Part shown: positions 1 through 64,000 of the stretch, in pieces | How positions within the stretch are numbered: position 1 is the stretch's first letter | How the letters are laid out: every line of letters starts with the position of its first letter | Source of the DNA: a virus | Strand: one strand, 5' to 3' | IMG/VR virus record: IMGVR_UViG_3300045988_167643 | DNA length: 64,000 nt | Notes under the pieces: model-generated | The model's database searches: none | What the model saw: the letters and a program-made list of their open reading frames with translations, nothing else | What the model was told of the DNA's origin: nothing | Made by a program: the position numbers and the translations under genes

Positions 1-1443
1 GTACTTGCACCTAAGAGTAACATTACAGAAAAATCACTTACACAAGATGAAAAAAATATGAGATGGGCTTTAAATAAATATTTTTATAGTACAAACAGAT
101 ATAGTTTAAAGTCTTCTTACTTATTTATGCTGAAAGAAAAATATTGCGATATAAATGGCAAGCTACAATCAAATATTCCATCTTTTTATCAGTTCCGCTA
201 TTTCTATAGGAAAACAAAAAATATGCAAACTTTTTACATCACAAGGGATGGTTTGAGTAATTATCAAAGAAATAAAAGACCATTATTGGGGGATGGAATA
301 CAAGAATTTGCACCTGCAGTTGGAACAGGATTACTTGATGCAACGGTATGTGATATATACCTTATAGATGAAACAAACAGCTTAGTTGGAAGACCTATAT
401 TAACAGTTTGTATAGACGCATATAGCAGTTTTTGTTATGGCTATGCATTAACTTGGGAAGGTGGTATTTATAGTTTAAAAGTACTTATGCAAAATATGGT
501 ATCTAATAAAAAGAAACATTGTGAAGAACTTGGTATATTCATAAATGAGAATCAGTGGAGCATATCTGAAATTCCTGGAACGTTTGTAACTGATATGGGA
601 AAAGAATATGTATCTGAGAATTTTGAACAAATAACTGAGCTTGGAGTTACACTAAAAAACTTGCCACCATACCGTCCTGAGTTAAAAGGTGTTGTAGAAA
701 AATTTTTTAATATAATTCAAGAAACATACAAACCTTATTTAAAAAATAAAGGTATAGTGGAACCTGATTTTCTTGAAAGAGGCGTACATGATTATAGAAA
801 AGATGCATGTTTGACAATAGAAGACTTTGAAAAAATCATAGTGCGATGTATTGTGTATTATAACTCGCAACGTATTTTAAAGAACTTCCCTTATACAGAA
901 GACATGATAGAAAACGATATTAAGCCATATGCAAATAATATTTTTGAGTACAGCAAATTATCTCCAGGAGCTAACTTAATACCGGTAACATTGAAACAAA
1001 TTATGCTTACATTACTTCCAAGGACCACTGGCGTATTTAGCAGATTTGGACTTAAAGTGAATAAAATGAGGTACAAAAATGAGAATTATGTTGAAAAATA
1101 TTTGGTTGGTGGGGAAGTAACGGTTGCTTATAATCCAGATAATGTAAGTTATGTATGGCTTATAGAAAATGGATGTTATATACAGTTTAAATTGATTGAA
1201 AGTAGGTATAATGGAAAAGAGTTAACTGATGTAGAATTGATCGAAAAAGAACATCGAAAACTCGTAAATAATCATTGTAATAGTAACACTCAGGCACAAA
1301 TTGATTTGGCAAATTCTTTAGAAGAGATAGTGGCTAATGTACAGAAACCTCAAAAATTAAATATGAAATGTGTTACATCTGTTAAAAATAGAGCTAAAAG
1401 AAAATGTCATATTGATTTCATGGAGGATATCTTAAATGGATGA
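1..1443 (+). CDS. tniA: DDE transposase, TnsB/TniA (Mu/rve) type, 5'-partial
   Basis: Frame 1 is open from nt 1 with no stop before the first ATG at 58, so the gene is truncated by the window edge. It has rve-type core motifs LLDATVCDIYLID and FVTDMGKEY. Its stop overlaps the next ORF start (1436-1443). Confidence 0.8.
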   Translation, partial: VLAPKSNITEKSLTQDEKNMRWALNKYFYSTNRYSLKSSYLFMLKEKYCDINGKLQSNIPSFYQFRYFYRKTKNMQTFYITRDGLSNYQRNKRPLLGDGIQEFAPAVGTGLLDATVCDIYLIDETNSLVGRPILTVCIDAYSSFCYGYALTWEGGIYSLKVLMQNMVSNKKKHCEELGIFINENQWSISEIPGTFVTDMGKEYVSENFEQITELGVTLKNLPPYRPELKGVVEKFFNIIQETYKPYLKNKGIVEPDFLERGVHDYRKDACLTIEDFEKIIVRCIVYYNSQRILKNFPYTEDMIENDIKPYANNIFEYSKLSPGANLIPVTLKQIMLTLLPRTTGVFSRFGLKVNKMRYKNENYVEKYLVGGEVTVAYNPDNVSYVWLIENGCYIQFKLIESRYNGKELTDVELIEKEHRKLVNNHCNSNTQAQIDLANSLEEIVANVQKPQKLNMKCVTSVKNRAKRKCHIDFMEDILNG

Positions 1444-2671
1444 TTATACAAAAATATTACCTAAAATGTTATCAGGAGATGGACTTGTAAAAGCATTGTC
1501 TGTTGTTCCAAAATATGATGAAAATAGTAAAAATATGGATATTGGAGAAAGGCTGATTGCCCTATCAAATCTATATGATATTTATATTCCATCTAAAATG
1601 TCCATAGAGATTTATAACAAATTATATTTGTCTTTATATCACTCACTAAAAAAGAAGAGTTCAAAATTGGCATCACAGCAAAGATACGAAAATTACAAAA
1701 GATTTTTAACAGGAAACTCTAATAGTATAATTGGCGGATCTGATTCATTTACAATAATAGGGAGTTCAGGTATTGGTAAAAGTACAGCCGTTAACAGGGC
1801 AGTAGATGTTATTGTTGAAAATTGTAAATTTGATTGCAATTTATTCTCAGATATAATTCCATTTGTAACTGTACAATGCCCATTTGATTCATCTGTAAAA
1901 GGTCTTGCGATCGAAATTTTGATGAAGATAAACAGTATGCTTAAAACACAATATTTAAATGGGAAAATTATTGATAAATGTACCACAGATGCCCTCATAA
2001 GCCAAATAAGTACAATAGCAATGAATAATATAGGTGTTCTTATCATTGATGAGATACAAAATGTTGCAAACTCAAAAAACGGTAAAAATATAATAGGATT
2101 TCTTACACAGCTTATCAACAATAGTGGAATAAGTATTTGCATGGTTGGGACTCCGGAAAGCGTGTTATTTTTTGAAGGCGCAGAGCATCTTGCCAGAAGA
2201 ACTATGGGGCTTAAATATACAACACTTTCTTATGATGAGTACTTTAAAAACATATGTAATATATTATTTAGATATCAATATACTATAAAAAATGCAACAA
2301 TAAATGAAGAGTTTTATAAATGGATATATGACCATTCCTGCGGTAACATTTCAATTGTAATATCATTATTACACGATGCTCAGGAAATTGCTATAATGTC
2401 AGGAGTTAGTAAGATTAATATTAATATATTGAATGAAGCATACCAAAATAGGATTGAAATGTATCACAAATTTATACAACCAAGCATTAACAAAGTCGAT
2501 AAAAAGAAAAATAAACACATAGTATCTGATAGAACAAATAATATCACACAAGATTGCGTAATAAAAGAGTTTAATAACATTGAAACGATATTGAAAATAT
2601 CTAAGGAAAAAAATATTGATTTTATAAAACTGCTCAAACAATCAATTATAGTGGAGGAAATAAAAATATGA
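1436..2671 (+). CDS. tniB: AAA+ transposition ATPase, TniB/TnsC type
   Basis: Walker A GSSGIGKST and Walker B LIIDEIQN are present. It overlaps the upstream ORF by 8 nt and the downstream ORF by ATGA. It sits between the transposase and TniQ. Confidence 0.8.
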   Translation: MDDYTKILPKMLSGDGLVKALSVVPKYDENSKNMDIGERLIALSNLYDIYIPSKMSIEIYNKLYLSLYHSLKKKSSKLASQQRYENYKRFLTGNSNSIIGGSDSFTIIGSSGIGKSTAVNRAVDVIVENCKFDCNLFSDIIPFVTVQCPFDSSVKGLAIEILMKINSMLKTQYLNGKIIDKCTTDALISQISTIAMNNIGVLIIDEIQNVANSKNGKNIIGFLTQLINNSGISICMVGTPESVLFFEGAEHLARRTMGLKYTTLSYDEYFKNICNILFRYQYTIKNATINEEFYKWIYDHSCGNISIVISLLHDAQEIAIMSGVSKININILNEAYQNRIEMYHKFIQPSINKVDKKKNKHIVSDRTNNITQDCVIKEFNNIETILKISKEKNIDFIKLLKQSIIVEEIKI

Positions 2672-3480
2672 CAAACAGACTTCCTAGCATCTATGATGAC
2701 GAAACAGTTTACAGCTGGTTCTGTAGATATCTTATAAGTAGCGGTATATGGAGAGAGCATGAGATTGCAAAAGAACTATTTGTAAACAGTACAAATGTTA
2801 TTAGTAAATTATTTATTGGAAATATTAATAAAGATACCGAAAATAATATTGAGAAAGTTATATCAATAGAAAATCTGTTAAAACATCATACAATGTTTTA
2901 TGTTTATACAGGGTATTGTTCAAATGACTATGCTAATGAATTCCTTTATAATTTAAAAACGGACTGCTATAAAACAGAGCTTAATATAAGAAGACCACGT
3001 AGCGAAAATAGACAATTGAAATATTGTCCAATGTGTATTATTGAGGATCGTAAAAAATATGGAGAAGCATATTGGCATAATATACATCAAATACGAATGT
3101 TACCGATATGTCCTATACACAAGTGCAAATTGCATAATAGTGAAATACGTTATATTGGTTATGGAAGAGTAAGAGAAAAATTATCTCCACTAGAAATGAT
3201 GAATCTTAACTCTGATGTAGAATATAACACAAATGAAATGCTTGATAAAATAGTTGAATACGCAATTGACAGGTATTATAAACAAGACATAAAAGATATT
3301 GGTATTGATTATTTGTCGATTAGAAAAGAAAATTGGGGATTAAGAAGTAACATAATTAGTTTTTATAAAAAACATGGAATAAATTTTTGCGGTAAAGAAA
3401 TAGACTCAATGGTATATGACAATAGAAAAAATTTTTATACAATGAGTGCCATATATTATTATTTAAAAATATGCCATTAA
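2668..3480 (+). CDS. tniQ: TniQ-family target-selection protein
   Basis: The N-terminal LPSIYDDETVYSWFCRY is TniQ-like and there is a CPMC...CPIHKC zinc finger. It is the third gene of the translationally coupled trio. Confidence 0.7.
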   Translation: MTNRLPSIYDDETVYSWFCRYLISSGIWREHEIAKELFVNSTNVISKLFIGNINKDTENNIEKVISIENLLKHHTMFYVYTGYCSNDYANEFLYNLKTDCYKTELNIRRPRSENRQLKYCPMCIIEDRKKYGEAYWHNIHQIRMLPICPIHKCKLHNSEIRYIGYGRVREKLSPLEMMNLNSDVEYNTNEMLDKIVEYAIDRYYKQDIKDIGIDYLSIRKENWGLRSNIISFYKKHGINFCGKEIDSMVYDNRKNFYTMSAIYYYLKICH

Positions 3481-3556
3481 TTTCAAAATTATCTTGAAAC
3501 TTTAGTTGTTATGGAGTAGTATAATTATAAAATTATCCAATAGGAGGAATTTTATT

Positions 3557-3844
3557 ATGGCAGCAAGAACAAGACGAACAAAAGAAGAAGTGCTTAATTC
3601 AAAACTTACAAAAATTGATGAAGAAATTAAAAAATTAACTGAGAAGATTAATGTATTATCAGAACAGAAGAAAAATATTGATAAAGAACTTGCTATTTTA
3701 AAAGACCAGAAATCTAAAGCCGAACGTGCAGCCCAGCTTACAGCTCTTGCAGATCTTATGGATTCCAACGGTTACACGATTGATGAACTGAAGGAGCTTA
3801 TGTCCATGCCGAAACCAACGGTAGAAGTAGCTGATGAGGAATAG
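3557..3844 (+). CDS. small coiled-coil protein (transposon cargo)
   Basis: The ATG at 3557 lies 7 nt after TAGGAGGAAT. The N-terminus is basic (MAARTRRTKEE) and is followed by heptad-like K/E/L-rich sequence. The track start at 3506 (TTG) lacks an RBS. Confidence 0.6.
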   Translation: MAARTRRTKEEVLNSKLTKIDEEIKKLTEKINVLSEQKKNIDKELAILKDQKSKAERAAQLTALADLMDSNGYTIDELKELMSMPKPTVEVADEE

Positions 3845-3923
3845 TAAACGAGGGATAATATAAACGTAGCGTTAGAAAAGTAGTAGAGTAGGGTAGTGGA
3901 ATGATAGAATTGTAATACACTAT

Positions 3924-3980
3924 AAAAGCCTGGGCGAGTGCATGTATTGATTTGCATTGTTGCCTGGGCTTTTATTATGG
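3924..3980 (+). terminator. putative rho-independent terminator
   Basis: AAAAGCCTGGGC (3924-3935) can pair with GCCTGGGCTTTT (3962-3973) as RNA, using two G-U wobbles. A U-rich tail follows. The large 26-nt loop lowers confidence. Confidence 0.4.
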
Positions 3981-4064
3981 TCATTAGACCACATTGTACA
4001 TGGAAATATACAGTAAAATATAGTAATATATTAGTAGAAAAGAACAGATTGGAGGGTTGACAAT

Positions 4065-4316
4065 ATGGACACATATACAGAACAAGACAGATTAAATGAT
4101 TTCAAATATTTTGTAAGTATATACCAAGATTTATATAATAAATATGGAGAATCCTTTATAGCGCTGAAAAATAAGAAAATTCTTGGAGCATTTAAAACAG
4201 TAAATGAAGCAATACAAGCGCTCTCAGACAAATATAAGCTCGGAACATACATTATTCAAGAATGTAATGGTGATGAATCTGGATATACTGCATCTATTAT
4301 GACAATAAGGATATAA
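4065..4316 (+). CDS. small protein, family A (partner of retropepsin-like protease)
   Basis: Strong RBS TTGGAGGGTTGACAATATG. It shares the motif YxKYGE/D-x-(F/Y)(I/L)x(I/L)(K/R)...G(A/S)(F/Y)KT with ORFs 44984..45331 and 45850..46140. Confidence 0.7.
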   Translation: MDTYTEQDRLNDFKYFVSIYQDLYNKYGESFIALKNKKILGAFKTVNEAIQALSDKYKLGTYIIQECNGDESGYTASIMTIRI

Positions 4317-4320
4317 TATT

Positions 4321-4806
4321 ATGGACTTATACTTGGCATTTACTTTAAAATCAAAAGATATATCAAAACGTTTAATTACAGATATATTTATTAATTTGGA
4401 TAAGGAAGATATTTACAAGAATAGAGCATGGCGAGGAGTATGGGATACTGGTGCTACAAGATCGGCAATAGATAAAAGAATAGTTGATGAATTAAATTTG
4501 ACATCAGTAGGTAAGGCTAGACTTAGTACAGCAAATGGTGAAAAAATCGTAAACACTTATCGCATATCTATGATATTGCCAAATGAAGTTACAATCAGTA
4601 ATGTACTTGTATCAGAAGTCGAGTTAGGTGAAGATTGTGATTTGTTGGTTGGAATGGATATTATATCAAAGGGGGATTTTTCAATAACAAATAAATATGG
4701 TGAAACTGTATTTAGTTTTAGAACTCCCTCAATAAAAGAAATTGATTATGTTAAAGAATCAAAGAAAGAAATAGAACAATTTATAGCGCTGAATTACAAT
4801 AAATAA
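4321..4806 (+). CDS. retropepsin-like (single DTG) aspartic protease
   Basis: WDTGATRSAI is a D-T-G-A active-site signature, and VGMDIISKGDF plus FSFRTPS are also present. It is a paralogue of 45376..45846. The RBS AAGGA lies 4 nt after the upstream gene. Confidence 0.75.
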   Translation: MDLYLAFTLKSKDISKRLITDIFINLDKEDIYKNRAWRGVWDTGATRSAIDKRIVDELNLTSVGKARLSTANGEKIVNTYRISMILPNEVTISNVLVSEVELGEDCDLLVGMDIISKGDFSITNKYGETVFSFRTPSIKEIDYVKESKKEIEQFIALNYNK

Positions 4807-4817
4807 TGCTAACTCTA

Positions 4818-4826
4818 TGCTATAAT
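4818..4826 (+). promoter_or_regulatory. extended -10 element TGcTATAAT
   Basis: TGCTATAAT lies 50 nt upstream of the strong RBS and ATG at 4876. No good -35 element is present. Confidence 0.4.
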
Positions 4827-4875
4827 ATCCCTAAAGAGATCCACCACTAATTCACCACGCAAGGAGGTAACCATA

Positions 4876-4968
4876 ATGCCAACACAGATTGCTGCAACAC
4901 CACAACAAGAGGTCGCAGCAACCACAGACTATCCAGTCACAGACCAGTCATCATCCGATCAGGATTAA
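4876..4968 (+). CDS. 30-aa peptide ORF (MPTQIAATPQQEVAATTDYPVTDQSSSDQD)
   Basis: Near-perfect SD AAGGAGGT lies 7 nt upstream of the ATG, in an otherwise ORF-free and visibly GC-richer spacer. It is below the 60-aa cutoff of the ORF track. Confidence 0.4.
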   Translation: MPTQIAATPQQEVAATTDYPVTDQSSSDQD

Positions 4969-5302
4969 CATACTTAATACATAACCACACAAAAGACAGT
5001 CAGGCTCACGCAGTTTGGCTTTTAACATTTCAATCTCACACAAAATCCACAAAATAGAGTTTACATATGCTTGAATTGGAAGCTTTTGGATTAGAAGCTT
5101 TAAAGGTTATCAAAGGTTACATTGTATCATGCTAGGCTTAAGGATATATGGGGTCATATAAATGATCCAAGACTATATGTGCACTCTCTTTTATGGATTT
5201 TTTGAAATGTGTTTTAGACAAGAATTATAATACTATAAAGTCACACATATGTCTATTAGAATCGTTCGACATAAATCTACATACAGTTAGTAAAAACAAA
5301 AC

Positions 5303-5350
5303 GCGAAAAAATGGGGTAGTAAGCTGTATAATAACAACTTATTACCCCAT
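5303..5350 (-). terminator. rho-independent terminator ending the phage late operon
   Basis: On the minus strand, ATGGGGTAATAAG...CTTACTACCCCAT forms a 13-bp stem with one mismatch (5311-5323/5338-5350). TTTTTT follows, 9 nt after the stop of 5359..5937. Confidence 0.85.
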
Positions 5351-5358
5351 AGGTATAA

Positions 5359-5937
5359 TTACTGCTTAAAGCCTTTTTCCATCAGTTCAAGATATTTATT
5401 ACGAACAAATTGCATTGATGAATTAACCTTTCCATTTTCGAGACCATTTTCTTCTAACACACGTTCATATTCTGTGTATGTATCAAAAATATGATCATAA
5501 ATTTCTTTATTATATACTCTACCGTTCATAACAGCATTTGAAAAGTCTAAAATTTCCCAACGCATGTCATTAATCTCTTTGTTAACTAACATTTTCCTTA
5601 AATTCTCAACTGAATTTTGCAGTAACGTCTGACTGTCGGTTAATTGTTTCTGTATATCAAATGATTGGTCTCTATCATGGATTCTATTATCCTTAAACTG
5701 TTGAATTTCTTTCTGTAAATCTATAATTTGATTATTCAAGTCTTTGATACGTTCCTCTTGTGCCTGTTTAGCTAAAGCAGATTTTGTAGTAATTCCAAAT
5801 GTAGAAACAACGAAGTCTTTAATTTTTACGCATAGCATTACAATACCTATTGCAATCAAAACTCCAATTACAACGGTCCACCAATCAAAACTGCGTACAA
5901 CTTCTACATTCTCTTTAATCCCACCAAACTTATCCAT
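5359..5937 (-). CDS. membrane-anchored coiled-coil protein, last gene of lysis cassette
   Basis: One N-terminal TM helix (WWTVVIGVLIAIGIVMLCV) is followed by a long Q/E/K/L-rich helix. It lies directly downstream of the endolysin. A holin or lysis-regulator role is inferred from position only. Confidence 0.55.
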   Translation of the reverse strand: MDKFGGIKENVEVVRSFDWWTVVIGVLIAIGIVMLCVKIKDFVVSTFGITTKSALAKQAQEERIKDLNNQIIDLQKEIQQFKDNRIHDRDQSFDIQKQLTDSQTLLQNSVENLRKMLVNKEINDMRWEILDFSNAVMNGRVYNKEIYDHIFDTYTEYERVLEENGLENGKVNSSMQFVRNKYLELMEKGFKQ

Positions 5938-5984
5938 TTAAATCACCTTATCCTCACTCCCTTTATTCATTGTGTGCTGTACTA

Positions 5985-7004
5985 TCATTTAACAAGATAC
6001 CTACTGGAAACAAATCCAGGTGTATCTTTGTATGTAACAAGATACCACTTGACTCCATTGACGGTAGTGTAGTATCCATAATTTGCAACAGATTTTCCAT
6101 TAGGGATTGTAATGATAAGATTTGAATTGGATGTATCTCCTGGTTTATAACGAAGATTAAGACCATTAGATGCTTTAACCTTGTAAGTACCAGCAATTGA
6201 TTTATTAAAGGACTGTGCAGAAGCAACTTTAGAAGATGATGCAATAGATGGCTTTGAACTTGGTTTTGGAGCCGATTCTGCTTTAATTTTAGCATTATAT
6301 AAGGTTGTAAGTTTAGCTTTTGTAGCCTCACCATAAAGACCGTCTGCAACAAGCCCATTATCACGCTGAAACGCTTTTACAGATGCTAATGATCCTGATC
6401 CAAAATCTCCATCAGCACCATATTTTCCACATGAATAACCAAGTTTAATAAGCATTGTCTGCATTGTTTTTACTGCATCACCTTTATCACCCATAGCAAG
6501 ATAATTTTTTGTAGTTACAGGCGGATTACCATCAGCTGCTTCAGTATATCTGAGAACAACATTCCATGGATAATTTCTATAAGAGCGAATTAAGAATTCA
6601 CGTCCAGTCTGGTCCCCAGGTTTACCTCCAGTAGCTCTACCATTTTCATTGATAGATGCTTCAACTTCAAGTCCATTACCACAATACATTGCGACATGAT
6701 ACTTTTCATTAAGTAAAATATCACCACGCTGCAATCCGGCTCCTGTTGCAAGATTTACTTTAGATGTTACGTCCTTAAATTCAAAATGTGTAAATACTGC
6801 TTTCATAACACCAGTATAAGCACAGCCATAAGTTTTAAATGAATAATCTTTTACAGGAATACCTGCATTAACCCACGCAGTGTAAACAGCAGAAGAGCAG
6901 TCATAATCGCCTTTTTCGTTCCAACGATAAGCCTGATCGTAACCATGACTATTATCACGAGCAGTTGCTTCCATCCAACGAGTAGCTTTTTCTGTTTTTG
7001 TCAT
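5985..7004 (-). CDS. endolysin: Cys-peptidase (Amidase_5/NlpC-P60-like) + PG_binding_1-like + SH3-like domains
   Basis: The N-terminus has NSHGYDQAYRW...DYDCSSAVY and a later HVAMY, a Cys/His papain-fold signature remembered from phage peptidoglycan hydrolases. The middle has GDKGDAVKTMQTMLIKLGY...DGDFG...FQRDNGLVADG, a PG-binding repeat. The C-terminus YKVKASNGLNLRYKPG...VKWYLVTY is SH3-like. Confidence 0.85.
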   Translation of the reverse strand: MTKTEKATRWMEATARDNSHGYDQAYRWNEKGDYDCSSAVYTAWVNAGIPVKDYSFKTYGCAYTGVMKAVFTHFEFKDVTSKVNLATGAGLQRGDILLNEKYHVAMYCGNGLEVEASINENGRATGGKPGDQTGREFLIRSYRNYPWNVVLRYTEAADGNPPVTTKNYLAMGDKGDAVKTMQTMLIKLGYSCGKYGADGDFGSGSLASVKAFQRDNGLVADGLYGEATKAKLTTLYNAKIKAESAPKPSSKPSIASSSKVASAQSFNKSIAGTYKVKASNGLNLRYKPGDTSNSNLIITIPNGKSVANYGYYTTVNGVKWYLVTYKDTPGFVSSRYLVK

Positions 7005-7137
7005 AAGATGTGACTCCTTTCTTAGAATTGAATTTAGAGTTAAATTTTAGAAGTGATCAATTACCATATATTTCCAGTGAAATATTTAATTAAAATTGGT
7101 ATAATTTAAAAAAAATAGAAAAGGATGGTAATAAAAA

Positions 7138-7494
7138 ATGGCAACTGATATGAAAGAAAAATTTGAAATCAAGAATTATGTTAAATTGATTTGCCTAAGA
7201 CTTGATCATTATGAAAGTTTTATAGAAGATGAAGTGAATACAGACTGTATCTCAGATATTAATAATTTTATACTTAAACATAAAAATGAAGAGGGAGTTA
7301 AGATTTTAATATTTGAGATGAAAAATATGAGAATGACTACGATTTCTCAGGCGAGAGAGTATATACAACATCTACATGCATTCGATTACATTCGTGGATT
7401 GATTGAATCCGGGCATGATCTTATTACTGCAGACCAAGTTGATAAAATGTCAATAGGTGAAATAATTACATATATGCTTGATTACAAAAAATAA
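7138..7494 (+). CDS. hypothetical protein (opposite-strand moron)
   Basis: RBS AAAGGATGG lies upstream of the ATG. The gene is convergent with 7526..7957 and shares a hairpin with it. No motif was recognised. Confidence 0.5.
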   Translation: MATDMKEKFEIKNYVKLICLRLDHYESFIEDEVNTDCISDINNFILKHKNEEGVKILIFEMKNMRMTTISQAREYIQHLHAFDYIRGLIESGHDLITADQVDKMSIGEIITYMLDYKK

Positions 7495-7502
7495 TAAAAT
7501 TA

Positions 7503-7520
7503 GGGGGCATGATAGCCCCC
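7503..7520. terminator. bidirectional GC hairpin between convergent genes
   Basis: GGGGGC-atgata-GCCCCC is flanked by A/T runs on both sides. Confidence 0.6.
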
Positions 7521-7525
7521 ATTTG

Positions 7526-7957
7526 CTATTTAAGCTTAAAATTGTAATGTGGTTCATCTTCATTAAAGAACCAGTACCTTAGATAATCGTCCAAGATAAT
7601 TCCAAATGCACATACCGGCAAAAAGAGTAATGCAAACTGCCAAGAAGTCTGTCCGAGAATATTTCCAGGAAGATTACTATAATCCCAAATTCCAAGACCA
7701 AACCATAAGTTTAAAACACATCCTGTCAAAAATTCTGCTATCAGTACAAATGCTTCAGATTTTGCTAATTGCTTCCAAAACGGATAATCCCATGAAGTTT
7801 TTTCATTTTGCAACCCACAATAAATGAAACATATTCCACCAAGAATAAACATACTTAAATAGCTATATCCTCTGAACAGGACTTCTATGTAGTAATAGAT
7901 AGAACCACCCATGTAAAACAAAAATAAATATTTAGCCCATGGCTTTAATTTATTCAT
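7526..7957 (-). CDS. polytopic membrane protein (DUF1113 / 'ABC-transporter type IV'-like)
   Basis: About 4 TM helices are present, with the motif GLGIWDYSNLPGNILGQTSW, remembered from the PF06541-type family. The family assignment is from memory. Confidence 0.55.
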   Translation of the reverse strand: MNKLKPWAKYLFLFYMGGSIYYYIEVLFRGYSYLSMFILGGICFIYCGLQNEKTSWDYPFWKQLAKSEAFVLIAEFLTGCVLNLWFGLGIWDYSNLPGNILGQTSWQFALLFLPVCAFGIILDDYLRYWFFNEDEPHYNFKLK

Positions 7958-7962
7958 TTATA

Positions 7963-8865
7963 TCACGCCTTTTTAGATGATTTTTCTGTAGCTGCATCTT
8001 CTATATTATCTGTACCATCTGTAGTATTTTCTGTGTCCTTAACATCTGTCTTAGTTTCTGGTACTGCAGTTTCAAGATACTGCTTTACAATACCTTCCAT
8101 TACAGCATTTCCCTGTGCAATTACGGTATCCATATTAGTCTTAATTGCCTGATCTGTAATTTCCTGACCATATTTAACAGCTGCAATCTGTTCTTTGGTA
8201 TTAAGTCCTCTTACATATGTATTCAAAGCATTACAATAAGATGTCTCTGCAAGAATGAGTTTCTGAATCTCACAGTAAATTTTAATAATATCCTGATAGG
8301 TATATACTTTACACTGTGAGCCATCTGCATGATATGGAAGAGATACCTTTGTTGCCATGGCAACATCAGATAAAGTTTTAATATTTGCCTGATCATCACC
8401 TGTGGCAGAGAAGTGTTCTTTACCATATGCAGTTTCCACATCAGCTCCAGCGTAGATTTTCTTCTGGCATTCATCGCCATACTGTTTAATTTTGTATGCT
8501 CTGTACTCTTCAAGAGACATACTTGATTCGTCAACAGTATCTTCACCCATAGCAGCTTCAATAGATTTGATTTTTTCATTGAGATCAACAGCCTTGAGAC
8601 GAACGGTAATTACAGGCTTCATGTTGTTCTCTTCATCCAGATAAAAGTTATATTTTATGGTAGAAGATTCAACGCCGCAATAATTTGTGATAGATTTGAT
8701 TGCCAGACCATACTGATCCATTACAATAATAGACTTCGCACTATTAAACAGATCTACAATTGCTTTTTCATCCTCAGACATGATCGTTACATAAAATGGC
8801 TCATAAGAAATCTCACAATACTTAAATACCTGGTCATCAACTTTAATTTTGCCTAAAATAATCAT
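7963..8865 (-). CDS. hypothetical protein downstream of tail fibre (possible fibre assembly/accessory)
   Basis: RBS GAAAGGAGC. It has an acidic C-terminal tail. The role is suggested only by its position immediately after the tail fibre gene. Confidence 0.45.
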   Translation of the reverse strand: MIILGKIKVDDQVFKYCEISYEPFYVTIMSEDEKAIVDLFNSAKSIIVMDQYGLAIKSITNYCGVESSTIKYNFYLDEENNMKPVITVRLKAVDLNEKIKSIEAAMGEDTVDESSMSLEEYRAYKIKQYGDECQKKIYAGADVETAYGKEHFSATGDDQANIKTLSDVAMATKVSLPYHADGSQCKVYTYQDIIKIYCEIQKLILAETSYCNALNTYVRGLNTKEQIAAVKYGQEITDQAIKTNMDTVIAQGNAVMEGIVKQYLETAVPETKTDVKDTENTTDGTDNIEDAATEKSSKKA

Positions 8866-8889
8866 AATATATTGCTCCTTTCAAATTTT

Positions 8890-8927
8890 GAGTAAAAAAA
8901 TAAAAGGTCACTCAATTAAGAGTAACC
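8890..8927 (-). terminator. rho-independent terminator after tail fibre gene
   Basis: On the minus strand, GGTTACTC-ttaatt-GAGTGACC is followed by TTTTATTTTTTT and starts right after the stop at 8928. Confidence 0.7.
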
Positions 8928-11900
8928 TTAGTTGCACATATTTAGTTTTTGTTTGAGTCGTTTGTTTTCTTGTTTCAGATCTGAAACCTGAGAGCTTAAT
9001 TCTTGAAGTGCTTTAACTATATATCCTTGAAGATAAAAACTATTTACAGATTTAACATCTATTCCACCATCTTTTGTAACTCCACCACCTTGTGAAAAAT
9101 TAGGGTCAAGTTTTTCTAGTTCATCTGCAACGAATCCTATTGACTGATGTATATTTGTTTCCTTCCAATCAAATTGTCGTACTTTAATTGAATTAATAAC
9201 AGAAAGAGCATTGGTAATTGATGTATTGTTAATATTTTTTTTCAATCTAATATCTGAATTAGAATATGTACAATGATATGTATTAAGCCCACATCTAACT
9301 TTAAGATAATTTGCATTATAATTTGATATAGAATAAACTCTATTATCATTTGAATCAGATACTACCACATATCCTCTTGCTGTAGACATACCATTATCAT
9401 ATGGAGATTTTTTTACTTGCCATTCACCATTTGGAGTGAAAATTGTATAATTGTCATTCCATCCACCCCATGGATCACCGTTCCCGGTCATCATGAAATA
9501 AACATTCGCCCCATCATTACGTATAATGAAGCCGTATTTTCCTTGTACAGCTCTAAATCCGTTTGCTGCAGTTGACTGTATTTCTCCACCCATTCTCAAT
9601 GAATGACCTGGACCATATATACCACCATGATATCCATATGTATAATCATAAAATCCGAACCAGTTTTGGTCACCGGAACCAGTAGCAGATCCAAAGCGCC
9701 AGTCTCTATTTACTTCTCCACCTTTACAAGACCGATATTCTGAAGATGTGCTAATTAGTCCACTTGCGTTTGTATTTACACAATTAACCGTATCAATATA
9801 TGCATTACTAAAATACCAACTACTTGTACCAAGTCCACAATGTCCTGCACCGGCTCCGCCAGACTGATATGGTATAATACCAGCTGTTGTAGTACGTATC
9901 CAATCTGATGTATTACCATCTGGTCTTGCCATACCATAGTAACCGTTTGCTGATACTGCACCAAGTTTTGCTCCTAACTTCGTATTTATTTCTGTTTCTG
10001 TATAGTAACGATCATCATGTGTATGTGACGATGGAGTATAACTAGATGGTTTACCACTTACGTTTCCCCATGCTACGGAACCGGCAGAACCAGCGCTTGT
10101 AGCATATTTTACAGATTGAGATCCAATTGTTGCAGAAGTAATGATAGTTCCTTCTTGCACTGGTAAATACACTGTTGTAGCCGAATTGTTTCCGGCATTA
10201 TAATTTGTGTTAGAAGTATAGCTAAATGCTAAATTATCATTTGATGCTAAGTTGCCAATTGTCCAATATCCATTTGGTGTAGCTTGACCAACCACAGGAT
10301 TCCATGAATCTTTACCAGTTGCAGTACCACGAACTGCTACATTATTTCTAGCTGATATCCAACTTCCTCCACTACTACGTATTATACTACCTGTAATTGT
10401 GCCTCCAGATAAAGGTATATATGCGTGTGTATGTGAAGCCGGTGTGAAAGTAGAGGGTTTACTGGTTATTTCACTCCAACTATATGAAGGTTTTGAGCTT
10501 GATTTAGCCCAAGAGTATACATCACTAGCAGGTAATGAAGAAGGTCTTCCGGAAACATTAGTCCAGGCTACACTACTTGCAGACGATGCATTGCCATTTA
10601 ACGAACCATTAAATTGACTTGCTGTGACTTGTGTTTTGTTTCCATCTCCTCCATCAAATATATATTCATTAATTAATTTTATTTTCGAACCATCAGACCA
10701 AGCCCATCCAATATGTAAAGATTGTGGCGATTTATATCCTGGTTTAGCAAATCTTATCTCATTACCAGCAACCCAATTGATAGCATTTGTACTATTAGCA
10801 GCTCCACCAGCCGAAGAACTTCCTGCGTAATTGTGCGTATGTGAACTAGGCGCAAATGTGCTCGGTTTACCTGTAATTTCTCCCCATGAATAACTTGGCT
10901 TGGATGAAGCTTTAGCCCATGCATAAACGTCTGATGCTGGAAGACTGGATGGGAAGTCAGTGATCTTACTTTTGGTAATACTAGGAATATCAGCAGCAAC
11001 TAATGCTCGAAAAGAAGCAGAACCAGCTTTCCCATTTGGAGCCGCTAATACTGTATTTGCAGTACGTGAAATTGTAGCATCATAAACATGTGTACTAAAA
11101 TCACTTATTTGTGATACAGTATGTGTATGACTGCTTGGTGTATATGTACTTGGTTTCCCAGTTACACCGCTCCAAGGAACAGATGATGCAGCAGTAACAG
11201 TATCGCTTGTAAATGCAAGTTTTCTCCAATTACCCCAATTACTAGAATCAAATACACGAATATAAATTTCTCCACTCGTCACAGTAAATTGTTGATAACG
11301 CCATCCACTCGCGTTACGACCTACATATAATTCAAACGCAGCAGACTCAACAGGAATGTTTGTGCAAGTATTGCCTCCACCAGCATAATACCATCTTCCT
11401 TCAGTTTGTAATGTATTTAAATTTGTGTTGGTAAGAGCAGTGTAAACAATGGTATTAGAGCTTCCAGATGATCCAGCATACTTGACACTTTTATTTGCAT
11501 CCGCCGTGTTGTCAACGTTTCCAAGACCTACTTCTGATTTAGTATAAGACGGTTTACTACTAGCCTTAGCCCATCCATATACGTCACTTGCCGGTAAACT
11601 CGTAGGGAAGTCTGTTATATCTGTTTTCTTGTGAGTATGTGCTTTAGGTCCAAATATCCCAAAAGCCTTTTTTACAGCTGCTGGTGTAACGCCCATAGTA
11701 TTACTATCTGATTCATATGATGTACACTCGTCGGACGTATAAGCTTGCTTGTGCGAAGATGCTGCATAACTACCCTTAGCCTGGTACTTATCGGCAAGAG
11801 TCTTACCGCCCTCATAAATCAAGTCAGAAGCAATACCACCAGAAGCTTTAATAGCAACATCAGTACCATTAAGCGGATCTGAATATGTACCATTAGAAAA

Positions 11901-12665
11901 TTTTGTCTCCTGAATGAATTGAACGTGAGTATGACCAGTATCAGATTTACCAGAAAGTAAAGAATCTACTTCATTTTTTCTGTAATAGAGTGAATCGTGA
12001 TTGTGCTGTTGGGGTGGGAATAAAGTGGGCTTATCGGTAATATTTTTCCACGATACGGCTCCTGCTGATGTTGCGTACTTAACTGATTTATTTATATCTG
12101 CCGTGTTATCTACATTACCAAGTCCAACCTCATCTTTTTTGTGAGTATGAGATTTTGCTGCAAAAATTCCTATATCTGAAAAGGCTGCTGATCCAAGACC
12201 AGCAACCTCAATATTGTCCGTAGTTATATTATTTACTTTAATTTTAATTGTTCCATTTTTTGTTCCAGATGAAAGAGTAATAGTCTGAACTGCGCTATCA
12301 GCCTTGGCTCCTTGAGCAGCTGTAGCAAATTTATTTGATTCTGTAAAAGCTGTGCTAGTCAAACCGTGAACTTTTGCATTTGATGCAATATTGTCCACTT
12401 TTAACGTGATTTCACCATTGTTTGTTCCCTCTGAAATAGCAATAGTACGTGGTGGTTTTGCCAATAAAACGAATTCTTTATCGGTATCGTTCCACCTGTA
12501 AATTGCATTAGTTGAAGTGTCAATATAAATATTATTTTCGTCTCCAGTTTCCGGAAACAAACTGAAAGAGGCTCTAGGAATAATTACTTTATGCTGCGCT
12601 ATACACAACTTCATATATGTCACAAGATCTGTTAATCCTGATAAATTTAAAAATTGCTCTTTCAT
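8928..12665 (-). CDS. tail fibre with HxH fibre repeats and C-terminal S74-type intramolecular chaperone domain
   Basis: Units such as SLPASDVY(A/G/S)WAK(A/S)SSKPSY and GKPS(T/S)(F/Y)(T/A)PSSHTH recur 5 or more times. The C-terminus SDIRLKKNI...FDWKE...GFVADELEKLDPNF plus a terminal coiled coil matches the self-cleaving chaperone (peptidase S74) signature. Confidence 0.9.
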   Translation of the reverse strand: MKEQFLNLSGLTDLVTYMKLCIAQHKVIIPRASFSLFPETGDENNIYIDTSTNAIYRWNDTDKEFVLLAKPPRTIAISEGTNNGEITLKVDNIASNAKVHGLTSTAFTESNKFATAAQGAKADSAVQTITLSSGTKNGTIKIKVNNITTDNIEVAGLGSAAFSDIGIFAAKSHTHKKDEVGLGNVDNTADINKSVKYATSAGAVSWKNITDKPTLFPPQQHNHDSLYYRKNEVDSLLSGKSDTGHTHVQFIQETKFSNGTYSDPLNGTDVAIKASGGIASDLIYEGGKTLADKYQAKGSYAASSHKQAYTSDECTSYESDSNTMGVTPAAVKKAFGIFGPKAHTHKKTDITDFPTSLPASDVYGWAKASSKPSYTKSEVGLGNVDNTADANKSVKYAGSSGSSNTIVYTALTNTNLNTLQTEGRWYYAGGGNTCTNIPVESAAFELYVGRNASGWRYQQFTVTSGEIYIRVFDSSNWGNWRKLAFTSDTVTAASSVPWSGVTGKPSTYTPSSHTHTVSQISDFSTHVYDATISRTANTVLAAPNGKAGSASFRALVAADIPSITKSKITDFPSSLPASDVYAWAKASSKPSYSWGEITGKPSTFAPSSHTHNYAGSSSAGGAANSTNAINWVAGNEIRFAKPGYKSPQSLHIGWAWSDGSKIKLINEYIFDGGDGNKTQVTASQFNGSLNGNASSASSVAWTNVSGRPSSLPASDVYSWAKSSSKPSYSWSEITSKPSTFTPASHTHAYIPLSGGTITGSIIRSSGGSWISARNNVAVRGTATGKDSWNPVVGQATPNGYWTIGNLASNDNLAFSYTSNTNYNAGNNSATTVYLPVQEGTIITSATIGSQSVKYATSAGSAGSVAWGNVSGKPSSYTPSSHTHDDRYYTETEINTKLGAKLGAVSANGYYGMARPDGNTSDWIRTTTAGIIPYQSGGAGAGHCGLGTSSWYFSNAYIDTVNCVNTNASGLISTSSEYRSCKGGEVNRDWRFGSATGSGDQNWFGFYDYTYGYHGGIYGPGHSLRMGGEIQSTAANGFRAVQGKYGFIIRNDGANVYFMMTGNGDPWGGWNDNYTIFTPNGEWQVKKSPYDNGMSTARGYVVVSDSNDNRVYSISNYNANYLKVRCGLNTYHCTYSNSDIRLKKNINNTSITNALSVINSIKVRQFDWKETNIHQSIGFVADELEKLDPNFSQGGGVTKDGGIDVKSVNSFYLQGYIVKALQELSSQVSDLKQENKRLKQKLNMCN

Positions 12666-12714
12666 AATTTTAATTCACCCCTTTCTTAATTGATGAGTTG
12701 TTTTTTAGTAATAT

Positions 12715-13012
12715 TATATTATATATTTTCTGTGATCGTGTTTACTATTTTCCTTACTTACTTTTGCATAAATGAGAGTAGTATCTAATTTTACGTGACC
12801 TAATATTTCCTTTATTTCTTCAACAGGCATACCACGGTCAATTGAATTTGTAGCTGTATCTATATAGATTCCGTCTATAATACCTTGTAAGGGGGAACGA
12901 TCCTAAAGAAGCATAAGGAAGAATTTCTTTATGGTCGGCAATACATTTTTTTATTAAATTTACGGCTTCCCCTAATCCGCTATAATCAAGAAATTGTGTT
13001 TTCATGTCCATT
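12715..13012 (-). pseudogene. chimeric remnant: tail-fibre N-terminus fused to tyrosine-recombinase C-terminus
   Basis: On the minus strand, M(D)MKTQFLDYSGLGEAVNLIKKCIADHKEILPYASLGSFP parallels the fibre N-terminus MKEQFLNLSGLTDLVTYMKLCIAQHKVIIPRASFSLFP. After a frame change at the C5 run it continues LQGIIDGIYIDTATNSIDRGMPVEEIKEILGHVKLDTTLIYAKV. IYIDTxTNxI matches the fibre, and LGH...TTxIY is the recombinase C-terminal motif with the catalytic Tyr. There is no intact ORF. Confidence 0.6.
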
Positions 13013-13020
13013 ATGCCCTT

Positions 13021-13048
13021 TCAAAAACGGAGGGGAATTTCCCCTCCT
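13021..13048 (-). terminator. rho-independent terminator
   Basis: On the minus strand, GGAGGGG-aaatt-CCCCTCC is followed by GTTTTTG, 10 nt after the stop of 13058..14134. Confidence 0.8.
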
Positions 13049-13057
13049 TTACAATAA

Positions 13058-14134
13058 TCATTCAGTTACTTTAAAAAGAGCCTGAATCTTTTCAGATGGA
13101 ATAGCTTCATAACCATCACCAACAAGTCCTTGTAAGGCTGCAATATCAGTTGCATTTTTTGCAATCTTTGGTTTCTCAACTGCAAGATCATCTTCAATAG
13201 CTTTGACTTTGCCTTCTACGGTTTCAACTCTAGTCTTAACACCATTAATGGCTTCTGTATTAGCTGTGTCGGCTGCTTCAAGAGTAGGAATTTTCTTCTC
13301 AATAGCATCTACTCTACCTACGCAAGCTTTCAGAGCCTCAGCTGTTGCATACTGAGAGAGATCAGAATCAGCAAGAGCTTTAGATACGTACTCAGCAATG
13401 TAGCTTACAATATCTTTAGAGGTTGCTGTGTCAGGTAAGGTACCAATCAAAGTTTTCAGATTAGTAATATCTGTTTTGTTTGTATTAATCTGGCTGTTCA
13501 TTGTAGCAGCATCTGATGTATGATTTGTGATCCAATCAGAAATTTCTTTCAGAGTATCATAAGCTTCTGGAGCCTCTGCTACGATTTTAGCTACAGCATC
13601 GGAAACGGCTTTCTTTACAGAACCATCGCCTGTTCCGTTCAGGGTATCAATAGCTCCTTTGTTTGCTGCGATGTCTGCTTTAATCTGAGTGTCGTTATAT
13701 GCACCAGCAGTAACGGCTTCTTTGATGTAATCTACAACAGTCTTTGCTGTTGCATCAGCTGGGATAGTACCAATTACTCCAAGCACCTCTGCTTTTGCAG
13801 AATCTGCAGTACCAGCAGCATCAAAGTCTGTAACAGATTTTCCGGAATCTACAAGGTTACCATCTTTGTCAAGACCTGCTAAATGTCCTGCGACAGCATT
13901 CTTAACTTTATCTGCTTTTGTCAGTGGCCGTGGAAGAGTAATAGTAAAAACAGCTTCATCTACTGTTACTGGAGCTGGTTTTGTGTAAAAATAAACTGTA
14001 TATCCGTCATCGGACTGTGATATAGTTTTAATAGAATTTGCAGTTGCATCGGAAATTTTTTTGTCAATCTGTATATTATGAAGAGTTAAAAACTCACGAA
14101 GATTGTCAATAGTCGTAAATTGTAATTTAGACAT
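13058..14134 (-). CDS. fibrous (alpha-helical, Ala/Thr/Asp-rich) tail fibre/whisker-like protein
   Basis: The N-terminus resembles the neighbouring fibre N-termini (LQFTTIDNLREFLTLHN). The rest is long low-complexity helical sequence. It sits in the fibre gene block. Confidence 0.55.
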   Translation of the reverse strand: MSKLQFTTIDNLREFLTLHNIQIDKKISDATANSIKTISQSDDGYTVYFYTKPAPVTVDEAVFTITLPRPLTKADKVKNAVAGHLAGLDKDGNLVDSGKSVTDFDAAGTADSAKAEVLGVIGTIPADATAKTVVDYIKEAVTAGAYNDTQIKADIAANKGAIDTLNGTGDGSVKKAVSDAVAKIVAEAPEAYDTLKEISDWITNHTSDAATMNSQINTNKTDITNLKTLIGTLPDTATSKDIVSYIAEYVSKALADSDLSQYATAEALKACVGRVDAIEKKIPTLEAADTANTEAINGVKTRVETVEGKVKAIEDDLAVEKPKIAKNATDIAALQGLVGDGYEAIPSEKIQALFKVTE

Positions 14135-14157
14135 TATATTTGTTCCTCCTTGGAAAT

Positions 14158-15012
14158 TTAGTTAAATATGTTTGCAATATCAGTGGATTCAAGCCCACCG
14201 ATTTTTTTATCTAAAGCTTCATCTATCTTTTTATCCACAAGCTCTGACACAGTCAGCTCAAGCTGTTCCTGAATGAATTGTTTTGCAGAATCCGCAGACA
14301 TAAAATTCTGATCATTTACCCATTTTTCAGTTACATATTTGTCCGTTACGTAATCACCATCTTGTTGGATAAAGTAGAGAAGTATAGAATTGCCTTGGAA
14401 TTGAGTAATAGATGTGCCGTGAGTATCTTCATCATGTGAAACTAAAAAGAACACTTCATCTGCAGAAGAGTGAACGGTGGTGCTATTACCACCAATAATA
14501 AATTGACCCTTGATTTTATAAATTCCATCATCAAGAGTCGAAATTGTGACCGGTACTGTAAGAGATCCGATCAAATATTCAATTGGTTTATCTGTGAGCT
14601 TTCTATAAGACAGACTGTTAATATAATCTACAACAGTTTGCTTATCTTCGAGATTTCCAATAATATTATCTAATATAGTAGATAGCTCTGAGGATTTTAT
14701 ATAACTATCAAGCCCGATTTGTCGTTTTACTTCATCAACAATATGGTCCTTGTCCTCGTCTGTCATGGATAGATCATAAGAGAAGAGTAATTTCTTTTCA
14801 TTAAAAAACTGAAGATTTGATCCAGAAAATTTTACGTCAGTGATTTGTTTATCACCTTTTGTATATCTGATCTCATTATCTTCAGTCATCCATGCAATTA
14901 CATTTCCGTCTTCTATATAGCAAAGCCCTGGATATTTTAAAATACCTCGCTGAATTGCTTTTTCCGCAATCGCTTTTGTTGAGGCAGTAAAAAATACTGG
15001 TAATTTTGCCAT
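14158..15012 (-). CDS. structural protein of fibre/baseplate block
   Basis: Tightly packed with its neighbours (1-nt gap to 15014..15280). No motif was recognised. Confidence 0.45.
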   Translation of the reverse strand: MAKLPVFFTASTKAIAEKAIQRGILKYPGLCYIEDGNVIAWMTEDNEIRYTKGDKQITDVKFSGSNLQFFNEKKLLFSYDLSMTDEDKDHIVDEVKRQIGLDSYIKSSELSTILDNIIGNLEDKQTVVDYINSLSYRKLTDKPIEYLIGSLTVPVTISTLDDGIYKIKGQFIIGGNSTTVHSSADEVFFLVSHDEDTHGTSITQFQGNSILLYFIQQDGDYVTDKYVTEKWVNDQNFMSADSAKQFIQEQLELTVSELVDKKIDEALDKKIGGLESTDIANIFN

Positions 15013-15013
15013 G

Positions 15014-15280
15014 TTAATCTACCTCGTGTAATTTTGCGTCTATTTCTTCGTATTCTAATCGTGAAATAGGCTCAATTTCGTATATTGTGTTGTCAAGTGG
15101 AAAATTATACAGCCCATCAATATGCCAGCCTTTTTTACCGTCAGAAGACAATATAGCCTGTGCAATTTTGATGTCACATAAAATCAGTATTTTATGTTTC
15201 TCTTGGTACTGTATATAGTGAATTTCCTTAATGACATCCACAATATCTTGTGTCATTGAATTAGTTACTTTGTAGTACAT
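15014..15280 (-). CDS. hypothetical small protein
   Basis: 88-aa ORF with RBS GAAGGGAGAAATCACATG, between the giant protein gene and 14158..15012. Confidence 0.5.
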   Translation of the reverse strand: MYYKVTNSMTQDIVDVIKEIHYIQYQEKHKILILCDIKIAQAILSSDGKKGWHIDGLYNFPLDNTIYEIEPISRLEYEEIDAKLHEVD

Positions 15281-15320
15281 GTGATTTCTCCCTTCATATT
15301 AAAAAGAGAGGTAGGTTTCC

Positions 15321-18300
15321 CTACCCCTCACATGTAATGCTAAACATCATTAAGACACCCATTTCCTGTCCAGGATAAGAGTATCCGTATGTATCACCTT
15401 GTTCATTTATAGAGTAAACCCAGTTAGATACCTGGGCATTTGGTGATCTAGTCCAGTAAGACTCATAGACATCTGGAGTTGAAGTTTTTGCTTTCTTTCT
15501 TGAATCGTTATCAACATAATATTGAATTGTTGCATTTGTTTCAGAACTATACGGATCACTTCCTGCAGAAGCATCAATATCATATAGTGCTGGTACATAA
15601 AAACGACAATTAGATGTTGATATTGTATTCGATTTATTTCCAGTAGAAGAACTAACTTTAACAGGCTTAATCAGTGCTTTCCAGAGTGGTGGTATAGCTT
15701 TCGTTATACGAGTGTTCATCCACGTATTAAGCGTAGATTCTGCCCATCCACCGGTATTTGTAGACTTGTTACTATAAGCTTTCTTAGAACCAAGAAGATT
15801 TGAAGCAATAAATGTTACATTTGCTCTCTTAGAAGCGACATCTGATAAGTAGTATGCTTTAAATTTAGCTACTTCCATTGGAATCGTTTCATGAATCCAT
15901 GCTGCAATGTCAGAACATTGTTCTTCACCAAGGTCTGAATACCACAGTTTGCACCAGTGGATCTTGCCTTTTGCATAGTTTTCATAAGCACCATCATCTG
16001 CCTTTGAGCATCCAAAAACAAGAGTTGATGTGATTTCGGGAATACGGATTGCCTGAAGAGTAGCAGTAGAGATTGCATTTCCAGACATATTAGAATTGTA
16101 TACATAGAGCTTTTGACTTCCTGCCTTATGACGAATTACAATAATTTCACGTCCACCGGAGCTTGATGCATTCGCACTATCAGTTCCCCATGATAATTTG
16201 TAACTCTGGCTATACCATAAGCGGAATCCGTTAGAACCATCTCCCTGGAAGCATTGTGCCAGAGTAGCACCTGTTGCGTTCTCGTTATCAAATTCAAAGT
16301 CAATCGCAAATGTGAAATCCTTATCCTTATCCATAATAGAGATTCCAGTATCAATATGGTTTGTTCCGTCAAATACTGTTGTGGAAGAGATTAATTCTTC
16401 TTCCTCAATATCGTTGTAATGGAAGTCAACTCCAAGTGTAAAATCAAATGAGTCTTTCAGTGACAGAACTTTCTGCTCAAGTCCCATTTTCATCATTGCA
16501 TATAACTCAACCTGAGACAGGTCTTTGAGATCTTTATCATTGAAGTATCCGTCTACATATTCACAGGTGTCAAACACTGCGTTTACAGTTTTATCACCGT
16601 TTACATATCCGGACTGGTCCCATCCTTTAAATAAATTGTATTTATAGGCAGCTTCCTCGGCTGTGTATACAGGAGTATCACCCTCGTATTTAACATAAGT
16701 TCCATATGGGGCTACAGTTTCCTGTAAGGTTAAACCTTTAGAGTTATACTTTACGGTATAATTTCTGATTGTACTTGTATAAACTGCATTGATAACTCTA
16801 TCCGCAAAGATTTTATCTGAGAGAATAGTGTCCCATCCCTTAAATGTAAAATCATTTTCAATGGTACTTTGTTTTATAGGTATAGCTATAGGATCATCCT
16901 GACGAGTTGTAGGATCTACAGCGCATGAGCCTTTGTCAACATACTGAATATCTAACACAGTTTTGTTTGAATCGTCATTTAAGAATGAAACTTTAAACTG
17001 TGCAATCATAGAATCGTATGTGATTGTAAGATTTGTCCAGATACCTGGCTCGTCATCAGTTCCAACAAAGTCTTTATACTCCTGTTGACGCATAACTGGA
17101 ATGTGAATAGTTCCTGTTAATACAGACTGGTCAATGGTAATACCATTTTCGTCAATACCACCAAGCTTTGCTAATTTCTTTAAAAGATCAGTATTTTCAA
17201 GATTCCAGTCAATACCTGTGATACTTACGGTCTTAAGTGTTGAAATAGCAGTTTTTATAATTTCAAGTGCATCCACAATAGAATTCTGGCAAACAAATGT
17301 CTGCAGATTATCATAAGATGCTACATTAAGATTTGTAAGGTCTTTCAGATTTTTAAACGTAAGAGTATTAATTGTTGCAGGTAAATATGCATTCTTAATC
17401 TTACCGTGATTAGCAAGCAGGAAAGAAGTAATAGCAGTATTCTGTGCGTAAAGATTAATAAGATTCTCACATGCAGAAAGATTTACAGATCCTGTTAAGT
17501 TTGGACAGTTCTTAATATTAAGAGTTTCAAGAAGTGTATTGTTACCCATATTGAGAGCCGTTAAGAACGTATTCTGATAGCCATTTGTTTCATTACCAAT
17601 AATAAGAGTTTTAAGCTTCGATGCCTTAGAGAAATCATTATCATGGATATAGCAAGCAGACAAATCATTCAATGCTTGAATCCTTGACGCACAATAAATA
17701 AGGATAGCAGTATCATCCATATTAGTTAAGTTAGTTGTAATTTCATATTCCTGTCCAGCTTTTGCACGAATCTGAGTTGTTTCCGGTGAATTACCGTAAA
17801 GTACAGAAATATACATATCTGAGTATGGAACAATTCTTAATGTATAATCTGGTTTTACAACAGCTGTTTTAGGAGTATTACAACGGAACATAATCTGGTC
17901 AGACTTAATATCAGTGTGAAGGAATTTTGTTCCCATATACGCATGTTGATCACGTTCCCACTGTCTACGCTGATATTTTTTACGTCCGTTCATCATTTCT
18001 TTAAGGAATCTGTCTGACTTTGTTACTTCAGTTTTTCCTGGAAAGATAACACCTTGATATGTACGAATATATAGTCTTTCGTAATGGAGTCTCCACAATT
18101 CCTCTGGAAATTGATTTTGCCAAGCATCGAATTCATTAATAAGATGAGTATCACTCCAACAGTTTGAATCTACAGACTGATATAATGATGCAAGTTGTTT
18201 TGGCATTAAATCACGAATTCTGCACCATAATACAGATTCTGCAGCGTTAAAGATGTATCCAGAGCTTGGATCACCATCTGTTTTATAATCGGTGTCCTCT

Positions 18301-21300
18301 TTTCCGTAAGACATTGTAAGCTCGCCACTGTTATTGATTCCAAGTCCTGTGTCGTTGTCGTAATCCCACAAGTCATATCTATATCCATTGTGGATAGCAG
18401 CTGCCGTATCATCTATAGTGTAATACTTAGCTTTATCACCAATGGTAGAAGCTTCTTCATTGCTAATATAATGTTTTGCCCAATGTGGGAATACATTTTT
18501 TGAACGATTGTCAATCATTGTATATCTAAGTGTGAAGAGGTATAAATACAACACCGAATTGACAATGCACCAATCGCCTAAATGAGCTACAAAATCTTCA
18601 TTAGAAGATGTAATTACAAATTCATAGAAGTCTCTCCAATTTTGTTTATTTTGTTTACGAATCTTTTCTTTTGCTTCATCACTAGAAATCGCAGAACCAT
18701 CCTTTGAATCTCCACAACAGTCATATCTAAATTCAAATGATCCATCCCAGTTATTATAAAGATTGTCGTATGCTGTATTACCAGCTTTCCATTCATCTTT
18801 AGAAATAGGATATTTCATTGAACCATCTGAATTTGTTACACCGGTTTGGAATACAGAGTTTGGAAGTGTATTATCGCTAATTTCAATACAGCATTCGTTC
18901 ATATCATCTGGATCATAAGCTCTTGTTACATCAGTTTTTTTTGAATCACCCATATTGGCAAGAGAGTAGAAGTGCCATTCTGTATCATTAAACTCTCTAT
19001 GAGTAGAAATATCCGGATCACTCTCTTTTACAAAAATAATACAGTTTACAAACTCCATTGAGTTTTTAATCTTTTTATCCCTACGAGATGCAGGAGTAGA
19101 ATATGGCAGATAATCATTATATCTTTTCTGAAGAAGTGCGTTATTTGCCATTTCAGAAGAAGCCACATTTACTTTAAAATTCAGCCAGTTATTAGGAGCG
19201 GAGTTTCGAGTAAGAGATATCTTACCATCACCCTCTGTATATTCGGTTCCATCGCCAAGAACAAGTTTTGTTTTATAATTTGGATCAAGATCAATTTTAC
19301 TATTTACCTTATGAATTCCATCAAAACAGCAAATAACATCAATGTTTCTTGCTGCAAAACCATATTCATTAGAGGTAGTGCCCTGTCCAGCGTGACAGGC
19401 GTTAGTAAATTTCCAGTTATCAAATTTTGGATCGCCATTTACATAAACACATTCCATGGAAGTATTTAGCACAAAATCCTTCTTATCATTTGTAAAATGT
19501 GGCGCTTCAATCTTAATAACTCTTAAATCAGGACATGCTTTTGCAACCGAATCCGGTGTAAGAGCATTGTTTTCGTTATAAATCTGATTTCGATTATATC
19601 TATCAATCATATCATCTGAATCTCTTGCGTCTGCAATGAAGTTAGATAATACGTCAGAATCTGTTAGAGCTGCACTATAAGCTTTTATCCTGTAAATCAA
19701 CACATCACAGTCTGGAGATCCGATAGAAATTGGAGCAGGAGTGTACTGATGTAATCTATGTGAATTATCATAAATAATAGGTCTGCCACCAACACCATCT
19801 TCATATGTCATGATAATAGATGTTGCTGTTGTACTTTTAGTATCAATTGAGTTAATATTATATTCATACTCAATAATATCTTCTTCGGAATATGGGAAAT
19901 AAAGATCGTCTGTAGACGTGTAAATGTTTGCCTCATGAACTTTCATTTCAAGTCCAATATTAGAATCTGCCAATCCATCGAGACATGACAAGAAAGTGGC
20001 AGAAGCATTTCTTACATTTTTAGTTTTGAAAATAATCTTAAATTCAGCACCAGTTTGTTTTGGGTCTTTGGCAAACAAATTGTAGCTGATAGAAGCAGTA
20101 GTACCTGCTTTTACACAGAAATACTGATTTCCCTCCTCATCAATCTGATAACCGCCATTGTCCCAATCAAAGTTGTCTGATACTGTTAAGGCAACTTCCG
20201 GATGATTTTCATCGCTCCAAAGTCTGTTCTCATCACCATTTGATAAACCAACTGGGTTAAAATCAAATGCAAGATTTGTAGTAATTGGATTTACATCTAT
20301 ATCAAGTTTTTCAATATGTGCGGTAAGAATTTTTGTGATTTTCTGACATGAAATAGTAAGATTTTTCTGACCAACCTCAGAAGATTTAAAGCTCCAAACT
20401 TGAGCAGTTCTGTCTACGGTTAATGTAGATACAGTTTTTCCATCAACTGCCAACTTGACAGTAGAAGGATTATGAACTGGGTCATAAACTACATATTTAA
20501 TACTTGTAGCCTGATATTGTTTTGCTGTAAATTCTTGCTGTGAGCATCCAATAATAGGAGTTCTGTTTGACGGATCAACGCATACAATATCTTTATAGAT
20601 AGTAGCAGAAGTAATATCTTTATTATTTACTGTTGCTGTCATATATACTTTAAGGAAATGAGCACCATGTTCCTGTTTTGGAATATTGTATGATATAATA
20701 CGACCGGAAGCCTGTGTTGTTACGGATTCTAATTCCTGTCCATCCAAGATAAAATGAATGGTCTTATTTACATTACCATAAGGTGTATATCTAAATACTA
20801 CGTCTGTATCAGTGTAAATCAGTGTATCATCAAATGTACTTTCAAGCTTAAATTCTACAATAGTAACAGTCCAAGTTTTATATGACATTGTTCCAAAGCT
20901 ATCCGTGATACTAACTCTAATCTGATTAGAGCCTACTGATAAATACTCTGTTAAATCAACCTTATTTGTTCCCTGAGAAGCAGTGGTTGTTGATACAATT
21001 GTATTTCCAACTTTCCAAATTGCTGTACCATCACCAGTTGTATCGCCAGTATTATCAACAGAGCTAAATGTGTATTCGATTTCTGCTTTATCTCCAAGTA
21101 AGAAGATTGCATCTGCAGGGGTTACACGTTCAATCGTGATAGTTGAAGTATCAGATCCGCCACCACCTCCGCTTTGGATTGTAAATGTTTTAAGAACTTC
21201 TCCATTTTTCATCCAACTAAATGTACTACCAACATAATCTACATCATACTCAGATGCAGCTGGATTCTTTTTAATTTCATCAATATCAGCCTGAATATTT

Positions 21301-22592
21301 GTAATGTCACCGTTAATCGTATTAAACTGTGAATCGTAGTCGGCAATATTCTGTTTTAAAATATCTGCTGTATTTTTGGCTTCAGATGCAGTTGAACGAA
21401 TTGCTTCGTCTGCTTTCTCAAGGTCCGTTGTCTTTGTTTTTAATGCTGTAATATCAAAAGTATTTGTTTCAACCTTTTGGGAAAGGTTAGTTACCGAAGA
21501 TTCCACAGCATTTACCTTTTTTGATACAGGACTGATTTTTGTATCAACACTTGTATTAATTTCTTCTTTAAGAGCAGCTGTCCATTGTGCAGATGGCTCA
21601 ATAGAGCTAAGTTCTACAGACTGGATTTCTGTTTCACCATTCTTAAAAGTAAGCTTACCCTTGCCACCTTCAACGGTATATGTAACTTTTAGGTTTGATA
21701 AACTGTTAATGGTGATAGTTGTCAGAATAACAGTACCATCTTTAAATACAAGCTTTCCTGTTGTATTGTCGTATTCAACCTTAAGATTCTTTAAACTGTC
21801 AATATTACTGATCGCATCATTGAGTGTTTTAACCTTAGTATCAATCTCTGTTTTGTTATAATAATTTTCTGCAAGATTTGCGTTCACATCTGCTGTTACA
21901 GATTTTTTTACGTCCGCCTTAATAGTATTAACATCTACGGATTCTGCAGAGGCTTTTGCCTGATCAGCATATTTCTTAGCTTCATCAACATGTCCCATTA
22001 TGGTTGCTACAAATCCTGTGTACCAGTCATCTGATGGCTCAACAATACCATCATAATTTAATCCCTCAAGGACAGTAAGTCTACCATTTGGTCTTGTTCT
22101 CCAAACGTATGTATTTCCTTTCTCGTTTGAGCCAGTTGCCATAATTTCAAATCTGACATCACCGGAGATAGCAGTAACATTCTGATCAACTAACCAACCA
22201 AACGTAATATTTGTTGTACTTGATGCAACATTTACAGCTGTAGATACTTGTCCTTTTTTAGTAGACACATTTTCGTATCTAATTTGAATCAGCATTTTCA
22301 TCAGGTCAATACCATCCCAATATCTCGGAATACGGAATGGAATATACTGACTGTTTGTTTCCTGAACAATATTAATCTGTGAAGAGTCTACTGTTACATT
22401 TTTTAATTTATCCACTGTTGAATATGAATTATCATAGTATTCATCATAGATAACATATCGTCCATCTGTGCATAATACATATCCATCGTCAACAACAGCA
22501 GTAGTGGCTAAATCAGCCTCCATGGTAGAGATATCACTATCATCGGAAGCTGAATTAGCCAATATTTGTGCTTTTGAATCTTTAAATGACAT
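15321..22592 (-). CDS. giant (2423 aa) multidomain host-interaction/fibre protein
   Basis: The ORF is uninterrupted. It contains an LRR block (LETLNIKNCPNLTGSVNLSACENLINLYAQNTAITSF...LTNLNVASYDNLQTF). It has Listeria-Bacteroides-type repeats (FKGWDT...VINAVY; YNLFKGWDQ...KTVNAVF). A CotH-like stretch (MIDNRSKNVF...YDLWDYDNDTGLG) and a C-terminal YWTRSP motif are also present. Domain names are from memory. Confidence 0.75.
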   Translation of the reverse strand: MSFKDSKAQILANSASDDSDISTMEADLATTAVVDDGYVLCTDGRYVIYDEYYDNSYSTVDKLKNVTVDSSQINIVQETNSQYIPFRIPRYWDGIDLMKMLIQIRYENVSTKKGQVSTAVNVASSTTNITFGWLVDQNVTAISGDVRFEIMATGSNEKGNTYVWRTRPNGRLTVLEGLNYDGIVEPSDDWYTGFVATIMGHVDEAKKYADQAKASAESVDVNTIKADVKKSVTADVNANLAENYYNKTEIDTKVKTLNDAISNIDSLKNLKVEYDNTTGKLVFKDGTVILTTITINSLSNLKVTYTVEGGKGKLTFKNGETEIQSVELSSIEPSAQWTAALKEEINTSVDTKISPVSKKVNAVESSVTNLSQKVETNTFDITALKTKTTDLEKADEAIRSTASEAKNTADILKQNIADYDSQFNTINGDITNIQADIDEIKKNPAASEYDVDYVGSTFSWMKNGEVLKTFTIQSGGGGGSDTSTITIERVTPADAIFLLGDKAEIEYTFSSVDNTGDTTGDGTAIWKVGNTIVSTTTASQGTNKVDLTEYLSVGSNQIRVSITDSFGTMSYKTWTVTIVEFKLESTFDDTLIYTDTDVVFRYTPYGNVNKTIHFILDGQELESVTTQASGRIISYNIPKQEHGAHFLKVYMTATVNNKDITSATIYKDIVCVDPSNRTPIIGCSQQEFTAKQYQATSIKYVVYDPVHNPSTVKLAVDGKTVSTLTVDRTAQVWSFKSSEVGQKNLTISCQKITKILTAHIEKLDIDVNPITTNLAFDFNPVGLSNGDENRLWSDENHPEVALTVSDNFDWDNGGYQIDEEGNQYFCVKAGTTASISYNLFAKDPKQTGAEFKIIFKTKNVRNASATFLSCLDGLADSNIGLEMKVHEANIYTSTDDLYFPYSEEDIIEYEYNINSIDTKSTTATSIIMTYEDGVGGRPIIYDNSHRLHQYTPAPISIGSPDCDVLIYRIKAYSAALTDSDVLSNFIADARDSDDMIDRYNRNQIYNENNALTPDSVAKACPDLRVIKIEAPHFTNDKKDFVLNTSMECVYVNGDPKFDNWKFTNACHAGQGTTSNEYGFAARNIDVICCFDGIHKVNSKIDLDPNYKTKLVLGDGTEYTEGDGKISLTRNSAPNNWLNFKVNVASSEMANNALLQKRYNDYLPYSTPASRRDKKIKNSMEFVNCIIFVKESDPDISTHREFNDTEWHFYSLANMGDSKKTDVTRAYDPDDMNECCIEISDNTLPNSVFQTGVTNSDGSMKYPISKDEWKAGNTAYDNLYNNWDGSFEFRYDCCGDSKDGSAISSDEAKEKIRKQNKQNWRDFYEFVITSSNEDFVAHLGDWCIVNSVLYLYLFTLRYTMIDNRSKNVFPHWAKHYISNEEASTIGDKAKYYTIDDTAAAIHNGYRYDLWDYDNDTGLGINNSGELTMSYGKEDTDYKTDGDPSSGYIFNAAESVLWCRIRDLMPKQLASLYQSVDSNCWSDTHLINEFDAWQNQFPEELWRLHYERLYIRTYQGVIFPGKTEVTKSDRFLKEMMNGRKKYQRRQWERDQHAYMGTKFLHTDIKSDQIMFRCNTPKTAVVKPDYTLRIVPYSDMYISVLYGNSPETTQIRAKAGQEYEITTNLTNMDDTAILIYCASRIQALNDLSACYIHDNDFSKASKLKTLIIGNETNGYQNTFLTALNMGNNTLLETLNIKNCPNLTGSVNLSACENLINLYAQNTAITSFLLANHGKIKNAYLPATINTLTFKNLKDLTNLNVASYDNLQTFVCQNSIVDALEIIKTAISTLKTVSITGIDWNLENTDLLKKLAKLGGIDENGITIDQSVLTGTIHIPVMRQQEYKDFVGTDDEPGIWTNLTITYDSMIAQFKVSFLNDDSNKTVLDIQYVDKGSCAVDPTTRQDDPIAIPIKQSTIENDFTFKGWDTILSDKIFADRVINAVYTSTIRNYTVKYNSKGLTLQETVAPYGTYVKYEGDTPVYTAEEAAYKYNLFKGWDQSGYVNGDKTVNAVFDTCEYVDGYFNDKDLKDLSQVELYAMMKMGLEQKVLSLKDSFDFTLGVDFHYNDIEEEELISSTTVFDGTNHIDTGISIMDKDKDFTFAIDFEFDNENATGATLAQCFQGDGSNGFRLWYSQSYKLSWGTDSANASSSGGREIIVIRHKAGSQKLYVYNSNMSGNAISTATLQAIRIPEITSTLVFGCSKADDGAYENYAKGKIHWCKLWYSDLGEEQCSDIAAWIHETIPMEVAKFKAYYLSDVASKRANVTFIASNLLGSKKAYSNKSTNTGGWAESTLNTWMNTRITKAIPPLWKALIKPVKVSSSTGNKSNTISTSNCRFYVPALYDIDASAGSDPYSSETNATIQYYVDNDSRKKAKTSTPDVYESYWTRSPNAQVSNWVYSINEQGDTYGYSYPGQEMGVLMMFSITCEG

Positions 22593-22608
22593 GTTCTCCC
22601 TCCATCTT

Positions 22609-23322
22609 TTATTTTAATAATTCATCAAGGCTCTGTACGCCTGTAACTTTGTCAATATGTGTAATACCATCTTGAGTGCCATCTGGATCTGTACCTGTAA
22701 GTTCTTTTGCAATAGAGTCTGAAAGGTCTGCAATCCCAACACCATCACCTGTATTTCCATTAGCGTTTACAAGAGTCAGTTTCTTTGCTTCTGAATCAAG
22801 TTTCATATCAATTGGCATATTGTCATAAGTTGCCTGACCAAGTTTTTTAATATCTTCAGCAGTTGCCATAAGTGCAAGAATTCTCTGGTCAAGTTCAGTT
22901 AACATTTCACTTGGTTCATAACTATCAAACTGTGCTAATTTTGTAATGTGGATAAGTCCAGATTCAGTTTTTCGAACATAAGAAGTGGTAGTATCAGATT
23001 CTTCATCATGAACAAGTTTTAAGAAAGTAAATGATACCTCGATATCACCTGGTTCTGCAGAGATATTGGCTGTCACAGGAATAGTATATAAAATATGACT
23101 CTCATCAGTTGTTGTATCTGCAATGAGCTGAGTCATCTTAATTTTCTTTGTAACCGGAAGAACATATTTCATATAAGCAGTAGTATCTGTCATATCAATT
23201 TGTTCTTTATAAAGTTTATTAATAATAATCTGGATAGAGTTCACGCAATTACTTTTCTCCATCAGACTTTCTTTTACTGTAGTAATAACATTATTGTCAT
23301 CTGTAATTCTAAGAGTGTACAT
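22609..23322 (-). CDS. structural protein (baseplate block)
   Basis: The start was moved to the ATG at 23322 (MYTLRITDD), which is preceded by GAAAGGTGGTG. The track start at 23352 lacks an RBS. Confidence 0.5.
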   Translation of the reverse strand: MYTLRITDDNNVITTVKESLMEKSNCVNSIQIIINKLYKEQIDMTDTTAYMKYVLPVTKKIKMTQLIADTTTDESHILYTIPVTANISAEPGDIEVSFTFLKLVHDEESDTTTSYVRKTESGLIHITKLAQFDSYEPSEMLTELDQRILALMATAEDIKKLGQATYDNMPIDMKLDSEAKKLTLVNANGNTGDGVGIADLSDSIAKELTGTDPDGTQDGITHIDKVTGVQSLDELLK

Positions 23323-23361
23323 TTTACACCACCTTTCTAACAATAATAACAAATATATAAT

Positions 23362-23976
23362 TTACGGAATAATAGCCATCCAACTAACCGTCAGTTTTTT
23401 ATCAACCCCATTTTCATTGTTATAAATACAAATAGTGGCACCAGTTTGACTTTTATTTGTTATTGAAACGGCATAGTTTTGGGGATCTGTTTGATTAGTT
23501 GTCGCGAATACGACTGGAATAGATTTGAATTTATTTGGGAATGTTAAAGTATAAGTTTTTGCGCCAGCTGTAGATCCAGTTGTAAATTCAAAAGAACCAA
23601 CCTGATAACTGACTACAAAATCTACATTATTTATATAATAATAATCTGATGGTTTTTGTCTTTGTTTTAGTGGAATACGAATCTGTGCGACTGTTTCAGA
23701 AGTGCTATTTGATTCAGATATATAAATATATCCAATAAGAGGGTATGGCTCTTGAAGCAATGAGTTTGGGACATCTACATAAAATTTATTATTTTTCAAA
23801 GATGATTTAACCTGAAGTGCTTCTTCACTCATTCTATTGCACCAATGAATCACAGGCGGAGAAGTCAGACCAAATGTTTCAAAACATATGGTCTGTCCTT
23901 TATCCCATTGTGTAAGATGATTTATTCTAGTAACACCATCAGACTCATAGCAAGTGATATCAAGTACACTTCGCAT
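23362..23976 (-). CDS. baseplate protein, BppU-N-like with H-type-lectin-like C-terminus
   Basis: The N-terminus has LTQWDKGQTICFE. The C-terminus has TYTLTFPNKFKSIPVVFATT...SITNKSQTGATICIY, an H_lectin-like pattern. Assignment is from memory and weak. Confidence 0.45.
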   Translation of the reverse strand: MRSVLDITCYESDGVTRINHLTQWDKGQTICFETFGLTSPPVIHWCNRMSEEALQVKSSLKNNKFYVDVPNSLLQEPYPLIGYIYISESNSTSETVAQIRIPLKQRQKPSDYYYINNVDFVVSYQVGSFEFTTGSTAGAKTYTLTFPNKFKSIPVVFATTNQTDPQNYAVSITNKSQTGATICIYNNENGVDKKLTVSWMAIIP

Positions 23977-23991
23977 ATGTGCCTCCTTAAT

Positions 23992-24438
23992 TTATTCAAC
24001 TGCAGCTTCTTTTGTTTCATCAGGTTCTGTATCTGCTTTTTCCTCTTTCTTTTCTGGTTCCGGTTTCTTTACAAGAAAAGCGTCAATAATAGCATAATCA
24101 TTCATAGTTGCGTTAGGTGCATCAACCTCATAAAGAGAATCAAATTCTTCCTCGGTGAGCTGTGGAATATCTACATCAATCTGATACAGAAGGATAGGAG
24201 TGAATTTAGCCATAAATTTCTCATAAGCTTCTTTGTCATCGTTAGGAATAGCTATTCCACCTTCTACCTCTTTACCATATTCCTGAATTAATTTATTTTT
24301 CTGATCATCACAGTCTTTAATTTCATCTTGAAGTTTACGAAGTACACGGAAGAGTACGAATGCTGTTTTGCCTTTAGCGTTACTGAATTTCTTAGTTGCC
24401 TCAATAATATCGTAAATAGCTGCGTTTGTGATTTTCAT
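23992..24438 (-). CDS. hypothetical protein with acidic C-terminal tail
   Basis: RBS AAAAGGAGAAAAACTACTATG. It follows the terminator after the Tal gene. Confidence 0.5.
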   Translation of the reverse strand: MKITNAAIYDIIEATKKFSNAKGKTAFVLFRVLRKLQDEIKDCDDQKNKLIQEYGKEVEGGIAIPNDDKEAYEKFMAKFTPILLYQIDVDIPQLTEEEFDSLYEVDAPNATMNDYAIIDAFLVKKPEPEKKEEKADTEPDETKEAAVE

Positions 24439-24469
24439 AGTAGTTTTTCTCCTTTTTATCTTAATTTTT

Positions 24470-24504
24470 AATATAAAAAGAGCATTCCTGTTATAGAATG
24501 CTCT
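24470..24504 (-). terminator. rho-independent terminator after Tal gene
   Basis: On the minus strand, AGAGCATTC-tataacag-GAATGCTCT is followed by TTTTTAT. Confidence 0.75.
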
Positions 24505-27500
24505 TAGTTGATTTGTTGCTCTAAATATTCAATTCGTTGCTTTAATTGCTTGTTTTCTGCTTTTAATTCAGCATACATTTCTTGGATTGATTTTGTAATA
24601 AGACTTTCCATATAGAATGTATTTACACCATATGGTTCATTGCTTTCAGATGGTTTTATTACCATGTTAGGGTTTATATCTTCTAATTCTTGAGCAATAT
24701 ATCCTAAATCTATATAATTATTTGATTCTTTCCATATAAATTCTCTATGATTTATTTTTAAGATTTGGCTTAATGCATTGTCGATATTGGTGTTTTTTAT
24801 ATTTCTTTTTAATCTCCTATCAGATGTTGTAAGTTGAAATGTTCTTGTCTCAAATTTTTGATAATCCCATTTTCCACGAATTGTAATTTTATTGTCTACG
24901 TTAGTTCTGATAATTGATACATAATATTTTCCACCATCATCTGTTGATGTACAAATTGCAGGTCGATAACTTGTTGACTCTGAATTAATTATGTATCCAT
25001 TAACATTACCACTAACATCTCCAGTAACATTTCCATTTAATGTCCCTCTTATAATACCACCAGATATAGAAACGCTTGTATATGGGGCGACAGAATAAAA
25101 ATACAAATATGGTTCATTATTTCCATCGAGTCCCATTAAAAGTTTTGGCAATGGTTCTACGTCACTTATTCCATAATCATACTTCATAGATAATTGTCCA
25201 TTCCTTAATTCTGTTATGGTGTTGTTTCCCTTTGATGTTATGCCACCTAAAATATCTGCGTTTGAGCAATGCATACTACCATCTTGATTTACATAAAATG
25301 CTCCACTTCCAGCCCAGAATGCATATTTTCCAGAAGTTACACTAAGACCACAACTATCAGAGCCACTTCCTGCTGTGCCGTATGGTTTATTGTAAATAGA
25401 ACCATCATTACTAATATTGAAAAGCCCAATCTTTCCAGACGATGCGGTGATTGTTCCTGATATAGTAGCATCAGTTGCGGTCATATTACCTTCACTATCA
25501 ACAATAAATTTATCAGATATACTTAATCCAGAATTACCAAAATATGCATTACCAGGGCCGCCTATGTTATATCCACTTCCCTTATAAATAGCATCAGAAT
25601 TTATATTCCACGGACCAATACTTCCTGTTGATGCAGTAATATTTCCACTAAAACTTCCGGTAGCTGCCTTTAACTCTCCTGAAAAGGTTCCGGTGGCTGC
25701 CTTTAATTCTCCTTTAAACCATCCAGAGCTTGCATATATTGTTCCGTAAATTATTGCATTACTTGCTTGAAGAAGCCCATTTGTAGATACTTTTATTCCA
25801 GTTTGACCATCAACAATGGTTCCATAATCTTTATCTTTTTCAAAATATACAGACAAGGATTCTGTTTTTGCATACGGTTCAAGATCTACTGTTCTTACAT
25901 ATCCATTAAGATCTGATGATTTTGCATATTCTCCAAGACCGCTTATTTTATCGGTAGAAATATCCACTCCGTCACCAAGAGTTAATGAATTTGCTATGAT
26001 ATCTCCAGTAAATTTTCCTGCTTTTGCATAAATAGTTCCATAAACTACTGCATTTTGTGCAATCATTAACCCATCTGTATTTACAGAAAAATAACCTTTC
26101 GTATCATCTGGATTAATAGTTCCATCAAACTGTCCAATAGAACCATTTTTCTTGACAATAAAAGCAAGTCCTTCATTTTGCATATCGGAAGTAGTTGTGT
26201 AATCTTTTAATTTTTCATCAAGCCCACTGGTTGTAACATAATTTTTTAAATCAGAAATGTTTTCACTGCTAATATTTACATTTTTACCAAGTGTAAGACT
26301 ATTAGCAATAATGTCTCCACGAACAGTAAGAGTCTGTCCGTTCCACGCCATAAGTCCTGCGGAATTGTCTTCTTCTGACGCTTCTTTAATACCTACATAA
26401 TTTTTAATAAGATTATACTTTGTTGTACGTTCTGCATCAGATAGAGTATTGATTCCAAACTCTTTTTCAAGATCTGTTCGAGTCATCTGATTTAATGTAC
26501 TTGCAGATTTATTTTCTTTGTAAATTTTGTCATTTACATTTAGCCAAATGATATAGTTGTCCAATTCTCCAAGGAATCTTATTAACGTACTTTTCTGTAA
26601 TGTAGTTAAAACTTCACTTGAATCAGTAGTATACGGTTTTAACTCTTCAATCTTACTTTTCAACTTTTCCTGGTTTAATCCGATAGGTGAAAAACTCATA
26701 GATTCTTTATATCTTAAATCATCACCGCTAGTTCCTCTTGGAGATTCCCACGAAGATATGTAATTATCAAGGAGTTTTTTATCCTTATTTATATCATCAA
26801 TAATTACCTTTTCTGATTTGCCATAGAAAGTAAAAGTACCGGAATGAAGATTAATCCATCCATTTATACCACGTAAGTCATCAGTAGTAATTTCAGATGC
26901 AGTTAATGAATTTGCAAGAATCTGATCGGCAGTAATAGTATGTGCCTGAATATTTTTACCACCCATGTAATACTTATCATAATCTTCTGGTGGAATGTTC
27001 TTTGATTCAACAGCTCCAAGACTTTCATTAAACGAATACATGATAGAATTCTTTTCACCACGAATGATAAGTCTATCTACAGAAAGAGTACCTGCAGATA
27101 TACGTGTCGCATTAATATCAAGTGCAAGAACGAGTTTAGATGTGGTCGCATCAACATTAATTGTTTCAAAAAGACCACTGTTTGCCATCATATCTCTAGC
27201 ATTAACCATTTTTGATATAACCTGTCCGAAAGCACCTGTATTAGCATTTATTGTATCAAACACACCGTTAGATACCGCATTTGAAAATCTGGTTGAACTC
27301 ACCATTGCCTTAATAAGTGCATCTGAAACTTCAATTCCGGATGTATCTAATTTGCTTTTTACAGATTCTGTAATTTGGTCTTTAGCTGTGCTTACTGTAT
27401 TATCAAGTAAAACAGCAAAGTCATCACGACCACCGTTATAACTAATCATGTTTGTGAATTCAATTTGAAAATTATTTTCAATAACGCATGGATTAAAAGT

Positions 27501-29522
27501 GAGAGATGAGATACGAAGTTTTAAAAAATACTGATCATCTTTATCGAATGAGAGATGGATAAAATTACCTATATCAAAATTTCCTTGCCATTCTTTAAAT
27601 CCAGGAATAGCAAAAATGTTATCCATTGTAAGAGTGAATGATAATTGTGGCTGACACACCTTAGAAAGCTCTGTTGTTGCATCTTGGAATAATTCGTATT
27701 GAGTATTGATTATCTCTGCAGCAGTGTTTGTAGAAATGGTGATAATATTATCATTTACATAATCTGTCTCATTGTACAGTTTATTTAATGTTTCAAGATC
27801 TTCCTTTGTAAATATGCCGCATTTTTCTTTATTGTTAATTGTTGCAACTTCGGACATATTTTTTGAAAAACCATTCATTAAATTCTGAATATCATCATAT
27901 TCGCCTTGTCTTTGCTTAATGGCACCAGAGCATCCACCTTTTTCTGGTTCCGCATATAAGTTCCCATTTTCATCTTTTCCGTATTCGTATTCCCAATACT
28001 TCAAATACTTATTATGAGAAATATTATAATTGGACTCTGTTAAGTGACCTTTTTCATCTTCACTTAAATCTTTCCATGCCTTTTTATAAGCTTTTAAAGC
28101 ATCAATATTATTCAGATATGTTTTCTCTTTTGTTTTTAACTCTTGAAGACCAAACAGATCCCAATTTGTATTCCATTCTTCAATCAAATCATCTACTTCA
28201 TTGGACTTTTTATCATCCTGTGTAGGATCTGTATTATTTTTATATTCAATGGTTTTGTCGATAATTTCAAGAATACCCTGATATGCAATATAATCTTGCT
28301 CCGCACCTTTATTAAGCCACTTCTGGTTTTTTTCATCCCAGTAGCCAAGATTCACATCTTTCAGTGCATCCATATATGTAGTATACTTCTTTTTAATAGT
28401 TCCAAGGTCTTTTACGGTAAATTGTTTCCAATTATTATTCAACCCATCATTCGGAACTCTAAGATTGATTTCATCACGCTTTTCCATATATAAGCTGTAC
28501 TGACGATTGTAATACATGTATTTTTTACGTGCTTCGTCAAGCTTAGATAACCATTGATTATATCTGTCAATTAACCCTTGACTTACATGTTTTGTACTAA
28601 GATAATAAGAAAGATTCTCAATAGTAGAAGAACCAAAATTGACTGCATCAATTGTAAGGTCATCTCCACCACGTACTTCAAATCTTGTCATAATATTATC
28701 TTCTTGAGCTGGTGCATAATTCAACGTCTGAATCAAATTACGATAAGAGATAAATACATTTGAATCCTTACCGTAATCTTTTACGCTATATACATTAATT
28801 GTCCTGGTCATAATATTAAAATCGAAAATACATTCGAATTTCTTTGATACATCCTGCGTTAGAAATGCATATACATTTTTTGAGTCTATATCAAATGACC
28901 GCTTAGAATCAACCATTTGTGAAGTAGTAGTAACAGTTCCATCATCGTTTACTTTAGTCTCTATAACCGTTGTTTCTCTTATTGTCTGATCAACCCAACC
29001 AATTTTCCATCCAAAAACCTTTTCAATTGCAATATCAAGCAATGAAAAATCTTTGTACAGTTCATCATATAAAATAATGTTTTTAACTGCTACTTTAACA
29101 CCTTCATCGGTTTCTTTTACATTGCCATTAATCAAATATTCACGGCTGTCTGTCTCTCCGGTATTAATCTTAAAGTTTTTTAGGGTTTTTAATGCAAGTT
29201 CGCATTCGCATGATTGTGCAGATACTGATTTATATTCATCAAATCCATCATTTGAAACTTCCGGATAGGACATACGAAAATATCCAATTCCATCAACAAA
29301 TATGTACATTGCCTCGTCAAGCATGTCATATCCATTAGATTCTTCGCCGTTCACATATCTATGCACATCAAACTGGATAGTATCAAAATTATTAAGCTGT
29401 TTCGTATAACTGACAGATTGAAGATCAATTCCATTCAATTCACAGATTATTGTATTATCTGTTTTGCATAAATAAAAACGAGCCGGTTCAGCAAGCCCAA
29501 AATAGTCGTAATTAAAATTCAT
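24504..29522 (-). CDS. tail-associated (Tal / prophage-tail-endopeptidase-like) fibre protein with C-terminal S74 chaperone domain
   Basis: The start ATG at 29522 (MNFNYDYF) is preceded by GGTAGGTG and overlaps the Dit stop (TAATG). It sits after Dit. The C-terminus SDRRLKRNIKNT...FIWKE...GYIAQELEDINPNMV plus coiled coil is S74-like. Repeated GDIIANSLTLG and GTIYA motifs are present. Confidence 0.8.
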   Translation of the reverse strand: MNFNYDYFGLAEPARFYLCKTDNTIICELNGIDLQSVSYTKQLNNFDTIQFDVHRYVNGEESNGYDMLDEAMYIFVDGIGYFRMSYPEVSNDGFDEYKSVSAQSCECELALKTLKNFKINTGETDSREYLINGNVKETDEGVKVAVKNIILYDELYKDFSLLDIAIEKVFGWKIGWVDQTIRETTVIETKVNDDGTVTTTSQMVDSKRSFDIDSKNVYAFLTQDVSKKFECIFDFNIMTRTINVYSVKDYGKDSNVFISYRNLIQTLNYAPAQEDNIMTRFEVRGGDDLTIDAVNFGSSTIENLSYYLSTKHVSQGLIDRYNQWLSKLDEARKKYMYYNRQYSLYMEKRDEINLRVPNDGLNNNWKQFTVKDLGTIKKKYTTYMDALKDVNLGYWDEKNQKWLNKGAEQDYIAYQGILEIIDKTIEYKNNTDPTQDDKKSNEVDDLIEEWNTNWDLFGLQELKTKEKTYLNNIDALKAYKKAWKDLSEDEKGHLTESNYNISHNKYLKYWEYEYGKDENGNLYAEPEKGGCSGAIKQRQGEYDDIQNLMNGFSKNMSEVATINNKEKCGIFTKEDLETLNKLYNETDYVNDNIITISTNTAAEIINTQYELFQDATTELSKVCQPQLSFTLTMDNIFAIPGFKEWQGNFDIGNFIHLSFDKDDQYFLKLRISSLTFNPCVIENNFQIEFTNMISYNGGRDDFAVLLDNTVSTAKDQITESVKSKLDTSGIEVSDALIKAMVSSTRFSNAVSNGVFDTINANTGAFGQVISKMVNARDMMANSGLFETINVDATTSKLVLALDINATRISAGTLSVDRLIIRGEKNSIMYSFNESLGAVESKNIPPEDYDKYYMGGKNIQAHTITADQILANSLTASEITTDDLRGINGWINLHSGTFTFYGKSEKVIIDDINKDKKLLDNYISSWESPRGTSGDDLRYKESMSFSPIGLNQEKLKSKIEELKPYTTDSSEVLTTLQKSTLIRFLGELDNYIIWLNVNDKIYKENKSASTLNQMTRTDLEKEFGINTLSDAERTTKYNLIKNYVGIKEASEEDNSAGLMAWNGQTLTVRGDIIANSLTLGKNVNISSENISDLKNYVTTSGLDEKLKDYTTTSDMQNEGLAFIVKKNGSIGQFDGTINPDDTKGYFSVNTDGLMIAQNAVVYGTIYAKAGKFTGDIIANSLTLGDGVDISTDKISGLGEYAKSSDLNGYVRTVDLEPYAKTESLSVYFEKDKDYGTIVDGQTGIKVSTNGLLQASNAIIYGTIYASSGWFKGELKAATGTFSGELKAATGSFSGNITASTGSIGPWNINSDAIYKGSGYNIGGPGNAYFGNSGLSISDKFIVDSEGNMTATDATISGTITASSGKIGLFNISNDGSIYNKPYGTAGSGSDSCGLSVTSGKYAFWAGSGAFYVNQDGSMHCSNADILGGITSKGNNTITELRNGQLSMKYDYGISDVEPLPKLLMGLDGNNEPYLYFYSVAPYTSVSISGGIIRGTLNGNVTGDVSGNVNGYIINSESTSYRPAICTSTDDGGKYYVSIIRTNVDNKITIRGKWDYQKFETRTFQLTTSDRRLKRNIKNTNIDNALSQILKINHREFIWKESNNYIDLGYIAQELEDINPNMVIKPSESNEPYGVNTFYMESLITKSIQEMYAELKAENKQLKQRIEYLEQQIN

Positions 29523-30469
29523 TAATAGGCACCTACCTTTCTTGGGCATCTGAATGTCATTTTAATACTGCATCCACCTGTTATTTTAAATTTGTTTACA
29601 CCAGGAACTAACCTAACCCAATATAATTCCAAACTACCATTATCTAAATTTGTAAGGTTGTCAGATGTAAACCCAAGATCGGATAATTGAACCGGAATAT
29701 TCTTTTTCTTTGTATTACTGTAATAATAAATTTTATGATTTTTTGAATCTATATAAAGTGGATTTGTGTAATCAATTGCATTTGGAATTGTAAGAGTAAG
29801 ACTATGACTTAATAAATCATTAGTAGAAATTTCGGAATAATTATCAATTGTAATTTGCGTACCTGCATAAGAATAAATTGCTATTAACGGATATGTAAAA
29901 TCACCAATCTCATCTGTATCATTGTTCACTTCAAATAATTCTGCGTTTTGAATTGTTACCTCAACATTTTTATTGTTTACAGATACATTTTTATCATTTA
30001 CTGCAAGTAAACAATTCTCTAAGTTGTTATAAGCAAACTCACGTTCGTTACTCCATCCATATGGAGAATCTGCAGTAAATGTATACGTAAGCATTAAAAT
30101 ACCACTACCATAAACGTTAGTTACATCTGTAAATACTCCATAATAATTAATAGGGTCAAAAGCTTCATCTTCAAAAAATAGAAGAGTAGGTGTACGTGGT
30201 CCTGTTAACCAGGCGTTTATATCTCTAACTTCTTCTCTTGAAAAAGCACGATTTTCAGGTTTGGTAATTGTTACTTCAAATGTAAGTACATCTGAATATT
30301 TTGTATTATACCAATTTGATACAGGTCGTCTGCTTGTAATTTCACCTTTTAAAATTTCTCTTGTTAATCCCATTGGAATTGATTCTGGCTGTTCAGAGGC
30401 ACAAATAATAACTCCAAAATCATCGGAAGATTTTCCGTTATATGTAAAAGAAGAGCCAAATATAGCCAT
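29522..30469 (-). CDS. distal tail protein (Dit)
   Basis: The N-terminus MAIFGSSFTYNGKSSDDFGVII is typical of siphovirus tail-family proteins. It lies between the TMP and Tal. The start ATG at 30469 follows AAAGTAGGTG. Confidence 0.7.
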   Translation of the reverse strand: MAIFGSSFTYNGKSSDDFGVIICASEQPESIPMGLTREILKGEITSRRPVSNWYNTKYSDVLTFEVTITKPENRAFSREEVRDINAWLTGPRTPTLLFFEDEAFDPINYYGVFTDVTNVYGSGILMLTYTFTADSPYGWSNEREFAYNNLENCLLAVNDKNVSVNNKNVEVTIQNAELFEVNNDTDEIGDFTYPLIAIYSYAGTQITIDNYSEISTNDLLSHSLTLTIPNAIDYTNPLYIDSKNHKIYYYSNTKKKNIPVQLSDLGFTSDNLTNLDNGSLELYWVRLVPGVNKFKITGGCSIKMTFRCPRKVGAY

Positions 30470-30500
30470 ATTAATCACCTACTTTCTATTCAGACTATTA

Positions 30501-30529
30501 TTGACAAAAATTATTACTTGAATCATAAT
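30501..30529 (+). promoter_or_regulatory. sigma-70-like promoter TTGACA-17-CATAAT
   Basis: It has a consensus -35, a 17-nt spacer and a near-consensus -10. It lies 40 nt upstream of the plus-strand gene embedded in the minus-strand operon. Confidence 0.6.
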
Positions 30530-30569
30530 GGATTTTATATATAGATTTGTTTGAAGGATGGGAGAGAAG

Positions 30570-31112
30570 ATGAGTCTAGTAATTGCTGCAATCTCAAAAG
30601 ATAATGATATTATTGTATGCGCTGATTCCAGAATTGTGGATAAAAATGGTAATATAGTTACCGAAAACGAGAATAAAATTTACCAGATTAGTGATAGAGT
30701 TGTTATTGGTTATGCTGGCAGTAAAAATGATTTTGATTGCCTTAAGGTATACTTAGAAATTAAATCAATACTATTAGATATAAATGATGTAGAATGTATA
30801 TACGAAGAAGTGAAAAGTTATGAAGAAAATCATGCATCAAATGATGGAATTCATTTACTTATTGCAGGATTTAATAAGTGTGAAATACCACAAATATATC
30901 TTGTAGGTACTGAAAAACATGAATGTGGTATCAGTAGACTATTATCTACAGACTATATGGCGATTGGTGATTATGGTTTTGATCTTTCTCTAAATACTCA
31001 AAAAGAGCTGACTGAAATCATATGTGATATGAAAATAATAATAAGTAATAGAGCAGAAGTGAATAATGGTATAAATACAAATATTAATACAGTTATTTTA
31101 AAGTCCAAATAA
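30570..31112 (+). CDS. HslV/CodW-like Ntn-hydrolase (proteasome beta-type) homologue, copy 1
   Basis: The N-terminus MSLVIAAISKDNDIIVCADSRIV...NKIYQISDRVVIGYAGS parallels the remembered HslV [21 protein letters not shown]...KVRRLYNDKVIAGFAGG. Ser follows the initiator Met, as in B. subtilis CodW. The later MAIGDYG resembles AIGSGG. The ATG at 30570 was preferred for RBS spacing and agreement with the paralogue. Confidence 0.55.
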   Translation: MSLVIAAISKDNDIIVCADSRIVDKNGNIVTENENKIYQISDRVVIGYAGSKNDFDCLKVYLEIKSILLDINDVECIYEEVKSYEENHASNDGIHLLIAGFNKCEIPQIYLVGTEKHECGISRLLSTDYMAIGDYGFDLSLNTQKELTEIICDMKIIISNRAEVNNGINTNINTVILKSK

Positions 31113-31295
31113 TCCACCTGGATGACCGCAAAAGTGATATTTGCCTTTTATAAAAAGCCAATCAAAATATTCTTTTACATCCTGTGGAGAAAGTGATACT
31201 TTACTATAAAAACTACTTATTTCTTTGCCATTATGGTATTCTATAATTTTATAATTACCTATTATAAATGTATGATCAAAAATTTTAACATGCAT
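31098..31295 (-). CDS. small protein, family B (MHxKIFD...), convergent and overlapping with Ntn-hydrolase gene
   Basis: The start was refined to MHVKIFDHTF (RBS AAAAGGAC). Its 3' end overlaps 30570..31112 by 15 nt. It shares FxWLFIxxK...GxxGG with 31321..31512 and MHxKIFD with 41853..42053 and 44726..44935. Confidence 0.6.
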   Translation of the reverse strand: MHVKIFDHTFIIGNYKIIEYHNGKEISSFYSKVSLSPQDVKEYFDWLFIKGKYHFCGHPGGLFGL

Positions 31296-31320
31296 AATTA
31301 GTCCTTTTATTACATAAAAA

Positions 31321-31512
31321 TTAACATATTGTTCCACCATGTGCTGTTCCAATAAATTTATCATTAATAAATAACCATTCAATAAAATTATTTACATCAG
31401 TTGGATTTATTCCATTGCAGCATGACATACCACCAACATATTTTTCGTTTTCATATAAACGTATAGATGTATTATTTATTTTTAGCTTAAAATTAAAAAA
31501 ACTTACTTCCAT
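31321..31512 (-). CDS. small protein, family B paralogue
   Basis: RBS AGAGGTAATAATTATG. FIEWLFINDKFIGTAHGG aligns with YFDWLFIKGKYHFCGHPGG in the neighbouring gene. Confidence 0.6.
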   Translation of the reverse strand: MEVSFFNFKLKINNTSIRLYENEKYVGGMSCCNGINPTDVNNFIEWLFINDKFIGTAHGGTIC

Positions 31513-31534
31513 AATTATTACCTCTGTTCAAAAT

Positions 31535-31562
31535 TAATAAAAGAGAGCATAGCTGTGACACT
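31535..31562 (-). terminator. rho-independent terminator after TMP
   Basis: On the minus strand, GAGGGCATAG-tgtcacag-CTATGCTCTC is followed by TTTTATT. Confidence 0.7.
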
Positions 31563-31576
31563 ATGCCCTCCTGTGT

Positions 31577-34500
31577 TTATCTAAGACTCTTAAAATCTCT
31601 TACACGCTTCTTTTCGTATGCATCGATCTTCTTAACGACAATATCACCTACTGCGTTTGCATCAGTAGCTTCATTTACAACAATATTGTAAACTGTACTA
31701 TGTTCATAAGATTGATTATTTGTGTTGGTAATCGCATTCATAAGTTCCTTATACATTTCACCAAATTGTGGTTGGCTACTCTGTGTAGCGATACCTGCAT
31801 TATCAATAAGCCTCTTAGTAAAGTCTGCTGTAAATATTTTATCGCCCTGATTTAAAAATGTGAGAGTACCGTATTTCCTTGACAGTACGGATTCCATACC
31901 ATTTTCGTTTACACGGTACATTCCAGACTTAGGTACATAATCAGTTCCGGAAGCATAACCGGTAAGTCCTGATAATGTAGAACTAACCTGTTCGTCTGTT
32001 AATCCAACATTTTTCAGAATAGTAGAAAGATTATTGAGAACCTGCGCATTACTAAGAGCAGAATTTGAAACTGCTTCATTAATAGCTTTACTCATTTTCT
32101 CTACGTTAGAGCTTATGTCGTTAGACCATTTGTCAAAATCATCACTCATATCTGAGGATAATTTATCAAGCGCATCACTTTGCATACTGAAAGCATGGTC
32201 TGTCATAGTATCAGAAAGATCTTCTCTTGCATCTGATAATTGTTCCTGGATCTTTGCCAAACGTGCTTTATCTTCAGCGTTTGTTGAACCCTGGAGAGCT
32301 GCCGCTTGACGTTCAAGGATCTGAATGTCTTTAGTCTTATCCTTTAAAGTTTTATCGTAATCGTAATAGTCTTTCTTTGCGGAAAGGGCTTCCTTACGCT
32401 TAGATATTACTTTATTAAGAGCATCAAGTTCTGCTTGAGCCTGATTTTTGACAAGAGAGAGCATATCATTTTGAAGAGAACTATTTGATGAAATTAAAGA
32501 ATTATATTTAGACTGAATGTCTTTTATATATTCATCATAAGTCTTTTCGCCAAATTCAGAAGACATATCTTCGCCATTAGCGTATCGTTTTTTCACATCA
32601 TTTTCTTTTTCAAGAAGCTTTTGTATTTCTTTCTGATTTGCAGAAAACTGATTTCTATTCAACATTACAGAAGTAGCTCCCAATTCTGTAAGTAGTCCAG
32701 TATTCTTATCAACTTTCATATCATCAGAGATAATTTCGTTCAGTGTATCAAGACGGTCCTTGAACTGATCAATTTTCTCTATTGCACGATCAAACTGTTC
32801 TTCATAATAAACACCAATTTGTTGCTGTTTCAGATTTTCAATACTTGTGTCGTAATCGGTTACAGCTTTTTTTGCTTCTATAATCTCGGATTTCATATTA
32901 ATCCATTCCTGAGATCCTTCTACAATTGTGCCATTGTCAACACCTTCTTGGAGTCTTTTCTCAAGTTCATCAACTTTATCCTGTGCGATATTTCTCAGAC
33001 TTTCAGTATTTGAGATCTTAATCTCATAATCAGAAGAACGCTCATAATTTCCATGAGCATTGTATAAATCAATGTTTGCTTCTTCCATTTCATTATACTT
33101 TTCCTGATATCCTAACAATCCTTCATAATACGTCTTCGCATTATCAAATTTACTTTGAATAGCTTCGACTGTGGCTTTAGCTGCTTCTGTCTGTGATTCC
33201 GCTGCATTAGCTGCCGCTGTTGATTCTGCATCTGTGACAATATTTAATTTCTGTTCTGTTTCGGCTGCAGTAGTAACATATTTATTATATGCTGTAAGAG
33301 CCTTTTTAAGAGACTTGTCTTTTATCTTATCGACATTTATTTCTTTACCTGCTGCTAATTTCTTTTTCTGATTATCACTCAGCTTACTACCAAACTTTTT
33401 CTTAATAGCTTTAGCTTTTTTACTAACCTTATCGTCTGCTTGTTTCTTGGCTTTCTCCTGTGCGTTAAGATTTTTCTTAGTTTCCTCCCAAGCCTTGTTG
33501 TTAATATCTGCAGCTTGCTTTGTCTGTGTCACATTCTGATCAGTTAAGGAATCCATATAGGAAAGTTCGTTTCCTTCCTGATATCCGGCGATTGCTGTTT
33601 CTGCATCTGTCTTAAGAGATGAAGAATTCTTATTTGCAGTGTTAAATTTAGTCTGAGCCGTTTTCTTTTTAGAATCTGCTTTCTTTTTATTTTTAACTGC
33701 AGAATTATACTCTTCGGCACGTTTCTTCGTAGTCTTGTTAGTAATCTTACTGGTATCAATAGTCTTTCCGGATTTAATAGCTTTTTTCTGCTCATTCGTA
33801 AGACCTTTTGATTTAAGAAGTGCTTTTTTCTTTCTATTTACAGCTGTAGTTGCCTTATCTGCTTTCGCAGTTGCTGTGTCAAGATTTGATTGTGCTTTTT
33901 CTGTAACTACCTGTGCTGATTCGTAACTTGCAGTAGCAGCGTCTGCTATAGCTTTTTGTGTTGATCCACCTGTCTGAACAGCAGATAACCTTGACTGAGT
34001 TGCATTCAATCCATTAAATCCGTTTTGTAAACGTTCCAATTTCTGCTCTGCTGTTTCAGTTGGCATATTAGCCCATTGCTCAAACAATTCCATTTGCTCT
34101 TTTTTCAGATCAACAACAGCTTGTTTACAATCCTGTGCCTTGTCGTAATATGTCTTATACTGATCGATAGCCTCTGCCAGAGCCTTACCCTGATCTGTTG
34201 AAGTGTCCATATCTTCAATACGGTAAGCACCTTTTTGTACAAGTTTCTGATATTTCTTTGGTACATTGGTTTTAATCTCTTCTCCATCGCTATTATAATA
34301 AGTGTACTCATTTGCTATAGAGTTAGCCTTTTTCATATAGGTTTTTGCACCTTTCTGATTAGACCCAATCTCATAGTTCATCTTACGAATTTGCTGTTTG
34401 AGCAAAGATGTTTTAAGTGACTTCTTAATATAATCAGTGATTTTATCAGCGATTTTTTGAACCTGATCAGACCAATGTTTAATACGAGTTTCTACCCAGT

Positions 34501-37500
34501 TATATACCTTAGTAGATTTTTTTACCTTTTCAGTATTGTCATTTACGGTGTCTGTATTTTTCTTAACAGAAATTGTATTTTTATCGGTAATTGTGGAATT
34601 AGAGGGAGATGACTGATTACCTTTATTTAAACCAAAGCTATTGCCACCACCTTTTGGTGATCCGTCTAAGAATGCACTCATTCCACTATGAACCGTTCCA
34701 CCAGCAAGTGCTCTAGCATGTCCACCTCCAGACATGACACGTCCTGAATTTATAAGTTCAGATGTTTGTTTTGAATTAAAGATAATATCGCCCTTTTTTA
34801 AATTCTCAAAATGAGCACCACCAGGAATTACCATCCATTTTCCGTCACGTACAATTGACTCCGGACCATCAGGAAGCTCATTTACAAGAGCTTTTTCATT
34901 ACTTTGTAATGCTACGTTTCCATCTGCATGAGCAGGAGAGTAGTTAAGAACATTATAAGCTGTACCAGAAGCGTGTGCTACACGGAGCATAGTACCAGAA
35001 GCAAATCCACCACCAGTTCCACCAGAATTATTTTTAACATTTGTAGTTACATTTGCGGTGACATTAACTGAATGTGGTTTGTTTAATTCAGCTTGTATTG
35101 TGCTTACCATAGAAGAAATATTTGCACCAACATTGATATTCGCAGTCTTATTATTAATTTCTTCTACTGCTGCATTAGCCGCTGAAATTGCAGGTCCTTT
35201 ATTACCATCAATTTTCATTTCAGGCTTTTGATTTTCTGCGTATTTTTTAGCTTCATCAACACTTTTTTTGTATGGAGTATTATTCCCATCAATAGGTATA
35301 CTTGATTGTTCAGTTGCTTGTGATTGTAAATTCTTTGCACTGACTGAAACTGAAAGAGATGGGTTAGAAGATTGCAATTTAGAAACAGTGGAATTAATAA
35401 GACTTAAAGTCTGACGAGATGTATTGTCAAGATTTACACTAACTGTTATCTTTTGAGTATCCTTTGGAAGACCTGCAATTTTATCAAGAAATGCATTTGC
35501 ATCCTCTTCATTATCAATATTAAAATGATATGTTAACTGCTGAATACCATCATCAAAAGCACTTAAATCAAGTTTATTAATTGCATCTTGAATTCCTGCA
35601 TCATCTAGTCCTTGAATATCAAACTTCAGAGTCTTTTTAGTCTCATCATCAATGCTATCCAACTCTGCTTTTGCATCATTTACGGCTTTTTGAGCATCAG
35701 ATGTATCTAATCCAAGAGATTTCTGCTTATCTAACTCGTTAACAGCTGTTTGGTAATTTTGAATTGCCGTAATAGCATTTTGAAGATCTGCATTAACACT
35801 ATTTAACTGATCATCTGAAATATTCATTACAGCAGGAGCTTCTAACTCTTGTTTTCTTTCTATAAGAGTCTTTAAAATTGTTTCAGCAGCTGAAATTTTA
35901 TCTGTGTTGACATCAATATCAGAACTCTCTCTAAGACCTTGCAAATACTTTGAAAGATCAGATATTTCACTATCCAGATCATCCCCTGTTGCGGAAAGAT
36001 TTATTTCAACATCTGGTTCTATAGTGTCGATCTGTTCTTCCAACGAGGTAATATTACCATCAACATCAATAATAAGATGATAATCTTTTGCAAAAGAGTC
36101 TAATTGCTTTTGAAGCACTTCTTTTAACTGGACATCATCTGTATTATTGATATCATCTATCATTGTCTTGGCAACAGATTTAGCATAATCTGTCTGCTCT
36201 TTAGTATATTTACCTTTCTTATCAACAAGCTCATCCATGTTGGCATTTGCATTTTTGATCCGCTCTTCGAATTCTGCAATTTTCCTTTCAGATTCAGAGA
36301 GAGCAGTATCATAGTCCTCGGTGTTCGGATTTGCTTTTATCTGAGCAAGATGCATTTTTTCAGCTGCTAATTTACTATATAAGTCAGAAATTTTCTCCGT
36401 ACCGGCTTCTTCAGTTGTAAAGAAATCATTATAGAAACCATAGTCTTCAAGTTTTCCGAAAACAGACATAAGAGGTTCAAACCCAATTCCAAGTTTGTCT
36501 GCAGTTTCTTTAAGCTCCTCCATATTATTTCCAAGAGAATAAGTCCAGTTACCATTTTCTTGTTCGGCCAATCCAAGAGCCTGAAGATCATTAAGGAAAT
36601 TGATACATCCATCAGAACCTTCAGTAAAATATTTCTCGATCTTTGACATATTTTCTGCAAAATTTGCATAGTCATCTGATCCAGTAGGAGAGAACATTGC
36701 GGCTGTGGTCTTGAAATCATCCGTTCCAACCAAACCTTTTTCATATGCTTCTTTAGCAGTATTATACATGGAAAGCATATCATCATAGGTCGCTCCTCCA
36801 TTCTCAGTAGAAGAAGCATCTTTTGCAGCTTCATATTGTGGAGTTGGAATTTTTAAACCAGCAATTTTTTTATATGCTCCCTCAATGTCGTGAGCACCGG
36901 CAATTACATCATCGACATATTTTTGAAGAGCATCTGCGTTTGCATCTTCACCGGCATCTCGTAAAGCCTCTATAGCATCTGTAAACTGGTTAGTTACATC
37001 ACTGTCCATAGAATCCATCAGATCATCAATAGCAGAAGAGAGGTCTTCTGTATTTCCTGCATATTTTGCAAGATCTGGGAATTTATCCAGGAATGTCTTT
37101 CTTGTAGAACCAGTCATAAGACCGTTCTTTAGATCTTTTTGAGCTTGATAGAGTGACTGATATTTATCCTGATAATCTGTGAGCTGGGATTGGATTGTTT
37201 CATTATTAATAAAATCTGCTGTAGTTGGAAGAAAATTCTGAATTTCTTTTCCCCAATCGAATCCAGTAGAAGTGATATTTCCAATATTCTGTTCGACCGC
37301 TTTAAGCATTGCTTGGGCGCCTGTGTCAGATGTCATATAGCTTGAATAAGAATTGATAAATCCTTTTGCCATATTTTCTGCAACTGTCTGTGGCGCAGAG
37401 CTATAAGCATTTTTGAACAGTTTTTCTATTTCCTGCTTCGCTGTAGCAGCATCAATATCAGACAAATCAGCTTCTTTCAGAATGCTTCCTTTAAGAGCTT

Positions 37501-39685
37501 TAGCATATTCCATCTCTTCTTTAGAAGCACCAACCATCGCATCATCTATTTTTTTTATACTATCTGTTACTTTAGATACTTTGAGGTTTGAAATAGATTT
37601 CTGTAAATCGTCTGTACCAGAAGCTAGTTGTGGAAACTGTTGAATAAGGTCAGTGAGATCTGAATCTTTAAACTCGCCTGTTTTAAGCTTTGTAAGAGTA
37701 TCTGATAAAGAAGAAATATCTGACTGCAAAGAATCAATAGAAGATGAGATTTCATTATCAGAATCGCCAAGAATTGATGAGAGAGTAGGACCATCTGTGG
37801 ATTCTGCTACCGTTTTCTTATATCTTTCAATGGCAGAAACTAATCCATCTGTGCCTTTCTCAATATCAACTGAACCATTATCAATTAACTGTGCAGCAAT
37901 TGACAGATCGCCTGTCTGCATCTGGTCAATAAAATCACTGGCATTTGGAAAATCTGCATATGCTTCTTTAAGACGTTCTGCGTTATCTTCCATGTCCTCA
38001 ATAGATGAATCAATACCATAAGCATTCTTGAACCGCTCCTGGAGTTCTTTCTTTTCCTCTGTGTCATTTCCAAAAGCATCTTTAAATGCTTCATCAACTT
38101 GCGACCTGTATTCATCAATAGTTAATTTAGAAGGATCAATTTGTAGTGCTTTTGCAAGACTTTCTTGTACATCCGTACTAAACTGAGACATTGGCCCAAG
38201 AAATTCACCATACAGAAAATCAAGTACCTGTCCTTTATATTCACCATCAGGATCATTTAATGCAGTTAAATCAAGATTTGAAATATTAGCCAGAAATGCA
38301 CTCTGAAGACTATCATCAAGCTCATTAAATGATTTTGATGTCTGAAGATAATTTCCAAGTGATTGAGCCATGCTACGCCATTGATCTTCAATCATTAAGT
38401 CATAGGAATTAATTTCGCTCTGAAGTTGACTTCTCTGAGATTCCAATGTTAAATAATAGGATTCCATACCAGCTGTAATCTGTTCATTCATCCTATCTAT
38501 TTCTTGTTTTGACTTGTCAGCAAGACCTTCAGCATAGAAATTCCAGATGCTTCCGTCATCACCAGTATTCTCTTTGTATAATCCGTTCTCTTTTAGAACA
38601 TCAGTAATAACATTTTCTTTATCGCCATACAAATTCTGAACTTCAAAATTGTTACTTCCATATGTTAAAATACTACGTTTGTTCTCAGAAATATCAATAT
38701 CTAGTTGAGCTAGTTCATCACGTTTTTTCTGAATATCTTCCGCATATTGACTTGTCTGTGTAACAACACCATCATATGTTGCTTGTAGATTTTTCCCCAT
38801 ATCAACATTTGCAGAAGAAACTTGTGCCTCATATAAGTTACGAATACTATCAGCAGCCTTATCTGCATTGGAAGCAAGGTTTAATACAGCATTTCCCTGA
38901 CTATCGTAACCTGCTACCAGACCAGGAAACTGAGAGGCAAGCTTACTACTGAGATCAATATATTGCTGATACTCGTCTGTAGATAATGATACATTCTCGT
39001 TTGTATTCTGATTTACTCCCTTACGAAGCTCTACATATTTTTCGGCAACTTGATCGATTGCATCACCGGTATTTTTTATTTGTTCTGTCTGATCACCGAA
39101 TGAAGATCCAAGGTCCATGATGGACTGCTTACCTTCTTCGAAGCTTTTGAATGTGCTGTCAATAGAATCCTTTGCTTCCTGTCCAGCTTTGATGATATTT
39201 TCGCTACGATGTCTATAATCATCTATGGCTTCAAATACTTTGCCAATAGCCCAGGATGCAGCCATAGCTATTGCCATATTGCCAAGAGTTCCAACAAATG
39301 TCTTTGCGACATTACCTGCGGTTTTTAAAGCAGCGCCAAATTTTGTTGTACCTTGTATAACTGTTTGCTGAGATTGAGCAAAATTGGCTAAATTTTGAGA
39401 TCCTAATTCTGTATTAGAATTATATTCAATTAATTTATTATTGCCTTCATCTAACTCATTAGCCCATGTTGAAGCCAGATTTTTATATTCATCACTTGAT
39501 AAATCAGCTTCTTTTGGAATATCGTTAATTAATCTTTTAAAATATTCTTGCTCATTATTGGTTGGATTATAATTTTTAACAACATCTTGCTTCTTTGTAA
39601 AAAAGTCTTTAATACTTTCCCAAAATTCAGATAAATTCTTTCCATTATTAAATGTACCCTCAGTTTTATCGTAGTTAAAAATCAA
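31577..39685 (-). CDS. tape-measure protein, distal 2702-aa segment (no credible own start)
   Basis: The frame opens only 5 codons upstream. The sole start candidate is TTG with no SD (AAATAGATTATTTCAATTTG). It contains a post-core hydrophobic segment (FGAALKTAGNVAKTFVGTLGNMAIAMAASWAIG), kilobases of coiled coil, and two ...NE(L/N)...GPE/GME-type motifs (ALVNELPDGPESIV; RVNENGMESVL). Confidence 0.85.
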   Translation of the reverse strand: MIFNYDKTEGTFNNGKNLSEFWESIKDFFTKKQDVVKNYNPTNNEQEYFKRLINDIPKEADLSSDEYKNLASTWANELDEGNNKLIEYNSNTELGSQNLANFAQSQQTVIQGTTKFGAALKTAGNVAKTFVGTLGNMAIAMAASWAIGKVFEAIDDYRHRSENIIKAGQEAKDSIDSTFKSFEEGKQSIMDLGSSFGDQTEQIKNTGDAIDQVAEKYVELRKGVNQNTNENVSLSTDEYQQYIDLSSKLASQFPGLVAGYDSQGNAVLNLASNADKAADSIRNLYEAQVSSANVDMGKNLQATYDGVVTQTSQYAEDIQKKRDELAQLDIDISENKRSILTYGSNNFEVQNLYGDKENVITDVLKENGLYKENTGDDGSIWNFYAEGLADKSKQEIDRMNEQITAGMESYYLTLESQRSQLQSEINSYDLMIEDQWRSMAQSLGNYLQTSKSFNELDDSLQSAFLANISNLDLTALNDPDGEYKGQVLDFLYGEFLGPMSQFSTDVQESLAKALQIDPSKLTIDEYRSQVDEAFKDAFGNDTEEKKELQERFKNAYGIDSSIEDMEDNAERLKEAYADFPNASDFIDQMQTGDLSIAAQLIDNGSVDIEKGTDGLVSAIERYKKTVAESTDGPTLSSILGDSDNEISSSIDSLQSDISSLSDTLTKLKTGEFKDSDLTDLIQQFPQLASGTDDLQKSISNLKVSKVTDSIKKIDDAMVGASKEEMEYAKALKGSILKEADLSDIDAATAKQEIEKLFKNAYSSAPQTVAENMAKGFINSYSSYMTSDTGAQAMLKAVEQNIGNITSTGFDWGKEIQNFLPTTADFINNETIQSQLTDYQDKYQSLYQAQKDLKNGLMTGSTRKTFLDKFPDLAKYAGNTEDLSSAIDDLMDSMDSDVTNQFTDAIEALRDAGEDANADALQKYVDDVIAGAHDIEGAYKKIAGLKIPTPQYEAAKDASSTENGGATYDDMLSMYNTAKEAYEKGLVGTDDFKTTAAMFSPTGSDDYANFAENMSKIEKYFTEGSDGCINFLNDLQALGLAEQENGNWTYSLGNNMEELKETADKLGIGFEPLMSVFGKLEDYGFYNDFFTTEEAGTEKISDLYSKLAAEKMHLAQIKANPNTEDYDTALSESERKIAEFEERIKNANANMDELVDKKGKYTKEQTDYAKSVAKTMIDDINNTDDVQLKEVLQKQLDSFAKDYHLIIDVDGNITSLEEQIDTIEPDVEINLSATGDDLDSEISDLSKYLQGLRESSDIDVNTDKISAAETILKTLIERKQELEAPAVMNISDDQLNSVNADLQNAITAIQNYQTAVNELDKQKSLGLDTSDAQKAVNDAKAELDSIDDETKKTLKFDIQGLDDAGIQDAINKLDLSAFDDGIQQLTYHFNIDNEEDANAFLDKIAGLPKDTQKITVSVNLDNTSRQTLSLINSTVSKLQSSNPSLSVSVSAKNLQSQATEQSSIPIDGNNTPYKKSVDEAKKYAENQKPEMKIDGNKGPAISAANAAVEEINNKTANINVGANISSMVSTIQAELNKPHSVNVTANVTTNVKNNSGGTGGGFASGTMLRVAHASGTAYNVLNYSPAHADGNVALQSNEKALVNELPDGPESIVRDGKWMVIPGGAHFENLKKGDIIFNSKQTSELINSGRVMSGGGHARALAGGTVHSGMSAFLDGSPKGGGNSFGLNKGNQSSPSNSTITDKNTISVKKNTDTVNDNTEKVKKSTKVYNWVETRIKHWSDQVQKIADKITDYIKKSLKTSLLKQQIRKMNYEIGSNQKGAKTYMKKANSIANEYTYYNSDGEEIKTNVPKKYQKLVQKGAYRIEDMDTSTDQGKALAEAIDQYKTYYDKAQDCKQAVVDLKKEQMELFEQWANMPTETAEQKLERLQNGFNGLNATQSRLSAVQTGGSTQKAIADAATASYESAQVVTEKAQSNLDTATAKADKATTAVNRKKKALLKSKGLTNEQKKAIKSGKTIDTSKITNKTTKKRAEEYNSAVKNKKKADSKKKTAQTKFNTANKNSSSLKTDAETAIAGYQEGNELSYMDSLTDQNVTQTKQAADINNKAWEETKKNLNAQEKAKKQADDKVSKKAKAIKKKFGSKLSDNQKKKLAAGKEINVDKIKDKSLKKALTAYNKYVTTAAETEQKLNIVTDAESTAAANAAESQTEAAKATVEAIQSKFDNAKTYYEGLLGYQEKYNEMEEANIDLYNAHGNYERSSDYEIKISNTESLRNIAQDKVDELEKRLQEGVDNGTIVEGSQEWINMKSEIIEAKKAVTDYDTSIENLKQQQIGVYYEEQFDRAIEKIDQFKDRLDTLNEIISDDMKVDKNTGLLTELGATSVMLNRNQFSANQKEIQKLLEKENDVKKRYANGEDMSSEFGEKTYDEYIKDIQSKYNSLISSNSSLQNDMLSLVKNQAQAELDALNKVISKRKEALSAKKDYYDYDKTLKDKTKDIQILERQAAALQGSTNAEDKARLAKIQEQLSDAREDLSDTMTDHAFSMQSDALDKLSSDMSDDFDKWSNDISSNVEKMSKAINEAVSNSALSNAQVLNNLSTILKNVGLTDEQVSSTLSGLTGYASGTDYVPKSGMYRVNENGMESVLSRKYGTLTFLNQGDKIFTADFTKRLIDNAGIATQSSQPQFGEMYKELMNAITNTNNQSYEHSTVYNIVVNEATDANAVGDIVVKKIDAYEKKRVRDFKSLR
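39664..39678. repeat. 15-nt inverted-repeat arm (TTTTATCGTAGTTAA) inside first codons of distal TMP segment
   Basis: It is the perfect reverse complement of 47220..47234. The RNA duplex is extendable to 17 bp with one G-U. Confidence 0.9.
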
Positions 39686-39692
39686 ATTGAAA
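39685..39692. repeat. 8-bp direct repeat AATTGAAA (island left junction)
   Basis: Identical to 47240..47247. Both copies read xT-TTC-AAT-Tx (Phe-Asn) in the same codon phase on the minus strand. Confidence 0.85.
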
Positions 39693-39747
39693 TAATCTAT
39701 TTATAATGTTATACTTGCAATATAAAATTATAAATTGGAGGGTGATT

Positions 39748-40275
39748 ATGAAGATTTATTGCTGTCGTAATTGTATGGAGAAAAACAGAAGCAAGATTAA
39801 AAGCGACAAAGATTATTTTAACTCATTACTTAAATATAAAACCTTTGAAGCAGAAAAAGAATATTTTGTAGGATTTGGACTAGAAAACAAAGTTAAAGAC
39901 GGTAAATGTATATTTTGCAACTCTCCAGTAGAACTTTTAAATATTGAGGATGGTGAATTGGCAAAAATATCACACTTTGGATCTCCAAATCCAGATTATG
40001 TTCTTGCTATGAATAAACTTAAAGGCGATGATATTATTTCATTTACTTCAAAATATAATGAATTAATTGAGATTCAAAATCAAAGAAAAGCAATGAATTT
40101 AGCGCAACAACAGTCCGAGCAACAAAATATAAACCAAGTACGTTGTCCTAAATGTGGATCTACCCAGATCACCACAGGACAGAGAGGATACAGTTTATTC
40201 TCTGGCTTTTTAGGTAGCAGCAAGACCGTTAATCGTTGTGCGGCTTGTGGACATACTTGGAAGCCTGGAAGGTGA
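39748..40275 (+). CDS. double zinc-ribbon protein (Zn-ribbon cassette copy 1 in frame)
   Basis: RBS GGAGGGTGATTATG. The N-terminus has CCRNC...CIFC. The C-terminus is [40 protein letters not shown]. Confidence 0.75.
40135..40275 (+). repeat. 141-nt Zn-ribbon cassette, copy 1 (in frame)
   Basis: It has the same length and the same [13 protein letters not shown]...NRCAxCG pattern as 41186..41326, 43280..43420 and 44153..44293. Confidence 0.9.
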
Positions 40276-40485
40276 CTATAAATAGTTCTTTCGATCATCA
40301 AGAATATCAAACAGTTCTTGAATGTTTTTTTCAAATTCTATAAAGCTTAGATACTTTTGATGATTGAATATTCTATAGTATGCTTTTTGGATTTTAAATT
40401 TTATATTGCGAATTGCCATTTTTGCATCCAAATAAAAAACATTTACTCTTAATTTTAGAAGTAATAAAGTTTTATTTTGTTTCAT
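40276..40485 (-). CDS. small protein, family C (~69 aa), divergent partner of HExxH gene
   Basis: RBS GAAAGGA. It shares K(K/A)YY(R/K)IF(N/D)xxKY...EK(D/N)(I/M)Q(E/D)...D(D/E)R with 42104..42316 and 42344..42550. Confidence 0.65.
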   Translation of the reverse strand: MKQNKTLLLLKLRVNVFYLDAKMAIRNIKFKIQKAYYRIFNHQKYLSFIEFEKNIQELFDILDDRKNYL

Positions 40486-40518
40486 ATAAATAAAATCCTT
40501 TCGTATAAGTAAATAAAT

Positions 40519-41202
40519 ATGAATAAAGAATATATAGAAAATTTATTTAAAGAATACAATAATAATTATTTTAAAATACCAGAAATACAGCAATATATCG
40601 AAATACAAGATAATTATGTAGCTGGTAAATTTAATAGTGTAGATTTATACAATCAAATATATACATTAGAAATAAGTAATAATTTAAATGAGTCTGATGG
40701 AAGCAAAGCAATATTATTCCATGAATTTACTCATGTATATGATTCGTTACAATTTCTAAAATATCCATTTGAAGATTACAAAAAATTAATGTATGTATAT
40801 TCGGAAGTACATGCTTCTGAAGTAGAAATGGATGTGTATTTAAAAATATCAAACTTTCATTATGAAAAATATATGCAATTACAATTAAGAGACCTAATAG
40901 AAAGCTTTATTTTGCCAGATGGTCCTATTGTCAAAGGACAGCTAGGATTTAATGAAAGACTTCTATATTATTACATTGGTTATCTTGTATCATTAAATAA
41001 TCATAATATTAAGTATGAATATAAATATGATTATATTAATGAAGATTTTCAAAATCTGTTTATGGAAATTACAGATTACTTTATTCAAAACAATACATAT
41101 AATTATGATATCTTATTAACTTACTATGATAGATTGAGTAAACTTGTAAAAGATACATTAATAAAACATCAAAAAAAATACAAATCAAGTTCGTTGCCCT
41201 AA
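40519..41202 (+). CDS. HExxH metallopeptidase-like protein, copy 1
   Basis: Contains [12 protein letters not shown] (HExxH) and [11 protein letters not shown]. It is roughly half-identical by eye to 42580..43266. It ends 17 nt into the +1-frame Zn-ribbon cassette. Confidence 0.65.
41171..41178 (+). repeat. A8 homopolymer at HExxH/Zn-ribbon junction
   Basis: The sequence reads CATC-AAAAAAAA-TAC. Loss of one A fuses the HExxH ORF to the Zn-ribbon (…[16 protein letters not shown]…). Confidence 0.9.
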
Positions 41203-41326
41203 ATGCGGTTCCACACAAATCACCACAGGTCAACGTGGATACTCATTATTCTCTGGTTTCCTTGGCTCAAATAAGACAGTCAACAGATGTGCGAATTGCG
41301 GATATTCTTGGAAACCTGGAAAATAA
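41186..41326 (+). other. Zn-ribbon cassette copy 2, +1 frame relative to upstream ORF, no own start codon
   Basis: It encodes [46 protein letters not shown]. Against copy 1, 22 codons differ synonymously and 5 non-synonymously. Its frame opens at 41165 with no ATG, GTG or TTG. Confidence 0.8.
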
Positions 41327-41338
41327 GGAGAGTATAAT

Positions 41339-41890
41339 ATGAGTATTATACTGGCTGCTATTTCAAAAAATAATGATATTGCTGTATGCTCCGATGGAAG
41401 AGCAACTGATAGTAATGGAAAAGTTGTAGGAGAGTATGAGCAAAAAATATATAAAATTAATAAGAAATGTATAATTGGTGGGACTGGAACTGCTGCTAAA
41501 TATCTAAAATTAAAAGATTATGTTAAAGATAATTTTTCATCAGACCAATACAATGTGAATCAAATCCACGACTCATGCATTAAGTATTTAGAAAAAAATA
41601 AATCTGACGAATCAGATGTACATATTCTTATTACTGGGTATGATGAAGAATGTAATCCACACTTGTATGTAATATCTGTATCCAGTACTATTTCATCTCG
41701 CGATTACAATGATATAAAAAGAACTATATTAGGCGATGTATTTTGCAATTATATACTTAATGAAACCGAAGATGACATCAATAAAATTTTAGATTCCATG
41801 GAAGAATGCATTATTAATAGAGCAATGTTTCATTTTTTAATTAACAAAAATGTTAGTAAATTGCATCTTTTGGCAAAGGATGTTCGATGA
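41339..41890 (+). CDS. HslV/CodW-like Ntn-hydrolase homologue, copy 2
   Basis: RBS AAGGAGAG. The N-terminus MSIILAAISKNNDIAVCSDGRATDSNGKVVGEYEQKIYKINKKCIIGGTGTA follows the HslV pattern. It is a paralogue of 30570..31112. Confidence 0.55.
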   Translation: MSIILAAISKNNDIAVCSDGRATDSNGKVVGEYEQKIYKINKKCIIGGTGTAAKYLKLKDYVKDNFSSDQYNVNQIHDSCIKYLEKNKSDESDVHILITGYDEECNPHLYVISVSSTISSRDYNDIKRTILGDVFCNYILNETEDDINKILDSMEECIINRAMFHFLINKNVSKLHLLAKDVR

Positions 41891-42053
41891 GTCTTTTTTC
41901 AGGAACAAAAAATGATTCAATAGTTTCTTTTACTACAATTGGTTTAAGTGGAATATATTTATTACAAGTGACTGATTCTTGTCCATCGTTATCAGATACT
42001 GATATTTTGTGCGAATCAATAAATATGTCACAATCAAAAATTTTAGCATGCAT
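41853..42053 (-). CDS. small protein, family B, convergent and overlapping with Ntn-hydrolase gene
   Basis: The start was refined to MHAKIFDCDIFIDSHK (RBS AGAAGGT). It overlaps 41339..41890 by 38 nt. Its 5' 53 nt are about 92% identical to 44883..44935. Confidence 0.6.
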   Translation of the reverse strand: MHAKIFDCDIFIDSHKISVSDNDGQESVTCNKYIPLKPIVVKETIESFFVPEKRLIEHPLPKDAIY

Positions 42054-42103
42054 TGTCATACCTTCTTTCTATATATTGTAGAATAAGTGGAACAAGTAAA
42101 TAA

Positions 42104-42316
42104 CTATAATCTATTCATACGTTCATCGTATTCATTAAATATTTCTTTGATGTCTTTTTCGAATGCACAAAGTTTTTCGTATTTGGAATAATTGAAAATT
42201 TTATAGTATGCCTTTTTTACCTGTAAAATGAAATTTTTCTTTTTCATATTTAAAGAAAGTAATAATGCGTCTATTTTTAAGAGTATTAATGAATGCTGTT
42301 TTATTTGTTTTTTCAT
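42104..42316 (-). CDS. small protein, family C paralogue
   Basis: The start was refined to MKKQIKQ (RBS AAAGGA). It carries the family C motif KKAYYKIFNYSKY...EKDIKEIF...DER. Confidence 0.6.
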   Translation of the reverse strand: MKKQIKQHSLILLKIDALLLSLNMKKKNFILQVKKAYYKIFNYSKYEKLCAFEKDIKEIFNEYDERMNRL

Positions 42317-42343
42317 AGAACATCCTTTCATAAGAAAAGTAAT

Positions 42344-42550
42344 TTACACCCATTTCATTCTGTCGTCAATAGCATCCAGGACATCTTGCATATCTTTTTC
42401 TATCTGCAGGAGGTCCTGGTACTTTTGATTATCAAAAATGCGATAATACTTTTTTTGAATTGCAAATTTTATATCTAATTTTAGATTTTTTAATTTTATG
42501 AACAGTATATCACGTTTTAATCTAATAATTAGCATTTTGTTTTTTATCAT
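42344..42550 (-). CDS. small protein, family C paralogue, divergent partner of HExxH gene
   Basis: RBS GAAAGGAATTATTATG. Only 29 nt separate it from the divergent 42580 start. Confidence 0.65.
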   Translation of the reverse strand: MIKNKMLIIRLKRDILFIKLKNLKLDIKFAIQKKYYRIFDNQKYQDLLQIEKDMQDVLDAIDDRMKWV

Positions 42551-42579
42551 AATAATTCCTTTCTATTGCAGGAGATAAA

Positions 42580-43266
42580 ATGGACAAAGAGTATCTTGAT
42601 AAAATATTTAAGGAATATAATGAGTTATATTATGAAATTCCAGAAATACAAGAATATATTGAAGTTGACAAAGGAGATTGTGCAGCCGCACAATTCAATA
42701 CATTGGAATTGTATAATCAAAAATATATACTAAAAGTCAACAAGCAATTAGATAAATCAAAAATATACAAAGGAATTTTCTTTCACGAGTTCACACATGT
42801 ATATGATTCTACTCAGTTATTAAATTATCCGCTTGAAAATTTTATTAAATTAATGTACATATATTCTGAAGTTCACGCTTCAGAAGTTGAAATGGATATA
42901 CATTTAAAAATAGAAAATTTCTCATATAAAAAATATGTAGATAAAGGAATAGTAAATTTAACTGAGAGTTTTATATTACCAAATAATCCTATTTTAAAAG
43001 GTGAGGTATATTGTGACGAAAGACTTTTATATTATTGTATTGGATATTTGACATCACTTAAAAAGCATAATATCGAATATGTTTATAGTTATAAGTATGT
43101 ACCAGATGTGTTTCGTTCATTATTTATAGAGATAACGGAATATTTTTTGTCAACAACAAAATATAATTATAATGTATTGCTTAATTATCAAATTAAATTA
43201 CATGATTTAGTCAAGACTACAATAAAGGAACATATAGAAAAATATAATAAACCTAATACAAATTAA
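42580..43266 (+). CDS. HExxH metallopeptidase-like protein, copy 2
   Basis: RBS GCAGGAGATAAAATG. Contains [12 protein letters not shown] and [11 protein letters not shown]. Confidence 0.65.
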   Translation: MDKEYLDKIFKEYNELYYEIPEIQEYIEVDKGDCAAAQFNTLELYNQKYILKVNKQLDKSKIYKGIFFHEFTHVYDSTQLLNYPLENFIKLMYIYSEVHASEVEMDIHLKIENFSYKKYVDKGIVNLTESFILPNNPILKGEVYCDERLLYYCIGYLTSLKKHNIEYVYSYKYVPDVFRSLFIEITEYFLSTTKYNYNVLLNYQIKLHDLVKTTIKEHIEKYNKPNTN

Positions 43267-43279
43267 TACAAAAACCAAT

Positions 43280-43420
43280 ACTGTTCACTGTCCTCGCTGC
43301 GGTAGCACACAGATCACTACAGGGCAGAGAGGTTATTCCTTTTTAACTGGTTTCTTAGGTTCCAATAAAGCTGTTAATAGATGCGCAAAATGTGGACATA
43401 CTTTGGAACCGAGAGGGTAA
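43280..43420 (+). other. Zn-ribbon cassette copy 3, +1 frame relative to upstream ORF, no own start codon
   Basis: It encodes [46 protein letters not shown]. Its frame is open from 43238 without a start codon. The junction contains the tandem AATACAAA-tt-AATACAAA. Confidence 0.75.
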
Positions 43421-43421
43421 T

Positions 43422-43691
43422 TTATTTAATACCATGTTCTTCCAAAAACTCATCAGCTATTTGACTAGAAACTTGTTTTATAATTTGAGTAAGATTACCA
43501 TGAACGTCAATTTCCGGCATCTTACCAGTTGTTTCGAATTTAATAATGTCATCAATTGACATATTCTTAAAATGATTTCGCACTAATGTAAATGTGGTTT
43601 CAATATCACCTTCATCAGTACAATTATTTTCGTATAACAATTTAATAATTTTTGTTGCAATATTTTCTGTCTCAGAAATTGACCACAACAT
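43422..43691 (-). CDS. hypothetical 89-aa acidic protein, divergent partner of 43723..44154
   Basis: RBS AGAAAGGTCGTG. Its start lies 31 nt from the divergent gene's start. Confidence 0.6.
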   Translation of the reverse strand: MLWSISETENIATKIIKLLYENNCTDEGDIETTFTLVRNHFKNMSIDDIIKFETTGKMPEIDVHGNLTQIIKQVSSQIADEFLEEHGIK

Positions 43692-43722
43692 ATTTTCACG
43701 ACCTTTCTATGGAGGATTGAAT

Positions 43723-44154
43723 ATGATATTAAACTATGATTGTTTTAGAGATGTACTCTTATATATTGAAGAACAAGATAATATGAAGCTTAATGGAGAT
43801 TTCAAGCGGATTATGTTAAAAGATATAAAGGATCACTTTTCAGGCAAATACACTGAAGAGGATGTACAATATTGTGTGAAAAACTTATTTGACGGAAGAT
43901 TCTTAGAAGGATTGTATTCTATAGATGATAACTATAAATATGAAAACTGTAAAATTTATGATGTTACATTCGAAGGACATAAATTAGCAGAATCAATTAG
44001 ACCTGACTCTATATGGAGGAAGAGTAAAGCTAAATTAAAATCTGTAGGTATTTCTTCTATAAATATGATCTCAGCAGTATGTGTAGAAGTTGCTAAAGTA
44101 GCTGTTACTGATCCTAAATTTATTACCGATATTGCCAATGGAATATTTAAATAA
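43723..44154 (+). CDS. DUF2513-like (winged-helix-like) protein
   Basis: RBS GGAGGATTGAATATG. The N-terminus MILNYDCFRDVLLYIEEQ...F resembles the remembered DUF2513 family. The track start at 43594 lies inside the divergent gene. Confidence 0.5.
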   Translation: MILNYDCFRDVLLYIEEQDNMKLNGDFKRIMLKDIKDHFSGKYTEEDVQYCVKNLFDGRFLEGLYSIDDNYKYENCKIYDVTFEGHKLAESIRPDSIWRKSKAKLKSVGISSINMISAVCVEVAKVAVTDPKFITDIANGIFK

Positions 44155-44293
44155 AGTTCACTGTCCTCGCTGTGGCTCAACGCAAATTACCACAGGTCAA
44201 ACCTTGCAAAGAGCATTGTTTAGCTTAATGTATAATCAGATTACTGTCAATCGATGCGCAAATTGTGGGTGCACTTGGAGACAAGGAATATAA
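44138..44293 (+). CDS. Zn-ribbon cassette copy 4 as possible 51-aa stand-alone ORF (+1 frame, overlaps upstream stop)
   Basis: An ATG at 44138 lies in the cassette frame but has no SD. It encodes [51 protein letters not shown]. The central loop has diverged. Confidence 0.45.
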   Translation: MEYLNKVHCPRCGSTQITTGQTLQRALFSLMYNQITVNRCANCGCTWRQGI

Positions 44294-44307
44294 GGAGATT
44301 ATATAAT

Positions 44308-44466
44308 ATGGAAGAAAACATATTTGATAAGTTTAAAAATGTGGTTCGTAAGCCGAAACCAGAACCAACTAAGCCAAAGGCAACTAAAATTTCTGATATT
44401 AATTTAGAAAAGAATAAACGAGAAATTTTTACTCTCCATGACGAAAAAGATAAAAACAAGAAGTAA
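44308..44466 (+). CDS. 52-aa Lys/Pro-rich peptide
   Basis: RBS TAAGGAGATTATATAATATG. The sequence is highly basic and low-complexity. Confidence 0.5.
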   Translation: MEENIFDKFKNVVRKPKPEPTKPKATKISDINLEKNKREIFTLHDEKDKNKK

Positions 44467-44607
44467 TACATTTTTTTAAAAAATCTATTGTTTTTATATA
44501 TGGCGTAAAGAAAAGTTCAATAGCATGGGGAAATGGATCTGGAACTTCTCTAAACAATTCTATATCTTTTATTTTTAAATCTTCTGTGTCATTAGGAGGT
44601 GTATTTA

Positions 44608-44808
44608 GTGAACTCAAATTTCGATTCAAAAGAATCATTCCTTTCTTATAAGTTAAATATTTTTAAAGAATTGTATAATGATGAATGTGAAAGAAGAAAC
44701 ATTGCTTCACAAAAAATTTCAAGAATTATTCCATTAATTGTGGCAATGTTTGGTGGTGACACCAATATTTTTCAAAAGCTTTTTCTGGCAACAGATAATC
44801 CTCTATGA
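44608..44808 (+). CDS. 66-aa ORF, possibly a truncated N-terminal fragment
   Basis: A GTG lies 8 nt after AGGAGG. It ends inside the convergent gene 44726..44935, in the position the Ntn-hydrolase gene occupies in the paralogous module. Confidence 0.35.
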   Translation: MNSNFDSKESFLSYKLNIFKELYNDECERRNIASQKISRIIPLIVAMFGGDTNIFQKLFLATDNPL

Positions 44809-44935
44809 CTTCCTTGACAAAGAAAGTAGGCAAGGGAGTATTAAAAGATTTTTCACTAGATCCACCACGAGAATCGTTTATTGATATTTTGTGTGAATCA
44901 ATAAATATGTCGCAATCAAAAATTTTTACATGCAT
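44726..44935 (-). CDS. small protein, family B paralogue
   Basis: The start was refined to MHVKIFDCDIFIDSHK (RBS GAAGGTGAAG). Confidence 0.6.
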   Translation of the reverse strand: MHVKIFDCDIFIDSHKISINDSRGGSSEKSFNTPLPTFFVKEVIEDYLLPEKAFEKYWCHHQTLPQLME

Positions 44936-44983
44936 AAAAATCTTCACCTTCTTTTTTTATTTAATTAATAGACCAAGAGAGTA

Positions 44984-45331
44984 TTAGTGCTCTTGGTCTG
45001 ATTCTTCATGCTTGGTCCATGCTAATGTATAAGTTTTTAACCAAAAGTAATCTTTACCGAAATCACCATCAGACCGATATATATCAAATTCATTTATATT
45101 ATAAATACCTAATGTCTCATACATGGCATCACGGTATGTCTTATAAGATCCAAGAACCTTATTATCATCTTTTCTTATTACTAGATAACAATCTCCGTAT
45201 TTTTCAAATAATTCTTTCTCGTGGTCTGTAAAATAGCAGTGGGCTTTACCATCTCGATCTGTTGACATATTAGTATAATTAAAGAAATCTTTATCTTCAA
45301 ATATAACAGTTCCTCTTTGTATTAATTTCAT
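44984..45331 (-). CDS. small protein, family A paralogue
   Basis: RBS AAAGGAGT. FEKYGDCYLVIRKDDNKVLGSYKTYRDAMYETL aligns with the family A members. Confidence 0.65.
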   Translation of the reverse strand: MKLIQRGTVIFEDKDFFNYTNMSTDRDGKAHCYFTDHEKELFEKYGDCYLVIRKDDNKVLGSYKTYRDAMYETLGIYNINEFDIYRSDGDFGKDYFWLKTYTLAWTKHEESDQEH

Positions 45332-45375
45332 TTAATAATACTCCTTTTTAATCATAATAATAGACCAGGAGAGTG

Positions 45376-45846
45376 TTAATTCTCCTGGTCTAAATTATCA
45401 TATTCATTTAAGAAATTTGCTGTTCCAAAAGATGGGATTCTAAATGAAAAACTTGTTTTTCCATTTAAATTTGATACTGCAAAATCACCTTTTGAAATAA
45501 TATCCATACCAATAATAATATCAAAAACATCATGTTTTTCAATTTTTAATACTCGCAAGTTATTAAAAACAAAATCGTCTCTAAACATTAAATCAATTGA
45601 ATAAATATTTGTTAATTTTGACTCACGATGACCTCCAGTATAGAAATTTGATTTTCCAGTTGAAGTAAGATTATATTTTTCCACTATATTGCTTGTTATA
45701 CATGAGACAGAAGCACCTGTGTCCCAAATACAAATAAAGCGATTTTTATCAATTAAATCATCTTTCTCTTTTCCTACATAAACATAGGAAGTAAGTTGAT
45801 TCATTATCTTATTTGAACTATATGTAAGAACTCGTATTTTATCCAT
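45376..45846 (-). CDS. retropepsin-like aspartic protease, copy 2
   Basis: Contains IWDTGASVSCIT, IIGMDIISKGDFAVSN and FSFRIPS. Its start lies 4 nt after the upstream family A gene's stop. Confidence 0.75.
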   Translation of the reverse strand: MDKIRVLTYSSNKIMNQLTSYVYVGKEKDDLIDKNRFICIWDTGASVSCITSNIVEKYNLTSTGKSNFYTGGHRESKLTNIYSIDLMFRDDFVFNNLRVLKIEKHDVFDIIIGMDIISKGDFAVSNLNGKTSFSFRIPSFGTANFLNEYDNLDQEN

Positions 45847-45849
45847 ATC

Positions 45850-46140
45850 TTATTCACTTATAGAAATCCATTTATATTCTGGTATGCGAACATATTTTCT
45901 ATTAAAAACACCATCACAATGATATATATTAAATTCACCTACATCATAATAGAAAAGTGTTTCTCTTAATGCTTCTCTATATGTTTTATATGATCCAATG
46001 ATAATATTATCTAATTTTCTAATAGACAGATAACATTCTCCATATTTTTTATATAATTCTTCATGATGATAATAAAACCAATCTGTAGGATGATTTGGAA
46101 TTTCTACAATTTCCCCTTCATAATAATGTATTTTTCCCAT
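45850..46140 (-). CDS. small protein, family A paralogue
   Basis: The start was refined to MGKIHYYEG after AAGAGGTG. Contains YKKYGECYLSIRKLDNIIIGSYKTYREALRETL. Confidence 0.65.
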   Translation of the reverse strand: MGKIHYYEGEIVEIPNHPTDWFYYHHEELYKKYGECYLSIRKLDNIIIGSYKTYREALRETLFYYDVGEFNIYHCDGVFNRKYVRIPEYKWISISE

Positions 46141-46187
46141 ATTAAATTTCACCTCTTATCATATCATATAATGGATTAATTTCAATC

Positions 46188-46224
46188 TATATAAATAAAA
46201 GCACCACGTTTGCAAGCCGTGGTG
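46188..46224 (-). terminator. rho-independent terminator ending the ORF-poor RNA region
   Basis: On the minus strand, CACCACG-gcttgcaaa-CGTGGTG is followed by CTTTTATTTAT. Confidence 0.7.
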
Positions 46225-46681
46225 AGTGTGTGCAGTTAGTGCATTTCAGGTAGTAGGAGAGTAGTAACCTCACGGTTCTATCCATACTATTCGATCCATC
46301 ATGCTACCCAGGCTTTCCCTGGTTGGACTGTATATTGTACTATATGTTGTAACGCCACACATAATACGCCTTGTCAGCCTCTCGCACGTTAACTGTAAAA
46401 CTACACTTTTACATGAAAACACATATGTTCTGGATTTACAAAAATGGACAATTATACTACAATCGAAGTCAGATAAACTTGTGATCACAGTTCTACATTG
46501 TGATTCGTTGCACGACAGTATATCTGACAATCGTCATGTAGTATTGAATTAATGGTACGCAATTTGTACCAGAAATGAGATTATCTAAAATGAAGCATTC
46601 TAAATATTATATTCATTTCTATGGGATTCTCCCAACATCAAATCTCTTTCTTGATACTTTCGTACAGGAAGGAGGTGAGAT

Positions 46682-46855
46682 ATGGAAGATGTATTTCTAT
46701 TCGTTTTAACTCTTGTAGGATTATTAATCCTATGGTCGTTAATCCGCAGAATACCATCTAAGAACATGAAAAACTTTCACATCCATTTTGGATTTTTGAA
46801 AGGATTTGACATGTCTGGAGAATTCTATAAGGATGACACCAAAAATAATAAATAG
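46682..46855 (+). CDS. 57-aa hydrophobic-N-terminus peptide (type-I-toxin-like)
   Basis: Strong RBS GGAAGGAGGTGAGATATG. It encodes MEDVFLFVLTLVGLLILWSLIRRIPSK..., a TM helix followed by a charged tail. Its own terminator lies downstream. It is below the ORF-track cutoff. Confidence 0.55.
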   Translation: MEDVFLFVLTLVGLLILWSLIRRIPSKNMKNFHIHFGFLKGFDMSGEFYKDDTKNNK

Positions 46856-46892
46856 TTTAGTTCATATTTTTGTAATCTCCTTTTGTCATTTA

Positions 46893-46945
46893 AGAGAGTG
46901 GAGAGTTGTTAGCGCAACTTTCTGCTCTCTATTTCTTTCTTTCTT
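46893..46945 (+). terminator. rho-independent terminator of the small peptide gene
   Basis: AGAGAG-tg-GAGAGTTG-ttagcg-CAACTTTC-tg-CTCTCT is followed by ATTTCTTTCTTTCTT. Confidence 0.7.
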
Positions 46946-47219
46946 CCTGTTATAATTGCGTTTTATTCGTGAATTTATCATCCACTTTTGTAAATTTAAA
47001 CATATGTGTTTGCTAACGTGTCGGAACTACCATCTTCAATATATCCCTTTCATTCATTTTCAGAACTAAGGTACCACAGTGATGTGGATTACGGCTTCCT
47101 CCGATATTCGGCTTTATAGCTCTAAGGCTAAAGGTCTGTCAATAGGTGTCGAATCACCATCTTGAACAAGTTCTATACTAACTGTCGCGATTATGACAGC
47201 AGCATATCAAATGGGCATC

Positions 47220-47234
47220 TTAACTACGATAAAA
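47220..47234. repeat. 15-nt inverted-repeat arm (TTAACTACGATAAAA) at island right end
   Basis: It is the reverse complement of 39664..39678. It supplies the codons FYRS* that terminate the proximal TMP segment. Confidence 0.9.
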
Positions 47235-48053
47235 TTTTGAATTGAAACTAGCTTTATGGTTTATGTTAAGCTGTTTACCCAGACCTGCTTGTGAAAGTTT
47301 AAATCCTGCGAATCCTCCAATTGCTGTTGAGAGCAGTGGAAGTTTATCCAGGATCTGAGTTACGATGTTAAGAAAGGCGGTTGCTGTATCTATTACGCCT
47401 TTAAACATATCTGAGTTGATAGTTACTGTTGCAAGCTCTTGGAGCTGTGTTTGGAGCTTTGTGATATGAGCTTCTAACGAAGATAAATACGTCTCATTTT
47501 CACGATCTGCCGAGCCTTTCGCATTTTTTGATGACTCGATTGCTTCCCTTAAAATATCAGGTGACTGCAATATACTAGCAGCTGTATTTGCGCGGTTTTT
47601 GCCGGCAATTGTTTCAAGCAAAAGATTTACATTGTTACTTTTGGTCTTTTTATCGGTTTCTTCGATCTCATTATAGATATCTGCTATATCCTGTAATACA
47701 CTTGCCGTTGAACGGTAGTTCCCGTTATTATCAAGAATATCTATACCTTTAAAACCATTAGAAGCGACTTTTGTTGCGCTCATAATTACGTCTCTAAGCT
47801 TAGAAACAGTTGTTACAACACCATCTGTCTCTTCGCCAAGTTCTTGCAATTGCTGAACGGCAACGCTTGTTCCTGTTAGACGGAGAGCAATCGTTCTCAT
47901 TGCGGCACCAACGGATTCTGGGTCCTGCACAACCTGGTTGCCTGCCGTAATTAATCCTATACTTTCGTCTATATTATTACCTGCTGTTTTAAGAGCAGAT
48001 GCTGATCTTTGTAATGCTGATGCTAACCCATCGGTGGAGATGGAAAAATTATT
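47220..48053 (-). CDS. tape-measure protein, middle segment (exon 2 of intron-split TP901-type core)
   Basis: It begins NNFSISTDGLASALQRSASALKTAGNNIDESIGLITAGNQVVQDPESVGAAMRTIALRLTG, the hallmark TP901-family core block as remembered from Firmicutes phage TMPs. The track codons MVSRACLESNSL upstream belong to the intron 3' end. Confidence 0.85.
   Translation of the reverse strand, partial: NNFSISTDGLASALQRSASALKTAGNNIDESIGLITAGNQVVQDPESVGAAMRTIALRLTGTSVAVQQLQELGEETDGVVTTVSKLRDVIMSATKVASNGFKGIDILDNNGNYRSTASVLQDIADIYNEIEETDKKTKSNNVNLLLETIAGKNRANTAASILQSPDILREAIESSKNAKGSADRENETYLSSLEAHITKLQTQLQELATVTINSDMFKGVIDTATAFLNIVTQILDKLPLLSTAIGGFAGFKLSQAGLGKQLNINHKASFNSKFYRS
47240..47247. repeat. 8-bp direct repeat AATTGAAA (island right junction)
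   Basis: Identical to 39685..39692 and in the same codon phase. Confidence 0.85.
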
Positions 48054-49627
48054 CAAACTGTTACTTTCGAGACAAGCTCTACTAACCACACAAAATTAGT
48101 ATGGCGCATAGGCATTTCTACCTATGTCTCACGCTTTATATGAATTGGGATTATAACGTGACGATTATACTTAAAAGTATAAAAGAGCCTTTCGGCTGTT
48201 CGGACTAGATCTTCATCCTATAAAATAGGAGAGTAGCGAAACTCTATTTGTTTATTATCCAAATAGAGTATTATGGTCTCTACGGATATATGTAATTAAT
48301 TATTTTATAATATATGTATATTCTTTTCTGTTTAAATCTTGATATGGGGTAATTATATTAGAATTTAAAGAAAGACTAGATTCTGAAATACTATAATTAA
48401 AAGAATGATAATTATTTAATACACCATTACAATTTATATATTCTTGAATTAATTTTTTACATAATTCTTCGTTTTTATTTATATCAGTTTCCCACAAATA
48501 TAAAATTTTTATATCATATTTATTGGTAATATATGATTTCTTTTGCTTATCTTTTATAATTGTTCTGTCTTGTATTGAATTCAAAGTATATTTATTTTCA
48601 TTGTATCTTATTGGGTTACCATGCCAATAATCGCCCATAACCTCTATTATTAAATTAAAATCATTTAAATAATTATCAGCAGCATAATATTCAAATATTT
48701 TCTCGCGTTCATAATTAATCTTTAATTCATCTAATATAGAATTTATTTTTAACTGAATTTTAGAATTTCTTTTATTTGAACGAGCGCTATTTTGGGCAAT
48801 TCTAAGACGTATTTTTTCTTTTTGTTCTGGCGTAAATTTTTTATTAAACATGGGGGATTTTTCTTGAATATAATGTTTAGATTTGAATTCATAATAACAT
48901 TGTCTGGAGCAATAATTGAAATTTTCTCCAAATGAATTGACTTTATTATAATTAGATGGAATAATTGCAAGAGGTTTACCACAATTAGTGCAAAACGTAT
49001 TTATTCTATTATAAAATTGACTTTCCTTACCATGGTCTAATTTATTTGGTTTATCTTTATGATAACATTCATTAGAACAATACGAATGTTTATTTACTAA
49101 ATAAACACTTGGAAAATCTTCAATTTCTTGTCCACAATATTCACAATTGGTTTTTACTAATATTTTTCTACTATGATTCCCTAATTGCTGAACCATTTTA
49201 CAAATATCTTTTAGCGATCTATTCTTATACATACTTTGCAAGGTGTTCAAATAAGGATCGTCTGTTGTTAATAAAAAAGATAATGCTGTTTTTACATCTT
49301 CCTTAGTCCATCCATCAATATTAGGAACAATATTTTTATGACGTTTTAACCAATCACAATAGGCACACGTTCCATTATTTCCATTTTCTTTTAAATTTCT
49401 AATTCTAATAAATCTCTTTTCTAAATTTCTTCCACACACATCACAATGGACTATATGATTCAATGGAATACTATCATATTTTTCTTTACTTCGCATAAAA
49501 CCTCTTTAAATTAATTACATATCTTTCCACGGTCTTGGCTTTCCCATAAGCTATTAACCGTTATAGCTACTTACAGGGAATATAAAAATTCCCCACATGT
49601 TACCATGTGTTTAGGCATAATCATTTC
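48054..49627 (-). mobile_element. group I intron (1574 nt) in the tape-measure gene
   Basis: P1 pairs exon UAGGU (49632-49628) with intron GCCUA (49616-49612), with a U-G wobble at the splice site. P10 pairs intron AUUAU (49621-49617) with 3'-exon AUAAU (48052-48048). The intron ends in G (48054). An S-like element GAAGAUCUAGUCCGAAC lies at 48201-48217. The spliced junction reads VNQVG|NNFSIS. Confidence 0.8.
48300..49496 (-). CDS. intron-encoded homing endonuclease, Zn-finger N-terminal half + PD-(D/E)XK (Vsr/EDxHD-like) C-terminal domain
   Basis: It has multiple CxxC pairs (CDVCGR, CAYCDW, CEYCGQ, CTNCGK). The C-terminus has LIIEVMGDYWHGNP...D..KD...KILYLWE, a Vsr/DUF559-like pattern. It lies wholly within the intron. 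Confidence 0.7.
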   Translation of the reverse strand: MRSKEKYDSIPLNHIVHCDVCGRNLEKRFIRIRNLKENGNNGTCAYCDWLKRHKNIVPNIDGWTKEDVKTALSFLLTTDDPYLNTLQSMYKNRSLKDICKMVQQLGNHSRKILVKTNCEYCGQEIEDFPSVYLVNKHSYCSNECYHKDKPNKLDHGKESQFYNRINTFCTNCGKPLAIIPSNYNKVNSFGENFNYCSRQCYYEFKSKHYIQEKSPMFNKKFTPEQKEKIRLRIAQNSARSNKRNSKIQLKINSILDELKINYEREKIFEYYAADNYLNDFNLIIEVMGDYWHGNPIRYNENKYTLNSIQDRTIIKDKQKKSYITNKYDIKILYLWETDINKNEELCKKLIQEYINCNGVLNNYHSFNYSISESSLSLNSNIITPYQDLNRKEYTYIIK

Positions 49628-51319
49628 ACCTACCTGATTAACCTTGTCCACCAAATCTGTTTCTGCAACTTCGCTATACGCAGCTTTCATAGAAATCAGC
49701 GCAGAAGTTGCATCATCAATATTATCAAACTCTGATACATTTAATAATTTATTAGCATTTACAGCTGACTGCTTGGCATCCGAGAATGATTCTCCGAGCC
49801 TCTGGAAATCGGCCGTACTATTCTGGATCTGCAGAGCAGTAGTACCAACGCTCTTTGCCATATCGAAGCTTTCTTTTTGGAACTCTTTCAGCTTACTGAT
49901 CGGCTCATCTGATACTTTTCGCATTTCTGTAAGAGCAGTATCAAACTCTTTAACTATTTCTAAACCTTGTTTGAACGTATTCCAAACTTGATTCATTGCC
50001 TGGAATGAAGTCAAATATTGGGCAAGGTTTACCATTTTTTCTTTCCAACCTGAGAAGAATTTGCTAAGTCCACTTTCGACAGGTTTTACAGAAGTTCCAA
50101 GATTTTTAATCTGTCCATTCAGTGTATTTAATTGAACACTTAAAGTCTGCGCTTCACCGGCACTATCCTTAAAAGTTCCTTTAAGTGAAACAATTCCATT
50201 CTTTTCTGTAAATCCACTAAAGGTAATATCCTGTATACCGGTAAGTTCTTTCAGATAACTTTCCAATTCCCCTTTAGCATCTGTGATACTTGCAGGATCG
50301 ATGATTTTACCAATACTTCCAACAGATCCAATTAGCCCACTGACTTTCTTCTCAAATTCACCAATGCTCATTTTGCCTTTTGCGACAGCAGTAGCCCATT
50401 TGTTTATCTGTTCTTCACTGGATTTAAATACATCTTCAATTCCAGCGATGCCACTTTTGTCAGCCTTTATCTTGTCGAAAGCATTATAAGCGCTCTGAAT
50501 TCGATCTCCGTATTTACTAAGATTGTCTGTGATAGTCTTATCAATATCATCAAATCTCTGCTTTGCATTTATTTCAGAAGTGTTCTGTGGTGTTTTTGCG
50601 TTTACTCTTGCCATAACTTTATTTCGTTCTTCTATGGCGGCTTGAGCTTCTGTTGTATTATGTCTAAACGTACTAAGAGTATGAACAAAAGCTTCATTAT
50701 CTGCAAGTGTCTTATAATCACCAACATAAGACTGGTCAGTTACATATTTTGGGGTTTTAGTAGAAGTGGAAGACGATGTGTTATTTGTAGACTTCTTATT
50801 ACTACTTCCAGTTGCTTTTGCAGCTTTATTTAAATCTTCCTTATTGCTTTTTAAAATATTCGCAAGATTCTGTAACTCATCTTTTTTTGCAAGCATCTCA
50901 TTAATCTGAGTCATTAATCCGGAAGTAACTTCTGATCCTAATGTTTCTTTAAGATTCTGAGCAGAAGTAGCAATTTCACTCATGCTTGATTTAATAACAT
51001 CAATAGATGTTAAATCTAATAAAGTAAACTGCTTTGAATTTCCTGAGACAATGCTTTCTGCACCTTTCCCAATATTAGTTAATGGCTTTCCAGCACCATT
51101 GGCAGACTTCTGTAATTTATCAATCTCTTTAGTGACGTTTTGAATATTTTTTCCTGCATTTGTCAACCCAGAGAAAATATCACCATTAAATTTTACGTTA
51201 TTAATTTTCTGTAAAGCTTTCGCTGTTTTTTCAAGCTCATCAGCAATACTTTTTAATTGGCTGACTTTACTATCATCAACCTCTATACCAGTTTTTATAC
51301 TAAAATCTTCATTAGGCAT
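49628..51319 (-). CDS. tape-measure protein, proximal segment (exon 1)
   Basis: The coiled-coil N-terminus is followed by FDTALTEMRKVSDEPISKLKEFQKESFDMAKSVGTTALQIQNSTADFQRLG...DKVNQVG, the start of the TP901-type core. The last 18 codons of the track ORF (EMIMPKHMVTCGEFLYSL*) are intron read-through. Confidence 0.85.
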
Positions 51320-51337
51320 ATAAATTCACTTCCTTTC

Positions 51338-51871
51338 TTACCATTTTAGATATCCAATAAACGTACTCCACGTAAGTTCCTTAATTGGATCTTTCTTTTC
51401 ACTAATGTATTTCTGCATAAGCATATAAGCAGAAGTTGTTTTTGGAGCAGGTCTTCCCCATTCTGAAAAATTAAATCCTGTTCTCCAATATGGAGTTCCA
51501 GGAGCTGGATGTTCAGGACCATCAATGGCTCCACCGTGATAACCTTGTTTAAATATATACTCATAAATGTAGTCATTACCTACTCTATGTCCACCTAATT
51601 CATCAGAGCTTAAATTAACATTAATTTCCCCTGATAATGGCTTTACATCATATACATTTAATAGAGATTCAGTTCTTTCATAGTATTCAGGATTGAATGA
51701 CATATACCAATCTTCAACTGCGAACCTGCTTGCACTTTCAATCTCAGGAGCAGCCTTTTTAGGTATTTCTTCATTTGTTTTTTTTTCTGCAGTCTCAATA
51801 CTATCAGCTAATTTTCTAAATTTTCTAGCCGCCTTATTGAGATCAGAGGCGTTAATTTTTAATGAAATCAT
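51338..51871 (-). CDS. hypothetical protein immediately upstream of TMP
   Basis: RBS GGAGTTAAAATATG. No motif was recognised. It occupies the position typical of tail-assembly proteins. Confidence 0.45.
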   Translation of the reverse strand: MISLKINASDLNKAARKFRKLADSIETAEKKTNEEIPKKAAPEIESASRFAVEDWYMSFNPEYYERTESLLNVYDVKPLSGEINVNLSSDELGGHRVGNDYIYEYIFKQGYHGGAIDGPEHPAPGTPYWRTGFNFSEWGRPAPKTTSAYMLMQKYISEKKDPIKELTWSTFIGYLKW

Positions 51872-51889
51872 ATTTTAACTCCTATTCAA

Positions 51890-51928
51890 ACTGTAAAAAG
51901 CTCCATGACCTTTGACAGCCATGGAGCT
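51890..51928 (-). terminator. hairpin/terminator between 51947..52501 and 51338..51871
   Basis: On the minus strand, AAGCTCCATG-gctgtcaaaggt-CATGGAGCTT is followed by TTTAC. The U-tract is short. Confidence 0.5.
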
Positions 51929-51946
51929 TAACTAAATGTTCATATT

Positions 51947-52501
51947 TTATTTTGAAGAAATCGCTTTAACAAGCTTTATAATATCTTCCTTACTAATATC
52001 TTTCATCGCTTCAGCAAATACTGGTGCGAGAGAAGTACCAACCTGTTTCAACACATCATTCAGTCTGGTAACCTGGTTCTGAATAAATGCCTGTGTTCCA
52101 TAATGATTAGTCATAAAATCCTGTGCAGTCATTTCCTCAATAGCTGTAAATTCTTTGACATCATTACCAATTGCTTTAATAAGTTCTACAACAAGTCCGT
52201 CTCTGTTAAGATAGTCATAATCTTCGGCCATAGTCTTATTGTCCATATGAATATATGTATAGTTGTTAATAATCGTGTACACATGAAGTACATGTCTAAC
52301 TGGAGAACTTACACTTACAATATCCTTCTTCTCAATATCTTTCCAATATGCGTTCTCAACAATTTTTTCAGCAAGAGTCATTTTTGTATTAATCGGCATA
52401 TACTCAATTTTTACCATTGATTTAATATAATCCTGTTTCTCCTGATCGGATTCCTTCTTATTATATGTATTAATAAATTCCTGTACGGTAATATCTTTCA
52501 T
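51947..52501 (-). CDS. hypothetical protein (tail-chaperone position)
   Basis: RBS AAAAGGAGTAATTAACTATG. The call rests on synteny only; no slippery site or overlapping frame was seen. Confidence 0.4.
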   Translation of the reverse strand: MKDITVQEFINTYNKKESDQEKQDYIKSMVKIEYMPINTKMTLAEKIVENAYWKDIEKKDIVSVSSPVRHVLHVYTIINNYTYIHMDNKTMAEDYDYLNRDGLVVELIKAIGNDVKEFTAIEEMTAQDFMTNHYGTQAFIQNQVTRLNDVLKQVGTSLAPVFAEAMKDISKEDIIKLVKAISSK

Positions 52502-52534
52502 AGTTAATTACTCCTTTTCAAACAATTTTTCCTT

Positions 52535-52714
52535 TTACTCATAAACAGTAACTTTCCAATAGTTTCCATCGGATGTCCAAATTTCTATACAATCACCATA
52601 TGGATTATATTTAACTCTGCATACCTGTGATGATTCACATATTTTCCAATAAACATCCGATGGAATTCTATAGTTACTTCTTGTTAATAGTTCACTAATC
52701 TCATAAGAGTACAT
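52535..52714 (-). CDS. possible 59-aa ORF (MYSYEISELL...WKVTVYE)
   Basis: It fills an otherwise empty 230-nt gap on the operon strand. The SD is weak (TGGAAAA). It is below the track cutoff. Confidence 0.3.
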   Translation of the reverse strand: MYSYEISELLTRSNYRIPSDVYWKICESSQVCRVKYNPYGDCIEIWTSDGNYWKVTVYE

Positions 52715-52731
52715 AATAATTTTTCCAATAT

Positions 52732-53301
52732 TTAATTTTTCATTTCAGAGTATTTTTCACATACATAATCTTTGATTTCCGGTTGAATTCTTCCTTCAAT
52801 AGCTTTTCTTAGTAAACTACAATTTCTAGCATAGCGTTTACATGCTTTGCATTTGTCTTCAAATTTCACCTTATCATCGTCATTATCAAAGATCCCAATA
52901 TATTCAACAGGATAAATAGTCAGTTCAATTCTTGGATTATCCTTGTCGTAGTAAATTCTCTGAGGGCGGAAGAGTGCTACGTTATCATCCTTCCATATTA
53001 ATTGTGTTTCTGTGATTGTATCATCTAAGCATTTTTCATAGTTTGCACAATCTTTATCAATTCTGTCAAAATAAAAAACAGCATCTATAAAAAAATGCTG
53101 TGTGTTATTTACCTCTCTGGTCCAGTTCTGTTTTTTTACTTCTTCCTCAATTATTTTCTTGAATGCTTTTTTATAGTCTTTGGCTTCTTTAGTCTCATAT
53201 ACCATTGAAAGTGGTCTACCATTTTTCATTATGGTACGCACAGAAGTATAATGGTTAACTGAAGGTGGCATAGGAGAGGTCAGGTATAATTTTTCTGTCA
53301 T
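52732..53301 (-). CDS. rusA: RusA-family Holliday-junction resolvase with C-terminal Cys cluster
   Basis: MPPSVNHY, FDRIDKDCANYEKCLDDTIT and IWKDDNVA follow the RusA pattern PPSxNxYY...DxDNxxKxxxDxL...DD. The extra tail reads CKACKRYARNC...VCEKY. Confidence 0.65.
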   Translation of the reverse strand: MTEKLYLTSPMPPSVNHYTSVRTIMKNGRPLSMVYETKEAKDYKKAFKKIIEEEVKKQNWTREVNNTQHFFIDAVFYFDRIDKDCANYEKCLDDTITETQLIWKDDNVALFRPQRIYYDKDNPRIELTIYPVEYIGIFDNDDDKVKFEDKCKACKRYARNCSLLRKAIEGRIQPEIKDYVCEKYSEMKN

Positions 53302-53306
53302 CTGTA

Positions 53307-53603
53307 TTATTTAATCTGTCCAATAAACTGTTTTACTTTATCAAAACCAACCATTGCACCAATACCACTTAAAATTCCAAGTAGCACTGCACAAATAATA
53401 TTGTTTACATCAAAAGCAATACCATATAACTGGTAATATACAAGTGTTCCTACAGTTCCGATAACAATTGCAACAATAAAAGCAAGTAAATTAGAAGCAT
53501 ATTTTCTATTTGCTTCATCAAGTAATTTTTTAATTGTCTCAACTACAAGTCCTGTTGCAATACTATAAATTGCAAATAACATAATAAAAGTATTTGTATT
53601 CAT
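53307..53603 (-). CDS. 3-TM small membrane protein (holin-like)
   Basis: It is 98 aa with three hydrophobic helices and a charged C-terminus (FDKVKQFIGQIK). The holin call is based on size and topology only. Confidence 0.45.
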   Translation of the reverse strand: MNTNTFIMLFAIYSIATGLVVETIKKLLDEANRKYASNLLAFIVAIVIGTVGTLVYYQLYGIAFDVNNIICAVLLGILSGIGAMVGFDKVKQFIGQIK

Positions 53604-53616
53604 TCATTTCACCTCT

Positions 53617-54006
53617 TTAACCGGCTGCTTTATTTTCTTCTTTATTATTTAAGTCTAAAGTTACAGATGGAGTCTCTATCGGATTTTCAAACTGTCCCAT
53701 TTGATGTTCCACACGACTATTTTTCATATAACTTAAAACAGTTGGAATTAATGAGGCAGGAATAGCGACAAGTGCATACATAAAACTTGTGTCACCTGTA
53801 ATAGTTGCCATATGTTCTGTAAACCATAAAATCTGTATACAAATAGCAATCACAGTCCATAACACCATCTTACTTGTTCTTGGTTTCTTAAACTTAGGAA
53901 ATCTGCGTTTTGCTTCTCTAAGTTCTTTTCTCATTTCATATTGACGCTTTTGCTGTTTGATCTGCGTCATTTCTTTTTCAAATTCTTTTTCTGTTAAATA
54001 TTTCAT
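53617..54006 (-). CDS. 2-TM membrane protein with basic coiled N-terminus
   Basis: The hydrophobic segments are MVLWTVIAICIQILWF and FMYALVAIPASLIPTVL. Confidence 0.45.
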   Translation of the reverse strand: MKYLTEKEFEKEMTQIKQQKRQYEMRKELREAKRRFPKFKKPRTSKMVLWTVIAICIQILWFTEHMATITGDTSFMYALVAIPASLIPTVLSYMKNSRVEHQMGQFENPIETPSVTLDLNNKEENKAAG

Positions 54007-54016
54007 AATGTATCAC

Positions 54017-54238
54017 CTATAATTCGTGATTTTTCCATTTTTCTCTAAGTCTCTTATGATCACTGATAAGGAATGCGAATACAAAGCGTCCTGGATTTCT
54101 TTTTGAATCTAAGACTGCCTGTAGTTCTGCATTACCGCGAAAAATATAAGCATTACTCTGAAGCGCATTTTCAAAGAATACACATTTTTCAGGATCATAA
54201 TATTTATTCATTACTTCGTTATATTCGCGCATAAGCAT
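54017..54238 (-). CDS. hypothetical 73-aa protein
   Basis: RBS AAAAGGATAAATG. No motif was recognised. Confidence 0.45.
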   Translation of the reverse strand: MLMREYNEVMNKYYDPEKCVFFENALQSNAYIFRGNAELQAVLDSKRNPGRFVFAFLISDHKRLREKWKNHEL

Positions 54239-54348
54239 TTATCCTTTTGGTCATATAGAAAGGCGAAAAAATGAGGTAAGAATGATTTTAAAACGCGAAC
54301 AATGCGAATAGGTCATATTTTTCTTACCTCCTTAATCACTCTTCAAAA

Positions 54349-54801
54349 TTATTTATTAGTAGCTTTATTAACTACTGGTTTTACTGTAGAAACCGGTTTA
54401 ATCTTTACTGCCTGTTTCTTTTTCTCATCAGCTTTCTCAAAAACTTTGTCATTTTTAAGAACTGGTTCGATATTTTTGATTCCATCCATTACCTCATCAG
54501 AATCATCAATTTCGTCATGAACTTTTTTTAATTCTTCATCAGAAATCTGCATGATTTTATCAATATTTCCCTGTACAGATGAGTTAAACGGAATATTCTT
54601 AATATTCATCACAAGAAGTTTTTCTCTAGCTTCTTTCTGAGTAAGTCGTTTACCAAGCCAATCGCTAATAATGTAATAAACATCCTGGCACTCAGATCTG
54701 TCAAAAAGAGTTCTCCATTTTGGCTGACGTTCATATTCCCAACAGTATGGACAGTATTCATACTCAGTTTCACACATTAAACATTTTCTTTTCTTAGACA
54801 T
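54349..54801 (-). CDS. Cys4 zinc-finger protein
   Basis: The N-terminus reads CLMCETEYEYCPYCWEY. RBS AAGGAAAGGAGATACCATG. Confidence 0.5.
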   Translation of the reverse strand: MSKKRKCLMCETEYEYCPYCWEYERQPKWRTLFDRSECQDVYYIISDWLGKRLTQKEAREKLLVMNIKNIPFNSSVQGNIDKIMQISDEELKKVHDEIDDSDEVMDGIKNIEPVLKNDKVFEKADEKKKQAVKIKPVSTVKPVVNKATNK

Positions 54802-54860
54802 GGTATCTCCTTTCCTTCAAAAATCCCATGGACATATTAGCCCATGGGATTAAGAAAATA

Positions 54861-55673
54861 TCAGTCTTCGTCTGCCTGTACATCATCTTTTGGGAATACC
54901 ATATAGAACAGACGTTTCTTTCTAGCACAGTAGTCAGACTGAGCATCACCCTTGTAATCGAATGTAGAATCATTCTTCATAGCAATTGTGGTCTCTGGAC
55001 TTGGCTGGAAGCTTGGGAATACAATGTAACCAAGACGCAGAACGTCTTTTTCACATGGGTCACAATATAATCCAACGATTGTAAGGCGAACTGTTTTAGG
55101 AAATTTATTTGCATGATTCTCAATAATAACAGTGTCTTTACACTTGTACTCATATTTAATAAGCAGCTGTACGATTTCTGCATTGTCCTTTACTTTAGTT
55201 GGGAAAGTAATCTTCTTTGCTGCCAACTGGAATTTTGTATTCTCGTCAGCCTCACCATCAGATAAAGTAAAGGATTTACCTGTACCACCATCTTTATAAA
55301 TTGGTGTTACACTAACAGTACCAGTAACAGGCTCATCTGGAAGATCGAAATCTGCTTTGCTTGGATCTACAAGAAGCATTTTTGGAGCTTCAATTTCACC
55401 TGCGGTATCAACCATAACCTTTTCAGAACCAGTTGTACCTGCATAAGCACCAAGTACAAGATGAGTATTTGTCAGAGTAACGGCTGCAGCTTTAGCAGTA
55501 TAAGATCTCTTAATAAGGGCACCATCCTTGTCAACAGAGTCTTTTGTATCTGCAGAAATGTCGATAGAAACATCACTGATATCCGGAAGTCTGTAATAAA
55601 CTTCTCCAGTGTCTTTATTATCAGCGACAGCATGAAGGGCTGAGTCCCAAATTACACCATCAAGATTAAACAT
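54861..55673 (-). CDS. putative major tail (tube) protein
   Basis: RBS AAAGGAGGATACACACATG is the strongest SD in this block. Its size and its position after the connector-sized genes fit a tube protein. There is no motif proof. Confidence 0.45.
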   Translation of the reverse strand: MFNLDGVIWDSALHAVADNKDTGEVYYRLPDISDVSIDISADTKDSVDKDGALIKRSYTAKAAAVTLTNTHLVLGAYAGTTGSEKVMVDTAGEIEAPKMLLVDPSKADFDLPDEPVTGTVSVTPIYKDGGTGKSFTLSDGEADENTKFQLAAKKITFPTKVKDNAEIVQLLIKYEYKCKDTVIIENHANKFPKTVRLTIVGLYCDPCEKDVLRLGYIVFPSFQPSPETTIAMKNDSTFDYKGDAQSDYCARKKRLFYMVFPKDDVQADED

Positions 55674-55715
55674 GTGTGTATCCTCCTTTAAAATTTTTGC
55701 ATAAAAAAAACAGAC

Positions 55716-56483
55716 CTAAGTTTGGTCTGTGCTACGTAACCAGTTAAATGATTCTTGCTTAATATTTTTTGTATCCATAAATCCACTATAAGCTCCTTGT
55801 GTAAGAGCAATAGTAGAAGTGTAGATTTGTGAACGCTTAACAGCATCCATAAATTCATATATTCCACATTCTTTTAACTGATCTTTACTATATTTGAAGC
55901 CAGGATAAACAAGCATGGCAGAAATCAAATTAACTAATTGAGATTCATACGGCTTATTTGCCTGAGCTTTCATTCTGTTTCGGTCTCTTTCAATGACCAA
56001 TTTCTTTGCAGTTGCTCCTTTTATAATCTTAGTCCCTGTATAAGTCATACCATTAATACGTCTTACATAAGAAATCATATGATGATAAATAAAAGAATCA
56101 ATTGCAAAATCAAGTTCTTCATTATAAAGAACTGTTTCGCCTGTCTCATTTTTTGTAGCTAAGCGGAATTTACTAAAATCTAAATCTCCAAATAAAATTC
56201 CTGTTTTGTCTGGTGTTAAGCTTGTGGCAAAAACACAGAAAAAATCAAATTCACTAATCTTATTCCAATCTTGCCCATTATCCCAAAGCATTACCTTAAA
56301 ATCTGACGGTGTACCACATAACAAGCCTATCATCTGATAATATTCCTGCTCACCAAAATTAATAATATCCTGCATAGTCGGTTGCGAAATTGTTATATAA
56401 CTGTTCAGTCTATATGGTTCTCTAAATAGAAGTTTGCACTCATCATATTTAAAGACTGATTCATCAAACTCTAACTTGTCCAT
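55716..56483 (-). CDS. structural/neck protein, unknown family
   Basis: It overlaps the upstream gene by 13 nt, suggesting translational coupling within the morphogenesis block. Confidence 0.4.
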   Translation of the reverse strand: MDKLEFDESVFKYDECKLLFREPYRLNSYITISQPTMQDIINFGEQEYYQMIGLLCGTPSDFKVMLWDNGQDWNKISEFDFFCVFATSLTPDKTGILFGDLDFSKFRLATKNETGETVLYNEELDFAIDSFIYHHMISYVRRINGMTYTGTKIIKGATAKKLVIERDRNRMKAQANKPYESQLVNLISAMLVYPGFKYSKDQLKECGIYEFMDAVKRSQIYTSTIALTQGAYSGFMDTKNIKQESFNWLRSTDQT

Positions 56484-57091
56484 GGTTGTTTATTAATAAC
56501 CTGTCGCTTTCCATTTCGAATACCGGTGATATTATTTGTGGTTTCCTGTTCAAGAACAATAGTTCGGATGATATAATTTGAATCTGTAAAAGATTCCTTG
56601 TCGCTTACAATATTGCAATGTGCACCAAAAATATTAGACCAATTAAATCTGTCACGAATAATTGAGCCAATAAGATCATGCCGTGTAATTCCTGTAAGTG
56701 GATCAATTGCATCACGTACATCTACCATTACTAAAAAAGTAACATTCATATAACACATGATTTGGTTGTACTTTGGAATGTCTGTGAATTCAGTTTTAAA
56801 ACAAAGATGATGTCTAACTTTATCTTGTGTATTAGGTAAATAGAAATGAGGGTGGATATTCCCTTCTTCTCCATAGTACATGGTCCAGTCGCCATCGTAG
56901 TTGATAGTTCCGTCCGGATTAAAAAGTTCAGTATCTTCTAGGTCTAAATTGTGAAATGCATACAAGAGTTCTGGAGATTTTAGTAAGGCTTTTTTAACCT
57001 TTTCTTTTAGATAAATATTATTATCATCAGGAACGCTCGTTAATGCTGTAAGCTTTGCAAGAAGTTCCTGCTTTGTTTGAAGCTTATCCAT
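56471..57091 (-). CDS. structural/neck protein, unknown family
   Basis: RBS AAGGGAGGCTCATAAATG. Tightly packed in the operon. Confidence 0.4.
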   Translation of the reverse strand: MDKLQTKQELLAKLTALTSVPDDNNIYLKEKVKKALLKSPELLYAFHNLDLEDTELFNPDGTINYDGDWTMYYGEEGNIHPHFYLPNTQDKVRHHLCFKTEFTDIPKYNQIMCYMNVTFLVMVDVRDAIDPLTGITRHDLIGSIIRDRFNWSNIFGAHCNIVSDKESFTDSNYIIRTIVLEQETTNNITGIRNGKRQVINKQPWTS

Positions 57092-57104
57092 TTATGAGCC
57101 TCCC

Positions 57105-57770
57105 TTATAATACAGATGAAATTTGAAGTTGAATTTCTCCAACAATATTTCTTCCATCTTTATTTATAGAGCATTTAATTACAAGAATTTTCGTTAAATA
57201 CTCTTTATTGTCTGCTATTTTAATTTTAATTTTGTTGCTTTCTTTTTGCTCTAACCAGGTGATTAAATCAGTATTATCCGTGACTTCGATTTCATCTGGG
57301 TCTTCATGTCTGTTATTTTTTACATAACATGACCAGCTACTTTTTGCTAAATAAGGGACAAATTCATCTGTGATTTCGTTACCCTGTATATTAAAGAATT
57401 TTGCAGTAATTAGTTTATAACTACCACCAATCTTAATTTTATTGGCATTACATAATAAATCACAATGAGTAGTATCCATTTTTGTTTCAGTGTCTGTATG
57501 GAATGGAGTGTCAGTAGGGACTTCATTGTCATATAAATCTGCATACATAGCAAAAATGTCGCCTTGAGCAACTTCAACATCATCTCTACCATCTGTATAA
57601 GGATCAAATTTATCCTGTGCAAAAGTAAGTCTCTTCAGTCCAAATAAAGGAGCTGTTTCAACTTTACTTATCTGGAATACATTTGGTTTTTCTACAGGTG
57701 CAGAAATGATTATACGCATATTTTTATTGTCTTCTTCTACATAGTAGATATCTTCAGTAATTGGATTCAA
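57105..57770 (-). CDS. 3' exon part of an intron-split structural gene
   Basis: It has only a TTG start and no SD. Its frame stays open upstream through 57771-57838 into the endonuclease gene's 3' end. It is collinear with 59173..59763. Confidence 0.6.
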   Translation of the reverse strand: MNPITEDIYYVEEDNKNMRIIISAPVEKPNVFQISKVETAPLFGLKRLTFAQDKFDPYTDGRDDVEVAQGDIFAMYADLYDNEVPTDTPFHTDTETKMDTTHCDLLCNANKIKIGGSYKLITAKFFNIQGNEITDEFVPYLAKSSWSCYVKNNRHEDPDEIEVTDNTDLITWLEQKESNKIKIKIADNKEYLTKILVIKCSINKDGRNIVGEIQLQISSVL

Positions 57771-59215
57771 CGGAACGATTGCCTTAAACTGGCTCTCGGT
57801 GGAAGTGGAGTAATACCTTATGTTACTTTTACAGTTCGTTAAGCTGCAAAAGAATTATTTACATAGCGTGAAATATAAACTTCATATTTTCTTTTTAAGT
57901 GAATTGTGGAATTGTTGTAAATGTAATCTAAAAATATTTTAGTATTATGTATATTATTAATTTTTAAATCACAAGTTATATCATTATATTTATAAATTGT
58001 AGATTCAATATTTAAAGTATCATATAGAACATCTTTTAGCTTATATAAAAACATGCAAGTACCTGTTAAAGAAACTCTATTTCGTGTTTTTATAATAGAT
58101 CCATCACCATCTAAATAACCTCGAATTAAATGCGGAAGCAAATTATTAGATACCCATTCTGGGTACTCTAATTTAAGACTTTTCTGATTAACTATTCCTA
58201 AATTCCGAAGTTGATTTGCCATATATTTATTAACAATAGAAAGTTTGTATTGATTTTTATATGTAATTTTCTTCTTTTTCATATTTATAGGCTTTATTGG
58301 TCTATTACTACCTAATAATGAGTTTATTTTTTCCAAAATGTATTTATCATCTTCTTGGAGACTTATTGATATGGTGTTTTTGTGAACACATCCATCTGCC
58401 ATTAATAATCCAATAATATAAGCTTTTTCTTGATTGTCTATTTCATCAAAATAATGCTCATTTAAAGTATATTTTTGATTAAATTTTTCCGATCCAATTA
58501 TTTCAACATTATTTCTTTTTAGTATTTCAGAAACCGTTGATTGGCTAATTTTATATTTTTCTGCAATTTTATGTATTGGCAATGGTGAAAGATAATCATT
58601 AATGATATCTTTTTCATCAATATCAGATACTTTTGTTCTGGTGTGAATTCCATTTTCTAATAATAATCTACCTATACTTCGTGACGGAACATTAAATTTT
58701 TCTGCTATAATTTTCAATTGCATTCCACTTTTTTGTAGTTCAACAATTTCATTAAAATGTTTTTTTAATTCTTGTTTATATTTCCCTGAGTACATAATAA
58801 ATTCCTCCAAAATTTTTCATATGATAAATTGCAGTAATTGTGCAATTGGAGGTTGCAACAAAATGGGAGCTACCCACTGTCCTGCAATATTATCTTCTCA
58901 ATTAGTAAATAATTTTTCTCATAAAATGAGAGCTGACTATATCTTCACCATGCCTTGCGGTTTAGGTGCTCTCCGTTTCGAACACTTGTCCTACATAAAT
59001 AGTCGATGAGCCTTATCCTATTCGGATCTTGGTTGCTGATTGTCCAACACTTGTAATTTTCAAACATTCACACTTGATCGTATTTCATATCTATGTTGTA
59101 GTTTACAAATTTCATACAGATTTCCAGCAGTTAAAAGAGATTCACTGCATAGTTTCCAAATGCAGTGGACAATTACTTATCGGTCCAGAGGCCGCTGTTG
59201 TACGAGGATTGTGTC
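57771..59215 (-). mobile_element. group I intron with LAGLIDADG endonuclease (splice sites approximate)
   Basis: R element CAUCGACUAUUUAUG lies at 58994-59008 and S element GAAGAUAUAGUCAGC around 58932-58947. P7 pairs GACUAU with AUAGUC. Several perfect hairpins are present (ACGAGGA/TCCTCGT, CACTGCAT/ATGCAGTG). The region outside the HEG is ORF-free and GC-richer. Confidence 0.75.
57839..58795 (-). CDS. LAGLIDADG homing endonuclease with N-terminal HTH repeats
   Basis: Two LAGLIDADG motifs are present: YIIGLLMADGCV and LIRGYLDGDGSI. The start was refined to MYSGKYKQ, 8 nt after GGAGG. Confidence 0.85.
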   Translation of the reverse strand: MYSGKYKQELKKHFNEIVELQKSGMQLKIIAEKFNVPSRSIGRLLLENGIHTRTKVSDIDEKDIINDYLSPLPIHKIAEKYKISQSTVSEILKRNNVEIIGSEKFNQKYTLNEHYFDEIDNQEKAYIIGLLMADGCVHKNTISISLQEDDKYILEKINSLLGSNRPIKPINMKKKKITYKNQYKLSIVNKYMANQLRNLGIVNQKSLKLEYPEWVSNNLLPHLIRGYLDGDGSIIKTRNRVSLTGTCMFLYKLKDVLYDTLNIESTIYKYNDITCDLKINNIHNTKIFLDYIYNNSTIHLKRKYEVYISRYVNNSFAA

Positions 59216-59763
59216 CTCGTCACTCCCCAAATTTTCCGTTTATACCGTTTACCATTTTTCTTTACAATAAAATGAAACCAATAATCACATGGAAGGATAT
59301 TGTATTTGACAAACTGATTACCTATTTCTTTTGTACAGATAATCCATCTATGATAAATACCTTGATCATCAGCTATATCAATATATAATCCTACAAAGTC
59401 TTCATTAGAGTATTTTCGTCTGTAATCTGTTTCAAAATAATAGAGTTCATCAGTTGGTTCGAATTGTGTCTTCTGACTTGGTTTAAATTGTAGATAATAC
59501 TCAACTTGATCTTTATCCAGTGAGCTATAAGATTTGACAATAAATTTTGCATCAATGCGAGTTTTGGTTGTATGTGGTCCATGAGTAATATTTCTATTCA
59601 AAGTAGGAGAGTCATCATGATAATAATCATAGATATAACAAACCCTTGATGCGATAGAATTATTCCATGTCGCTTCCATAGCATCATCAGATTGTTTTTT
59701 AATCTGTTGACCAATCGTTCCAATATTCGCATATAATTGCTGCATCTCTCTAAAGGTAGGCAT
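59173..59763 (-). CDS. 5' exon part of the intron-split structural gene
   Basis: RBS AAAGGAGGACTGATTATG. The C-terminal codons (...GVTRTQSSYNSGLWTDK*) run into the intron hairpins and are probably intron read-through. Confidence 0.6.
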   Translation of the reverse strand: MPTFREMQQLYANIGTIGQQIKKQSDDAMEATWNNSIASRVCYIYDYYHDDSPTLNRNITHGPHTTKTRIDAKFIVKSYSSLDKDQVEYYLQFKPSQKTQFEPTDELYYFETDYRRKYSNEDFVGLYIDIADDQGIYHRWIICTKEIGNQFVKYNILPCDYWFHFIVKKNGKRYKRKIWGVTRTQSSYNSGLWTDK

Positions 59764-59765
59764 AA

Positions 59766-60098
59766 TCAGTCCTCCTTTATTTTAAGCACTGCAACACCGG
59801 CATCTAAAATGAGTTTTCTATAATCCTCAAATTTAGAATCTGGTTTATTGTATGTAACTCTGGCAGCTTCTAATAATTCAATAATTGGTACCAACTCAAC
59901 AGGGTAGAAGAGTAGGCTGTTTAATCCATCTAAGTCATATTGAATATTCTGAAATATTTCATTTACGTCTTTACCTGGATATTTACTTGAAGTATTTGGA
60001 TCTGCACATTGTAATAAAAAGAAAATAGAACCTCGTAATGTCTTCTTAATTTCCGACATTTGCATATCACTAAATTTTCCGTAACGGTGCTTCATCAT
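59766..60098 (-). CDS. head-tail connector-sized protein
   Basis: It is 110 aa with an ATGA overlap to the upstream gene. The call rests on synteny only. Confidence 0.4.
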   Translation of the reverse strand: MMKHRYGKFSDMQMSEIKKTLRGSIFFLLQCADPNTSSKYPGKDVNEIFQNIQYDLDGLNSLLFYPVELVPIIELLEAARVTYNKPDSKFEDYRKLILDAGVAVLKIKED

Positions 60099-60550
60099 GA
60101 CGTTTCACCTCCGGAGATATAACTGTTATTTATATATCCATCATCACGGATAAATTTTCGAAGATTACGCTCTAAAGATTCTAGTCGTTCTATATTCGTC
60201 TTATAGTTGGATTGGATGTTCTTTTCTTCCTTACTACCAATAATTCTTGCAGTATTAATCGCATTATCAACCTGTGGCTTTAACCATCCGATTACCATAT
60301 ATTGAGCAAAAATATTTATTACAAAATCATCATCTGATTCCTGATCTGATGGATTATTGAGAGAGTATGTCAACTCTAGTAATCTATCATCTAATTTCAA
60401 TTGAGAAAATTTTTTCTTAATATATGGCTTCGATGCAGCGTCATGCAACCATGAACGCATACGATCATACGCGAAATCTTGTGGTAATTTATAGAAGTTT
60501 GGATCATCCATTAGATTATAAAATCTGTTAAATATCTCATCGTAGGTCAT
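60095..60550 (-). CDS. head-tail connector-sized protein
   Basis: It is 151 aa with RBS CGGAGGTGCTATATG. The call rests on synteny only. Confidence 0.4.
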   Translation of the reverse strand: MTYDEIFNRFYNLMDDPNFYKLPQDFAYDRMRSWLHDAASKPYIKKKFSQLKLDDRLLELTYSLNNPSDQESDDDFVINIFAQYMVIGWLKPQVDNAINTARIIGSKEEKNIQSNYKTNIERLESLERNLRKFIRDDGYINNSYISGGETS

Positions 60551-60572
60551 ATAGCACCTCCGATCTTATTAA

Positions 60573-61235
60573 TTACATTTTCAGATCAAAACGAGTACCA
60601 CAAACTTTGTCAATGATTTTCGCTTTGTTCCACTGTTCAAATGTACCGTTTTCCATCTGTGTAGCATAAGTAGTGATAATTCTATTTTTAGCTGTAATTG
60701 GAAGCTGAATAAATGCTTTTTCAAAGTCACGATATGGAAGGTTCATTACTTTCTCAATATCTTTTTCATTAAACATATTTTCATAAACTTCCTTTACTTC
60801 AAACCAGTGCTCGTCATTTATAAGATTTTCATCCTCAATAATAATATCTGGATCAAATATAGAACCTTTATGCTGAAGCATTGCAGCTTTTAAATCCTGA
60901 TATTCAATATTTCGTCTATCACCAGCACCATTAAACGCATATGTCATGTGTGTATGATCACCTGTAAACAAGAGCACACCAGCAAAAAGTGACCTACATG
61001 GAATCATTTCCTCTGGTCTATAATCTGCATCTGTTTTTACTACTTTTTTAGGTTCTTTTACCTCTACTTTTTCAGGTTCATCCTGAACCGTAATATAATT
61101 GGCTCTTACCATTTCAATTGCTTCGTCAGAAAGTGGAGTCATATGATTTTTCACAGGAACTTCGTTTTCCTTTAATAACGCTACAACATCTGAACTTGGT
61201 ACACCAATTTCTTTTGCAAGCTCAAAAACTTTCAT
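60573..61235 (-). CDS. protein with N-terminal IF2-N/HeH-like helical motif
   Basis: The start was refined to MKVFELAKEIGVPSSDVVALLKE after GAAAGGAAAAATAACTATG. It lies directly downstream of the capsid gene. Confidence 0.45.
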   Translation of the reverse strand: MKVFELAKEIGVPSSDVVALLKENEVPVKNHMTPLSDEAIEMVRANYITVQDEPEKVEVKEPKKVVKTDADYRPEEMIPCRSLFAGVLLFTGDHTHMTYAFNGAGDRRNIEYQDLKAAMLQHKGSIFDPDIIIEDENLINDEHWFEVKEVYENMFNEKDIEKVMNLPYRDFEKAFIQLPITAKNRIITTYATQMENGTFEQWNKAKIIDKVCGTRFDLKM

Positions 61236-61313
61236 AGTTATTTTTCCTTTCATTCATAAAAATAGGAGTGTAGTAAACAACCACACTCCTAAATATTTTT
61301 ATATTAGACGAAA

Positions 61314-62417
61314 TTACGCCTCAAGAGTCCATGTACCAAAACGTACATTAGTCATTGTCTCAAGACCCATGCAAGTTCTAATACGGTAATCTTTTGTCTC
61401 ATCACCAGTCTCGCCCATTTCGTTTCTTTCAAATGTTGCATCAGAACCTTCATAAACGAACTTAACGAACTTATCAATATTATTAGGCATAATCAGAAGT
61501 TTCTTATCATCTTCCAGATAGTGCTCAACATCATTGTAAGCAAATGCCTGTGGAATCTCTACAATTTCTGTTCCTTCGAATGATCCAAGACGACCCATTC
61601 TATAGATATCAGATTTTGCTTCATTAGAAATCCACTGTACACTACCGAAGTTCTGAAGTTCTCCAAGAGCTACCTCAGTACCCATAATTACTGCCTTAGA
61701 ACCGGTAGCAAGCTGTACATCAGAGATAAGTCTTTTCAGTTTAGCTCTATTTTCAGCTTTAGCTTCACCTTTGATATTCCATTTTGTAGGAACTGGAAGC
61801 TGCTGAGATGCAGACATAACAGCATCATGAAGCATTGTATTTACATAACGATCAAATGCTTCTGTAATTTTATTAATCAGCTCATTCCAGTCTTCAACAC
61901 CCTGCATAAACCTAAGAAGGCTCATGTATACGCCTAATCCAAAGTAACTTGTACTAACTGTGCGAGTCTGTCCTGCGCCAAGTCTCTGACGTTCAATTGC
62001 GTGCTGTCCACCAGAAAGTTTTGCTACAGTAAGGATACAATCATCTTTAATGTAGAAACTGTTTTTCTCTCCGATTGTTGTATTCTTAAAATCAACATAT
62101 TTTCTAAAGAATGGATCTGCTGACCAACCTGTTACCAATGTATCATCAATTGTGTCCTCGATAATCTCGAATAACGCTTCTCTTACTGCAGTTCTTCCTA
62201 AAGCACGTTTAATCTGAATATCAGTTGCGTCCTCGGAAAGTCCTGCAATTTCTCTAAATTTTGTTCTAATTACAGTATTGGCATCTGCTACAGACTGGTT
62301 CTGAAGTGTGCCATTATATGTATCAATACAAATTTTTGTAAAAGTTTTAATATCTTTTGCGTCTTTAAATTTTTTCTGATTTAAATCAGTATATTCAGCA
62401 AATAATAATTTTCTCAT
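61314..62417 (-). CDS. putative major capsid protein (HK97-fold size class)
   Basis: It is 367 aa with a strong RBS (AAAGGAGGATATATCATAATG). It lies between a scaffold/decoration-sized gene and the connector genes. No motif-level proof. Confidence 0.55.
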   Translation of the reverse strand: MRKLLFAEYTDLNQKKFKDAKDIKTFTKICIDTYNGTLQNQSVADANTVIRTKFREIAGLSEDATDIQIKRALGRTAVREALFEIIEDTIDDTLVTGWSADPFFRKYVDFKNTTIGEKNSFYIKDDCILTVAKLSGGQHAIERQRLGAGQTRTVSTSYFGLGVYMSLLRFMQGVEDWNELINKITEAFDRYVNTMLHDAVMSASQQLPVPTKWNIKGEAKAENRAKLKRLISDVQLATGSKAVIMGTEVALGELQNFGSVQWISNEAKSDIYRMGRLGSFEGTEIVEIPQAFAYNDVEHYLEDDKKLLIMPNNIDKFVKFVYEGSDATFERNEMGETGDETKDYRIRTCMGLETMTNVRFGTWTLEA

Positions 62418-62438
62418 TATGATATATCCTCCTTTCTA

Positions 62439-62984
62439 TTAGGCTTCAACAGCAGCATTTCTCTTAACGAATACTGCATATTCACCGTTTGGCCACTGCT
62501 TGTAGATATAGCCAACAAAACCATGTGTCACAGTTGTTTTATTTGGATCTTCTGCAGCAGTTGTTAATTTGAAACCAGTTCCATCAACAACAACATATTT
62601 TCCAACCTCAACCTCTGTTTCGTCCTTGAAAGCTTCTTTAGAAAGGCTAAATCTGTCTGTTTCGAATGTTTCAAATGCACGAATTCTTTCTCCCTGACCA
62701 ATAAAATACTGGGACTCTTCCTGCATTCTCTTTGTGTACTCTTCGTAGATTTTTACATCATTTGCAAGGATTACAACTTTATCTGTAATCTTTGGTGCCT
62801 CTACCTTAAATACATCGTCCTCTACGTAATTCTCTGGCTTCAGAACAGATACAGAACCATTTTCCATCTCTGCATCTTCATTAACCATTGTGTAAAATGC
62901 ACTTGGAATATCAGTTGCATGCATTAATGTGGCATGAAATACGCCATGTTTGTCGTATAAATATTTTTCGAAATTAGATGCCAT
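62439..62984 (-). CDS. capsid-associated (scaffold/decoration-position) protein
   Basis: The start was refined to MASNFEKY after AAAGGAGGAAACCGAAATG. Confidence 0.45.
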   Translation of the reverse strand: MASNFEKYLYDKHGVFHATLMHATDIPSAFYTMVNEDAEMENGSVSVLKPENYVEDDVFKVEAPKITDKVVILANDVKIYEEYTKRMQEESQYFIGQGERIRAFETFETDRFSLSKEAFKDETEVEVGKYVVVDGTGFKLTTAAEDPNKTTVTHGFVGYIYKQWPNGEYAVFVKRNAAVEA

Positions 62985-63011
62985 TTCGGTTTCCTCCTTT
63001 AATATTTTTAG

Positions 63012-63045
63012 GCAATAAAAAAGAACCTCCACTATAGAAGGTTCT
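63012..63045 (-). terminator. rho-independent terminator after HEG-like gene
   Basis: On the minus strand, AGAACCT-tctatagtgg-AGGTTCT is followed by TTTTTTATT. Confidence 0.65.
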
Positions 63046-63053
63046 GAATGATT

Positions 63054-63854
63054 TTAAATTCGTTTCCAATGAAGAACTGTTCCGTTATCTAAATGACCAG
63101 TATATTTAATACGTCCAGATAAATAACTACTTACACATCCACCATATTTTTTATCCGCTGCATCCATAGAATTAAATATTTCACCTGTTTCAATACATTT
63201 AACAGGAGTTCGATTAAATCCGTTTGGATTATTTTCATTTCGCTGTTTGTTTTTTTCGTAACCGAGAGCAAGCGATTGTTTTTTTAGATCTTTATAATCC
63301 ATATTAAGATATCCTGATTCACAAGCAGTTTTTAAATACCTGCTTACAGTAGTGTTTGATATTTCAAGCTTTTCGGCTATTTCAACAAAACTTCGCATTC
63401 CTTGTTTAACTAAGTCACAAACTGAAATAAATATAGATTTTTCTGCAACGACACGGCATAAAGAAAAGTTTATTTTTGATAAATTTAAGATTTGAGCCAC
63501 TTCAGAAATTAAAATATGTTCTTTTATATAATCATATCTATTTTCTATATTAACATAATTGCAATTAACTCGAATTACTTTTATATTATGTAATTTTGCT
63601 AATACGTCTTTCTTATCATCAATTTGTTTTCCAGCAATATCTTGTTTACCATTGAGAGTAAAATTCCCATGTCCAAGTCCGCCATCCATTTCAACAATAT
63701 ATTCTACTACAATATATTTATGGTTAATATCCCTTACAGCCAGTAAGGAATTATCCATCTTGTTGCTTAAGCTGTATAATGATGGAGCAATCGGTATATC
63801 GAATACTTTCTTGGACTCCGCGTCCGTAATTAAGACTGATAACCAGCTCCTCAT
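63054..63854 (-). CDS. homing-endonuclease-like protein: PD-(D/E)XK-like + HTH + NUMOD-like C-terminus
   Basis: EYIVEMDGGLGHG...DDKKDVLAKLHNIKVIRV follows the DUF559/Vsr-like pattern. FVEIAEKLEISNTTVSRYLK is an HTH. The C-terminus VKCIETGEIFNSMDAADKKYG...GHLDNGTVLHW resembles phage endonuclease DNA-binding tails. There is no SD at the annotated ATG. Confidence 0.5.
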   Translation of the reverse strand: MRSWLSVLITDAESKKVFDIPIAPSLYSLSNKMDNSLLAVRDINHKYIVVEYIVEMDGGLGHGNFTLNGKQDIAGKQIDDKKDVLAKLHNIKVIRVNCNYVNIENRYDYIKEHILISEVAQILNLSKINFSLCRVVAEKSIFISVCDLVKQGMRSFVEIAEKLEISNTTVSRYLKTACESGYLNMDYKDLKKQSLALGYEKNKQRNENNPNGFNRTPVKCIETGEIFNSMDAADKKYGGCVSSYLSGRIKYTGHLDNGTVLHWKRI

Positions 63855-63980
63855 TCGCAGCGTTCGTTTTATGCAGGTTGAATCGCCATAGGTGCATTCG
63901 CGTCACACCACAGTAGATTGAATAGGCAATGAGTAAAACTGGTACTTATCCATTGCAATAATCTTAAGGAGTGACAATTT

Positions 63981-64000
63981 ATGAACGCAGTAGGTATCGA
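63981..64000 (+). CDS. start of a plus-strand gene (3'-truncated by window)
   Basis: AAGGAGTGACAATTTATG is followed by MNAVGI.... It is divergent from the minus-strand operon. Confidence 0.4.

Follow-up and report, generated by a model that had tools for sequence, protein, structure and literature searches.

Two genes of a gut phage lineage encode proteins with the fold and the catalytic residues of proteasome subunits. They occupy two fixed sites, one at each end of a giant tape-measure gene, and differing alleles are exchanged there as cassettes within otherwise nearly identical DNA. The window, that is, the whole stretch of 64,000 nucleotides of viral DNA that was analysed, contains both sites and both genes, here called PSH1 and PSH2 (Table 1); the lineage is made up of phage contigs of 160–260 kb. 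Both proteins belong to a large Ser/Thr-first, phage-borne family of 322 clusters that is distinct from HslV. The two-site architecture at the ends of the tape-measure gene and the exchange of cassettes in this lineage are what is new here. We think it rather more probable than otherwise that each protein works on its own as a serine peptidase, probably as an oligomer, and that it is carried as an accessory gene in an arms race and directed against proteins of the host or of competitors.

Table 1. Features of the two proteasome-like loci and their surroundings, in window coordinates
Feature	Position	Strand	Remarks
DUF6558 Dit-type gene	29522..30478	-	
Sigma-70-type promoter-like site TTGACA-17-CATAAT, 5′ of PSH1	30501..30529	+	11/12 matches; putative function
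Shine-Dalgarno-like GGGAGAG	30560..30566	+	3 nt 5′ of ATG 30570; read from sequence
Copy 1 (PSH1), proteasome-like Ser-Ntn hydrolase	30570..31112	+	180 aa, MSLVIAAISKDNDIIVCADSR...
Exchangeable cassette, site A	30615..31500	.	PSH gene body from ~codon 16 and small minus-strand genes; window vs L015
Small convergent gene, 65 aa	31098..31295	-	MHVKIFD...; overlaps PSH1 3′ end
Second small paralogue, 63 aa	31321..31512	-	Between PSH1 and tape-measure gene end
Tape-measure-like ORF, 2702 aa	31577..39685	-	
Zn-ribbon protein, 189 aa	39706..40275	+	Several CxxC pairs; sole database match PHROG 2546 (function unknown)
Duplicated Zn-ribbon gene 3′ end	41207..41326	+	Directly 5′ of PSH2
Shine-Dalgarno-like GGAGAG	41327..41332	+	6 nt 5′ of ATG 41339; read from sequence
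Copy 2 (PSH2), proteasome-like Ser-Ntn hydrolase	41339..41890	+	183 aa, MSIILAAISKNNDIAVCSDGR...
Small convergent gene, 68 aa	41853..42059	-	MTMHAKIFD...; overlaps PSH2 3′ end
PhageMin_Tail fragment	47220..48089	-	

A reading made earlier from the sequence alone had picked out the two genes as paralogues, and this holds: the open reading frames are as it described them, and their products align over the full length with 33% identity (E 7e-22). An in-frame ATG lies upstream of PSH1 at 30558, and in orthologues it is either not conserved or out of frame; for this reason, and because of the spacing of the GGGAGAG motif, the Met-Ser start at 30570 is favoured. Among PSH1 orthologues dN/dS is 0.1–0.37. 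The N-terminal 17 residues are identical between clades that are ~30% identical overall, and the synonymous sites in this segment differ.

The sequence-only reading had also proposed an Ntn hydrolase of alpha-beta-beta-alpha fold, and profile scores and structure prediction agree with it. Both proteins score above the gathering cutoff (22.4 bits) of the Pfam family PF00227 (Proteasome), PSH1 with 34.8 bits (E 1.7e-8) and PSH2 with 45.7 bits (E 7.5e-12). The AlphaFold (AF2) model of PSH1, a single-chain prediction, has a pLDDT of 90 and a pTM of 0.88, and its best Foldseek matches in the PDB are all subunits of the 20S proteasome, mostly beta, with a probability of 1.00 and a TMq of up to 0.79. 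Helices H1 and H2 are predicted at residues 52–65 and 74–88. Among the PHROGs, which carry no curated threshold, the best match is PHROG 36497, a profile of 199 positions with unknown function (PSH1 residues 5–127, E 4.6e-6; PSH2 residues 5–148, E 2.3e-11).

The label ‘HslV/CodW-like’ that the proteins were first given is not supported. Both NCBIfam equivalogs for HslV are failed by a wide distance: 17.6–19.9 bits against a cutoff of 157.75 for TIGR03692, and 17.0–18.8 bits against 137 for NF003964. The wide family profile matches 20S beta subunits at E 2e-11, whereas HslV chains reach 2e-7 at best, and the archaeal beta model of NCBIfam outscores HslV. It is true that HslV (ClpQ) and its Bacillus subtilis counterpart CodW are likewise small, bacterial-type homologues (the matched HslV chain, 4hnz_A, has 179 residues), that typical HslV genes place the nucleophile directly after the initiator methionine, and that CodW reportedly has an N-terminal serine. 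Weak matches to HslV models, phrog_1040 and 4hnz, and the annotation of a relative in Roseburia phage Jekyll as ‘HslV-like’ could mean that PSH1 and PSH2 are genuine subunits of the HslV/CodW type, as was first supposed, with the host supplying the HslU/CodX unfoldase. We consider this very improbable, given the equivalog scores, the better match to 20S beta subunits, the family signatures Glu32, Asn169 and Ser1, which are unlike HslV, and the fact that HslU is not encoded nearby. On this last point the earlier observation stands: no HslU-like ATPase is found in the 64-kb window, which is part of a genome of ~200 kb. The sole ATPase-like ORF with a Walker-A motif there encodes the transposition protein TniB, and the other Walker-A match, within a 2430-aa tail protein, is taken as chance. 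Nor is there an AAA+ gene within ±10 kb of family members in related contigs.

The residues Ser2, Asp19, Lys36 and Gly50, present in both PSH1 and PSH2, are the equivalents of Thr1, Asp17, Lys33 and Gly47 of the proteasome, and both proteins also have Arg21, a further conserved active-site position. Lys36 and Gly50 do not vary across the 128 full-length relatives compared, position 19 is Asp or Glu in 127 of them and Arg21 is present in 122; position 2 is Ser or Thr in all 128, in a set that had been picked for Met-Ser/Thr/Cys starts. An unselected count gives much the same picture: profile positions 1–2 are occupied by Met-Ser or Met-Thr in 173 of 176 relatives, and two of the three exceptions have Gly|Thr after an N-terminal extension, which is the classical autoprocessing site. 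The spacing from Lys to Gly is the canonical 14 in 127/128 relatives; that from Ser to Asp is the canonical 16 residues in 88/128, and 17 in the clade of the window. In a gapless alignment of this clade with mature beta1 it is Leu3, not Ser2, that falls opposite Thr1, an offset that results from a one-residue insertion in the S1–S2 hairpin found in the window clade only. In the wide profile, residue 3 of mature yeast beta1 falls opposite position 4, which puts Ser2 opposite Thr1. The possibility that Ser2 is instead a Gly(-1)-like position is ruled out by the canonical spacing and the Met-Ser/Thr starts across the wider family. The alignments thus support what had been suggested for Ser2, as the putative N-terminal nucleophile in register with Thr1, and for the Asp17 and Lys33 equivalents; the lack of conservation of Ser2 and Lys among homologues that had been named as counting against the assignment is not what is found.

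The 20S beta subunits (archaeal PsmB and eukaryotic beta1–7) have in common with the family the fold, a nucleophile at the mature N-terminus and the Asp/Glu17, Lys33 and Gly47 positions. The window proteins differ from them in having serine in place of threonine, in lacking a propeptide, so that Met-Ser stands first, in their length of 180 aa, against about 190–230 aa for the matched mature beta chains, and in being phage-encoded without an alpha-subunit partner. Removal of Met1 ahead of Ser2 is expected from the known rule for methionine aminopeptidases. Ser2 would in this way be exposed by the host enzyme, and its hydroxyl and free amino group could, with Asp19, Lys36 and the oxyanion position at Gly50, make up a proteasome-type catalytic centre. 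With no dedicated AAA+ unfoldase, such an enzyme would act independently of a partner.

There are points against an active peptidase. Ser129, Asp166 and Ser169 of the proteasome are not conserved as such in the family (the window clade has Gly133-Asp134), which may weigh against activity, and serine is said to be a worse nucleophile than threonine in T1S mutants of the 20S proteasome. In their stead the phage family has conserved residues of its own, Asn169 and Glu32. The loss of these proteasome residues and the absence of an unfoldase would also suit an Ntn fold put to a use other than proteolysis, whether as a ligase or transpeptidase like connectase, as an amidohydrolase of small molecules or as a dead scaffold. 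Connectase, an archaeal protein with a proteasome-like fold that acts as a ligase, is likewise a stand-alone enzyme; its nucleophile is an N-terminal Thr/Ser, and it works without an unfoldase (PMC8665760). However, connectase lacks H1 and H2 and carries a two-helix insertion between S3 and S4, and the model of PSH1 predicts the reverse, with both helices present and no such insertion. The near-absolute conservation of the Ser/Thr1, Asp17, Lys33 and Gly47 equivalents argues against a dead scaffold. We therefore regard a non-proteolytic role as quite improbable, and return to a serine peptidase as the preferred reading.

The earlier reading was not aware of proteasome-type peptidases as a recurrent feature of phages, but such recurrence is on record. 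Fuchs, Alva and Lupas (2021) have catalogued phage proteasome homologues, namely PPH, AAH and CPH (PMC8665760), so they are a kind already known; PHROGs holds the entries phrog_1040 (‘peptidase HslV family’) and phrog_36497, and the Jekyll annotation is a further instance. Compared by description, PPH, AAH, CPH and FC1–FC5 are, like the window proteins, propeptide-less, without a co-occurring AAA+ partner and phage-carried or phage-spread, FC1–5 being given as Firmicutes only, not phage (PMC8665760). PPH have about 140 residues and lack H2, whereas the window proteins have 180–183 aa with both H1 and H2 predicted. The genomic contexts recovered for the wider family are all phage, on IMG/VR contigs of 96–213 kb and one contig of 15.7 kb, and its members lie before terS, between tape-measure (TMP) and Dit genes, in replication modules or, in Jekyll, next to the integrase. 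The Jekyll member (VUE37436.1, 185 aa, annotated in full as ‘protease, ATP dependent, HslV-like’) carries the family signature MSL...SDGR...K...G...VN. However, it and PHROG 36497 have low identity to the window copies, and its gene is not in a tail module: in this temperate phage of 45.6 kb it stands beside the integrase, a toxin-antitoxin pair and a putative restriction endonuclease. It was reached by tblastn only from a more central family member, P0087; tblastn of PSH1 against phage records gave no match, nor did megablast of positions 28000–44000 against INPHARED phages. Two family profiles (A4 and A1) searched against the GTDB species representatives gave neither a relative nor a sign of an integrated prophage.

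In the window, PSH1 lies antisense between the tape-measure-like and Dit-type genes, both on the minus strand, and PSH2 in an island of ~7.5 kb between the 2702-aa ORF and the PhageMin_Tail fragment; both placements are as first described. The promoter that had been ascribed to PSH1 is borne out as a promoter-like site: it is the best such match in the region, and it is conserved in three related contigs (L001, L013 and L015) ahead of differing cassette alleles, although promoter-like sites overall are in no excess (19 against 16.9 ± 4.4 in shuffles of this AT-rich DNA). PSH1 would thus be expressed from a host-type promoter, apart from the late tail operon, and neither copy shares the strand of the tail genes. 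Comparison of the window with L015 shows 98–100% identity on both flanks and about 20–60% inside the cassette, one junction of which falls at codon ~16, within the conserved nucleophile strand (the conserved 5′ ~50 nt). The simplest mechanism would be replacement of the gene body and the adjacent small convergent gene as a unit by homologous recombination. Both sites can be seen in three genomes, the window included, and each of these has two diverged PSH-type genes.

The position of these genes raises the question of whether they serve the tail itself. Cleavage of the tape-measure protein is known from several siphophages, and the two copies might be maturation proteases acting, as the tail is assembled, on the giant tape-measure protein or on some other tail protein. 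All examined members of the lineage have the two copies flanking the tape-measure-like gene, and an unrelated phage has P0199, a distant member of the family, between a TMP-like gene of 1699 aa and a DUF6558 Dit gene and co-directional with them; such placement on the tail-gene strand in other phages means that a tail-related role also fits. In the present lineage, however, both copies run antisense to the tail operon, PSH1 with a sigma-70-like promoter of its own, and alleles that are only 32% identical are swapped while Dit stays at 98% and the TMP flank at 93–100% identity. The sites before terS, next to the integrase or in replication modules also fit poorly with a part in tail assembly, and we consider such a part improbable.

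A different account of the locus starts from the small convergent genes. The 65-aa gene that overlaps the 3′ end of PSH1 is a member of a family of four paralogues in the window. The AF2 model of its product has four strands and a helix (pLDDT 77), and the protein has no match in Pfam, PHROG or NCBIfam and no fold match in the PDB with E < 0.5. At its 3′ end each PSH copy runs into a small MHxKIFD gene, which moves with the cassette, and the PSH1 type is always paired with the same type of small gene (sm65a), whether at site A or at site B. The small gene is a possible cognate partner of the peptidase, and the two products could form a pair of the toxin/inhibitor type, acting as a module for abortive infection or superinfection exclusion; the company that the Jekyll homologue keeps would suit such a module. 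Against this, the small gene is on the strand of the tail operon, so it may be a plain late gene, no homologue of it was found beside family members outside this lineage, and PADLOC, Pfam and fold searches gave no match for it. One orphan small gene (44726..44947) has no protease gene beside it, and a third, decayed PSH copy looked for there was not found. PADLOC run on both copies and six neighbours gave no match to a defence system. On balance a toxin/inhibitor pair seems unlikely, and the peptidase directed at host or competitor proteins remains our preferred reading.

Exchange of cassettes with a junction in the codons of the catalytic strand suggests diversifying selection, and a pattern of this kind is typical of genes in host-phage or phage-phage conflict. 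A more specific form of the peptidase reading, which we hold tentatively and as rather doubtful, is that PSH1 and PSH2 are diversifying specificity cassettes of an unfoldase-independent serine proteasome that destroys proteins of host immunity or of competitor phages, new specificities being gained by recombination through the nucleophile strand. Were this so, a viral proteasome homologue would for the first time have a function assigned to it, and the enzymes would form a new class of protease for anti-defence or exclusion. Functions have yet to be reported for the phage-encoded proteasome homologues and for the ~20 prokaryotic subfamilies of 2021, and the literature searched for studies of what the phage homologues do gave catalogue or annotation mentions only. 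The locus offers a tractable entry point, with small, confidently modelled and probably active proteins whose nucleophile is predicted to be Ser2; the alleles at the two fixed sites form a natural series, and there is a candidate for a partner gene. If these are indeed partner-independent serine proteasomes, they bear on how proteasome-like catalysis proceeds without Thr1, a propeptide or an unfoldase.

As for the remaining surroundings, scanning the window for Rfam families and tRNAs gave no hit, and a neighbouring HExxH protein has no sequence match in the PDB and none in Pfam or PHROG. In related phages the Zn-ribbon gene stands immediately 5′ of the site-B proteasome-like gene. Matching C-terminal remnants of the Zn-ribbon gene, the counterparts of the duplicated 3′ end seen in the window, were found by tblastn in three related contigs (L005, L011 and L016).

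The two open reading frames reported from the sequence alone, PSH1 (copy 1) and PSH2 (copy 2), are both present and are paralogues, with 33% identity across their full length (E 7e-22). Each matches the Pfam family PF00227 Proteasome (34.8 bits for copy 1 and 45.7 bits for copy 2, over a gathering score of 22.4). For copy 1, an AlphaFold2 model with 33 homologues as input (pLDDT 90.1, pTM 0.88) has the secondary-structure order of a proteasome subunit: S1-S5, H1, H2, four strands, a long helix and a last strand. Foldseek comparison of this model with the PDB gave top matches exclusively to 20S subunits, mostly of the beta type (probability 1.00; TM up to 0.79, archaeal and mammalian beta chains), which bears out the proteasome-type Ntn fold that had been proposed. 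About a dozen phage proteins among predicted viral structures share the proteasome-like fold, none of them a close match to copy 1 (identity <=16%, TM ~0.6). The HslV/CodW-like label of the sequence-only reading does not hold, however. With cutoffs at 137-158 bits, the NCBIfam HslV equivalogs reach 17-20 and are outscored by the archaeal beta model, whilst the family profile finds 20S beta subunits at E 2e-11 but no HslV chain better than 2e-7. The top PHROG for the two copies is 36497 (unknown function), with phrog_1040 (‘peptidase HslV family’) scoring weaker. The reading was right that the window has no HslU-like ATPase, its only ATPase-like Walker-A ORF being the TniB transposition protein, and no AAA+ gene was found near homologues in related contigs. 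By these measures the proteins are set apart from HslV and CodW: the feature is real and its catalytic residues were correctly read, under the wrong family name.

An exhaustive profile search gave 322 clusters (50% identity) at E <= 0.001. Across 128 full-length members, pre-selected to begin Met-Ser/Thr/Cys, position 2 is Ser in 119 and Thr in 9, position 19 is Asp in 113 and Glu in 14, Arg21 is present in 122, and Lys36 and Gly50 are invariant; Glu32, Gly100 and Asn169 are also conserved and are specific to the family. In 127/128 the Lys and Gly are 14 residues apart, matching Lys33-Gly47 of the proteasome, and in 88/128 the Ser and Asp are 16 apart, matching Thr1-Asp17. In the window clade the latter distance is 17, owing to one additional residue in the S1-S2 hairpin. 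This insertion accounts for the register, since rejected, in which Leu3 faced Thr1 when the narrow clade was aligned locally without gaps. The wider family profile pairs its position 4 with residue 3 of mature yeast beta1, which makes Ser2 the counterpart of Thr1. Among 176 unselected relatives aligned right up to the start of the profile, Met-Ser (154) or Met-Thr (19) falls exactly there in 173, and in two a Gly|Thr behind an N-terminal extension represents the classical proteasome autoprocessing site. Since register, spacings and start-position counts agree, the assignment of Ser2 as nucleophile with its Asp and Lys partners is upheld.

The sequence-only reading knew of no proteasome-type peptidases as recurrent phage genes, but a 2021 paper by Fuchs, Alva and Lupas (PMC8665760) added some 20 proteasome-like subfamilies to those known, none with a propeptide; five are Firmicute clusters, and PPH, AAH and CPH occur in phages. 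The authors found neither a linked AAA+ partner nor a functional clue. The present family is thus of a known but functionally uncharacterised kind, distinct from PPH, which is described as about 140 aa long and lacking H2, whereas the window proteins have 180-183 aa and a predicted H2. New here are the two-site paralogue architecture, cassette exchange via the nucleophile-strand codons, the association with a small convergent gene and the breadth of this Ser-first phage family. Close relatives come from contigs of human-gut metagenomes and IMG/VR that share the same tail module and are mostly 160-260 kb long; none was found in GTDB species representatives or deposited phage genomes. For distant members the context was that of a phage in every case recovered: immediately upstream of a small terminase gene, downstream of a replication/recombination module, close to HNH and resolvase genes, between genes for a 1699-aa TMP-like protein and a DUF6558 Dit protein, in the same direction as both, and, in Roseburia phage Jekyll, flanked by a putative restriction endonuclease and an integrase, where the gene is annotated ‘protease, ATP dependent, HslV-like’.

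For copy 1, an alternative in-frame ATG would prepend MGEK. As the GGGAGAG fits the downstream ATG, and the upstream one is missing or out of frame in orthologues, the protein is taken to begin Met-Ser. The copy 2 ATG has GGAGAG 6 nt upstream. The consensus promoter sequence claimed for copy 1 is present, is top-scoring in its region and is kept upstream of the proteasome-like gene in related phages; since the total of promoter-like sites in this AT-rich DNA is no higher than in shuffles, its function as a promoter is plausible.

Mapping the window proteins onto 20 related loci (L001-L020) revealed two fixed sites. Site A, where the Dit gene meets the 3′ end of the giant tape-measure-like gene, carries one proteasome-like gene on the strand opposite to both; every locus that covers this junction has it (L001-4, L009, L013-15, L019). 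At site B, an island at the 5′ end of the tape-measure-like gene, a second is found in all loci that cover this end (L001, L004-8, L010-12, L016-18, L020), usually directly 3′ of a Zn-ribbon gene or, as for copy 2, a duplicated 3′ remnant of one. Where both sites are visible (the window, L001/L004 and two IMG/VR contigs), each genome has both genes. After each copy, overlapping its 3′ end, comes a small convergent gene (MHxKIFD..., 65-73 aa).

The occupants of these sites are exchanged. In L014, L015 and L019 the Dit protein is 98% identical to that of the window and the site-A protein just 32%, and site B of L010-L012 holds a protein of the PSH1 type, with 82-88% identity to copy 1. In a sliding comparison with L015, identity is 98-100% as far as about 30610 (codon ~16), about 20-60% from there to about 31500, and 93-100% again from the tape-measure gene end; the exchanged cassette is therefore the proteasome-like gene body plus the small gene(s). 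One junction falls within the ~50 nt coding for the invariant MSLVIAAISKDNDII strand. Synonymous sites in this stretch vary between clades, so selection acts on the peptide itself; the conserved DNA can serve as a recombination arm as well. A dN/dS of 0.1-0.37 among PSH1 orthologues indicates functional proteins under purifying selection. At the right-hand cassette junction of site A, a strong terminator-like hairpin directly follows the tape-measure-like stop.

Judged from model and sequence, the fold, catalytic residues and nucleophile position can be taken as established; purifying selection, phage carriage, the two fixed sites and cassette exchange are established. Methionine aminopeptidase removes Met1 when the second residue is Ser or Thr. 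The host would thereby expose Ser2, which with Lys36 and Asp19 would catalyse peptide-bond hydrolysis, and the copies may oligomerise by analogy with other family members. A host-type promoter of its own would drive transcription of copy 1 counter to the late tail operon, which would place the action of the protein outside tail assembly. The main rival, maturation of the tape measure or tail, draws on the recurrence of the TMP-Dit position, yet in this lineage the gene is antisense, very different alleles exchange freely beside near-identical TMP and Dit sequences, and family members occur at other genomic positions. Allelic replacement, antisense orientation, varied positions elsewhere (among them, in Jekyll, a neighbourhood of lysogeny/defence type) and the protease-rich setting of copy 2 in its island make the most likely role that of an accessory peptidase, related to conflict, whose targets would be proteins of the host or of competitors. 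The small convergent neighbour may be its cognate partner; its AlphaFold-type model has four strands and a helix (pLDDT 77), and no library searched gave a match. An orphan member of the small family has no adjoining proteasome-like gene, nor any trace of one in the ~570 nt to its left (44155..44725), and its 95%-identical orthologue in L001 and L004 follows a proteasome-like gene.

Coordinates of features in the window
Feature	Position	Strand	Description
Mu-transposase C-terminal/rve	58..1443	+	domain match
TniB/AAA_22	1436..2671	+	domain match
TniQ	2668..3480	+	domain match
Candidate promoter	30501-30529		TTGACA-17-CATAAT, 11/12 matches
Alternative ATG	30558		in frame with copy 1
Shine-Dalgarno-like site	30560-30566		GGGAGAG
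PSH1 (copy 1)	30570..31112	+	180 aa
Terminator-like hairpin	31541..31572	-	13 pairs and T-run
Tape-measure-like gene	31577..39685	-	2702 aa
Island	39700..47200		~7.5 kb, small genes on both strands
HExxH modules	40276..41202, 42344..43266	+	strand is that of the 227/228-aa HEFTH protein
Zn-ribbon 3′ remnant	41207..41326		duplicated
PSH2 (copy 2)	41339..41890	+	183 aa
Third small paralogue	42104..42331		of the 68-69-aa genes
DUF2513 partner	43422..43691	-	89 aa, divergent
DUF2513 protein	43720..44154	+	Pfam 57.5 bits; PHROG 585
Orphan small gene	44726..44947	-	MHxKIFD family
Protease-flanking paralogues	44984..45331, 45850..46152		100/115 aa
Aspartyl protease	45376..45846	-	156 aa, retropepsin-like, DTGA motif
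Right arm	46194..47220		~1 kb
Terminator-like hairpin	near 46205-46235	-	
Hydrophobic ORF	46682..46855	+	57 aa, good RBS
Hairpin	46893..46930		17-bp stem
PhageMin_Tail fragment	47220..48089	-	289 aa
LAGLIDADG_3 protein	57839..58810	-	homing-endonuclease-like, N-terminal HTH motifs

Tape-measure function looks split between the PhageMin_Tail fragment and the 2702-aa ORF, separated by the island, whose gene content varies between otherwise near-identical phages. Predicted peptidases of three catalytic classes lie in this region: the aspartyl protease (Pfam Asp_protease_2, 32.1 bits against 24.3), the HExxH pair and the proteasome-like pair. Each HExxH gene is preceded by a divergent 68-69-aa gene, and these paralogous modules gave no Pfam, PHROG, PADLOC or PDB match; the first seems to have moved in downstream of the Zn-ribbon gene, separating it from copy 2. 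The DUF2513 gene and its partner make another mobile pair, which lies directly upstream of the site-B proteasome-like gene in L005 and L010-12. The island's conserved right arm, beside the PhageMin_Tail fragment, lacks long ORFs, the 57-aa hydrophobic one apart, and has 96-99% identity in seven related loci (88% in L005 and L006) whilst adjoining genes vary; its GC content rises to 46%, from 22-30% on either side. The stretch may be a large non-coding RNA or regulatory region; Rfam gave no match, and 5 of 314 predicted pairs covary, there being too little variation to judge structure. Elsewhere, the window holds a homing-endonuclease-like gene and, within this large phage genome, a Tn7/Tn5053-type transposition module of three consecutive genes (58..3480, +).

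Follow-up and report, generated by a model that had tools for sequence, protein, structure and literature searches.

The window, a 64,000-nucleotide stretch of viral DNA (IMG/VR record IMGVR_UViG_3300045988_167643), probably carries a single tape-measure protein (TMP) gene of an SPbeta-like siphophage of a low-G+C host, split by a pair of group I introns, the second of which contains cargo genes. ORF calls and translations placed the TMP gene in three collinear pieces on the minus strand, which bore out an earlier note made from the letters of the DNA alone. Exon 1 (51319-49628; 564 codons, identified by its ORF and translation) starts with the ATG at 51319, ends in ...DKVNQVG and is collinear with the N-terminal parts of the TMPs of relatives, with 83-97% identity. 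Exon 2 (48053-47277, minus strand; 259 codons, NNFSISTDG...KLSQAGLG) was identified by the match of the second piece to Pfam family PhageMin_Tail, PF10145 (36.8 bits, cut-off 33.2), and its 3' boundary was placed by a 7-nt indel in relatives L005 to L007 and by the P1 pairing described below. Exon 3 (39682-31577, minus strand; 2701 codons and a stop) has ATT as its first codon and begins with IFNYDKTEG; it was delimited by translation and by homology to the C-terminal parts of the intact TMPs of P0021, P0056 and Brevibacillus phage Sundance. Its product has a hydrophobic segment and long stretches of coiled-coil-like sequence, along with a GPE and a GME motif.

Joining of the three exons (564 + 259 + 2701 codons) gave a frame of 3524 aa with zero stops. 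The intact TMPs of P0021, L022, L026 and Sundance are collinear with the joined product; in these more distant relatives both junctions are crossed by an uninterrupted TMP. The predicted junction of exons 2 and 3, GLG|IF, aligns with GGG-IF in P0021 and GIG-IL in L026. Once spliced, a single polypeptide would have the PF10145 core, with hydrophobic segments and a lengthy C-terminal part behind it, as in a TP901-type TMP. Taken together, the sequences support a single TMP gene with three exons rather than three genes. The comparison with related phages for an uninterrupted TMP had been proposed in the earlier note, and the four intact genes answer it. Its reading of a single TMP stood, with intact relatives in its favour and RNA splicing as the preferred one of the four options that it had listed, but its exon 2 boundary and its junction peptide did not. 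The limits of its segment 1 (51319-49628) and the start of its segment 2 (48053) were exact, and the break lies within ...VNQVG|NNFSIS... as described. The end of segment 2, given as 47241 with 6 codons supplied by the island, had to be moved 12 codons upstream to 47277, and the foreign codons are 18 rather than 6 (KQLNINHKASFNSKFYRS*). Segment 3 was correctly described as 2702 codons from a TTG at 39685, without an ATG or GTG start, without a Shine-Dalgarno sequence (SD) and in a frame that opens 5 codons upstream, but this TTG constitutes the last three bases of the insert, and the exon begins at 39682 (ATT). The length of the joined product, estimated at about 3540 aa, was recomputed as 3524 aa, and the proposed junction peptide KASFN(L)IFNYDK is replaced by ...LSQAGLG|IFNYDK....

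Judged by its sequence, intron A (49627-48054, minus strand; 1574 nt) appears to be a conventional group I intron of the mobile kind, and it holds a nuclease-like ORF. The intron begins after the exon nucleotide U 49628 and ends in ...CAGUUUG|, with G 48054 as its last base. Its predicted P1 helix is formed by the exon sequence UAGGU (49632-49628) and the guide GCCUA (49616-49612), with a U.G pair at the 5' splice site. The same site is occupied in L005 to L009 by inserts of 1574-1823 nt with differing ORFs. The close relatives L004 and L010 are without intron A and have a continuous frame (...DNIG|NRYAV...) and diverged exon sequence there. In L010 an ORF-less relative of intron A of 349 nt occupies another site in the TMP gene, where the guide has been retuned (exon CAGGU|, guide GCCUG). 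Rfam gave no match for intron A. The ORF (48300-49496, minus strand; 398 aa) consists of a zinc-finger N-terminal part and a Vsr/PD-(D/E)xK-like C-terminal part. Its only matches in Pfam were to zinc fingers and below the cut-off, residues 236-337 gave a weak match to Vsr in NCBIfam (E 0.008), and the best match among solved structures was also weak (3r3p, 'Mobile intron protein'; E 0.066). Intron A carries a candidate homing endonuclease. The weak match of the C-terminal part is to PDB 3r3p, the I-Bth0305I-type PD-(D/E)xK homing endonuclease of a group I intron in a Bacillus phage, while the zinc-finger repeats of the N-terminal part are unrelated to it.

The second interruption (47276-39683, minus strand; 7594 nt) is most readily explained as another group I intron, intron B, on the basis of a predicted P1, P10, omega-G and core helices. 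Its 5' splice site would follow CUGGGU (47277|47276). If unspliced, exon 2 would read into the intron, adding KQLNINHKASFNSKFYRS* up to a stop at 47222-47220. In L005, L006 and L007 a 7-nt deletion (window positions 47265-47259) lies inside this supposed coding tail and shifts its frame. As this indel shows, the tail, KQLNINHKASFN, does not code for protein, and the 18 codons after exon 2 are therefore read-through into the insert. An internal guide sequence, 5'-AGUUAAGAU|GCCCA-3', was read from the sequence at 47225-47212 on the minus strand. GCCCA (47216-47212) can form P1 with UGGGU at the end of exon 2 (47281-47277), with a U.G pair at the splice site, and AGUUAAGAU (47225-47217) can form P10 with AUUUU-U-AACU at the start of exon 3 (39682-39673). 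The terminal base of the intron is G 39683, the predicted omega-G. The target of the guide, G|AT[CT]TT(T)AACT, occurs once on the minus strand of the 64-kb window, exactly at 39683; the expectation by chance was 0.07 per 7.7 kb of shuffled sequence.

The pairing of guide and exon 3 covaries in seven lineages. Exon 3 starts with AUUUU in the window, AUCUU in the L004 type and GUCUU in L005, and pairing with the guide is kept. The homologous guide of L032 matches its own exon 3 at 9 of 10 positions and that of L033 at 12 of 12, 5.66 kb downstream; in L033 the exon follows a GAG codon and starts 162 nt upstream of the called start. In L032 and L033 P1 comprises 3 pairs only. A sister family of ribozymes showed P10 pairings of 6 nt (L012), 7 nt (L013), 5 nt (L017) and 9 nt (L021; 9/9), each target being preceded by G and opening the frame of the C-terminal part of the TMP, and compensatory changes in its P1 (UAGAU/GUCUA versus UUGGU/GCCA). 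Across relatives only the final G of the codon preceding exon 3 is conserved.

The putative ribozyme consists of two blocks on the minus strand. The 5' block (47211-47014) contains P2 (47206-47174), the 5' strands of P3 (47112-47110), P4 (47104-47099) and P6 (47020-47014), J4/5 (GAA), P5 (47095-47091 with 47033-47029) and the 3' strand of P4 (47026-47021). The 3' block (46391-46202) contains the 3' strand of P6 (46391-46385; 7 of 7 positions paired with 47020-47014), the 3' strand of P3 (46370-46368), P8 (46367-46357 with 46347-46337), J8/7 (AAUAUA), P9 (46322-46308, with a GAAAG loop) and a terminal hairpin (46224-46202); P6b lies at 46412-46395. P7 is formed by G46381, a bulged A46380 and 46379-46375 on the 5' side and CAGUCC (46330-46325) on the 3' side. 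The guanosine-binding motif was found in it as G46381-C46325, bulged A46380 and G46379-C46326. This corresponds to C262/A263/G264 of Tetrahymena, the classic arrangement of a bulged A and then a G-C pair. In an alignment of 12 members of the window's ribozyme family, 46 pairs in 8 helices were examined; 90% of the cells were paired, versus 33-44% when slid, and 20 of the 46 pairs had double changes, values reached in none of 500 shuffles. A core with a P3/P7 pseudoknot is supported by this covariation. The window fits P4, P5, P6, P6b, P7 and P9 in the alignment; P3, with 3 clean pairs only, and P8 were assigned by direct reading. Within the clade of the window, a P8 pair changes in a compensatory manner in L005 (46367 G>A with 46337 C>U), and RNAalifold found compensatory changes in 44 of 106 pairs of the sister family. 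The region 47238-47010 had zero substitutions in 9 loci, although flanking TMP sequence has diverged by as much as 50%; TMP and cargo vary, but the ribozyme block is invariant. Prediction gave the 5' block an unremarkable folding energy (z = -0.99), and the Rfam group I model (RF00028, Intron_gpI) gave no match at the gathering score or at E <=10 with the window, L012 or the contiguous copy of L032. The two blocks are separated by an insert of about 620 nt in the P6 loop (47013-46392), which is absent from L032 and L033, where the cores are contiguous. On the plus strand the insert contains an ORF for a hydrophobic protein of 57 aa (46682-46855; RBS GGAGG) and a terminator-like hairpin (46893-46930) found by a terminator scan. 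The '86-aa ORF' listed at 46270-46530 overlaps the 3' block and is probably not a gene. The hairpin at 46224-46202 looks like part of the ribozyme, because its loop is conserved and its stem covaries in relatives without a U-run.

Between the ribozyme and the 3' splice site lie 6.5 kb of accessory genes, partly antisense to the TMP gene; intron B is unusual because of this island of unrelated genes. That the island is intron cargo had gone unrecognised in the earlier note. All interrupted relatives fetched have an insert at the intron B site (1.1-7.9 kb), and the island was present in 10 of 10 related viral contigs. On the TMP strand (46152-44984) are an ORF of 100 aa (46152-45850), a retropepsin-like aspartyl protease gene (45846-45376; Pfam Asp_protease_2, E 2e-7) and a 115-aa paralogue of the first ORF (45331-44984), connected to it by repeat D3. 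The gene content of this part differs among relatives. The antisense cargo (39748-44293, plus strand), annotated from Pfam, PHROGs and NCBIfam, encodes a double zinc-ribbon protein (39748-40275), HExxH-motif paralogues (40519-41202 and 42580-43266), an HslV/proteasome-like protein (41339-41890) and a DUF2513 protein (43594-44154). The translations revealed a zinc-ribbon module after each of these genes (repeat family D1). An antisense zinc-ribbon gene adjoins the 3' splice site in L012, L013, L032, L033 and the clade of the window. The functions assigned to the cargo are putative, and PADLOC found no defence match in it but one weak one. The top match of a promoter scan was a sigma-70-type sequence at 39687-39715 on the plus strand (TTGAAA-17-TATACT, with an extended -10 TG), 4 nt from the 3' splice site. 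Its -10 region is conserved in relatives whose first cargo genes differ, and the antisense cargo would be driven by this predicted promoter. No ORF of the cargo contains an integrase, recombinase, transposase or TnpB domain according to Pfam, PHROGs and NCBIfam, and an Rfam E-value scan detected no omega-RNA-like family in 39000-50200. The cargo of L013 includes an IS110 gene that looks like a passenger.

Four other explanations of the interrupted gene were weighed. That two independent proteins are made, an N-part of about 841 aa ending at the TAA at 47220 and a C-part of 2702 aa from the TTG at 39685, which assemble non-covalently around an island that is an intergenic hot spot for accessory genes, was considered improbable. 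All ten loci of the window clade have TTG or ATG at 39685, gene callers begin an ORF there (in P0001 and P0002 at joined position j836), many database TMP N-parts terminate near this point, and none of the best 120 database proteins was a spliced product. However, an SD before exon 3 is absent in every relative, and the conserved start for the 2702-aa ORF that the earlier note had associated with two normally independent genes was not found: the corresponding codon reads GAG in L033 and AAG in L012, L017 and L021, conserved coding starts right after it, in L033 162 nt ahead of any start codon, and nothing but its final G is conserved. The frame-shifted tail of the N-part, the covarying complementarity of guide and exon and the continuous TMP of intact relatives also argue against two proteins. 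A split intein, which calls for an N-intein of about 100 aa behind the N-extein and a C-intein with HN as its end before C/S/T, was rejected, as only 18 junk codons follow exon 2 and stop codons occur within 5 codons before exon 3. Trans splicing or processing, in which an exon 2-ribozyme RNA and an exon 3 RNA are made apart, for example by transcription ending inside the cargo, and then joined, was rated just as unlikely as two proteins. Splicing in cis requires transcription across 7.6 kb, in which antisense genes lie, a promoter faces the other way and hairpins occur at 45392-45361 and about 45009-44950. The opposing promoter at the 3' end of intron B, TMP-strand hairpins that follow the ribozyme and cargo genes (46224-46202 and 45392-45361) and the unconventional processing of a giant mitochondrial group I intron (PMC6545197) would fit separate RNAs. 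On the other hand, the first of these hairpins resembles a part of the ribozyme, no conserved TMP-strand promoter-like element was recognised upstream of exon 3, where the conserved block is the -10 region of the antisense promoter, and, apart from P10, nothing in the last 60 nt of intron B is complementary to the core.

Decay of a prophage, with a TMP broken by insertions and nonfunctional, would agree with a gene interrupted twice and with another structural gene of the window that is also split. It is very unlikely, as all three exons are open (3524 codons) with apparent conservation at the protein level, the layout and intact ORFs are kept in every interrupted relative fetched and the same layout recurs in many contigs that were called viral and measure 100-210 kb; moreover, the ribozyme is invariant and every interruption bears the hallmarks of an intron. 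The least credible explanation, with hardly any probability, is removal at the DNA level, the island being an integrated element excised on induction between 8-bp direct repeats. The repeat TTTCAATT is present at 47248-47241 and 39693-39686, and a deletion between the copies, which would remove about 7.55 kb and leave the junction AGTTTCAATTTGATT, is in frame in the window. In L004, however, the repeat is TTCAATT and the deletion yields an in-frame TGA, and in L005 to L007 the frame-shifting indel lies upstream of the repeat. The lack of an integrase, recombinase or transposase in the cargo, the failure to find terminal inverted repeats and the presence of the island in all ten related viral contigs likewise speak against excision. 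RNA splicing is thus favoured over DNA excision, two-piece assembly and a defective prophage.

Introns in TMP genes are already known. In prophages of the Bacillus cereus group, the TMP gene has group I introns at three sites (TMP-IVS1, IVS2 and IVS3; Tourasse and Kolsto 2008, PMC2504315). As in the window and its relatives, the TMP gene of a Firmicutes phage is occupied at several alternative sites, P1 and P10 are retuned to new sites, different introns occur at one site, and nuclease ORFs are present or absent; intron A fits this picture, and so do the remaining polymorphic insertions in the relatives' TMP genes. However, those introns are ordinary IA1/IA2 introns with at most a homing-endonuclease gene and no multi-gene island reported (PMC2504315), whereas intron B holds 6.5 kb of non-nuclease genes, partly antisense and with a predicted promoter of their own. 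It had no sequence similarity to any record in the phage collection. IStrons (CdISt1 and relatives, a group I ribozyme with an IS605/IS607 element; PMC10690162) share a 5' ribozyme, cargo and a far 3' splice site with intron B, where the ribozyme lies at 47276-46202 and the 3' splice site at 39683, and their splicing regenerates the interrupted host gene, as is proposed here. Their cargo comprises tnpA, tnpB and omega RNA, they move by transposition and have transposon ends, and their ribozyme matches the Rfam group I model, in contrast to that of intron B. The cargo of the window contains no transposase, is variable (1.1-7.9 kb) and has kept one insertion site across lineages. Classification of intron B as an IStron was rejected, since no IS200/605 or IS607 tnpA, no tnpB and no omega RNA were found in the cargo. 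In hexacoral mitochondria, the giant ND5-717 group I intron includes many kb of unrelated functional genes, and the host gene is still restored (PMC6545197). That intron is mitochondrial with its cargo in P8, whereas intron B lies in a structural gene of a phage and has its cargo behind P9 and a smaller insert in P6. No report of a phage intron with a variable gene island was found in the literature consulted.

From the demonstrated sequence anatomy, covariation and comparative presence or absence of the inserts, we infer that both introns are spliced, and in cis. A late transcript would cross both interruptions, each of which would be removed as a group I intron. In intron B the ribozyme would lie at the 5' end, followed by the cargo and the distant 3' splice site. 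The guide AGUUAAGAU|GCCCA would pair with the end of exon 2 first and with the start of exon 3 second, with G 39683 as omega-G. The predicted junction is CTGGGT|ATTTTTAAC in DNA letters, and the predicted junction-spanning peptide is LSQAGLGIFNYDK. As a rule of thumb, 0.15 nm of tail length is allowed per TMP residue. Splicing would thus connect ...SQAGLG to IFNYDK... in a TMP of 3524 aa and specify a tail of about 0.5 micrometre. A sigma-70-type promoter of the cargo's own may drive part of it in the direction opposite to the TMP gene, and the cargo, being spliced out, would remain invisible to the TMP.

The tape-measure protein (TMP) gene of the window was found in three pieces on the minus strand. 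An ORF for the first piece (51319-49571) was followed by a 398-aa ORF (49496-48300), an ORF for the second piece (48089-47220), 7.5 kb of DNA bearing genes in both orientations, and a 2702-codon ORF (39685-31577). The closest annotated phages, e.g., Brevibacillus phage Sundance (2528 aa) and Enterocloster phage PMBT24, possess a single long TMP gene. The window has a G+C content of about 32% and consists mostly of a minus-strand block of virion genes; no tRNA genes were found in the search. As products of related loci matched the SPbeta virion families YonB, YomU_Tube and YomW, the window is assigned to a large siphophage or prophage of the SPbeta-like type. A RusA-like Holliday-junction resolvase gene (52732-53301, minus strand) was located within the tail-gene block just upstream of TMP chaperone-like genes, as also in relatives L004 and L013. 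In-frame insertions of about 215 codons occurred in exon 1, at joined residues 171-190, in L008 (1878-2521) and the database proteins P0016, P0029 and P0041.

The three pieces reported in the earlier note were real; its end of exon 2 at 47241 had to be moved upstream to 47277. Seven nucleotides (47265-47259) inside the supposed coding tail were absent from L005, L006 and L007, and read-through after exon 2 gave KQLNIKLVSI and a stop in these loci versus KQLNINHKASFNSKFYRS and a stop in the window; this stretch is therefore not exon. CUG GGU, ending at 47277, is the last U-ending codon with a pairing partner before the indel. The exons are thus placed at 51319-49628, 48053-47277 and 39682-31577, separated by two predicted introns, A (49627-48054, 1574 nt) and B (47276-39683, 7594 nt), and the ...AGLG-IFNYDK... 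junction aligned with intact TMPs at GGG-IF (P0021) and GIG-IL (L026). At the intron B site, inserts of 1.1-7.9 kb with variable gene content were present in every interrupted relative fetched (ten window-clade loci, L012, L013, L032 and L033/34). The more distant TMPs of P0021, L022 and L026 were uninterrupted at this site. Two other boundary elements were discarded. An 8-bp direct repeat as target-site duplication or att core failed to keep the frame in L004, and a conserved TGCAAGTATAAC before exon 3, considered as an RNA element, more plausibly belongs to an antisense promoter as its -10 region.

Intron B begins with a predicted ribozyme, read on the minus strand, whose core is divided into two blocks. 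In the 5' block (47276-47014) are P1, P2, the 5' strand of P3, P4 (UCGGAG/UUCCGA), an A-rich J4/5, P5 (GCCGU/AUGGU) and the 5' strand of P6. The 3' block (46391-46202) contains the 3' strand of P6 (7/7 with the 5' strand), P6b, P7, the 3' strand of P3, an 11-bp P8, J8/7 (AAUAUA), P9 with a GAAAG loop and a terminal hairpin. P7 is formed by G, a bulged A and GGCUG pairing with CAGUCC. Between the blocks, the P6 loop carries a 620-nt insert that is absent from L032 and L033, where the core is contiguous. These loci and the window belong to one ribozyme family (W), for which a core pattern scan gave 37 viral-contig loci. A related family (L; L012, L013, L017-L021) shares the same TMP site and consists of a conserved non-coding block of 400 nt with GAGAGACUACCCUUCC ... 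AAUGCAUAGUCC; RNAalifold predicted 106 pairs for it, with compensatory changes in 44.

The defining structural features of group I introns, tested singly, were found in intron B. Helix-by-helix extraction showed compensatory changes in P3, P4, P5 and P6. In a count of 12 family W members, 90% of cells were paired versus 33-44% for slid partners, and both sides had changed in 20 of 46 pairs; the observed values were reached by none of 500 shuffles. The window copy was entered with its P6 insert cut out, and its P3 3' strand and P8, which MAFFT had misaligned, were read directly. L005 showed a compensatory pair in P8. Nine window-clade loci had zero substitutions in 47238-47010, while the flanking TMP differed by up to 50%. 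Rfam searches of the window and five loci at the gathering score, and of four small slices at E values up to 10, returned no group I or other credible family; the Intron_gpI model scored none of the ribozyme copies scanned, placing them outside that curated model. The 5' module had no blastn match among 50,697 phage records, and the folding-energy z-score of the 5' block (-0.99) was uninformative. Candidate assignments of P7 as GAGCUA/UAGUUC, of P3 as AGAACU/AGUUCU or CUUGU/ACAAG and of an S-like GAAGAUGGUAGUUCC were rejected, this stretch being the 3' strands of P5 and P4; the true R and S elements were located at 46385-46325, a further 600 nt along. An 86-aa ORF (46270-46530, minus strand), 90-100% conserved in relatives, overlaps the 3' block from P6b to P9. 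It is probably not a gene, since conservation of the RNA is the simplest explanation.

Exons 2 and 3 are linked by an internal guide sequence, 5'-AGUUAAGAU-GCCCA-3' (47225-47212), sixty-one nt inside intron B. Its GCCCA base-pairs with UGGGU at the end of exon 2, giving U.G at the splice site, and exon 3 is engaged by AGUUAAGAU through its ten initial bases, AUUUU-U-AACU, a single U being bulged. This pairing was kept in relatives with the exon 3 starts AUCUU or GUCUU. The target AU(C/U)UU(U)AACU preceded by G was unique on the 64-kb strand, lying at 39683, with a chance expectation of 0.07 per 7.7 kb. With the junction of the earlier note (an intron following AAU and ending in UUG), a search for a guide complementary to UUUCAAU gave only AUUGA-type matches, with U-A at the splice site, and this junction was dropped after the 7-nt indel was found.

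One alternative to splicing is independent initiation of the 2702-codon ORF. The earlier note had found only a TTG without a Shine-Dalgarno (SD) sequence there, which was confirmed; it had also named a conserved start codon as a finding that would speak against a joined TMP, and such a start is absent. The codon preceding exon 3 was TTG in six clade loci and ATG in four, none with an SD sequence, and GAG in L033 and AAG in L012, L017 and L021; only the last base, G, was constant. The guide also served as a predictor in other lineages: it was read beside the 5' splice site, and complements of it that follow a G were sought downstream. Matches were UCACUU (6 nt) at 14944 in L012, CUGCUUA (7 nt) at 19416 in L013, 5.6 kb away, CUGUU (5 nt) at 8614 in L017, UCGCUUAAA (9 nt) at 8928 in L021, 3.7 kb away, 9/10 at 14858 in L032, and AUUGUAAAGUUU (12/12) at 19332 in L033/34, 5.66 kb away. 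The matched site opened the frame of the C-terminal TMP part in phase with the upstream exon in all six, and in L033 it preceded the called start codon by 162 nt. This in-phase opening at guide-predicted sites is the main argument for RNA splicing over independent initiation. In L012 the family L intron (boundaries 13975/13976 and 14943/14944) was found 17 codons downstream of the site used in relatives, with the exon continuing ...TFYNYEKTFPFISKTLD and the guide retuned in both halves (GUCUA and AAGUGA); the intron has moved to a neighbouring site.

Splicing of the TMP transcript is thus strongly favoured by the intron anatomy, the comparative presence and absence of the inserts, and the covariation of P1, P10 (the guide pairings with the 5' exon end and the 3' exon start) and the core. 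The spliced frame is open for 3524 codons; its product would have a mass of about 390 kDa and would set a tail of about 0.5 micrometre, or about 0.4 micrometre should the C-part alone act as the ruler. An unspliced product would instead contain the peptides KQLNINHK or ASFNSK. The late transcript would have to cross 7.6 kb, the ribozyme would fold despite its P6 insert, the exons would be ligated in cis, and the cargo would be expressed from its own promoter. Removal of 7,594 nt as intron B would give the RNA junction ...GCAGGTCTGGGT joined to ATTTTTAACTACGAT..., and removal of 1,574 nt as intron A the junction ...CAGGTAGGT joined to AATAATTTT...; the predicted junction peptides are VNQVGNNFSISTDGLASALQR and LSQAGLGIFNYDK. 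No spliced-junction protein was present among the best 120 homologues. Less probably, trans-splicing or other processing takes the place of cis splicing.

For intron A, the boundaries read from the sequence in the earlier note (49627-48054) were exact. Exon 1 ends with ...GTT AAT CAG GTA GGT and exon 2 starts with AAT AAT TTT TCC; the intron is preceded by U and its last base is G. GCCUA, 12 bases inside, pairs with the exon end UAGGU, giving U.G at the splice site. L005-L009 had the same insert (1574-1823 nt) with differing internal ORFs; L004 and L010 lacked it and had a continuous frame (...DNIG-NRYAV...). L010 carried a 349-nt ORF-less relative of intron A at another TMP codon, with the exon CAGGU and the guide retuned to GCCUG. 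Nuclease matches of the 398-aa ORF of intron A were weak (PDB 3r3p 'Mobile intron protein', E 0.066; Vsr, E 0.008). Further TMP inserts in close relatives were found at joined positions of about 625-628, 638 and 715-719. Intron A and these inserts resemble the group I introns described by Tourasse and Kolsto at three sites in TMP genes of B. cereus-group prophages, with retuned guides and with or without nuclease genes (PMC2504315); they and the general intron load of the gene are already known in kind. A third split gene was located at 57105-59763 (minus strand), where the intact 398-aa virion gene of L034 aligned in two pieces, 59718-59179 (residues 16-187) and 57815-57111 (residues 188-398), with a 323-aa LAGLIDADG/HTH ORF (58810-57839, minus strand) between them; the interruption probably represents a further group I intron, encoding a homing endonuclease.

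The cargo of intron B starts after the ribozyme with three ORFs on the TMP strand, including a retropepsin-like aspartyl protease. Five genes on the opposite strand come next, encoding a double zinc-ribbon protein, two HExxH-motif paralogues, an HslV/proteasome-like protein and a DUF2513 protein. The antisense set starts with a strong sigma-70-type promoter (TTGAAA-17-TATACT, extended -10; 39687-39715), 4 nt from the 3' splice site, and a terminator-like hairpin (46893-46930, plus strand) lies just before the ribozyme 5' block. The antisense zinc-ribbon gene adjoining the 3' splice site was the sole cargo feature common to both ribozyme families. No integrase or transposase was found in the window's cargo, and PADLOC gave one weak match and nothing useful. 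An IS110-family transposase gene in the L013 cargo (16659-17930) and a SocA_Panacea-domain protein gene in that of L033 (14857-15333) show that the intron also takes up mobile elements and genes of the toxin-antitoxin type. A 150-nt zinc-ribbon module followed each plus-strand cargo gene (40121-40270, 41172-41321, 43266-43415 and 44139-44288, plus strand); it was in frame with the first cargo gene only and one frame off after HExxH gene 1, where it directly follows a run of eight A (about 41171-41178). These frames could be due to frameshifting or slippage, to fusions that have decayed, or to scars left by recombination during cassette exchange. Outside the intron, a second HslV/proteasome-like gene (30558-31112, plus strand; Pfam Proteasome, E 1.6e-8), of the same kind as the cargo gene 41339-41890, lies antisense between the TMP end (31577) and a DUF6558 tail protein gene (30478-29522).

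The layout of intron B, with a 5' ribozyme, cargo and a far 3' splice site, is that of the IStron (PMC10690162); unlike the IStron, it has neither transposase nor TnpB cargo and its site is fixed. It also resembles the giant ND5-717 intron of corals, which contains most of a mitochondrial genome (PMC6545197). A literature search of incomplete coverage turned up no account of a variable accessory-gene island inside a group I intron of a phage. Introns in TMP genes are already known; one that is both conserved and laden with cargo, in an essential tail gene, appears to be new. Very many TMP N-parts of Firmicutes phages and prophages (P0023-P0120; L017-L024) stop a few residues past the first hydrophobic segment and carry unrelated junk tails, e.g., ...KNVGRDKMYSLSF, ...KGKGEHTIMFQW and ...GGRVKMFTLIV. 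This suggests that many TMP genes are interrupted at the intron B site, by introns of several families, and that the interruption is routinely mis-annotated. In pipeline annotations such TMPs become a truncated N-part ending in a junk tail and a giant ORF that lacks a start, and many truncated entries are present in public protein sets; for this phage group, inference of tail length, annotation of structural genes and proteomic searches will be wrong as long as the exons are not joined.

We tentatively propose that, in a widespread group of SPbeta-like gut phages, a self-splicing intron in an essential tail gene may provide a protected site for an island of exchangeable accessory genes, where two ribozyme families occupy one site and cassettes with their own promoter, antisense to the late operon, come and go but leave the TMP unharmed. 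Example cassettes are the zinc-ribbon, HExxH, HslV-like, aspartyl-protease, DUF2513, Panacea-domain and IS110 genes. Should splicing be confirmed, many kilobases of variable genes with transcription of their own can be accommodated in a group I intron of a phage. The far 3' splice site would then be selected mainly by the guide sequence, the precedents set by the IStron and by ND5-717 of corals would extend to phage accessory-gene islands, and the presence of accessory genes amid an essential late gene would be explained. If splicing efficiency depends on antisense transcription, intron B could couple cargo expression to tail production.

Follow-up and report, generated by a model that had tools for sequence, protein, structure and literature searches.

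The tape-measure (TMP) gene of a large human-gut siphophage, represented by IMG/VR record IMGVR_UViG_3300045988_167643 (the whole 64,000-nt stretch analysed is hereafter called the window), is interrupted by a multi-gene island, which raises the question of whether the insert is removed from the RNA, is excised from the DNA or simply divides the gene into two. A sequence-only reading had drawn attention to an 8-bp direct repeat and a 15-nt inverted match at the ends of the island and had left both an RNA and a DNA interpretation standing. With borders revised to 47276 and 39683 (minus strand), the 7,594-nt island is probably one very large self-splicing intron of group I type. We interpret it as a group I intron akin to an IStron but lacking the IS, a variant of an established intron kind. 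The data directly support the position of the borders and the conserved pairings, together with RNA covariation, the logic of the reading frame and the agreement with uninterrupted homologues.

Organisation of the TMP gene

The gene was resolved into the following parts:

49628..51319, minus strand: TMP exon 1, 564 codons, in frame with exons 2 and 3
48054..49627, minus strand: intron 1, ordinary group I-type, 1,574 nt, with a 398-aa ORF
49496-48300, minus strand: the 398-aa ORF of intron 1, with zinc fingers and a weak Vsr-like endonuclease match (Pfam/NCBIfam)
47277..48053, minus strand: TMP exon 2, 259 codons, ending ...GCA GGU CUG GGU, with U47277 at the proposed 5' splice site
39683..47276, minus strand: proposed intron 2 (the island, borders revised), 7,594 nt
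31577..39682, minus strand: TMP exon 3, 2,701 codons plus stop; its bases +4 to +19 (39679-39664) are the proposed P10 target

The exon 1 border (...VNQVG|) was confirmed by the intron-less allele P0092 (..KINQVGNNFSISTDG..). Intron 1 has a P1 of UAGGU/GCCUA with a U.G pair, a P10 of AUUAU/AUAAU and G48054 as its last base, and was not detected with Rfam. The TMP gene also hosts group I-type introns of the ordinary sort that share the S-like motif of the island, one of them with an intron-less allele.

Joining exons 1, 2 and 3 in frame yields one ORF of 3,524 aa, reading ...AGLG|IFNYDK... at the intron 2 junction, to which uninterrupted TMP homologues (34-41% identity) align without gaps: P0130 reads ...QKSGKG-IFNYDK..., P0127 reads ...KTGYG-LLNYDK..., and other homologues align likewise. 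Both TMP pieces flanking the island are collinear with uninterrupted TMPs. It should be added that the phiCD211 TMP has ~14 additional residues at the junction point, which counts against the intron reading.

Proposed splice borders and P1

The revised borders are 47277|47276 (exon ...CUG GGU|) at the 5' end and 39683|39682 (G|AUU) at the 3' end. The elements around them are as follows:

47276..47281, minus strand: 5' strand of P1, formed by exon UGGGU and the first base of the intron (A), pairing with 47217-47212
47235..47275, minus strand: P1 loop L1, variable in length with many indels, including the right-hand copy of AATTGAAA
47219..47234, minus strand: P10 strand (3' exon guide), UUUUAUCGUAGUUAAG, containing the exact complement of 39664-39678, invariant in all versions
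47212..47217, minus strand: UGCCCA, the proposed internal guide sequence pairing with the 5' exon; it follows the P10 strand after a one-base gap
39683..39699, minus strand: AU-rich linker ending CAAU(U)(U)G, with CAA..UG invariant in 10 versions and G39683 as the proposed terminal (omega) G

All six P1 pairs, the U47277.G47216 wobble included, are kept in 10/10 versions. The helix is the sole candidate within the upstream 157 nt, is in the correct phase (1.6% of shuffles yield one) and appears in the MFE fold. The exon 2 end, CAGGTCTGGGT, is invariant across all versions, and the P10 strand followed by the P1 strand gives the canonical group I order at the 5' end. Within L1, CUUAAC (47270-47265) is able to pair with GUUAAG (47224-47219), and these pairs are invariant too. 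Since P1, P10, P3 and P7 do not vary, they are without covariation support.

Among relatives, the stretch between CAGCTTAAC and the 15-mer carries indels that alter the reading frame: a deletion of 7 nt, a -1/+2 change and a larger deletion (12 + 10 gap columns) in A3/L007. Such changes after 47277 fit a P1 loop and would be impossible in a coding exon. For the same reason the 5' junctions proposed earlier are wrong: both FN|LIFNYDK, based on the 8-bp repeat, and FN|IFNYDK, after U47240, would lose the frame in relatives of the common L004/L005/L009/L042/L072 type. Either would moreover add 12-13 residues (KQLNINHKASFN, with a further L for FN|LIF) that are missing from uninterrupted homologues; the supported site lies 37 nt upstream of them. 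The in-phase deletion without frameshift that had been pointed out is a property of this window only, as indels in relatives shift the frame. At the other end, the suggestion that G39683 could be the last intron base has held: it is invariant in 10 distinct 3' ends, after CAAU(U)(U).

The proposed P10 pairing

The sequence TTTTATCGTAGTTAA lies at 39664-39678 (plus strand) and its exact reverse complement at 47220-47234; no further match occurs in the window even with up to 2 mismatches allowed. The inverted match is exact as had been reported, its inner copy begins 5 nt inside the island end called earlier, and both strands are invariant in all related loci. Conservation of the complementarity in homologous islands, which had been set as a test, was found in every relative. 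As RNA, 47234-47219 with 39679-39664 forms 15 Watson-Crick pairs, or up to 17 counting wobble; the 17 contiguous pairs have an energy of -19.8 kcal/mol, compared with -7.3 +/- 2.5 for shuffled partners, in agreement with the extension to 17 bp noted before. The further idea of an oversized P10 beside an internal guide is supported by the position of this strand directly 5' of the P1 guide UGCCCA, a placement that would draw exon 3 to the insert's 5' end. The helix is far longer than the usual P10, and its register is shifted by one base from that contiguous with P1. A "weaker second block" of pairing (AUUUGAUA) is not conserved, being AUGUUUUA in L007.

Exon 3 codons 2-6 use one codon each in 11 versions, and conserved residues further on use 2-8 codons. 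This synonymous freeze persists despite ~48% identity over the next ~400 aa (L002, L003, L007, L011, L013, L014).

The putative ribozyme module

The first ~1.08 kb of intron 2 is a structured sense-strand RNA with compensatory changes, composed of:

47175..47205, minus strand: P2 hairpin; 5/11 pairs double-changed in L007/L072 with pairing retained
47020..47174, minus strand: putative catalytic core with P3, P4/P5, P7.1/P7.2-like hairpins, P8 region and S-like motif
47174-47167 with 47069-47062, minus strand: candidate P3, a pseudoknot in which only wobble changes are tolerated
47165-47139, minus strand: P4/P5 hairpin, with a G-C to A-U switch at a P5 pair
47037-47020, minus strand: S-like motif GAAGAUGGUAGUUCCGAC; S-/R-like motifs resemble those of intron 1 and the L006 intron
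46417..47011, minus strand: long-range helices (47011-46977 with 46452-46417) closing off a peripheral insert
46682..46855, plus strand: antisense 57-aa membrane-type ORF with a strong SD (GGAGG); its 17-bp terminator lies at 46893-46930
46200..46640, minus strand: conserved structured 3' domain, with terminal hairpin CACCACG-GCUUGCAAA-CGUGGUG (46224-46202)

Module identity is 92-100% in 19 versions and ~78% in one lineage (L007/L050), while the cargo differs. In the 5' core 97.8% of cells are paired and six pairs are double-changed, a result matched by 0/500 shuffles. Two P7.1/P7.2-like hairpins can be drawn in the core and an L007 insertion sits at the tip of P8; P6 and P7 could be assigned only ambiguously, and the strongest P7 candidate is without its G in L007. 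The long-range helices comprise 33 predicted pairs with 3 unpaired cells over 19 versions, and their changes in L007 are G.U to G-C swaps (and the reverse), compatible with the sense strand only. The 3' domain (46640-46200) holds many covarying helices, e.g. CCAGG/CCUGG to CUGGG/CCCAG, and gave no match in Rfam. The 57-aa ORF is present in every island and remains an ORF in L007 at just 40% identity.

No Rfam group I match was obtained for intron 2 at E<=10. This is weak evidence, because Rfam also missed intron 1 and the ORF-less L006 intron.

The cargo and the 3' hairpin

Between the module and a small hairpin near the 3' end lies a region that varies among relatives (domain and ORF searches):

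39735..46199, either strand: variable cargo
45850-46152, 45376-45846 (Asp-protease-like), 44984-45331 and 43422-43691, minus strand: sense-strand cargo genes
43723-44154, antisense: DUF2513 gene
40519-41202 and 42580-43266, antisense: HEFTH paralogues
41339-41890, antisense: proteasome/HslV-like gene
39748-40275, antisense: Zn-ribbon gene, always present among 15 islands
39700..39734, minus strand: 3' hairpin whose outer stem (8-10 bp) covaries and whose inner loop (..UGCAAGUAUA..) is conserved

Cargo size ranges from 1.3 to 6.8 kb across relatives, and the genes are swappable, mostly antisense and served by their own promoters; cassettes are mixed and matched among the 15 islands, whose total length is 2.4-7.9 kb. 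The 3' hairpin has six double-changed pairs, and G.U pairs in three versions fit the sense strand only. Its inner loop doubles as the -10 region of the antisense Zn-ribbon promoter. Selection on this hairpin acts on the sense strand, so the end of the cargo is crossed by sense transcripts.

Distribution among relatives

Every relative found has a split TMP, and no intron-less allele of intron 2 was seen in 14 IMG/VR contigs, ~18 metagenome contigs and 215 protein matches; typical mobile introns differ in this respect, which counts against the intron reading. Searches of IMG/VR, GTDB genomes and metagenomes placed every true match to the core motif at this one TMP site; no second copy of the core was present in the DNA examined. 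No sequence similarity of intron 2 to phage records was detected.

Proposed splicing pathway

From these data we infer splicing of intron 2, catalysis by a group I core and read-through of the cargo in cis, as well as any function of the cargo. Late transcription would pass through the whole TMP gene, and the initial ~1.08 kb of the intron would fold into the ribozyme. The guide UGCCCA (47217-47212) would pair with the exon end UGGGU, placing U47277 in the U.G wobble at the 5' splice site (P1). The adjoining 16-nt strand (47234-47219) would bind exon 3 bases +4 to +19 as a 15-17-bp P10, thereby capturing a 3' splice site that is 2.4-7.9 kb distant across relatives. Exon ligation, using the terminal G39683, would then give the single 3,524-aa TMP, ...SQAGLG|IFNYDKTEG...; the expected spliced RNA junction is ...CUGGGU|AUUUUUAAC... 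and the expected junction-spanning peptide SQAGLGIFNYDK. The region from the module to the 3' hairpin would act as a tolerated slot in which accessory cassettes accumulate and are exchanged. Against read-through in cis, the sense strand of the cargo has terminator-like hairpins (46224-46191 and 45392-45361), and transcription would have to cross convergent antisense genes.

More tentatively, and with considerable doubt, the ribozyme may have become a fixed part of an essential structural gene of the phage, where it would act as a "safe harbour" for interchangeable accessory cassettes; the exceptionally long P10 clamp, perhaps together with the large conserved 3' domain, would enable the splicing-out of up to 7.9 kb. 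As the cargo is antisense to the late transcript, transcription of the intron could silence it late in infection, and the embedded antisense 57-aa membrane ORF could serve as a type I toxin-like retention device. If this were true, intron 2 would be the largest known group I intron of bacteria or phages and would represent a new way of moron carriage by phages.

Alternative explanations

Excision or insertion as DNA, by an intervening element of the skin or nifD kind or by a transposon with att or TSD scars, would accord with the large size, own promoters and variable cargo of the island and with the 8-bp direct and 15-bp inverted repeats at its apparent ends in this window. We nevertheless consider it very improbable. 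The 8-bp repeat AATTGAAA is indeed present at both places where it had been noted, although the meaning attached to it is lost: the window holds 11 copies where chance would give 15, relatives have not kept it at their 3' junction (e.g. ...AAAAACAATGATC...), and its left copy is the -35 box of an antisense cargo promoter. The att-like or TSD scar is further contradicted by the homology-defined borders, GGT|AAA and TTG|ATT, which have no repeat in common, and by the 2.9 million viral contigs of IMG/VR, in which none of three possible empty-site junctions and no excised junction was found. Moreover, all assemblies show a single orientation, and searches with Pfam, PHROGs, NCBIfam and PADLOC revealed no recombinase, integrase, transposase or nuclease (endonuclease included) in the island, as the sequence-only reading had surmised.

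Two other explanations retain the RNA, and both seem to us improbable. In one, the same ribozyme acts in trans: a transcript of exon 2 and the module would end near the 46200 hairpin and U-tract, and the 15-17-bp pairing would join it to exon 3 on a second transcript. A hairpin followed by CUUUUAUUUAU does come after the module in most versions, the pairing is much longer than a P10 for cis-splicing requires, and longer cargo lowers cis-splicing in IStrons (bioRxiv 10.1101/2023.11.20.567912). However, the U-tract is absent in L007, L033 and L072; the minimal islands L013 and L006 have neither a sense-strand gene nor terminators (scan) from module to exon 3, where their promoter matches are weak and at chance level (14 found, 13.1 expected); and the 3' hairpin is under sense-strand selection. 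In the other, two separate TMP proteins are made, the N part stopping in the 15-mer and the C part starting at the TTG/ATG at 39685, with the conserved RNA as a regulatory or coupling element that, for instance, brings stop and restart codons together. The split in every relative fits this, as does the ATG or TTG that always precedes IFNYDK and is compatible with a start codon; whichever of the three frames is read, the N part ends in the 15-mer or shortly before it, and variable tails would be tolerated. Yet no version has a Shine-Dalgarno sequence at this nominal start (TTG or ATG), which most other genes of the window possess, and uninterrupted homologues are continuous precisely at GxG|IFNYDK. 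Two proteins would also leave unexplained the in-phase U.G guide pairing, the invariant terminal G, the frozen synonymous sites and the ~1 kb of covarying RNA.

Comparison with known systems

The B. subtilis skin element (sigK) and the Anabaena nifD element are likewise multi-kb, gene-carrying inserts in essential genes that need stage-specific restoration; unlike the island, in which neither was found, they bring their own recombinase and are bordered by direct repeats.

Closer resemblance is seen with IStrons (CdISt1, BcISt1, CboIStron), in which a group I intron is combined with IS200/IS605 or IS607. Like the island, they occur in clostridial-type hosts and their phages. They have an IA2-type ribozyme at the 5' end, most of the element lying between the P9 region and a remote 3' splice site, a layout that intron 2 matches (PMC4227781). 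Their insertion into coding genes is rendered harmless through splicing, as we infer for intron 2 (PMC4227781; bioRxiv 10.1101/2023.11.20.567912). A steep drop of IStron splicing as cargo lengthens counts against cis-splicing here (bioRxiv 10.1101/2023.11.20.567912). Both have a stem or hairpin near the 3' end, and the TGGG|T at the exon end is reminiscent of the TGGG-type target used by group B IStrons. In intron 2, by contrast, tnpA, tnpB and omega-RNA are missing (all cargo ORFs searched with Pfam, PHROGs, NCBIfam and PADLOC). It occupies a single fixed site instead of occurring in many copies, carries up to 6.8 kb of unrelated, mostly antisense accessory genes, pairs over 15-17 bp with its 3' exon, and has a ribozyme module of ~1.08 kb that itself contains an antisense ORF.

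Long antisense arms beside the guide are used in engineered trans-splicing group I ribozymes, where they make pairing with a distant exon more efficient and more specific. Those arms target the 5' exon substrate, whereas here a natural arm would target the 3' exon of the same gene; we know of no other natural bacterial or phage case.

Finally, intron 2 shares P1 with U.G, P10, a terminal G and a site in an essential late structural gene with the HEG-bearing group I introns of phages (T4 td, nrdB and sunY; Twort; SPO1; intron 1). The 3' ends of the td and Twort introns are of the same ...AAU(U)G type, and the S-like motif GAAGAU..UAGU.CCGA.C is common to introns 1 and 2. Those introns measure 0.25-1.6 kb, hold one sense-strand ORF in a loop and show presence/absence polymorphism, whereas intron 2, without an endonuclease, extends over 2.4-7.9 kb, bears a multi-gene antisense cargo and is present in every relative found.

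Borders of the island and the predicted ligated tape-measure gene

The tape-measure protein (TMP) gene lies on the minus strand, where the ORF listing gives three pieces (51319-49571, 48089-47220 and 39685-31577). The island between the last two pieces is probably a group I-type intron of giant size, judged from its sequence, carrying mostly antisense accessory-gene cargo behind a structured RNA module and equipped with an exon clamp of 15-17 bp; its catalysis is putative. The arrangement of the gene in the window is as follows.

51319-49628 (-), TMP exon 1
49627-48054 (-), intron 1, ordinary group I-type (P1 UAGGU/GCCUA, P10 AUUAU/AUAAU, terminal G)
48053-47277 (-), TMP exon 2
47276-39683 (-), intron 2, the island (7,594 nt)
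39682-31577 (-), TMP exon 3

When IMG/VR, GTDB genomes and metagenomes were searched for relatives, the same arrangement was present in 14 viral contigs, which measure 15-222 kb (113-222 kb for ten of these), and in about 18 human-gut metagenome contigs. In all relatives found, the TMP is broken at the identical spot by an insert of 2.4 to 7.9 kb; no intron-less allele of the island site was found. The insert opens with the module, ~1.08 kb long, which shows 92-100% identity across 19 distinct versions and ~78% in the lineage of the related loci L007 and L050; beyond it the insert is variable. Over its first 400 residues, exon 3 shows only ~48% identity in L002, L003, L007, L011, L013 and L014. 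Searches of phage GenBank for near and distant DNA similarity to the region and the module gave no match. The related contigs of up to 155-222 kb imply a lineage of large gut siphophages, one carrier being a Clostridia MAG contig (L033).

At the 5' border, UGCCCA (47217-47212) sits one base 3' of the 16-nt guide strand complementary to exon 3 and pairs with UGGGU|A (47281-47276), with U47277 opposite G47216. All six pairs of this P1 helix were retained in 10 of 10 distinct versions. The helix stands at a codon boundary, is included in the minimum-energy fold and is the sole one of its kind (a U.G and at least four Watson-Crick pairs) within the preceding 157 nt; a P1-type helix in the right phase was obtained in 1.6% of shuffled sequences. 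The order of P10 strand and then P1 strand is canonical in the group I internal guide (PMC4227781). At the 3' border, G39683, which directly precedes AT(C/T)TTTAAC and follows CAAU(U)(U), does not vary.

Joining 51319-49628, 48053-47277 and 39682-31577 gives a single ORF of 3,524 codons, which reads ...SQAGLG|IFNYDKTEG.... As the decisive test of the junction, the ligated TMP sequence was used as query in a full HMMER scan, in which uninterrupted homologues (34-41% identity) spanned AGLG|IFNYDK gap-free. The junction-spanning protein query also matched distantly related phage TMPs (phiCD211, TR-TP1 and others), unbroken across the junction. The spliced RNA would read GCAGGUCUGGGU|AUUUUUAACUACGAUAAAA, and its product would be a ~390-kDa protein containing the peptide SQAGLGIFNYDK.

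Uninterrupted homologues (database proteins) at the junction
P0130, ..MQKSGKGIFNYDKITK..
P0127, ..LQKTGYGLLNYDKTTG..
P0134, ..MQKNGMGLFSFDKKNG..

It may be added that a spliced tape measure of 3,524 aa (window 31577-51319) would imply a very long tail.

A previous sequence-only reading had described an inverted match at the ends of the island and placed its junctions in an 8-bp direct repeat. The inverted match is real: the 15-mer TTTTATCGTAGTTAA at 39664-39678 has its exact reverse complement at 47220-47234, and these are the sole two matches in 64 kb with up to two mismatches allowed. The direct repeat AATTGAAA turned out to be noise, since it occurs at both ends (39685-39692 and 47240-47247) but is present 11 times in the window, where 15 copies would be expected, and it is not conserved, because the 3' junctions of relatives (...AAAAACAATG|ATC..., ...TTCAATTG|ATC... 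and others) differ from it. The relatives vary in the stretch from the invariant CAGGTCTGGGTAAACAGCTTAAC to the 15-mer, by a 7-nt deletion, by a 1-nt deletion with a 2-nt insertion, or by a longer loss that spans 12 + 10 gap columns. Identical 3' junctions are common to versions whose frames differ in the 5' stretch before the 15-mer; therefore, no fixed splice point after GTTTCAAT is in frame in every version. On sequence grounds, the stretch from CAGGTCTGGGTAAACAGCTTAAC to the 15-mer is not coding exon. The frame analysis, with its four 5'-junction types, and the homologue alignment rule out the junctions at the repeat, which would add 12-13 residues absent from all aligned homologues. The phiCD211 alignment was slightly better for this longer version (89 vs 85.5 bits) and was overruled because closer uninterrupted homologues align without a gap at the corrected junction.

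Three further candidates were rejected. The P1 helix first suggested (AUUUGAUA with UUUCAAUU) is not conserved in L007. Recombination or splicing inside the (C/T)TTAAC repeat, leading to ...KQLN|YDK..., would be in frame in all versions, yet the homologues have IFNYDK right after GxG, and no such DNA junction was found. An inversion between the 15-mers would leave the gene unrestored, and all assemblies show a single orientation.

Long pairing between the guide and exon 3

The duplex of the guide strand (47219-47234) with exon 3 comprises 17 contiguous pairs at -19.8 kcal/mol, compared with -7.3 +/- 2.5 for shuffled partners. Codons 2-6 of exon 3 (FNYDK) are each represented by one codon in 11 versions, while later conserved residues use several, which points to selection on the nucleotide sequence there. 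The long helix is shifted by one base from the register continuing P1; the in-register alternative has five pairs (AUCUU/AAGAU), and either can form. Near its 5' end the intron has CUUAAC, which is complementary to GUUAAG in the guide; pairing of the two could mask the guide ahead of the first splicing step. A long clamp makes sense because the splicing of IStrons falls sharply with growing cargo (bioRxiv 10.1101/2023.11.20.567912).

RNA structure of the module and the 3' hairpin

In the 5' part of the module, 5 of the 11 pairs of the P2 hairpin are altered on both sides with pairing retained, and a P5-like hairpin shows a switch from G-C to A-U. Over the 55 proposed pairs, 97.8% of cells were paired and six pairs carried double changes, which was matched by none of 500 shuffles. 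RNAalifold on 19 versions predicted two long helices (47011-46977 with 46452-46417), enclosing the part with an antisense ORF. The ~440 nt at the 3' end of the module (46640-46200, -) are strongly conserved, contain many further helices with compensatory changes and have no match in Rfam; this conserved RNA far exceeds the needs of a peripheral P9 extension. The hairpin at 39734-39700, 17 nt ahead of the 3' end of the intron, has double changes in six pairs. Read on the TMP-sense strand, one pair is A-U, G-C or G.U; the opposite strand would have an A.C mismatch there.

The putative core contains GAAGAUGGUAGUUCCGAC (47037-47020), similar both to GAAGAUCUAGUCCGAAC in intron 1 and to the classical 'S' element, together with an R-like UUAGAGCUAUAAAG. 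Two small hairpins occupy the P7.1/P7.2 positions of IA2 introns, and L007 has an insertion at the tip of the proposed P8; more than one P6/P7 assignment is possible. P1, P3, P7 and P10 are invariant, so that covariation is uninformative for these helices; nhmmer on the DNA of the window and its relatives revealed no ribozyme copy with a different guide. Four of the five group I features testable here were found, the fifth being a recognisable core, for which there was no Rfam match and P6/P7 was ambiguous. A kissing loop between the last hairpin loop of the module (GCUUGCAAA) and the 3' hairpin loop (UGCAAG) is possible as speculation only, both loops being invariant; conservation of the 3' loop is also explained by an antisense -10 box overlapping it.

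Other introns in the same gene

The 398-aa ORF in intron 1 (49496-48300) has zinc-finger motifs and weakly matches a Vsr-like endonuclease. An allele lacking this intron is represented by the database protein P0092, which reads ...KINQVG|NNFSISTDG...; splicing is therefore ordinary in this gene family. Two further introns, absent from the window, interrupt TMP exon 2 in the related locus L006.

about 4725-5073, ORF-less intron (~350 nt) with textbook R (AACGACUG) and S (AUAUACAGUCUG) elements
about 5358-7197, second intron

Judged by sequence, introns have a hotspot in the TMP gene of this phage group. Rfam gave no match to the window, the island or the module, either at the gathering threshold or at E<=10, which carries little weight because it also misses intron 1 and the textbook L006 intron.

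Alternative explanations and comparison with IStrons

Production of two separate proteins instead of a spliced TMP would agree with the universality of the split among relatives and with the ATG or TTG that always precedes IFNYDK. We consider it improbable, as a Shine-Dalgarno sequence is found in no version, whereas most other genes in the window have one, the homologues are continuous at the junction, the border rules of group I introns are satisfied, and the ...AAU(U)G end fits phage IA2 introns, of which it is typical. Similarly low is the probability of a trans-splicing variant of the same ribozyme, which the hairpin and U-tract behind the module in most versions would favour; the U-tract is missing in three lineages, and in minimal islands any promoter matches ahead of exon 3 are weak and no more frequent than chance. 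Excision of the island as DNA is the least probable: no recombinase was found, the true borders are without a repeat, and IMG/VR, searched with three junction types, held no empty site. A group II intron was rejected for its lack of a GUGYG start and of domain V/VI and for the wrong exon being paired, and a bridge RNA or omega RNA that guides a nuclease or recombinase because minimal islands encode no such protein. The group I-type intron reading has difficulties of its own, since no allele without the island turned up and the terminator-like hairpins of the cargo and convergent transcription must be overcome for splicing.

Phage introns usually measure 0.25-1.6 kb and IStrons about 2 kb. If splicing is confirmed, the island would be by far the largest group I intron of a bacterial virus known to us, and the first with variable ordinary accessory genes as payload, not a homing endonuclease or transposase. 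The 15-17-bp exon clamp beside the internal guide would then be a natural answer to the loss of splicing efficiency with cargo length, of direct interest to engineered ribozymes. Annotation is affected as well: hundreds of human-gut phage contigs currently have their TMP annotated as two or three distinct proteins, and RNA family libraries lack the ~1-kb structured RNA.

IStrons are the closest known systems, sharing with the island the host range, a 5' ribozyme, a 3' stem and a bulk that precedes the 3' splice site. They possess a defining IS, whereas the island has none and resides at a single fixed site, for which reasons we do not class it as an IStron. The exon end TGGG followed by T (47277-47281) is the same motif as the target/TAM (TGGG) reported for group B IStrons of C. 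botulinum and B. cereus (PMC4227781; bioRxiv 10.1101/2023.11.20.567912), a likeness that may hint at an IStron-type ancestor of the ribozyme.

Cargo of the island

The cargo consists of mix-and-match cassettes, and every island has a zinc-ribbon gene by the 3' end as well as an antisense ORF of 57 aa; the smallest islands comprise the module, a proteasome/HslV-like gene and the zinc-ribbon gene, and nothing more. Cargo proteins had no match to recombinase, transposase or nuclease families, and a tRNA/tmRNA scan found none.

The 57-aa ORF (46682-46855, +), located inside the module, has an N-terminal hydrophobic helix, a charged tail and a strong GGAGG ribosome site, is followed by a 17-bp terminator at 46893-46930 (+) and stays open in L007 at 40% identity. 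Its peptide could be type I toxin-like or holin-like, with an mRNA antisense to the intron RNA.

Repeated elements in the cargo
40121-40270, 41172-41321, 43266-43415 and 44139-44288 (+), double-CxxC zinc-ribbon module (~45 aa, ..NRCxxCGxxW..), four copies
44950-45009 and 45342-45401, hairpin terminator cassettes (AATAGACCAnGAGAG...CTCnTGGTCT) behind two sense-strand cargo genes
41997-42053 and 44879-44935, intergenic 57-nt repeat, 91% identical
44984-45331 and 45850-46152, paralogous small proteins

Copy 1 of the zinc ribbon is in frame and forms the C-terminus of the first cargo gene, while copies 2-4 are in the +1 frame, overlapping or just past the stops of the three cargo genes that come next, two HEFTH paralogues and a DUF2513 gene, one of the copies behind an A8 run; frameshifting, independent mini-genes or decayed fusions could account for the out-of-frame copies. 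The terminator cassettes, the 57-nt repeat and the paralogues together suggest duplication and shuffling of cassettes within the cargo.
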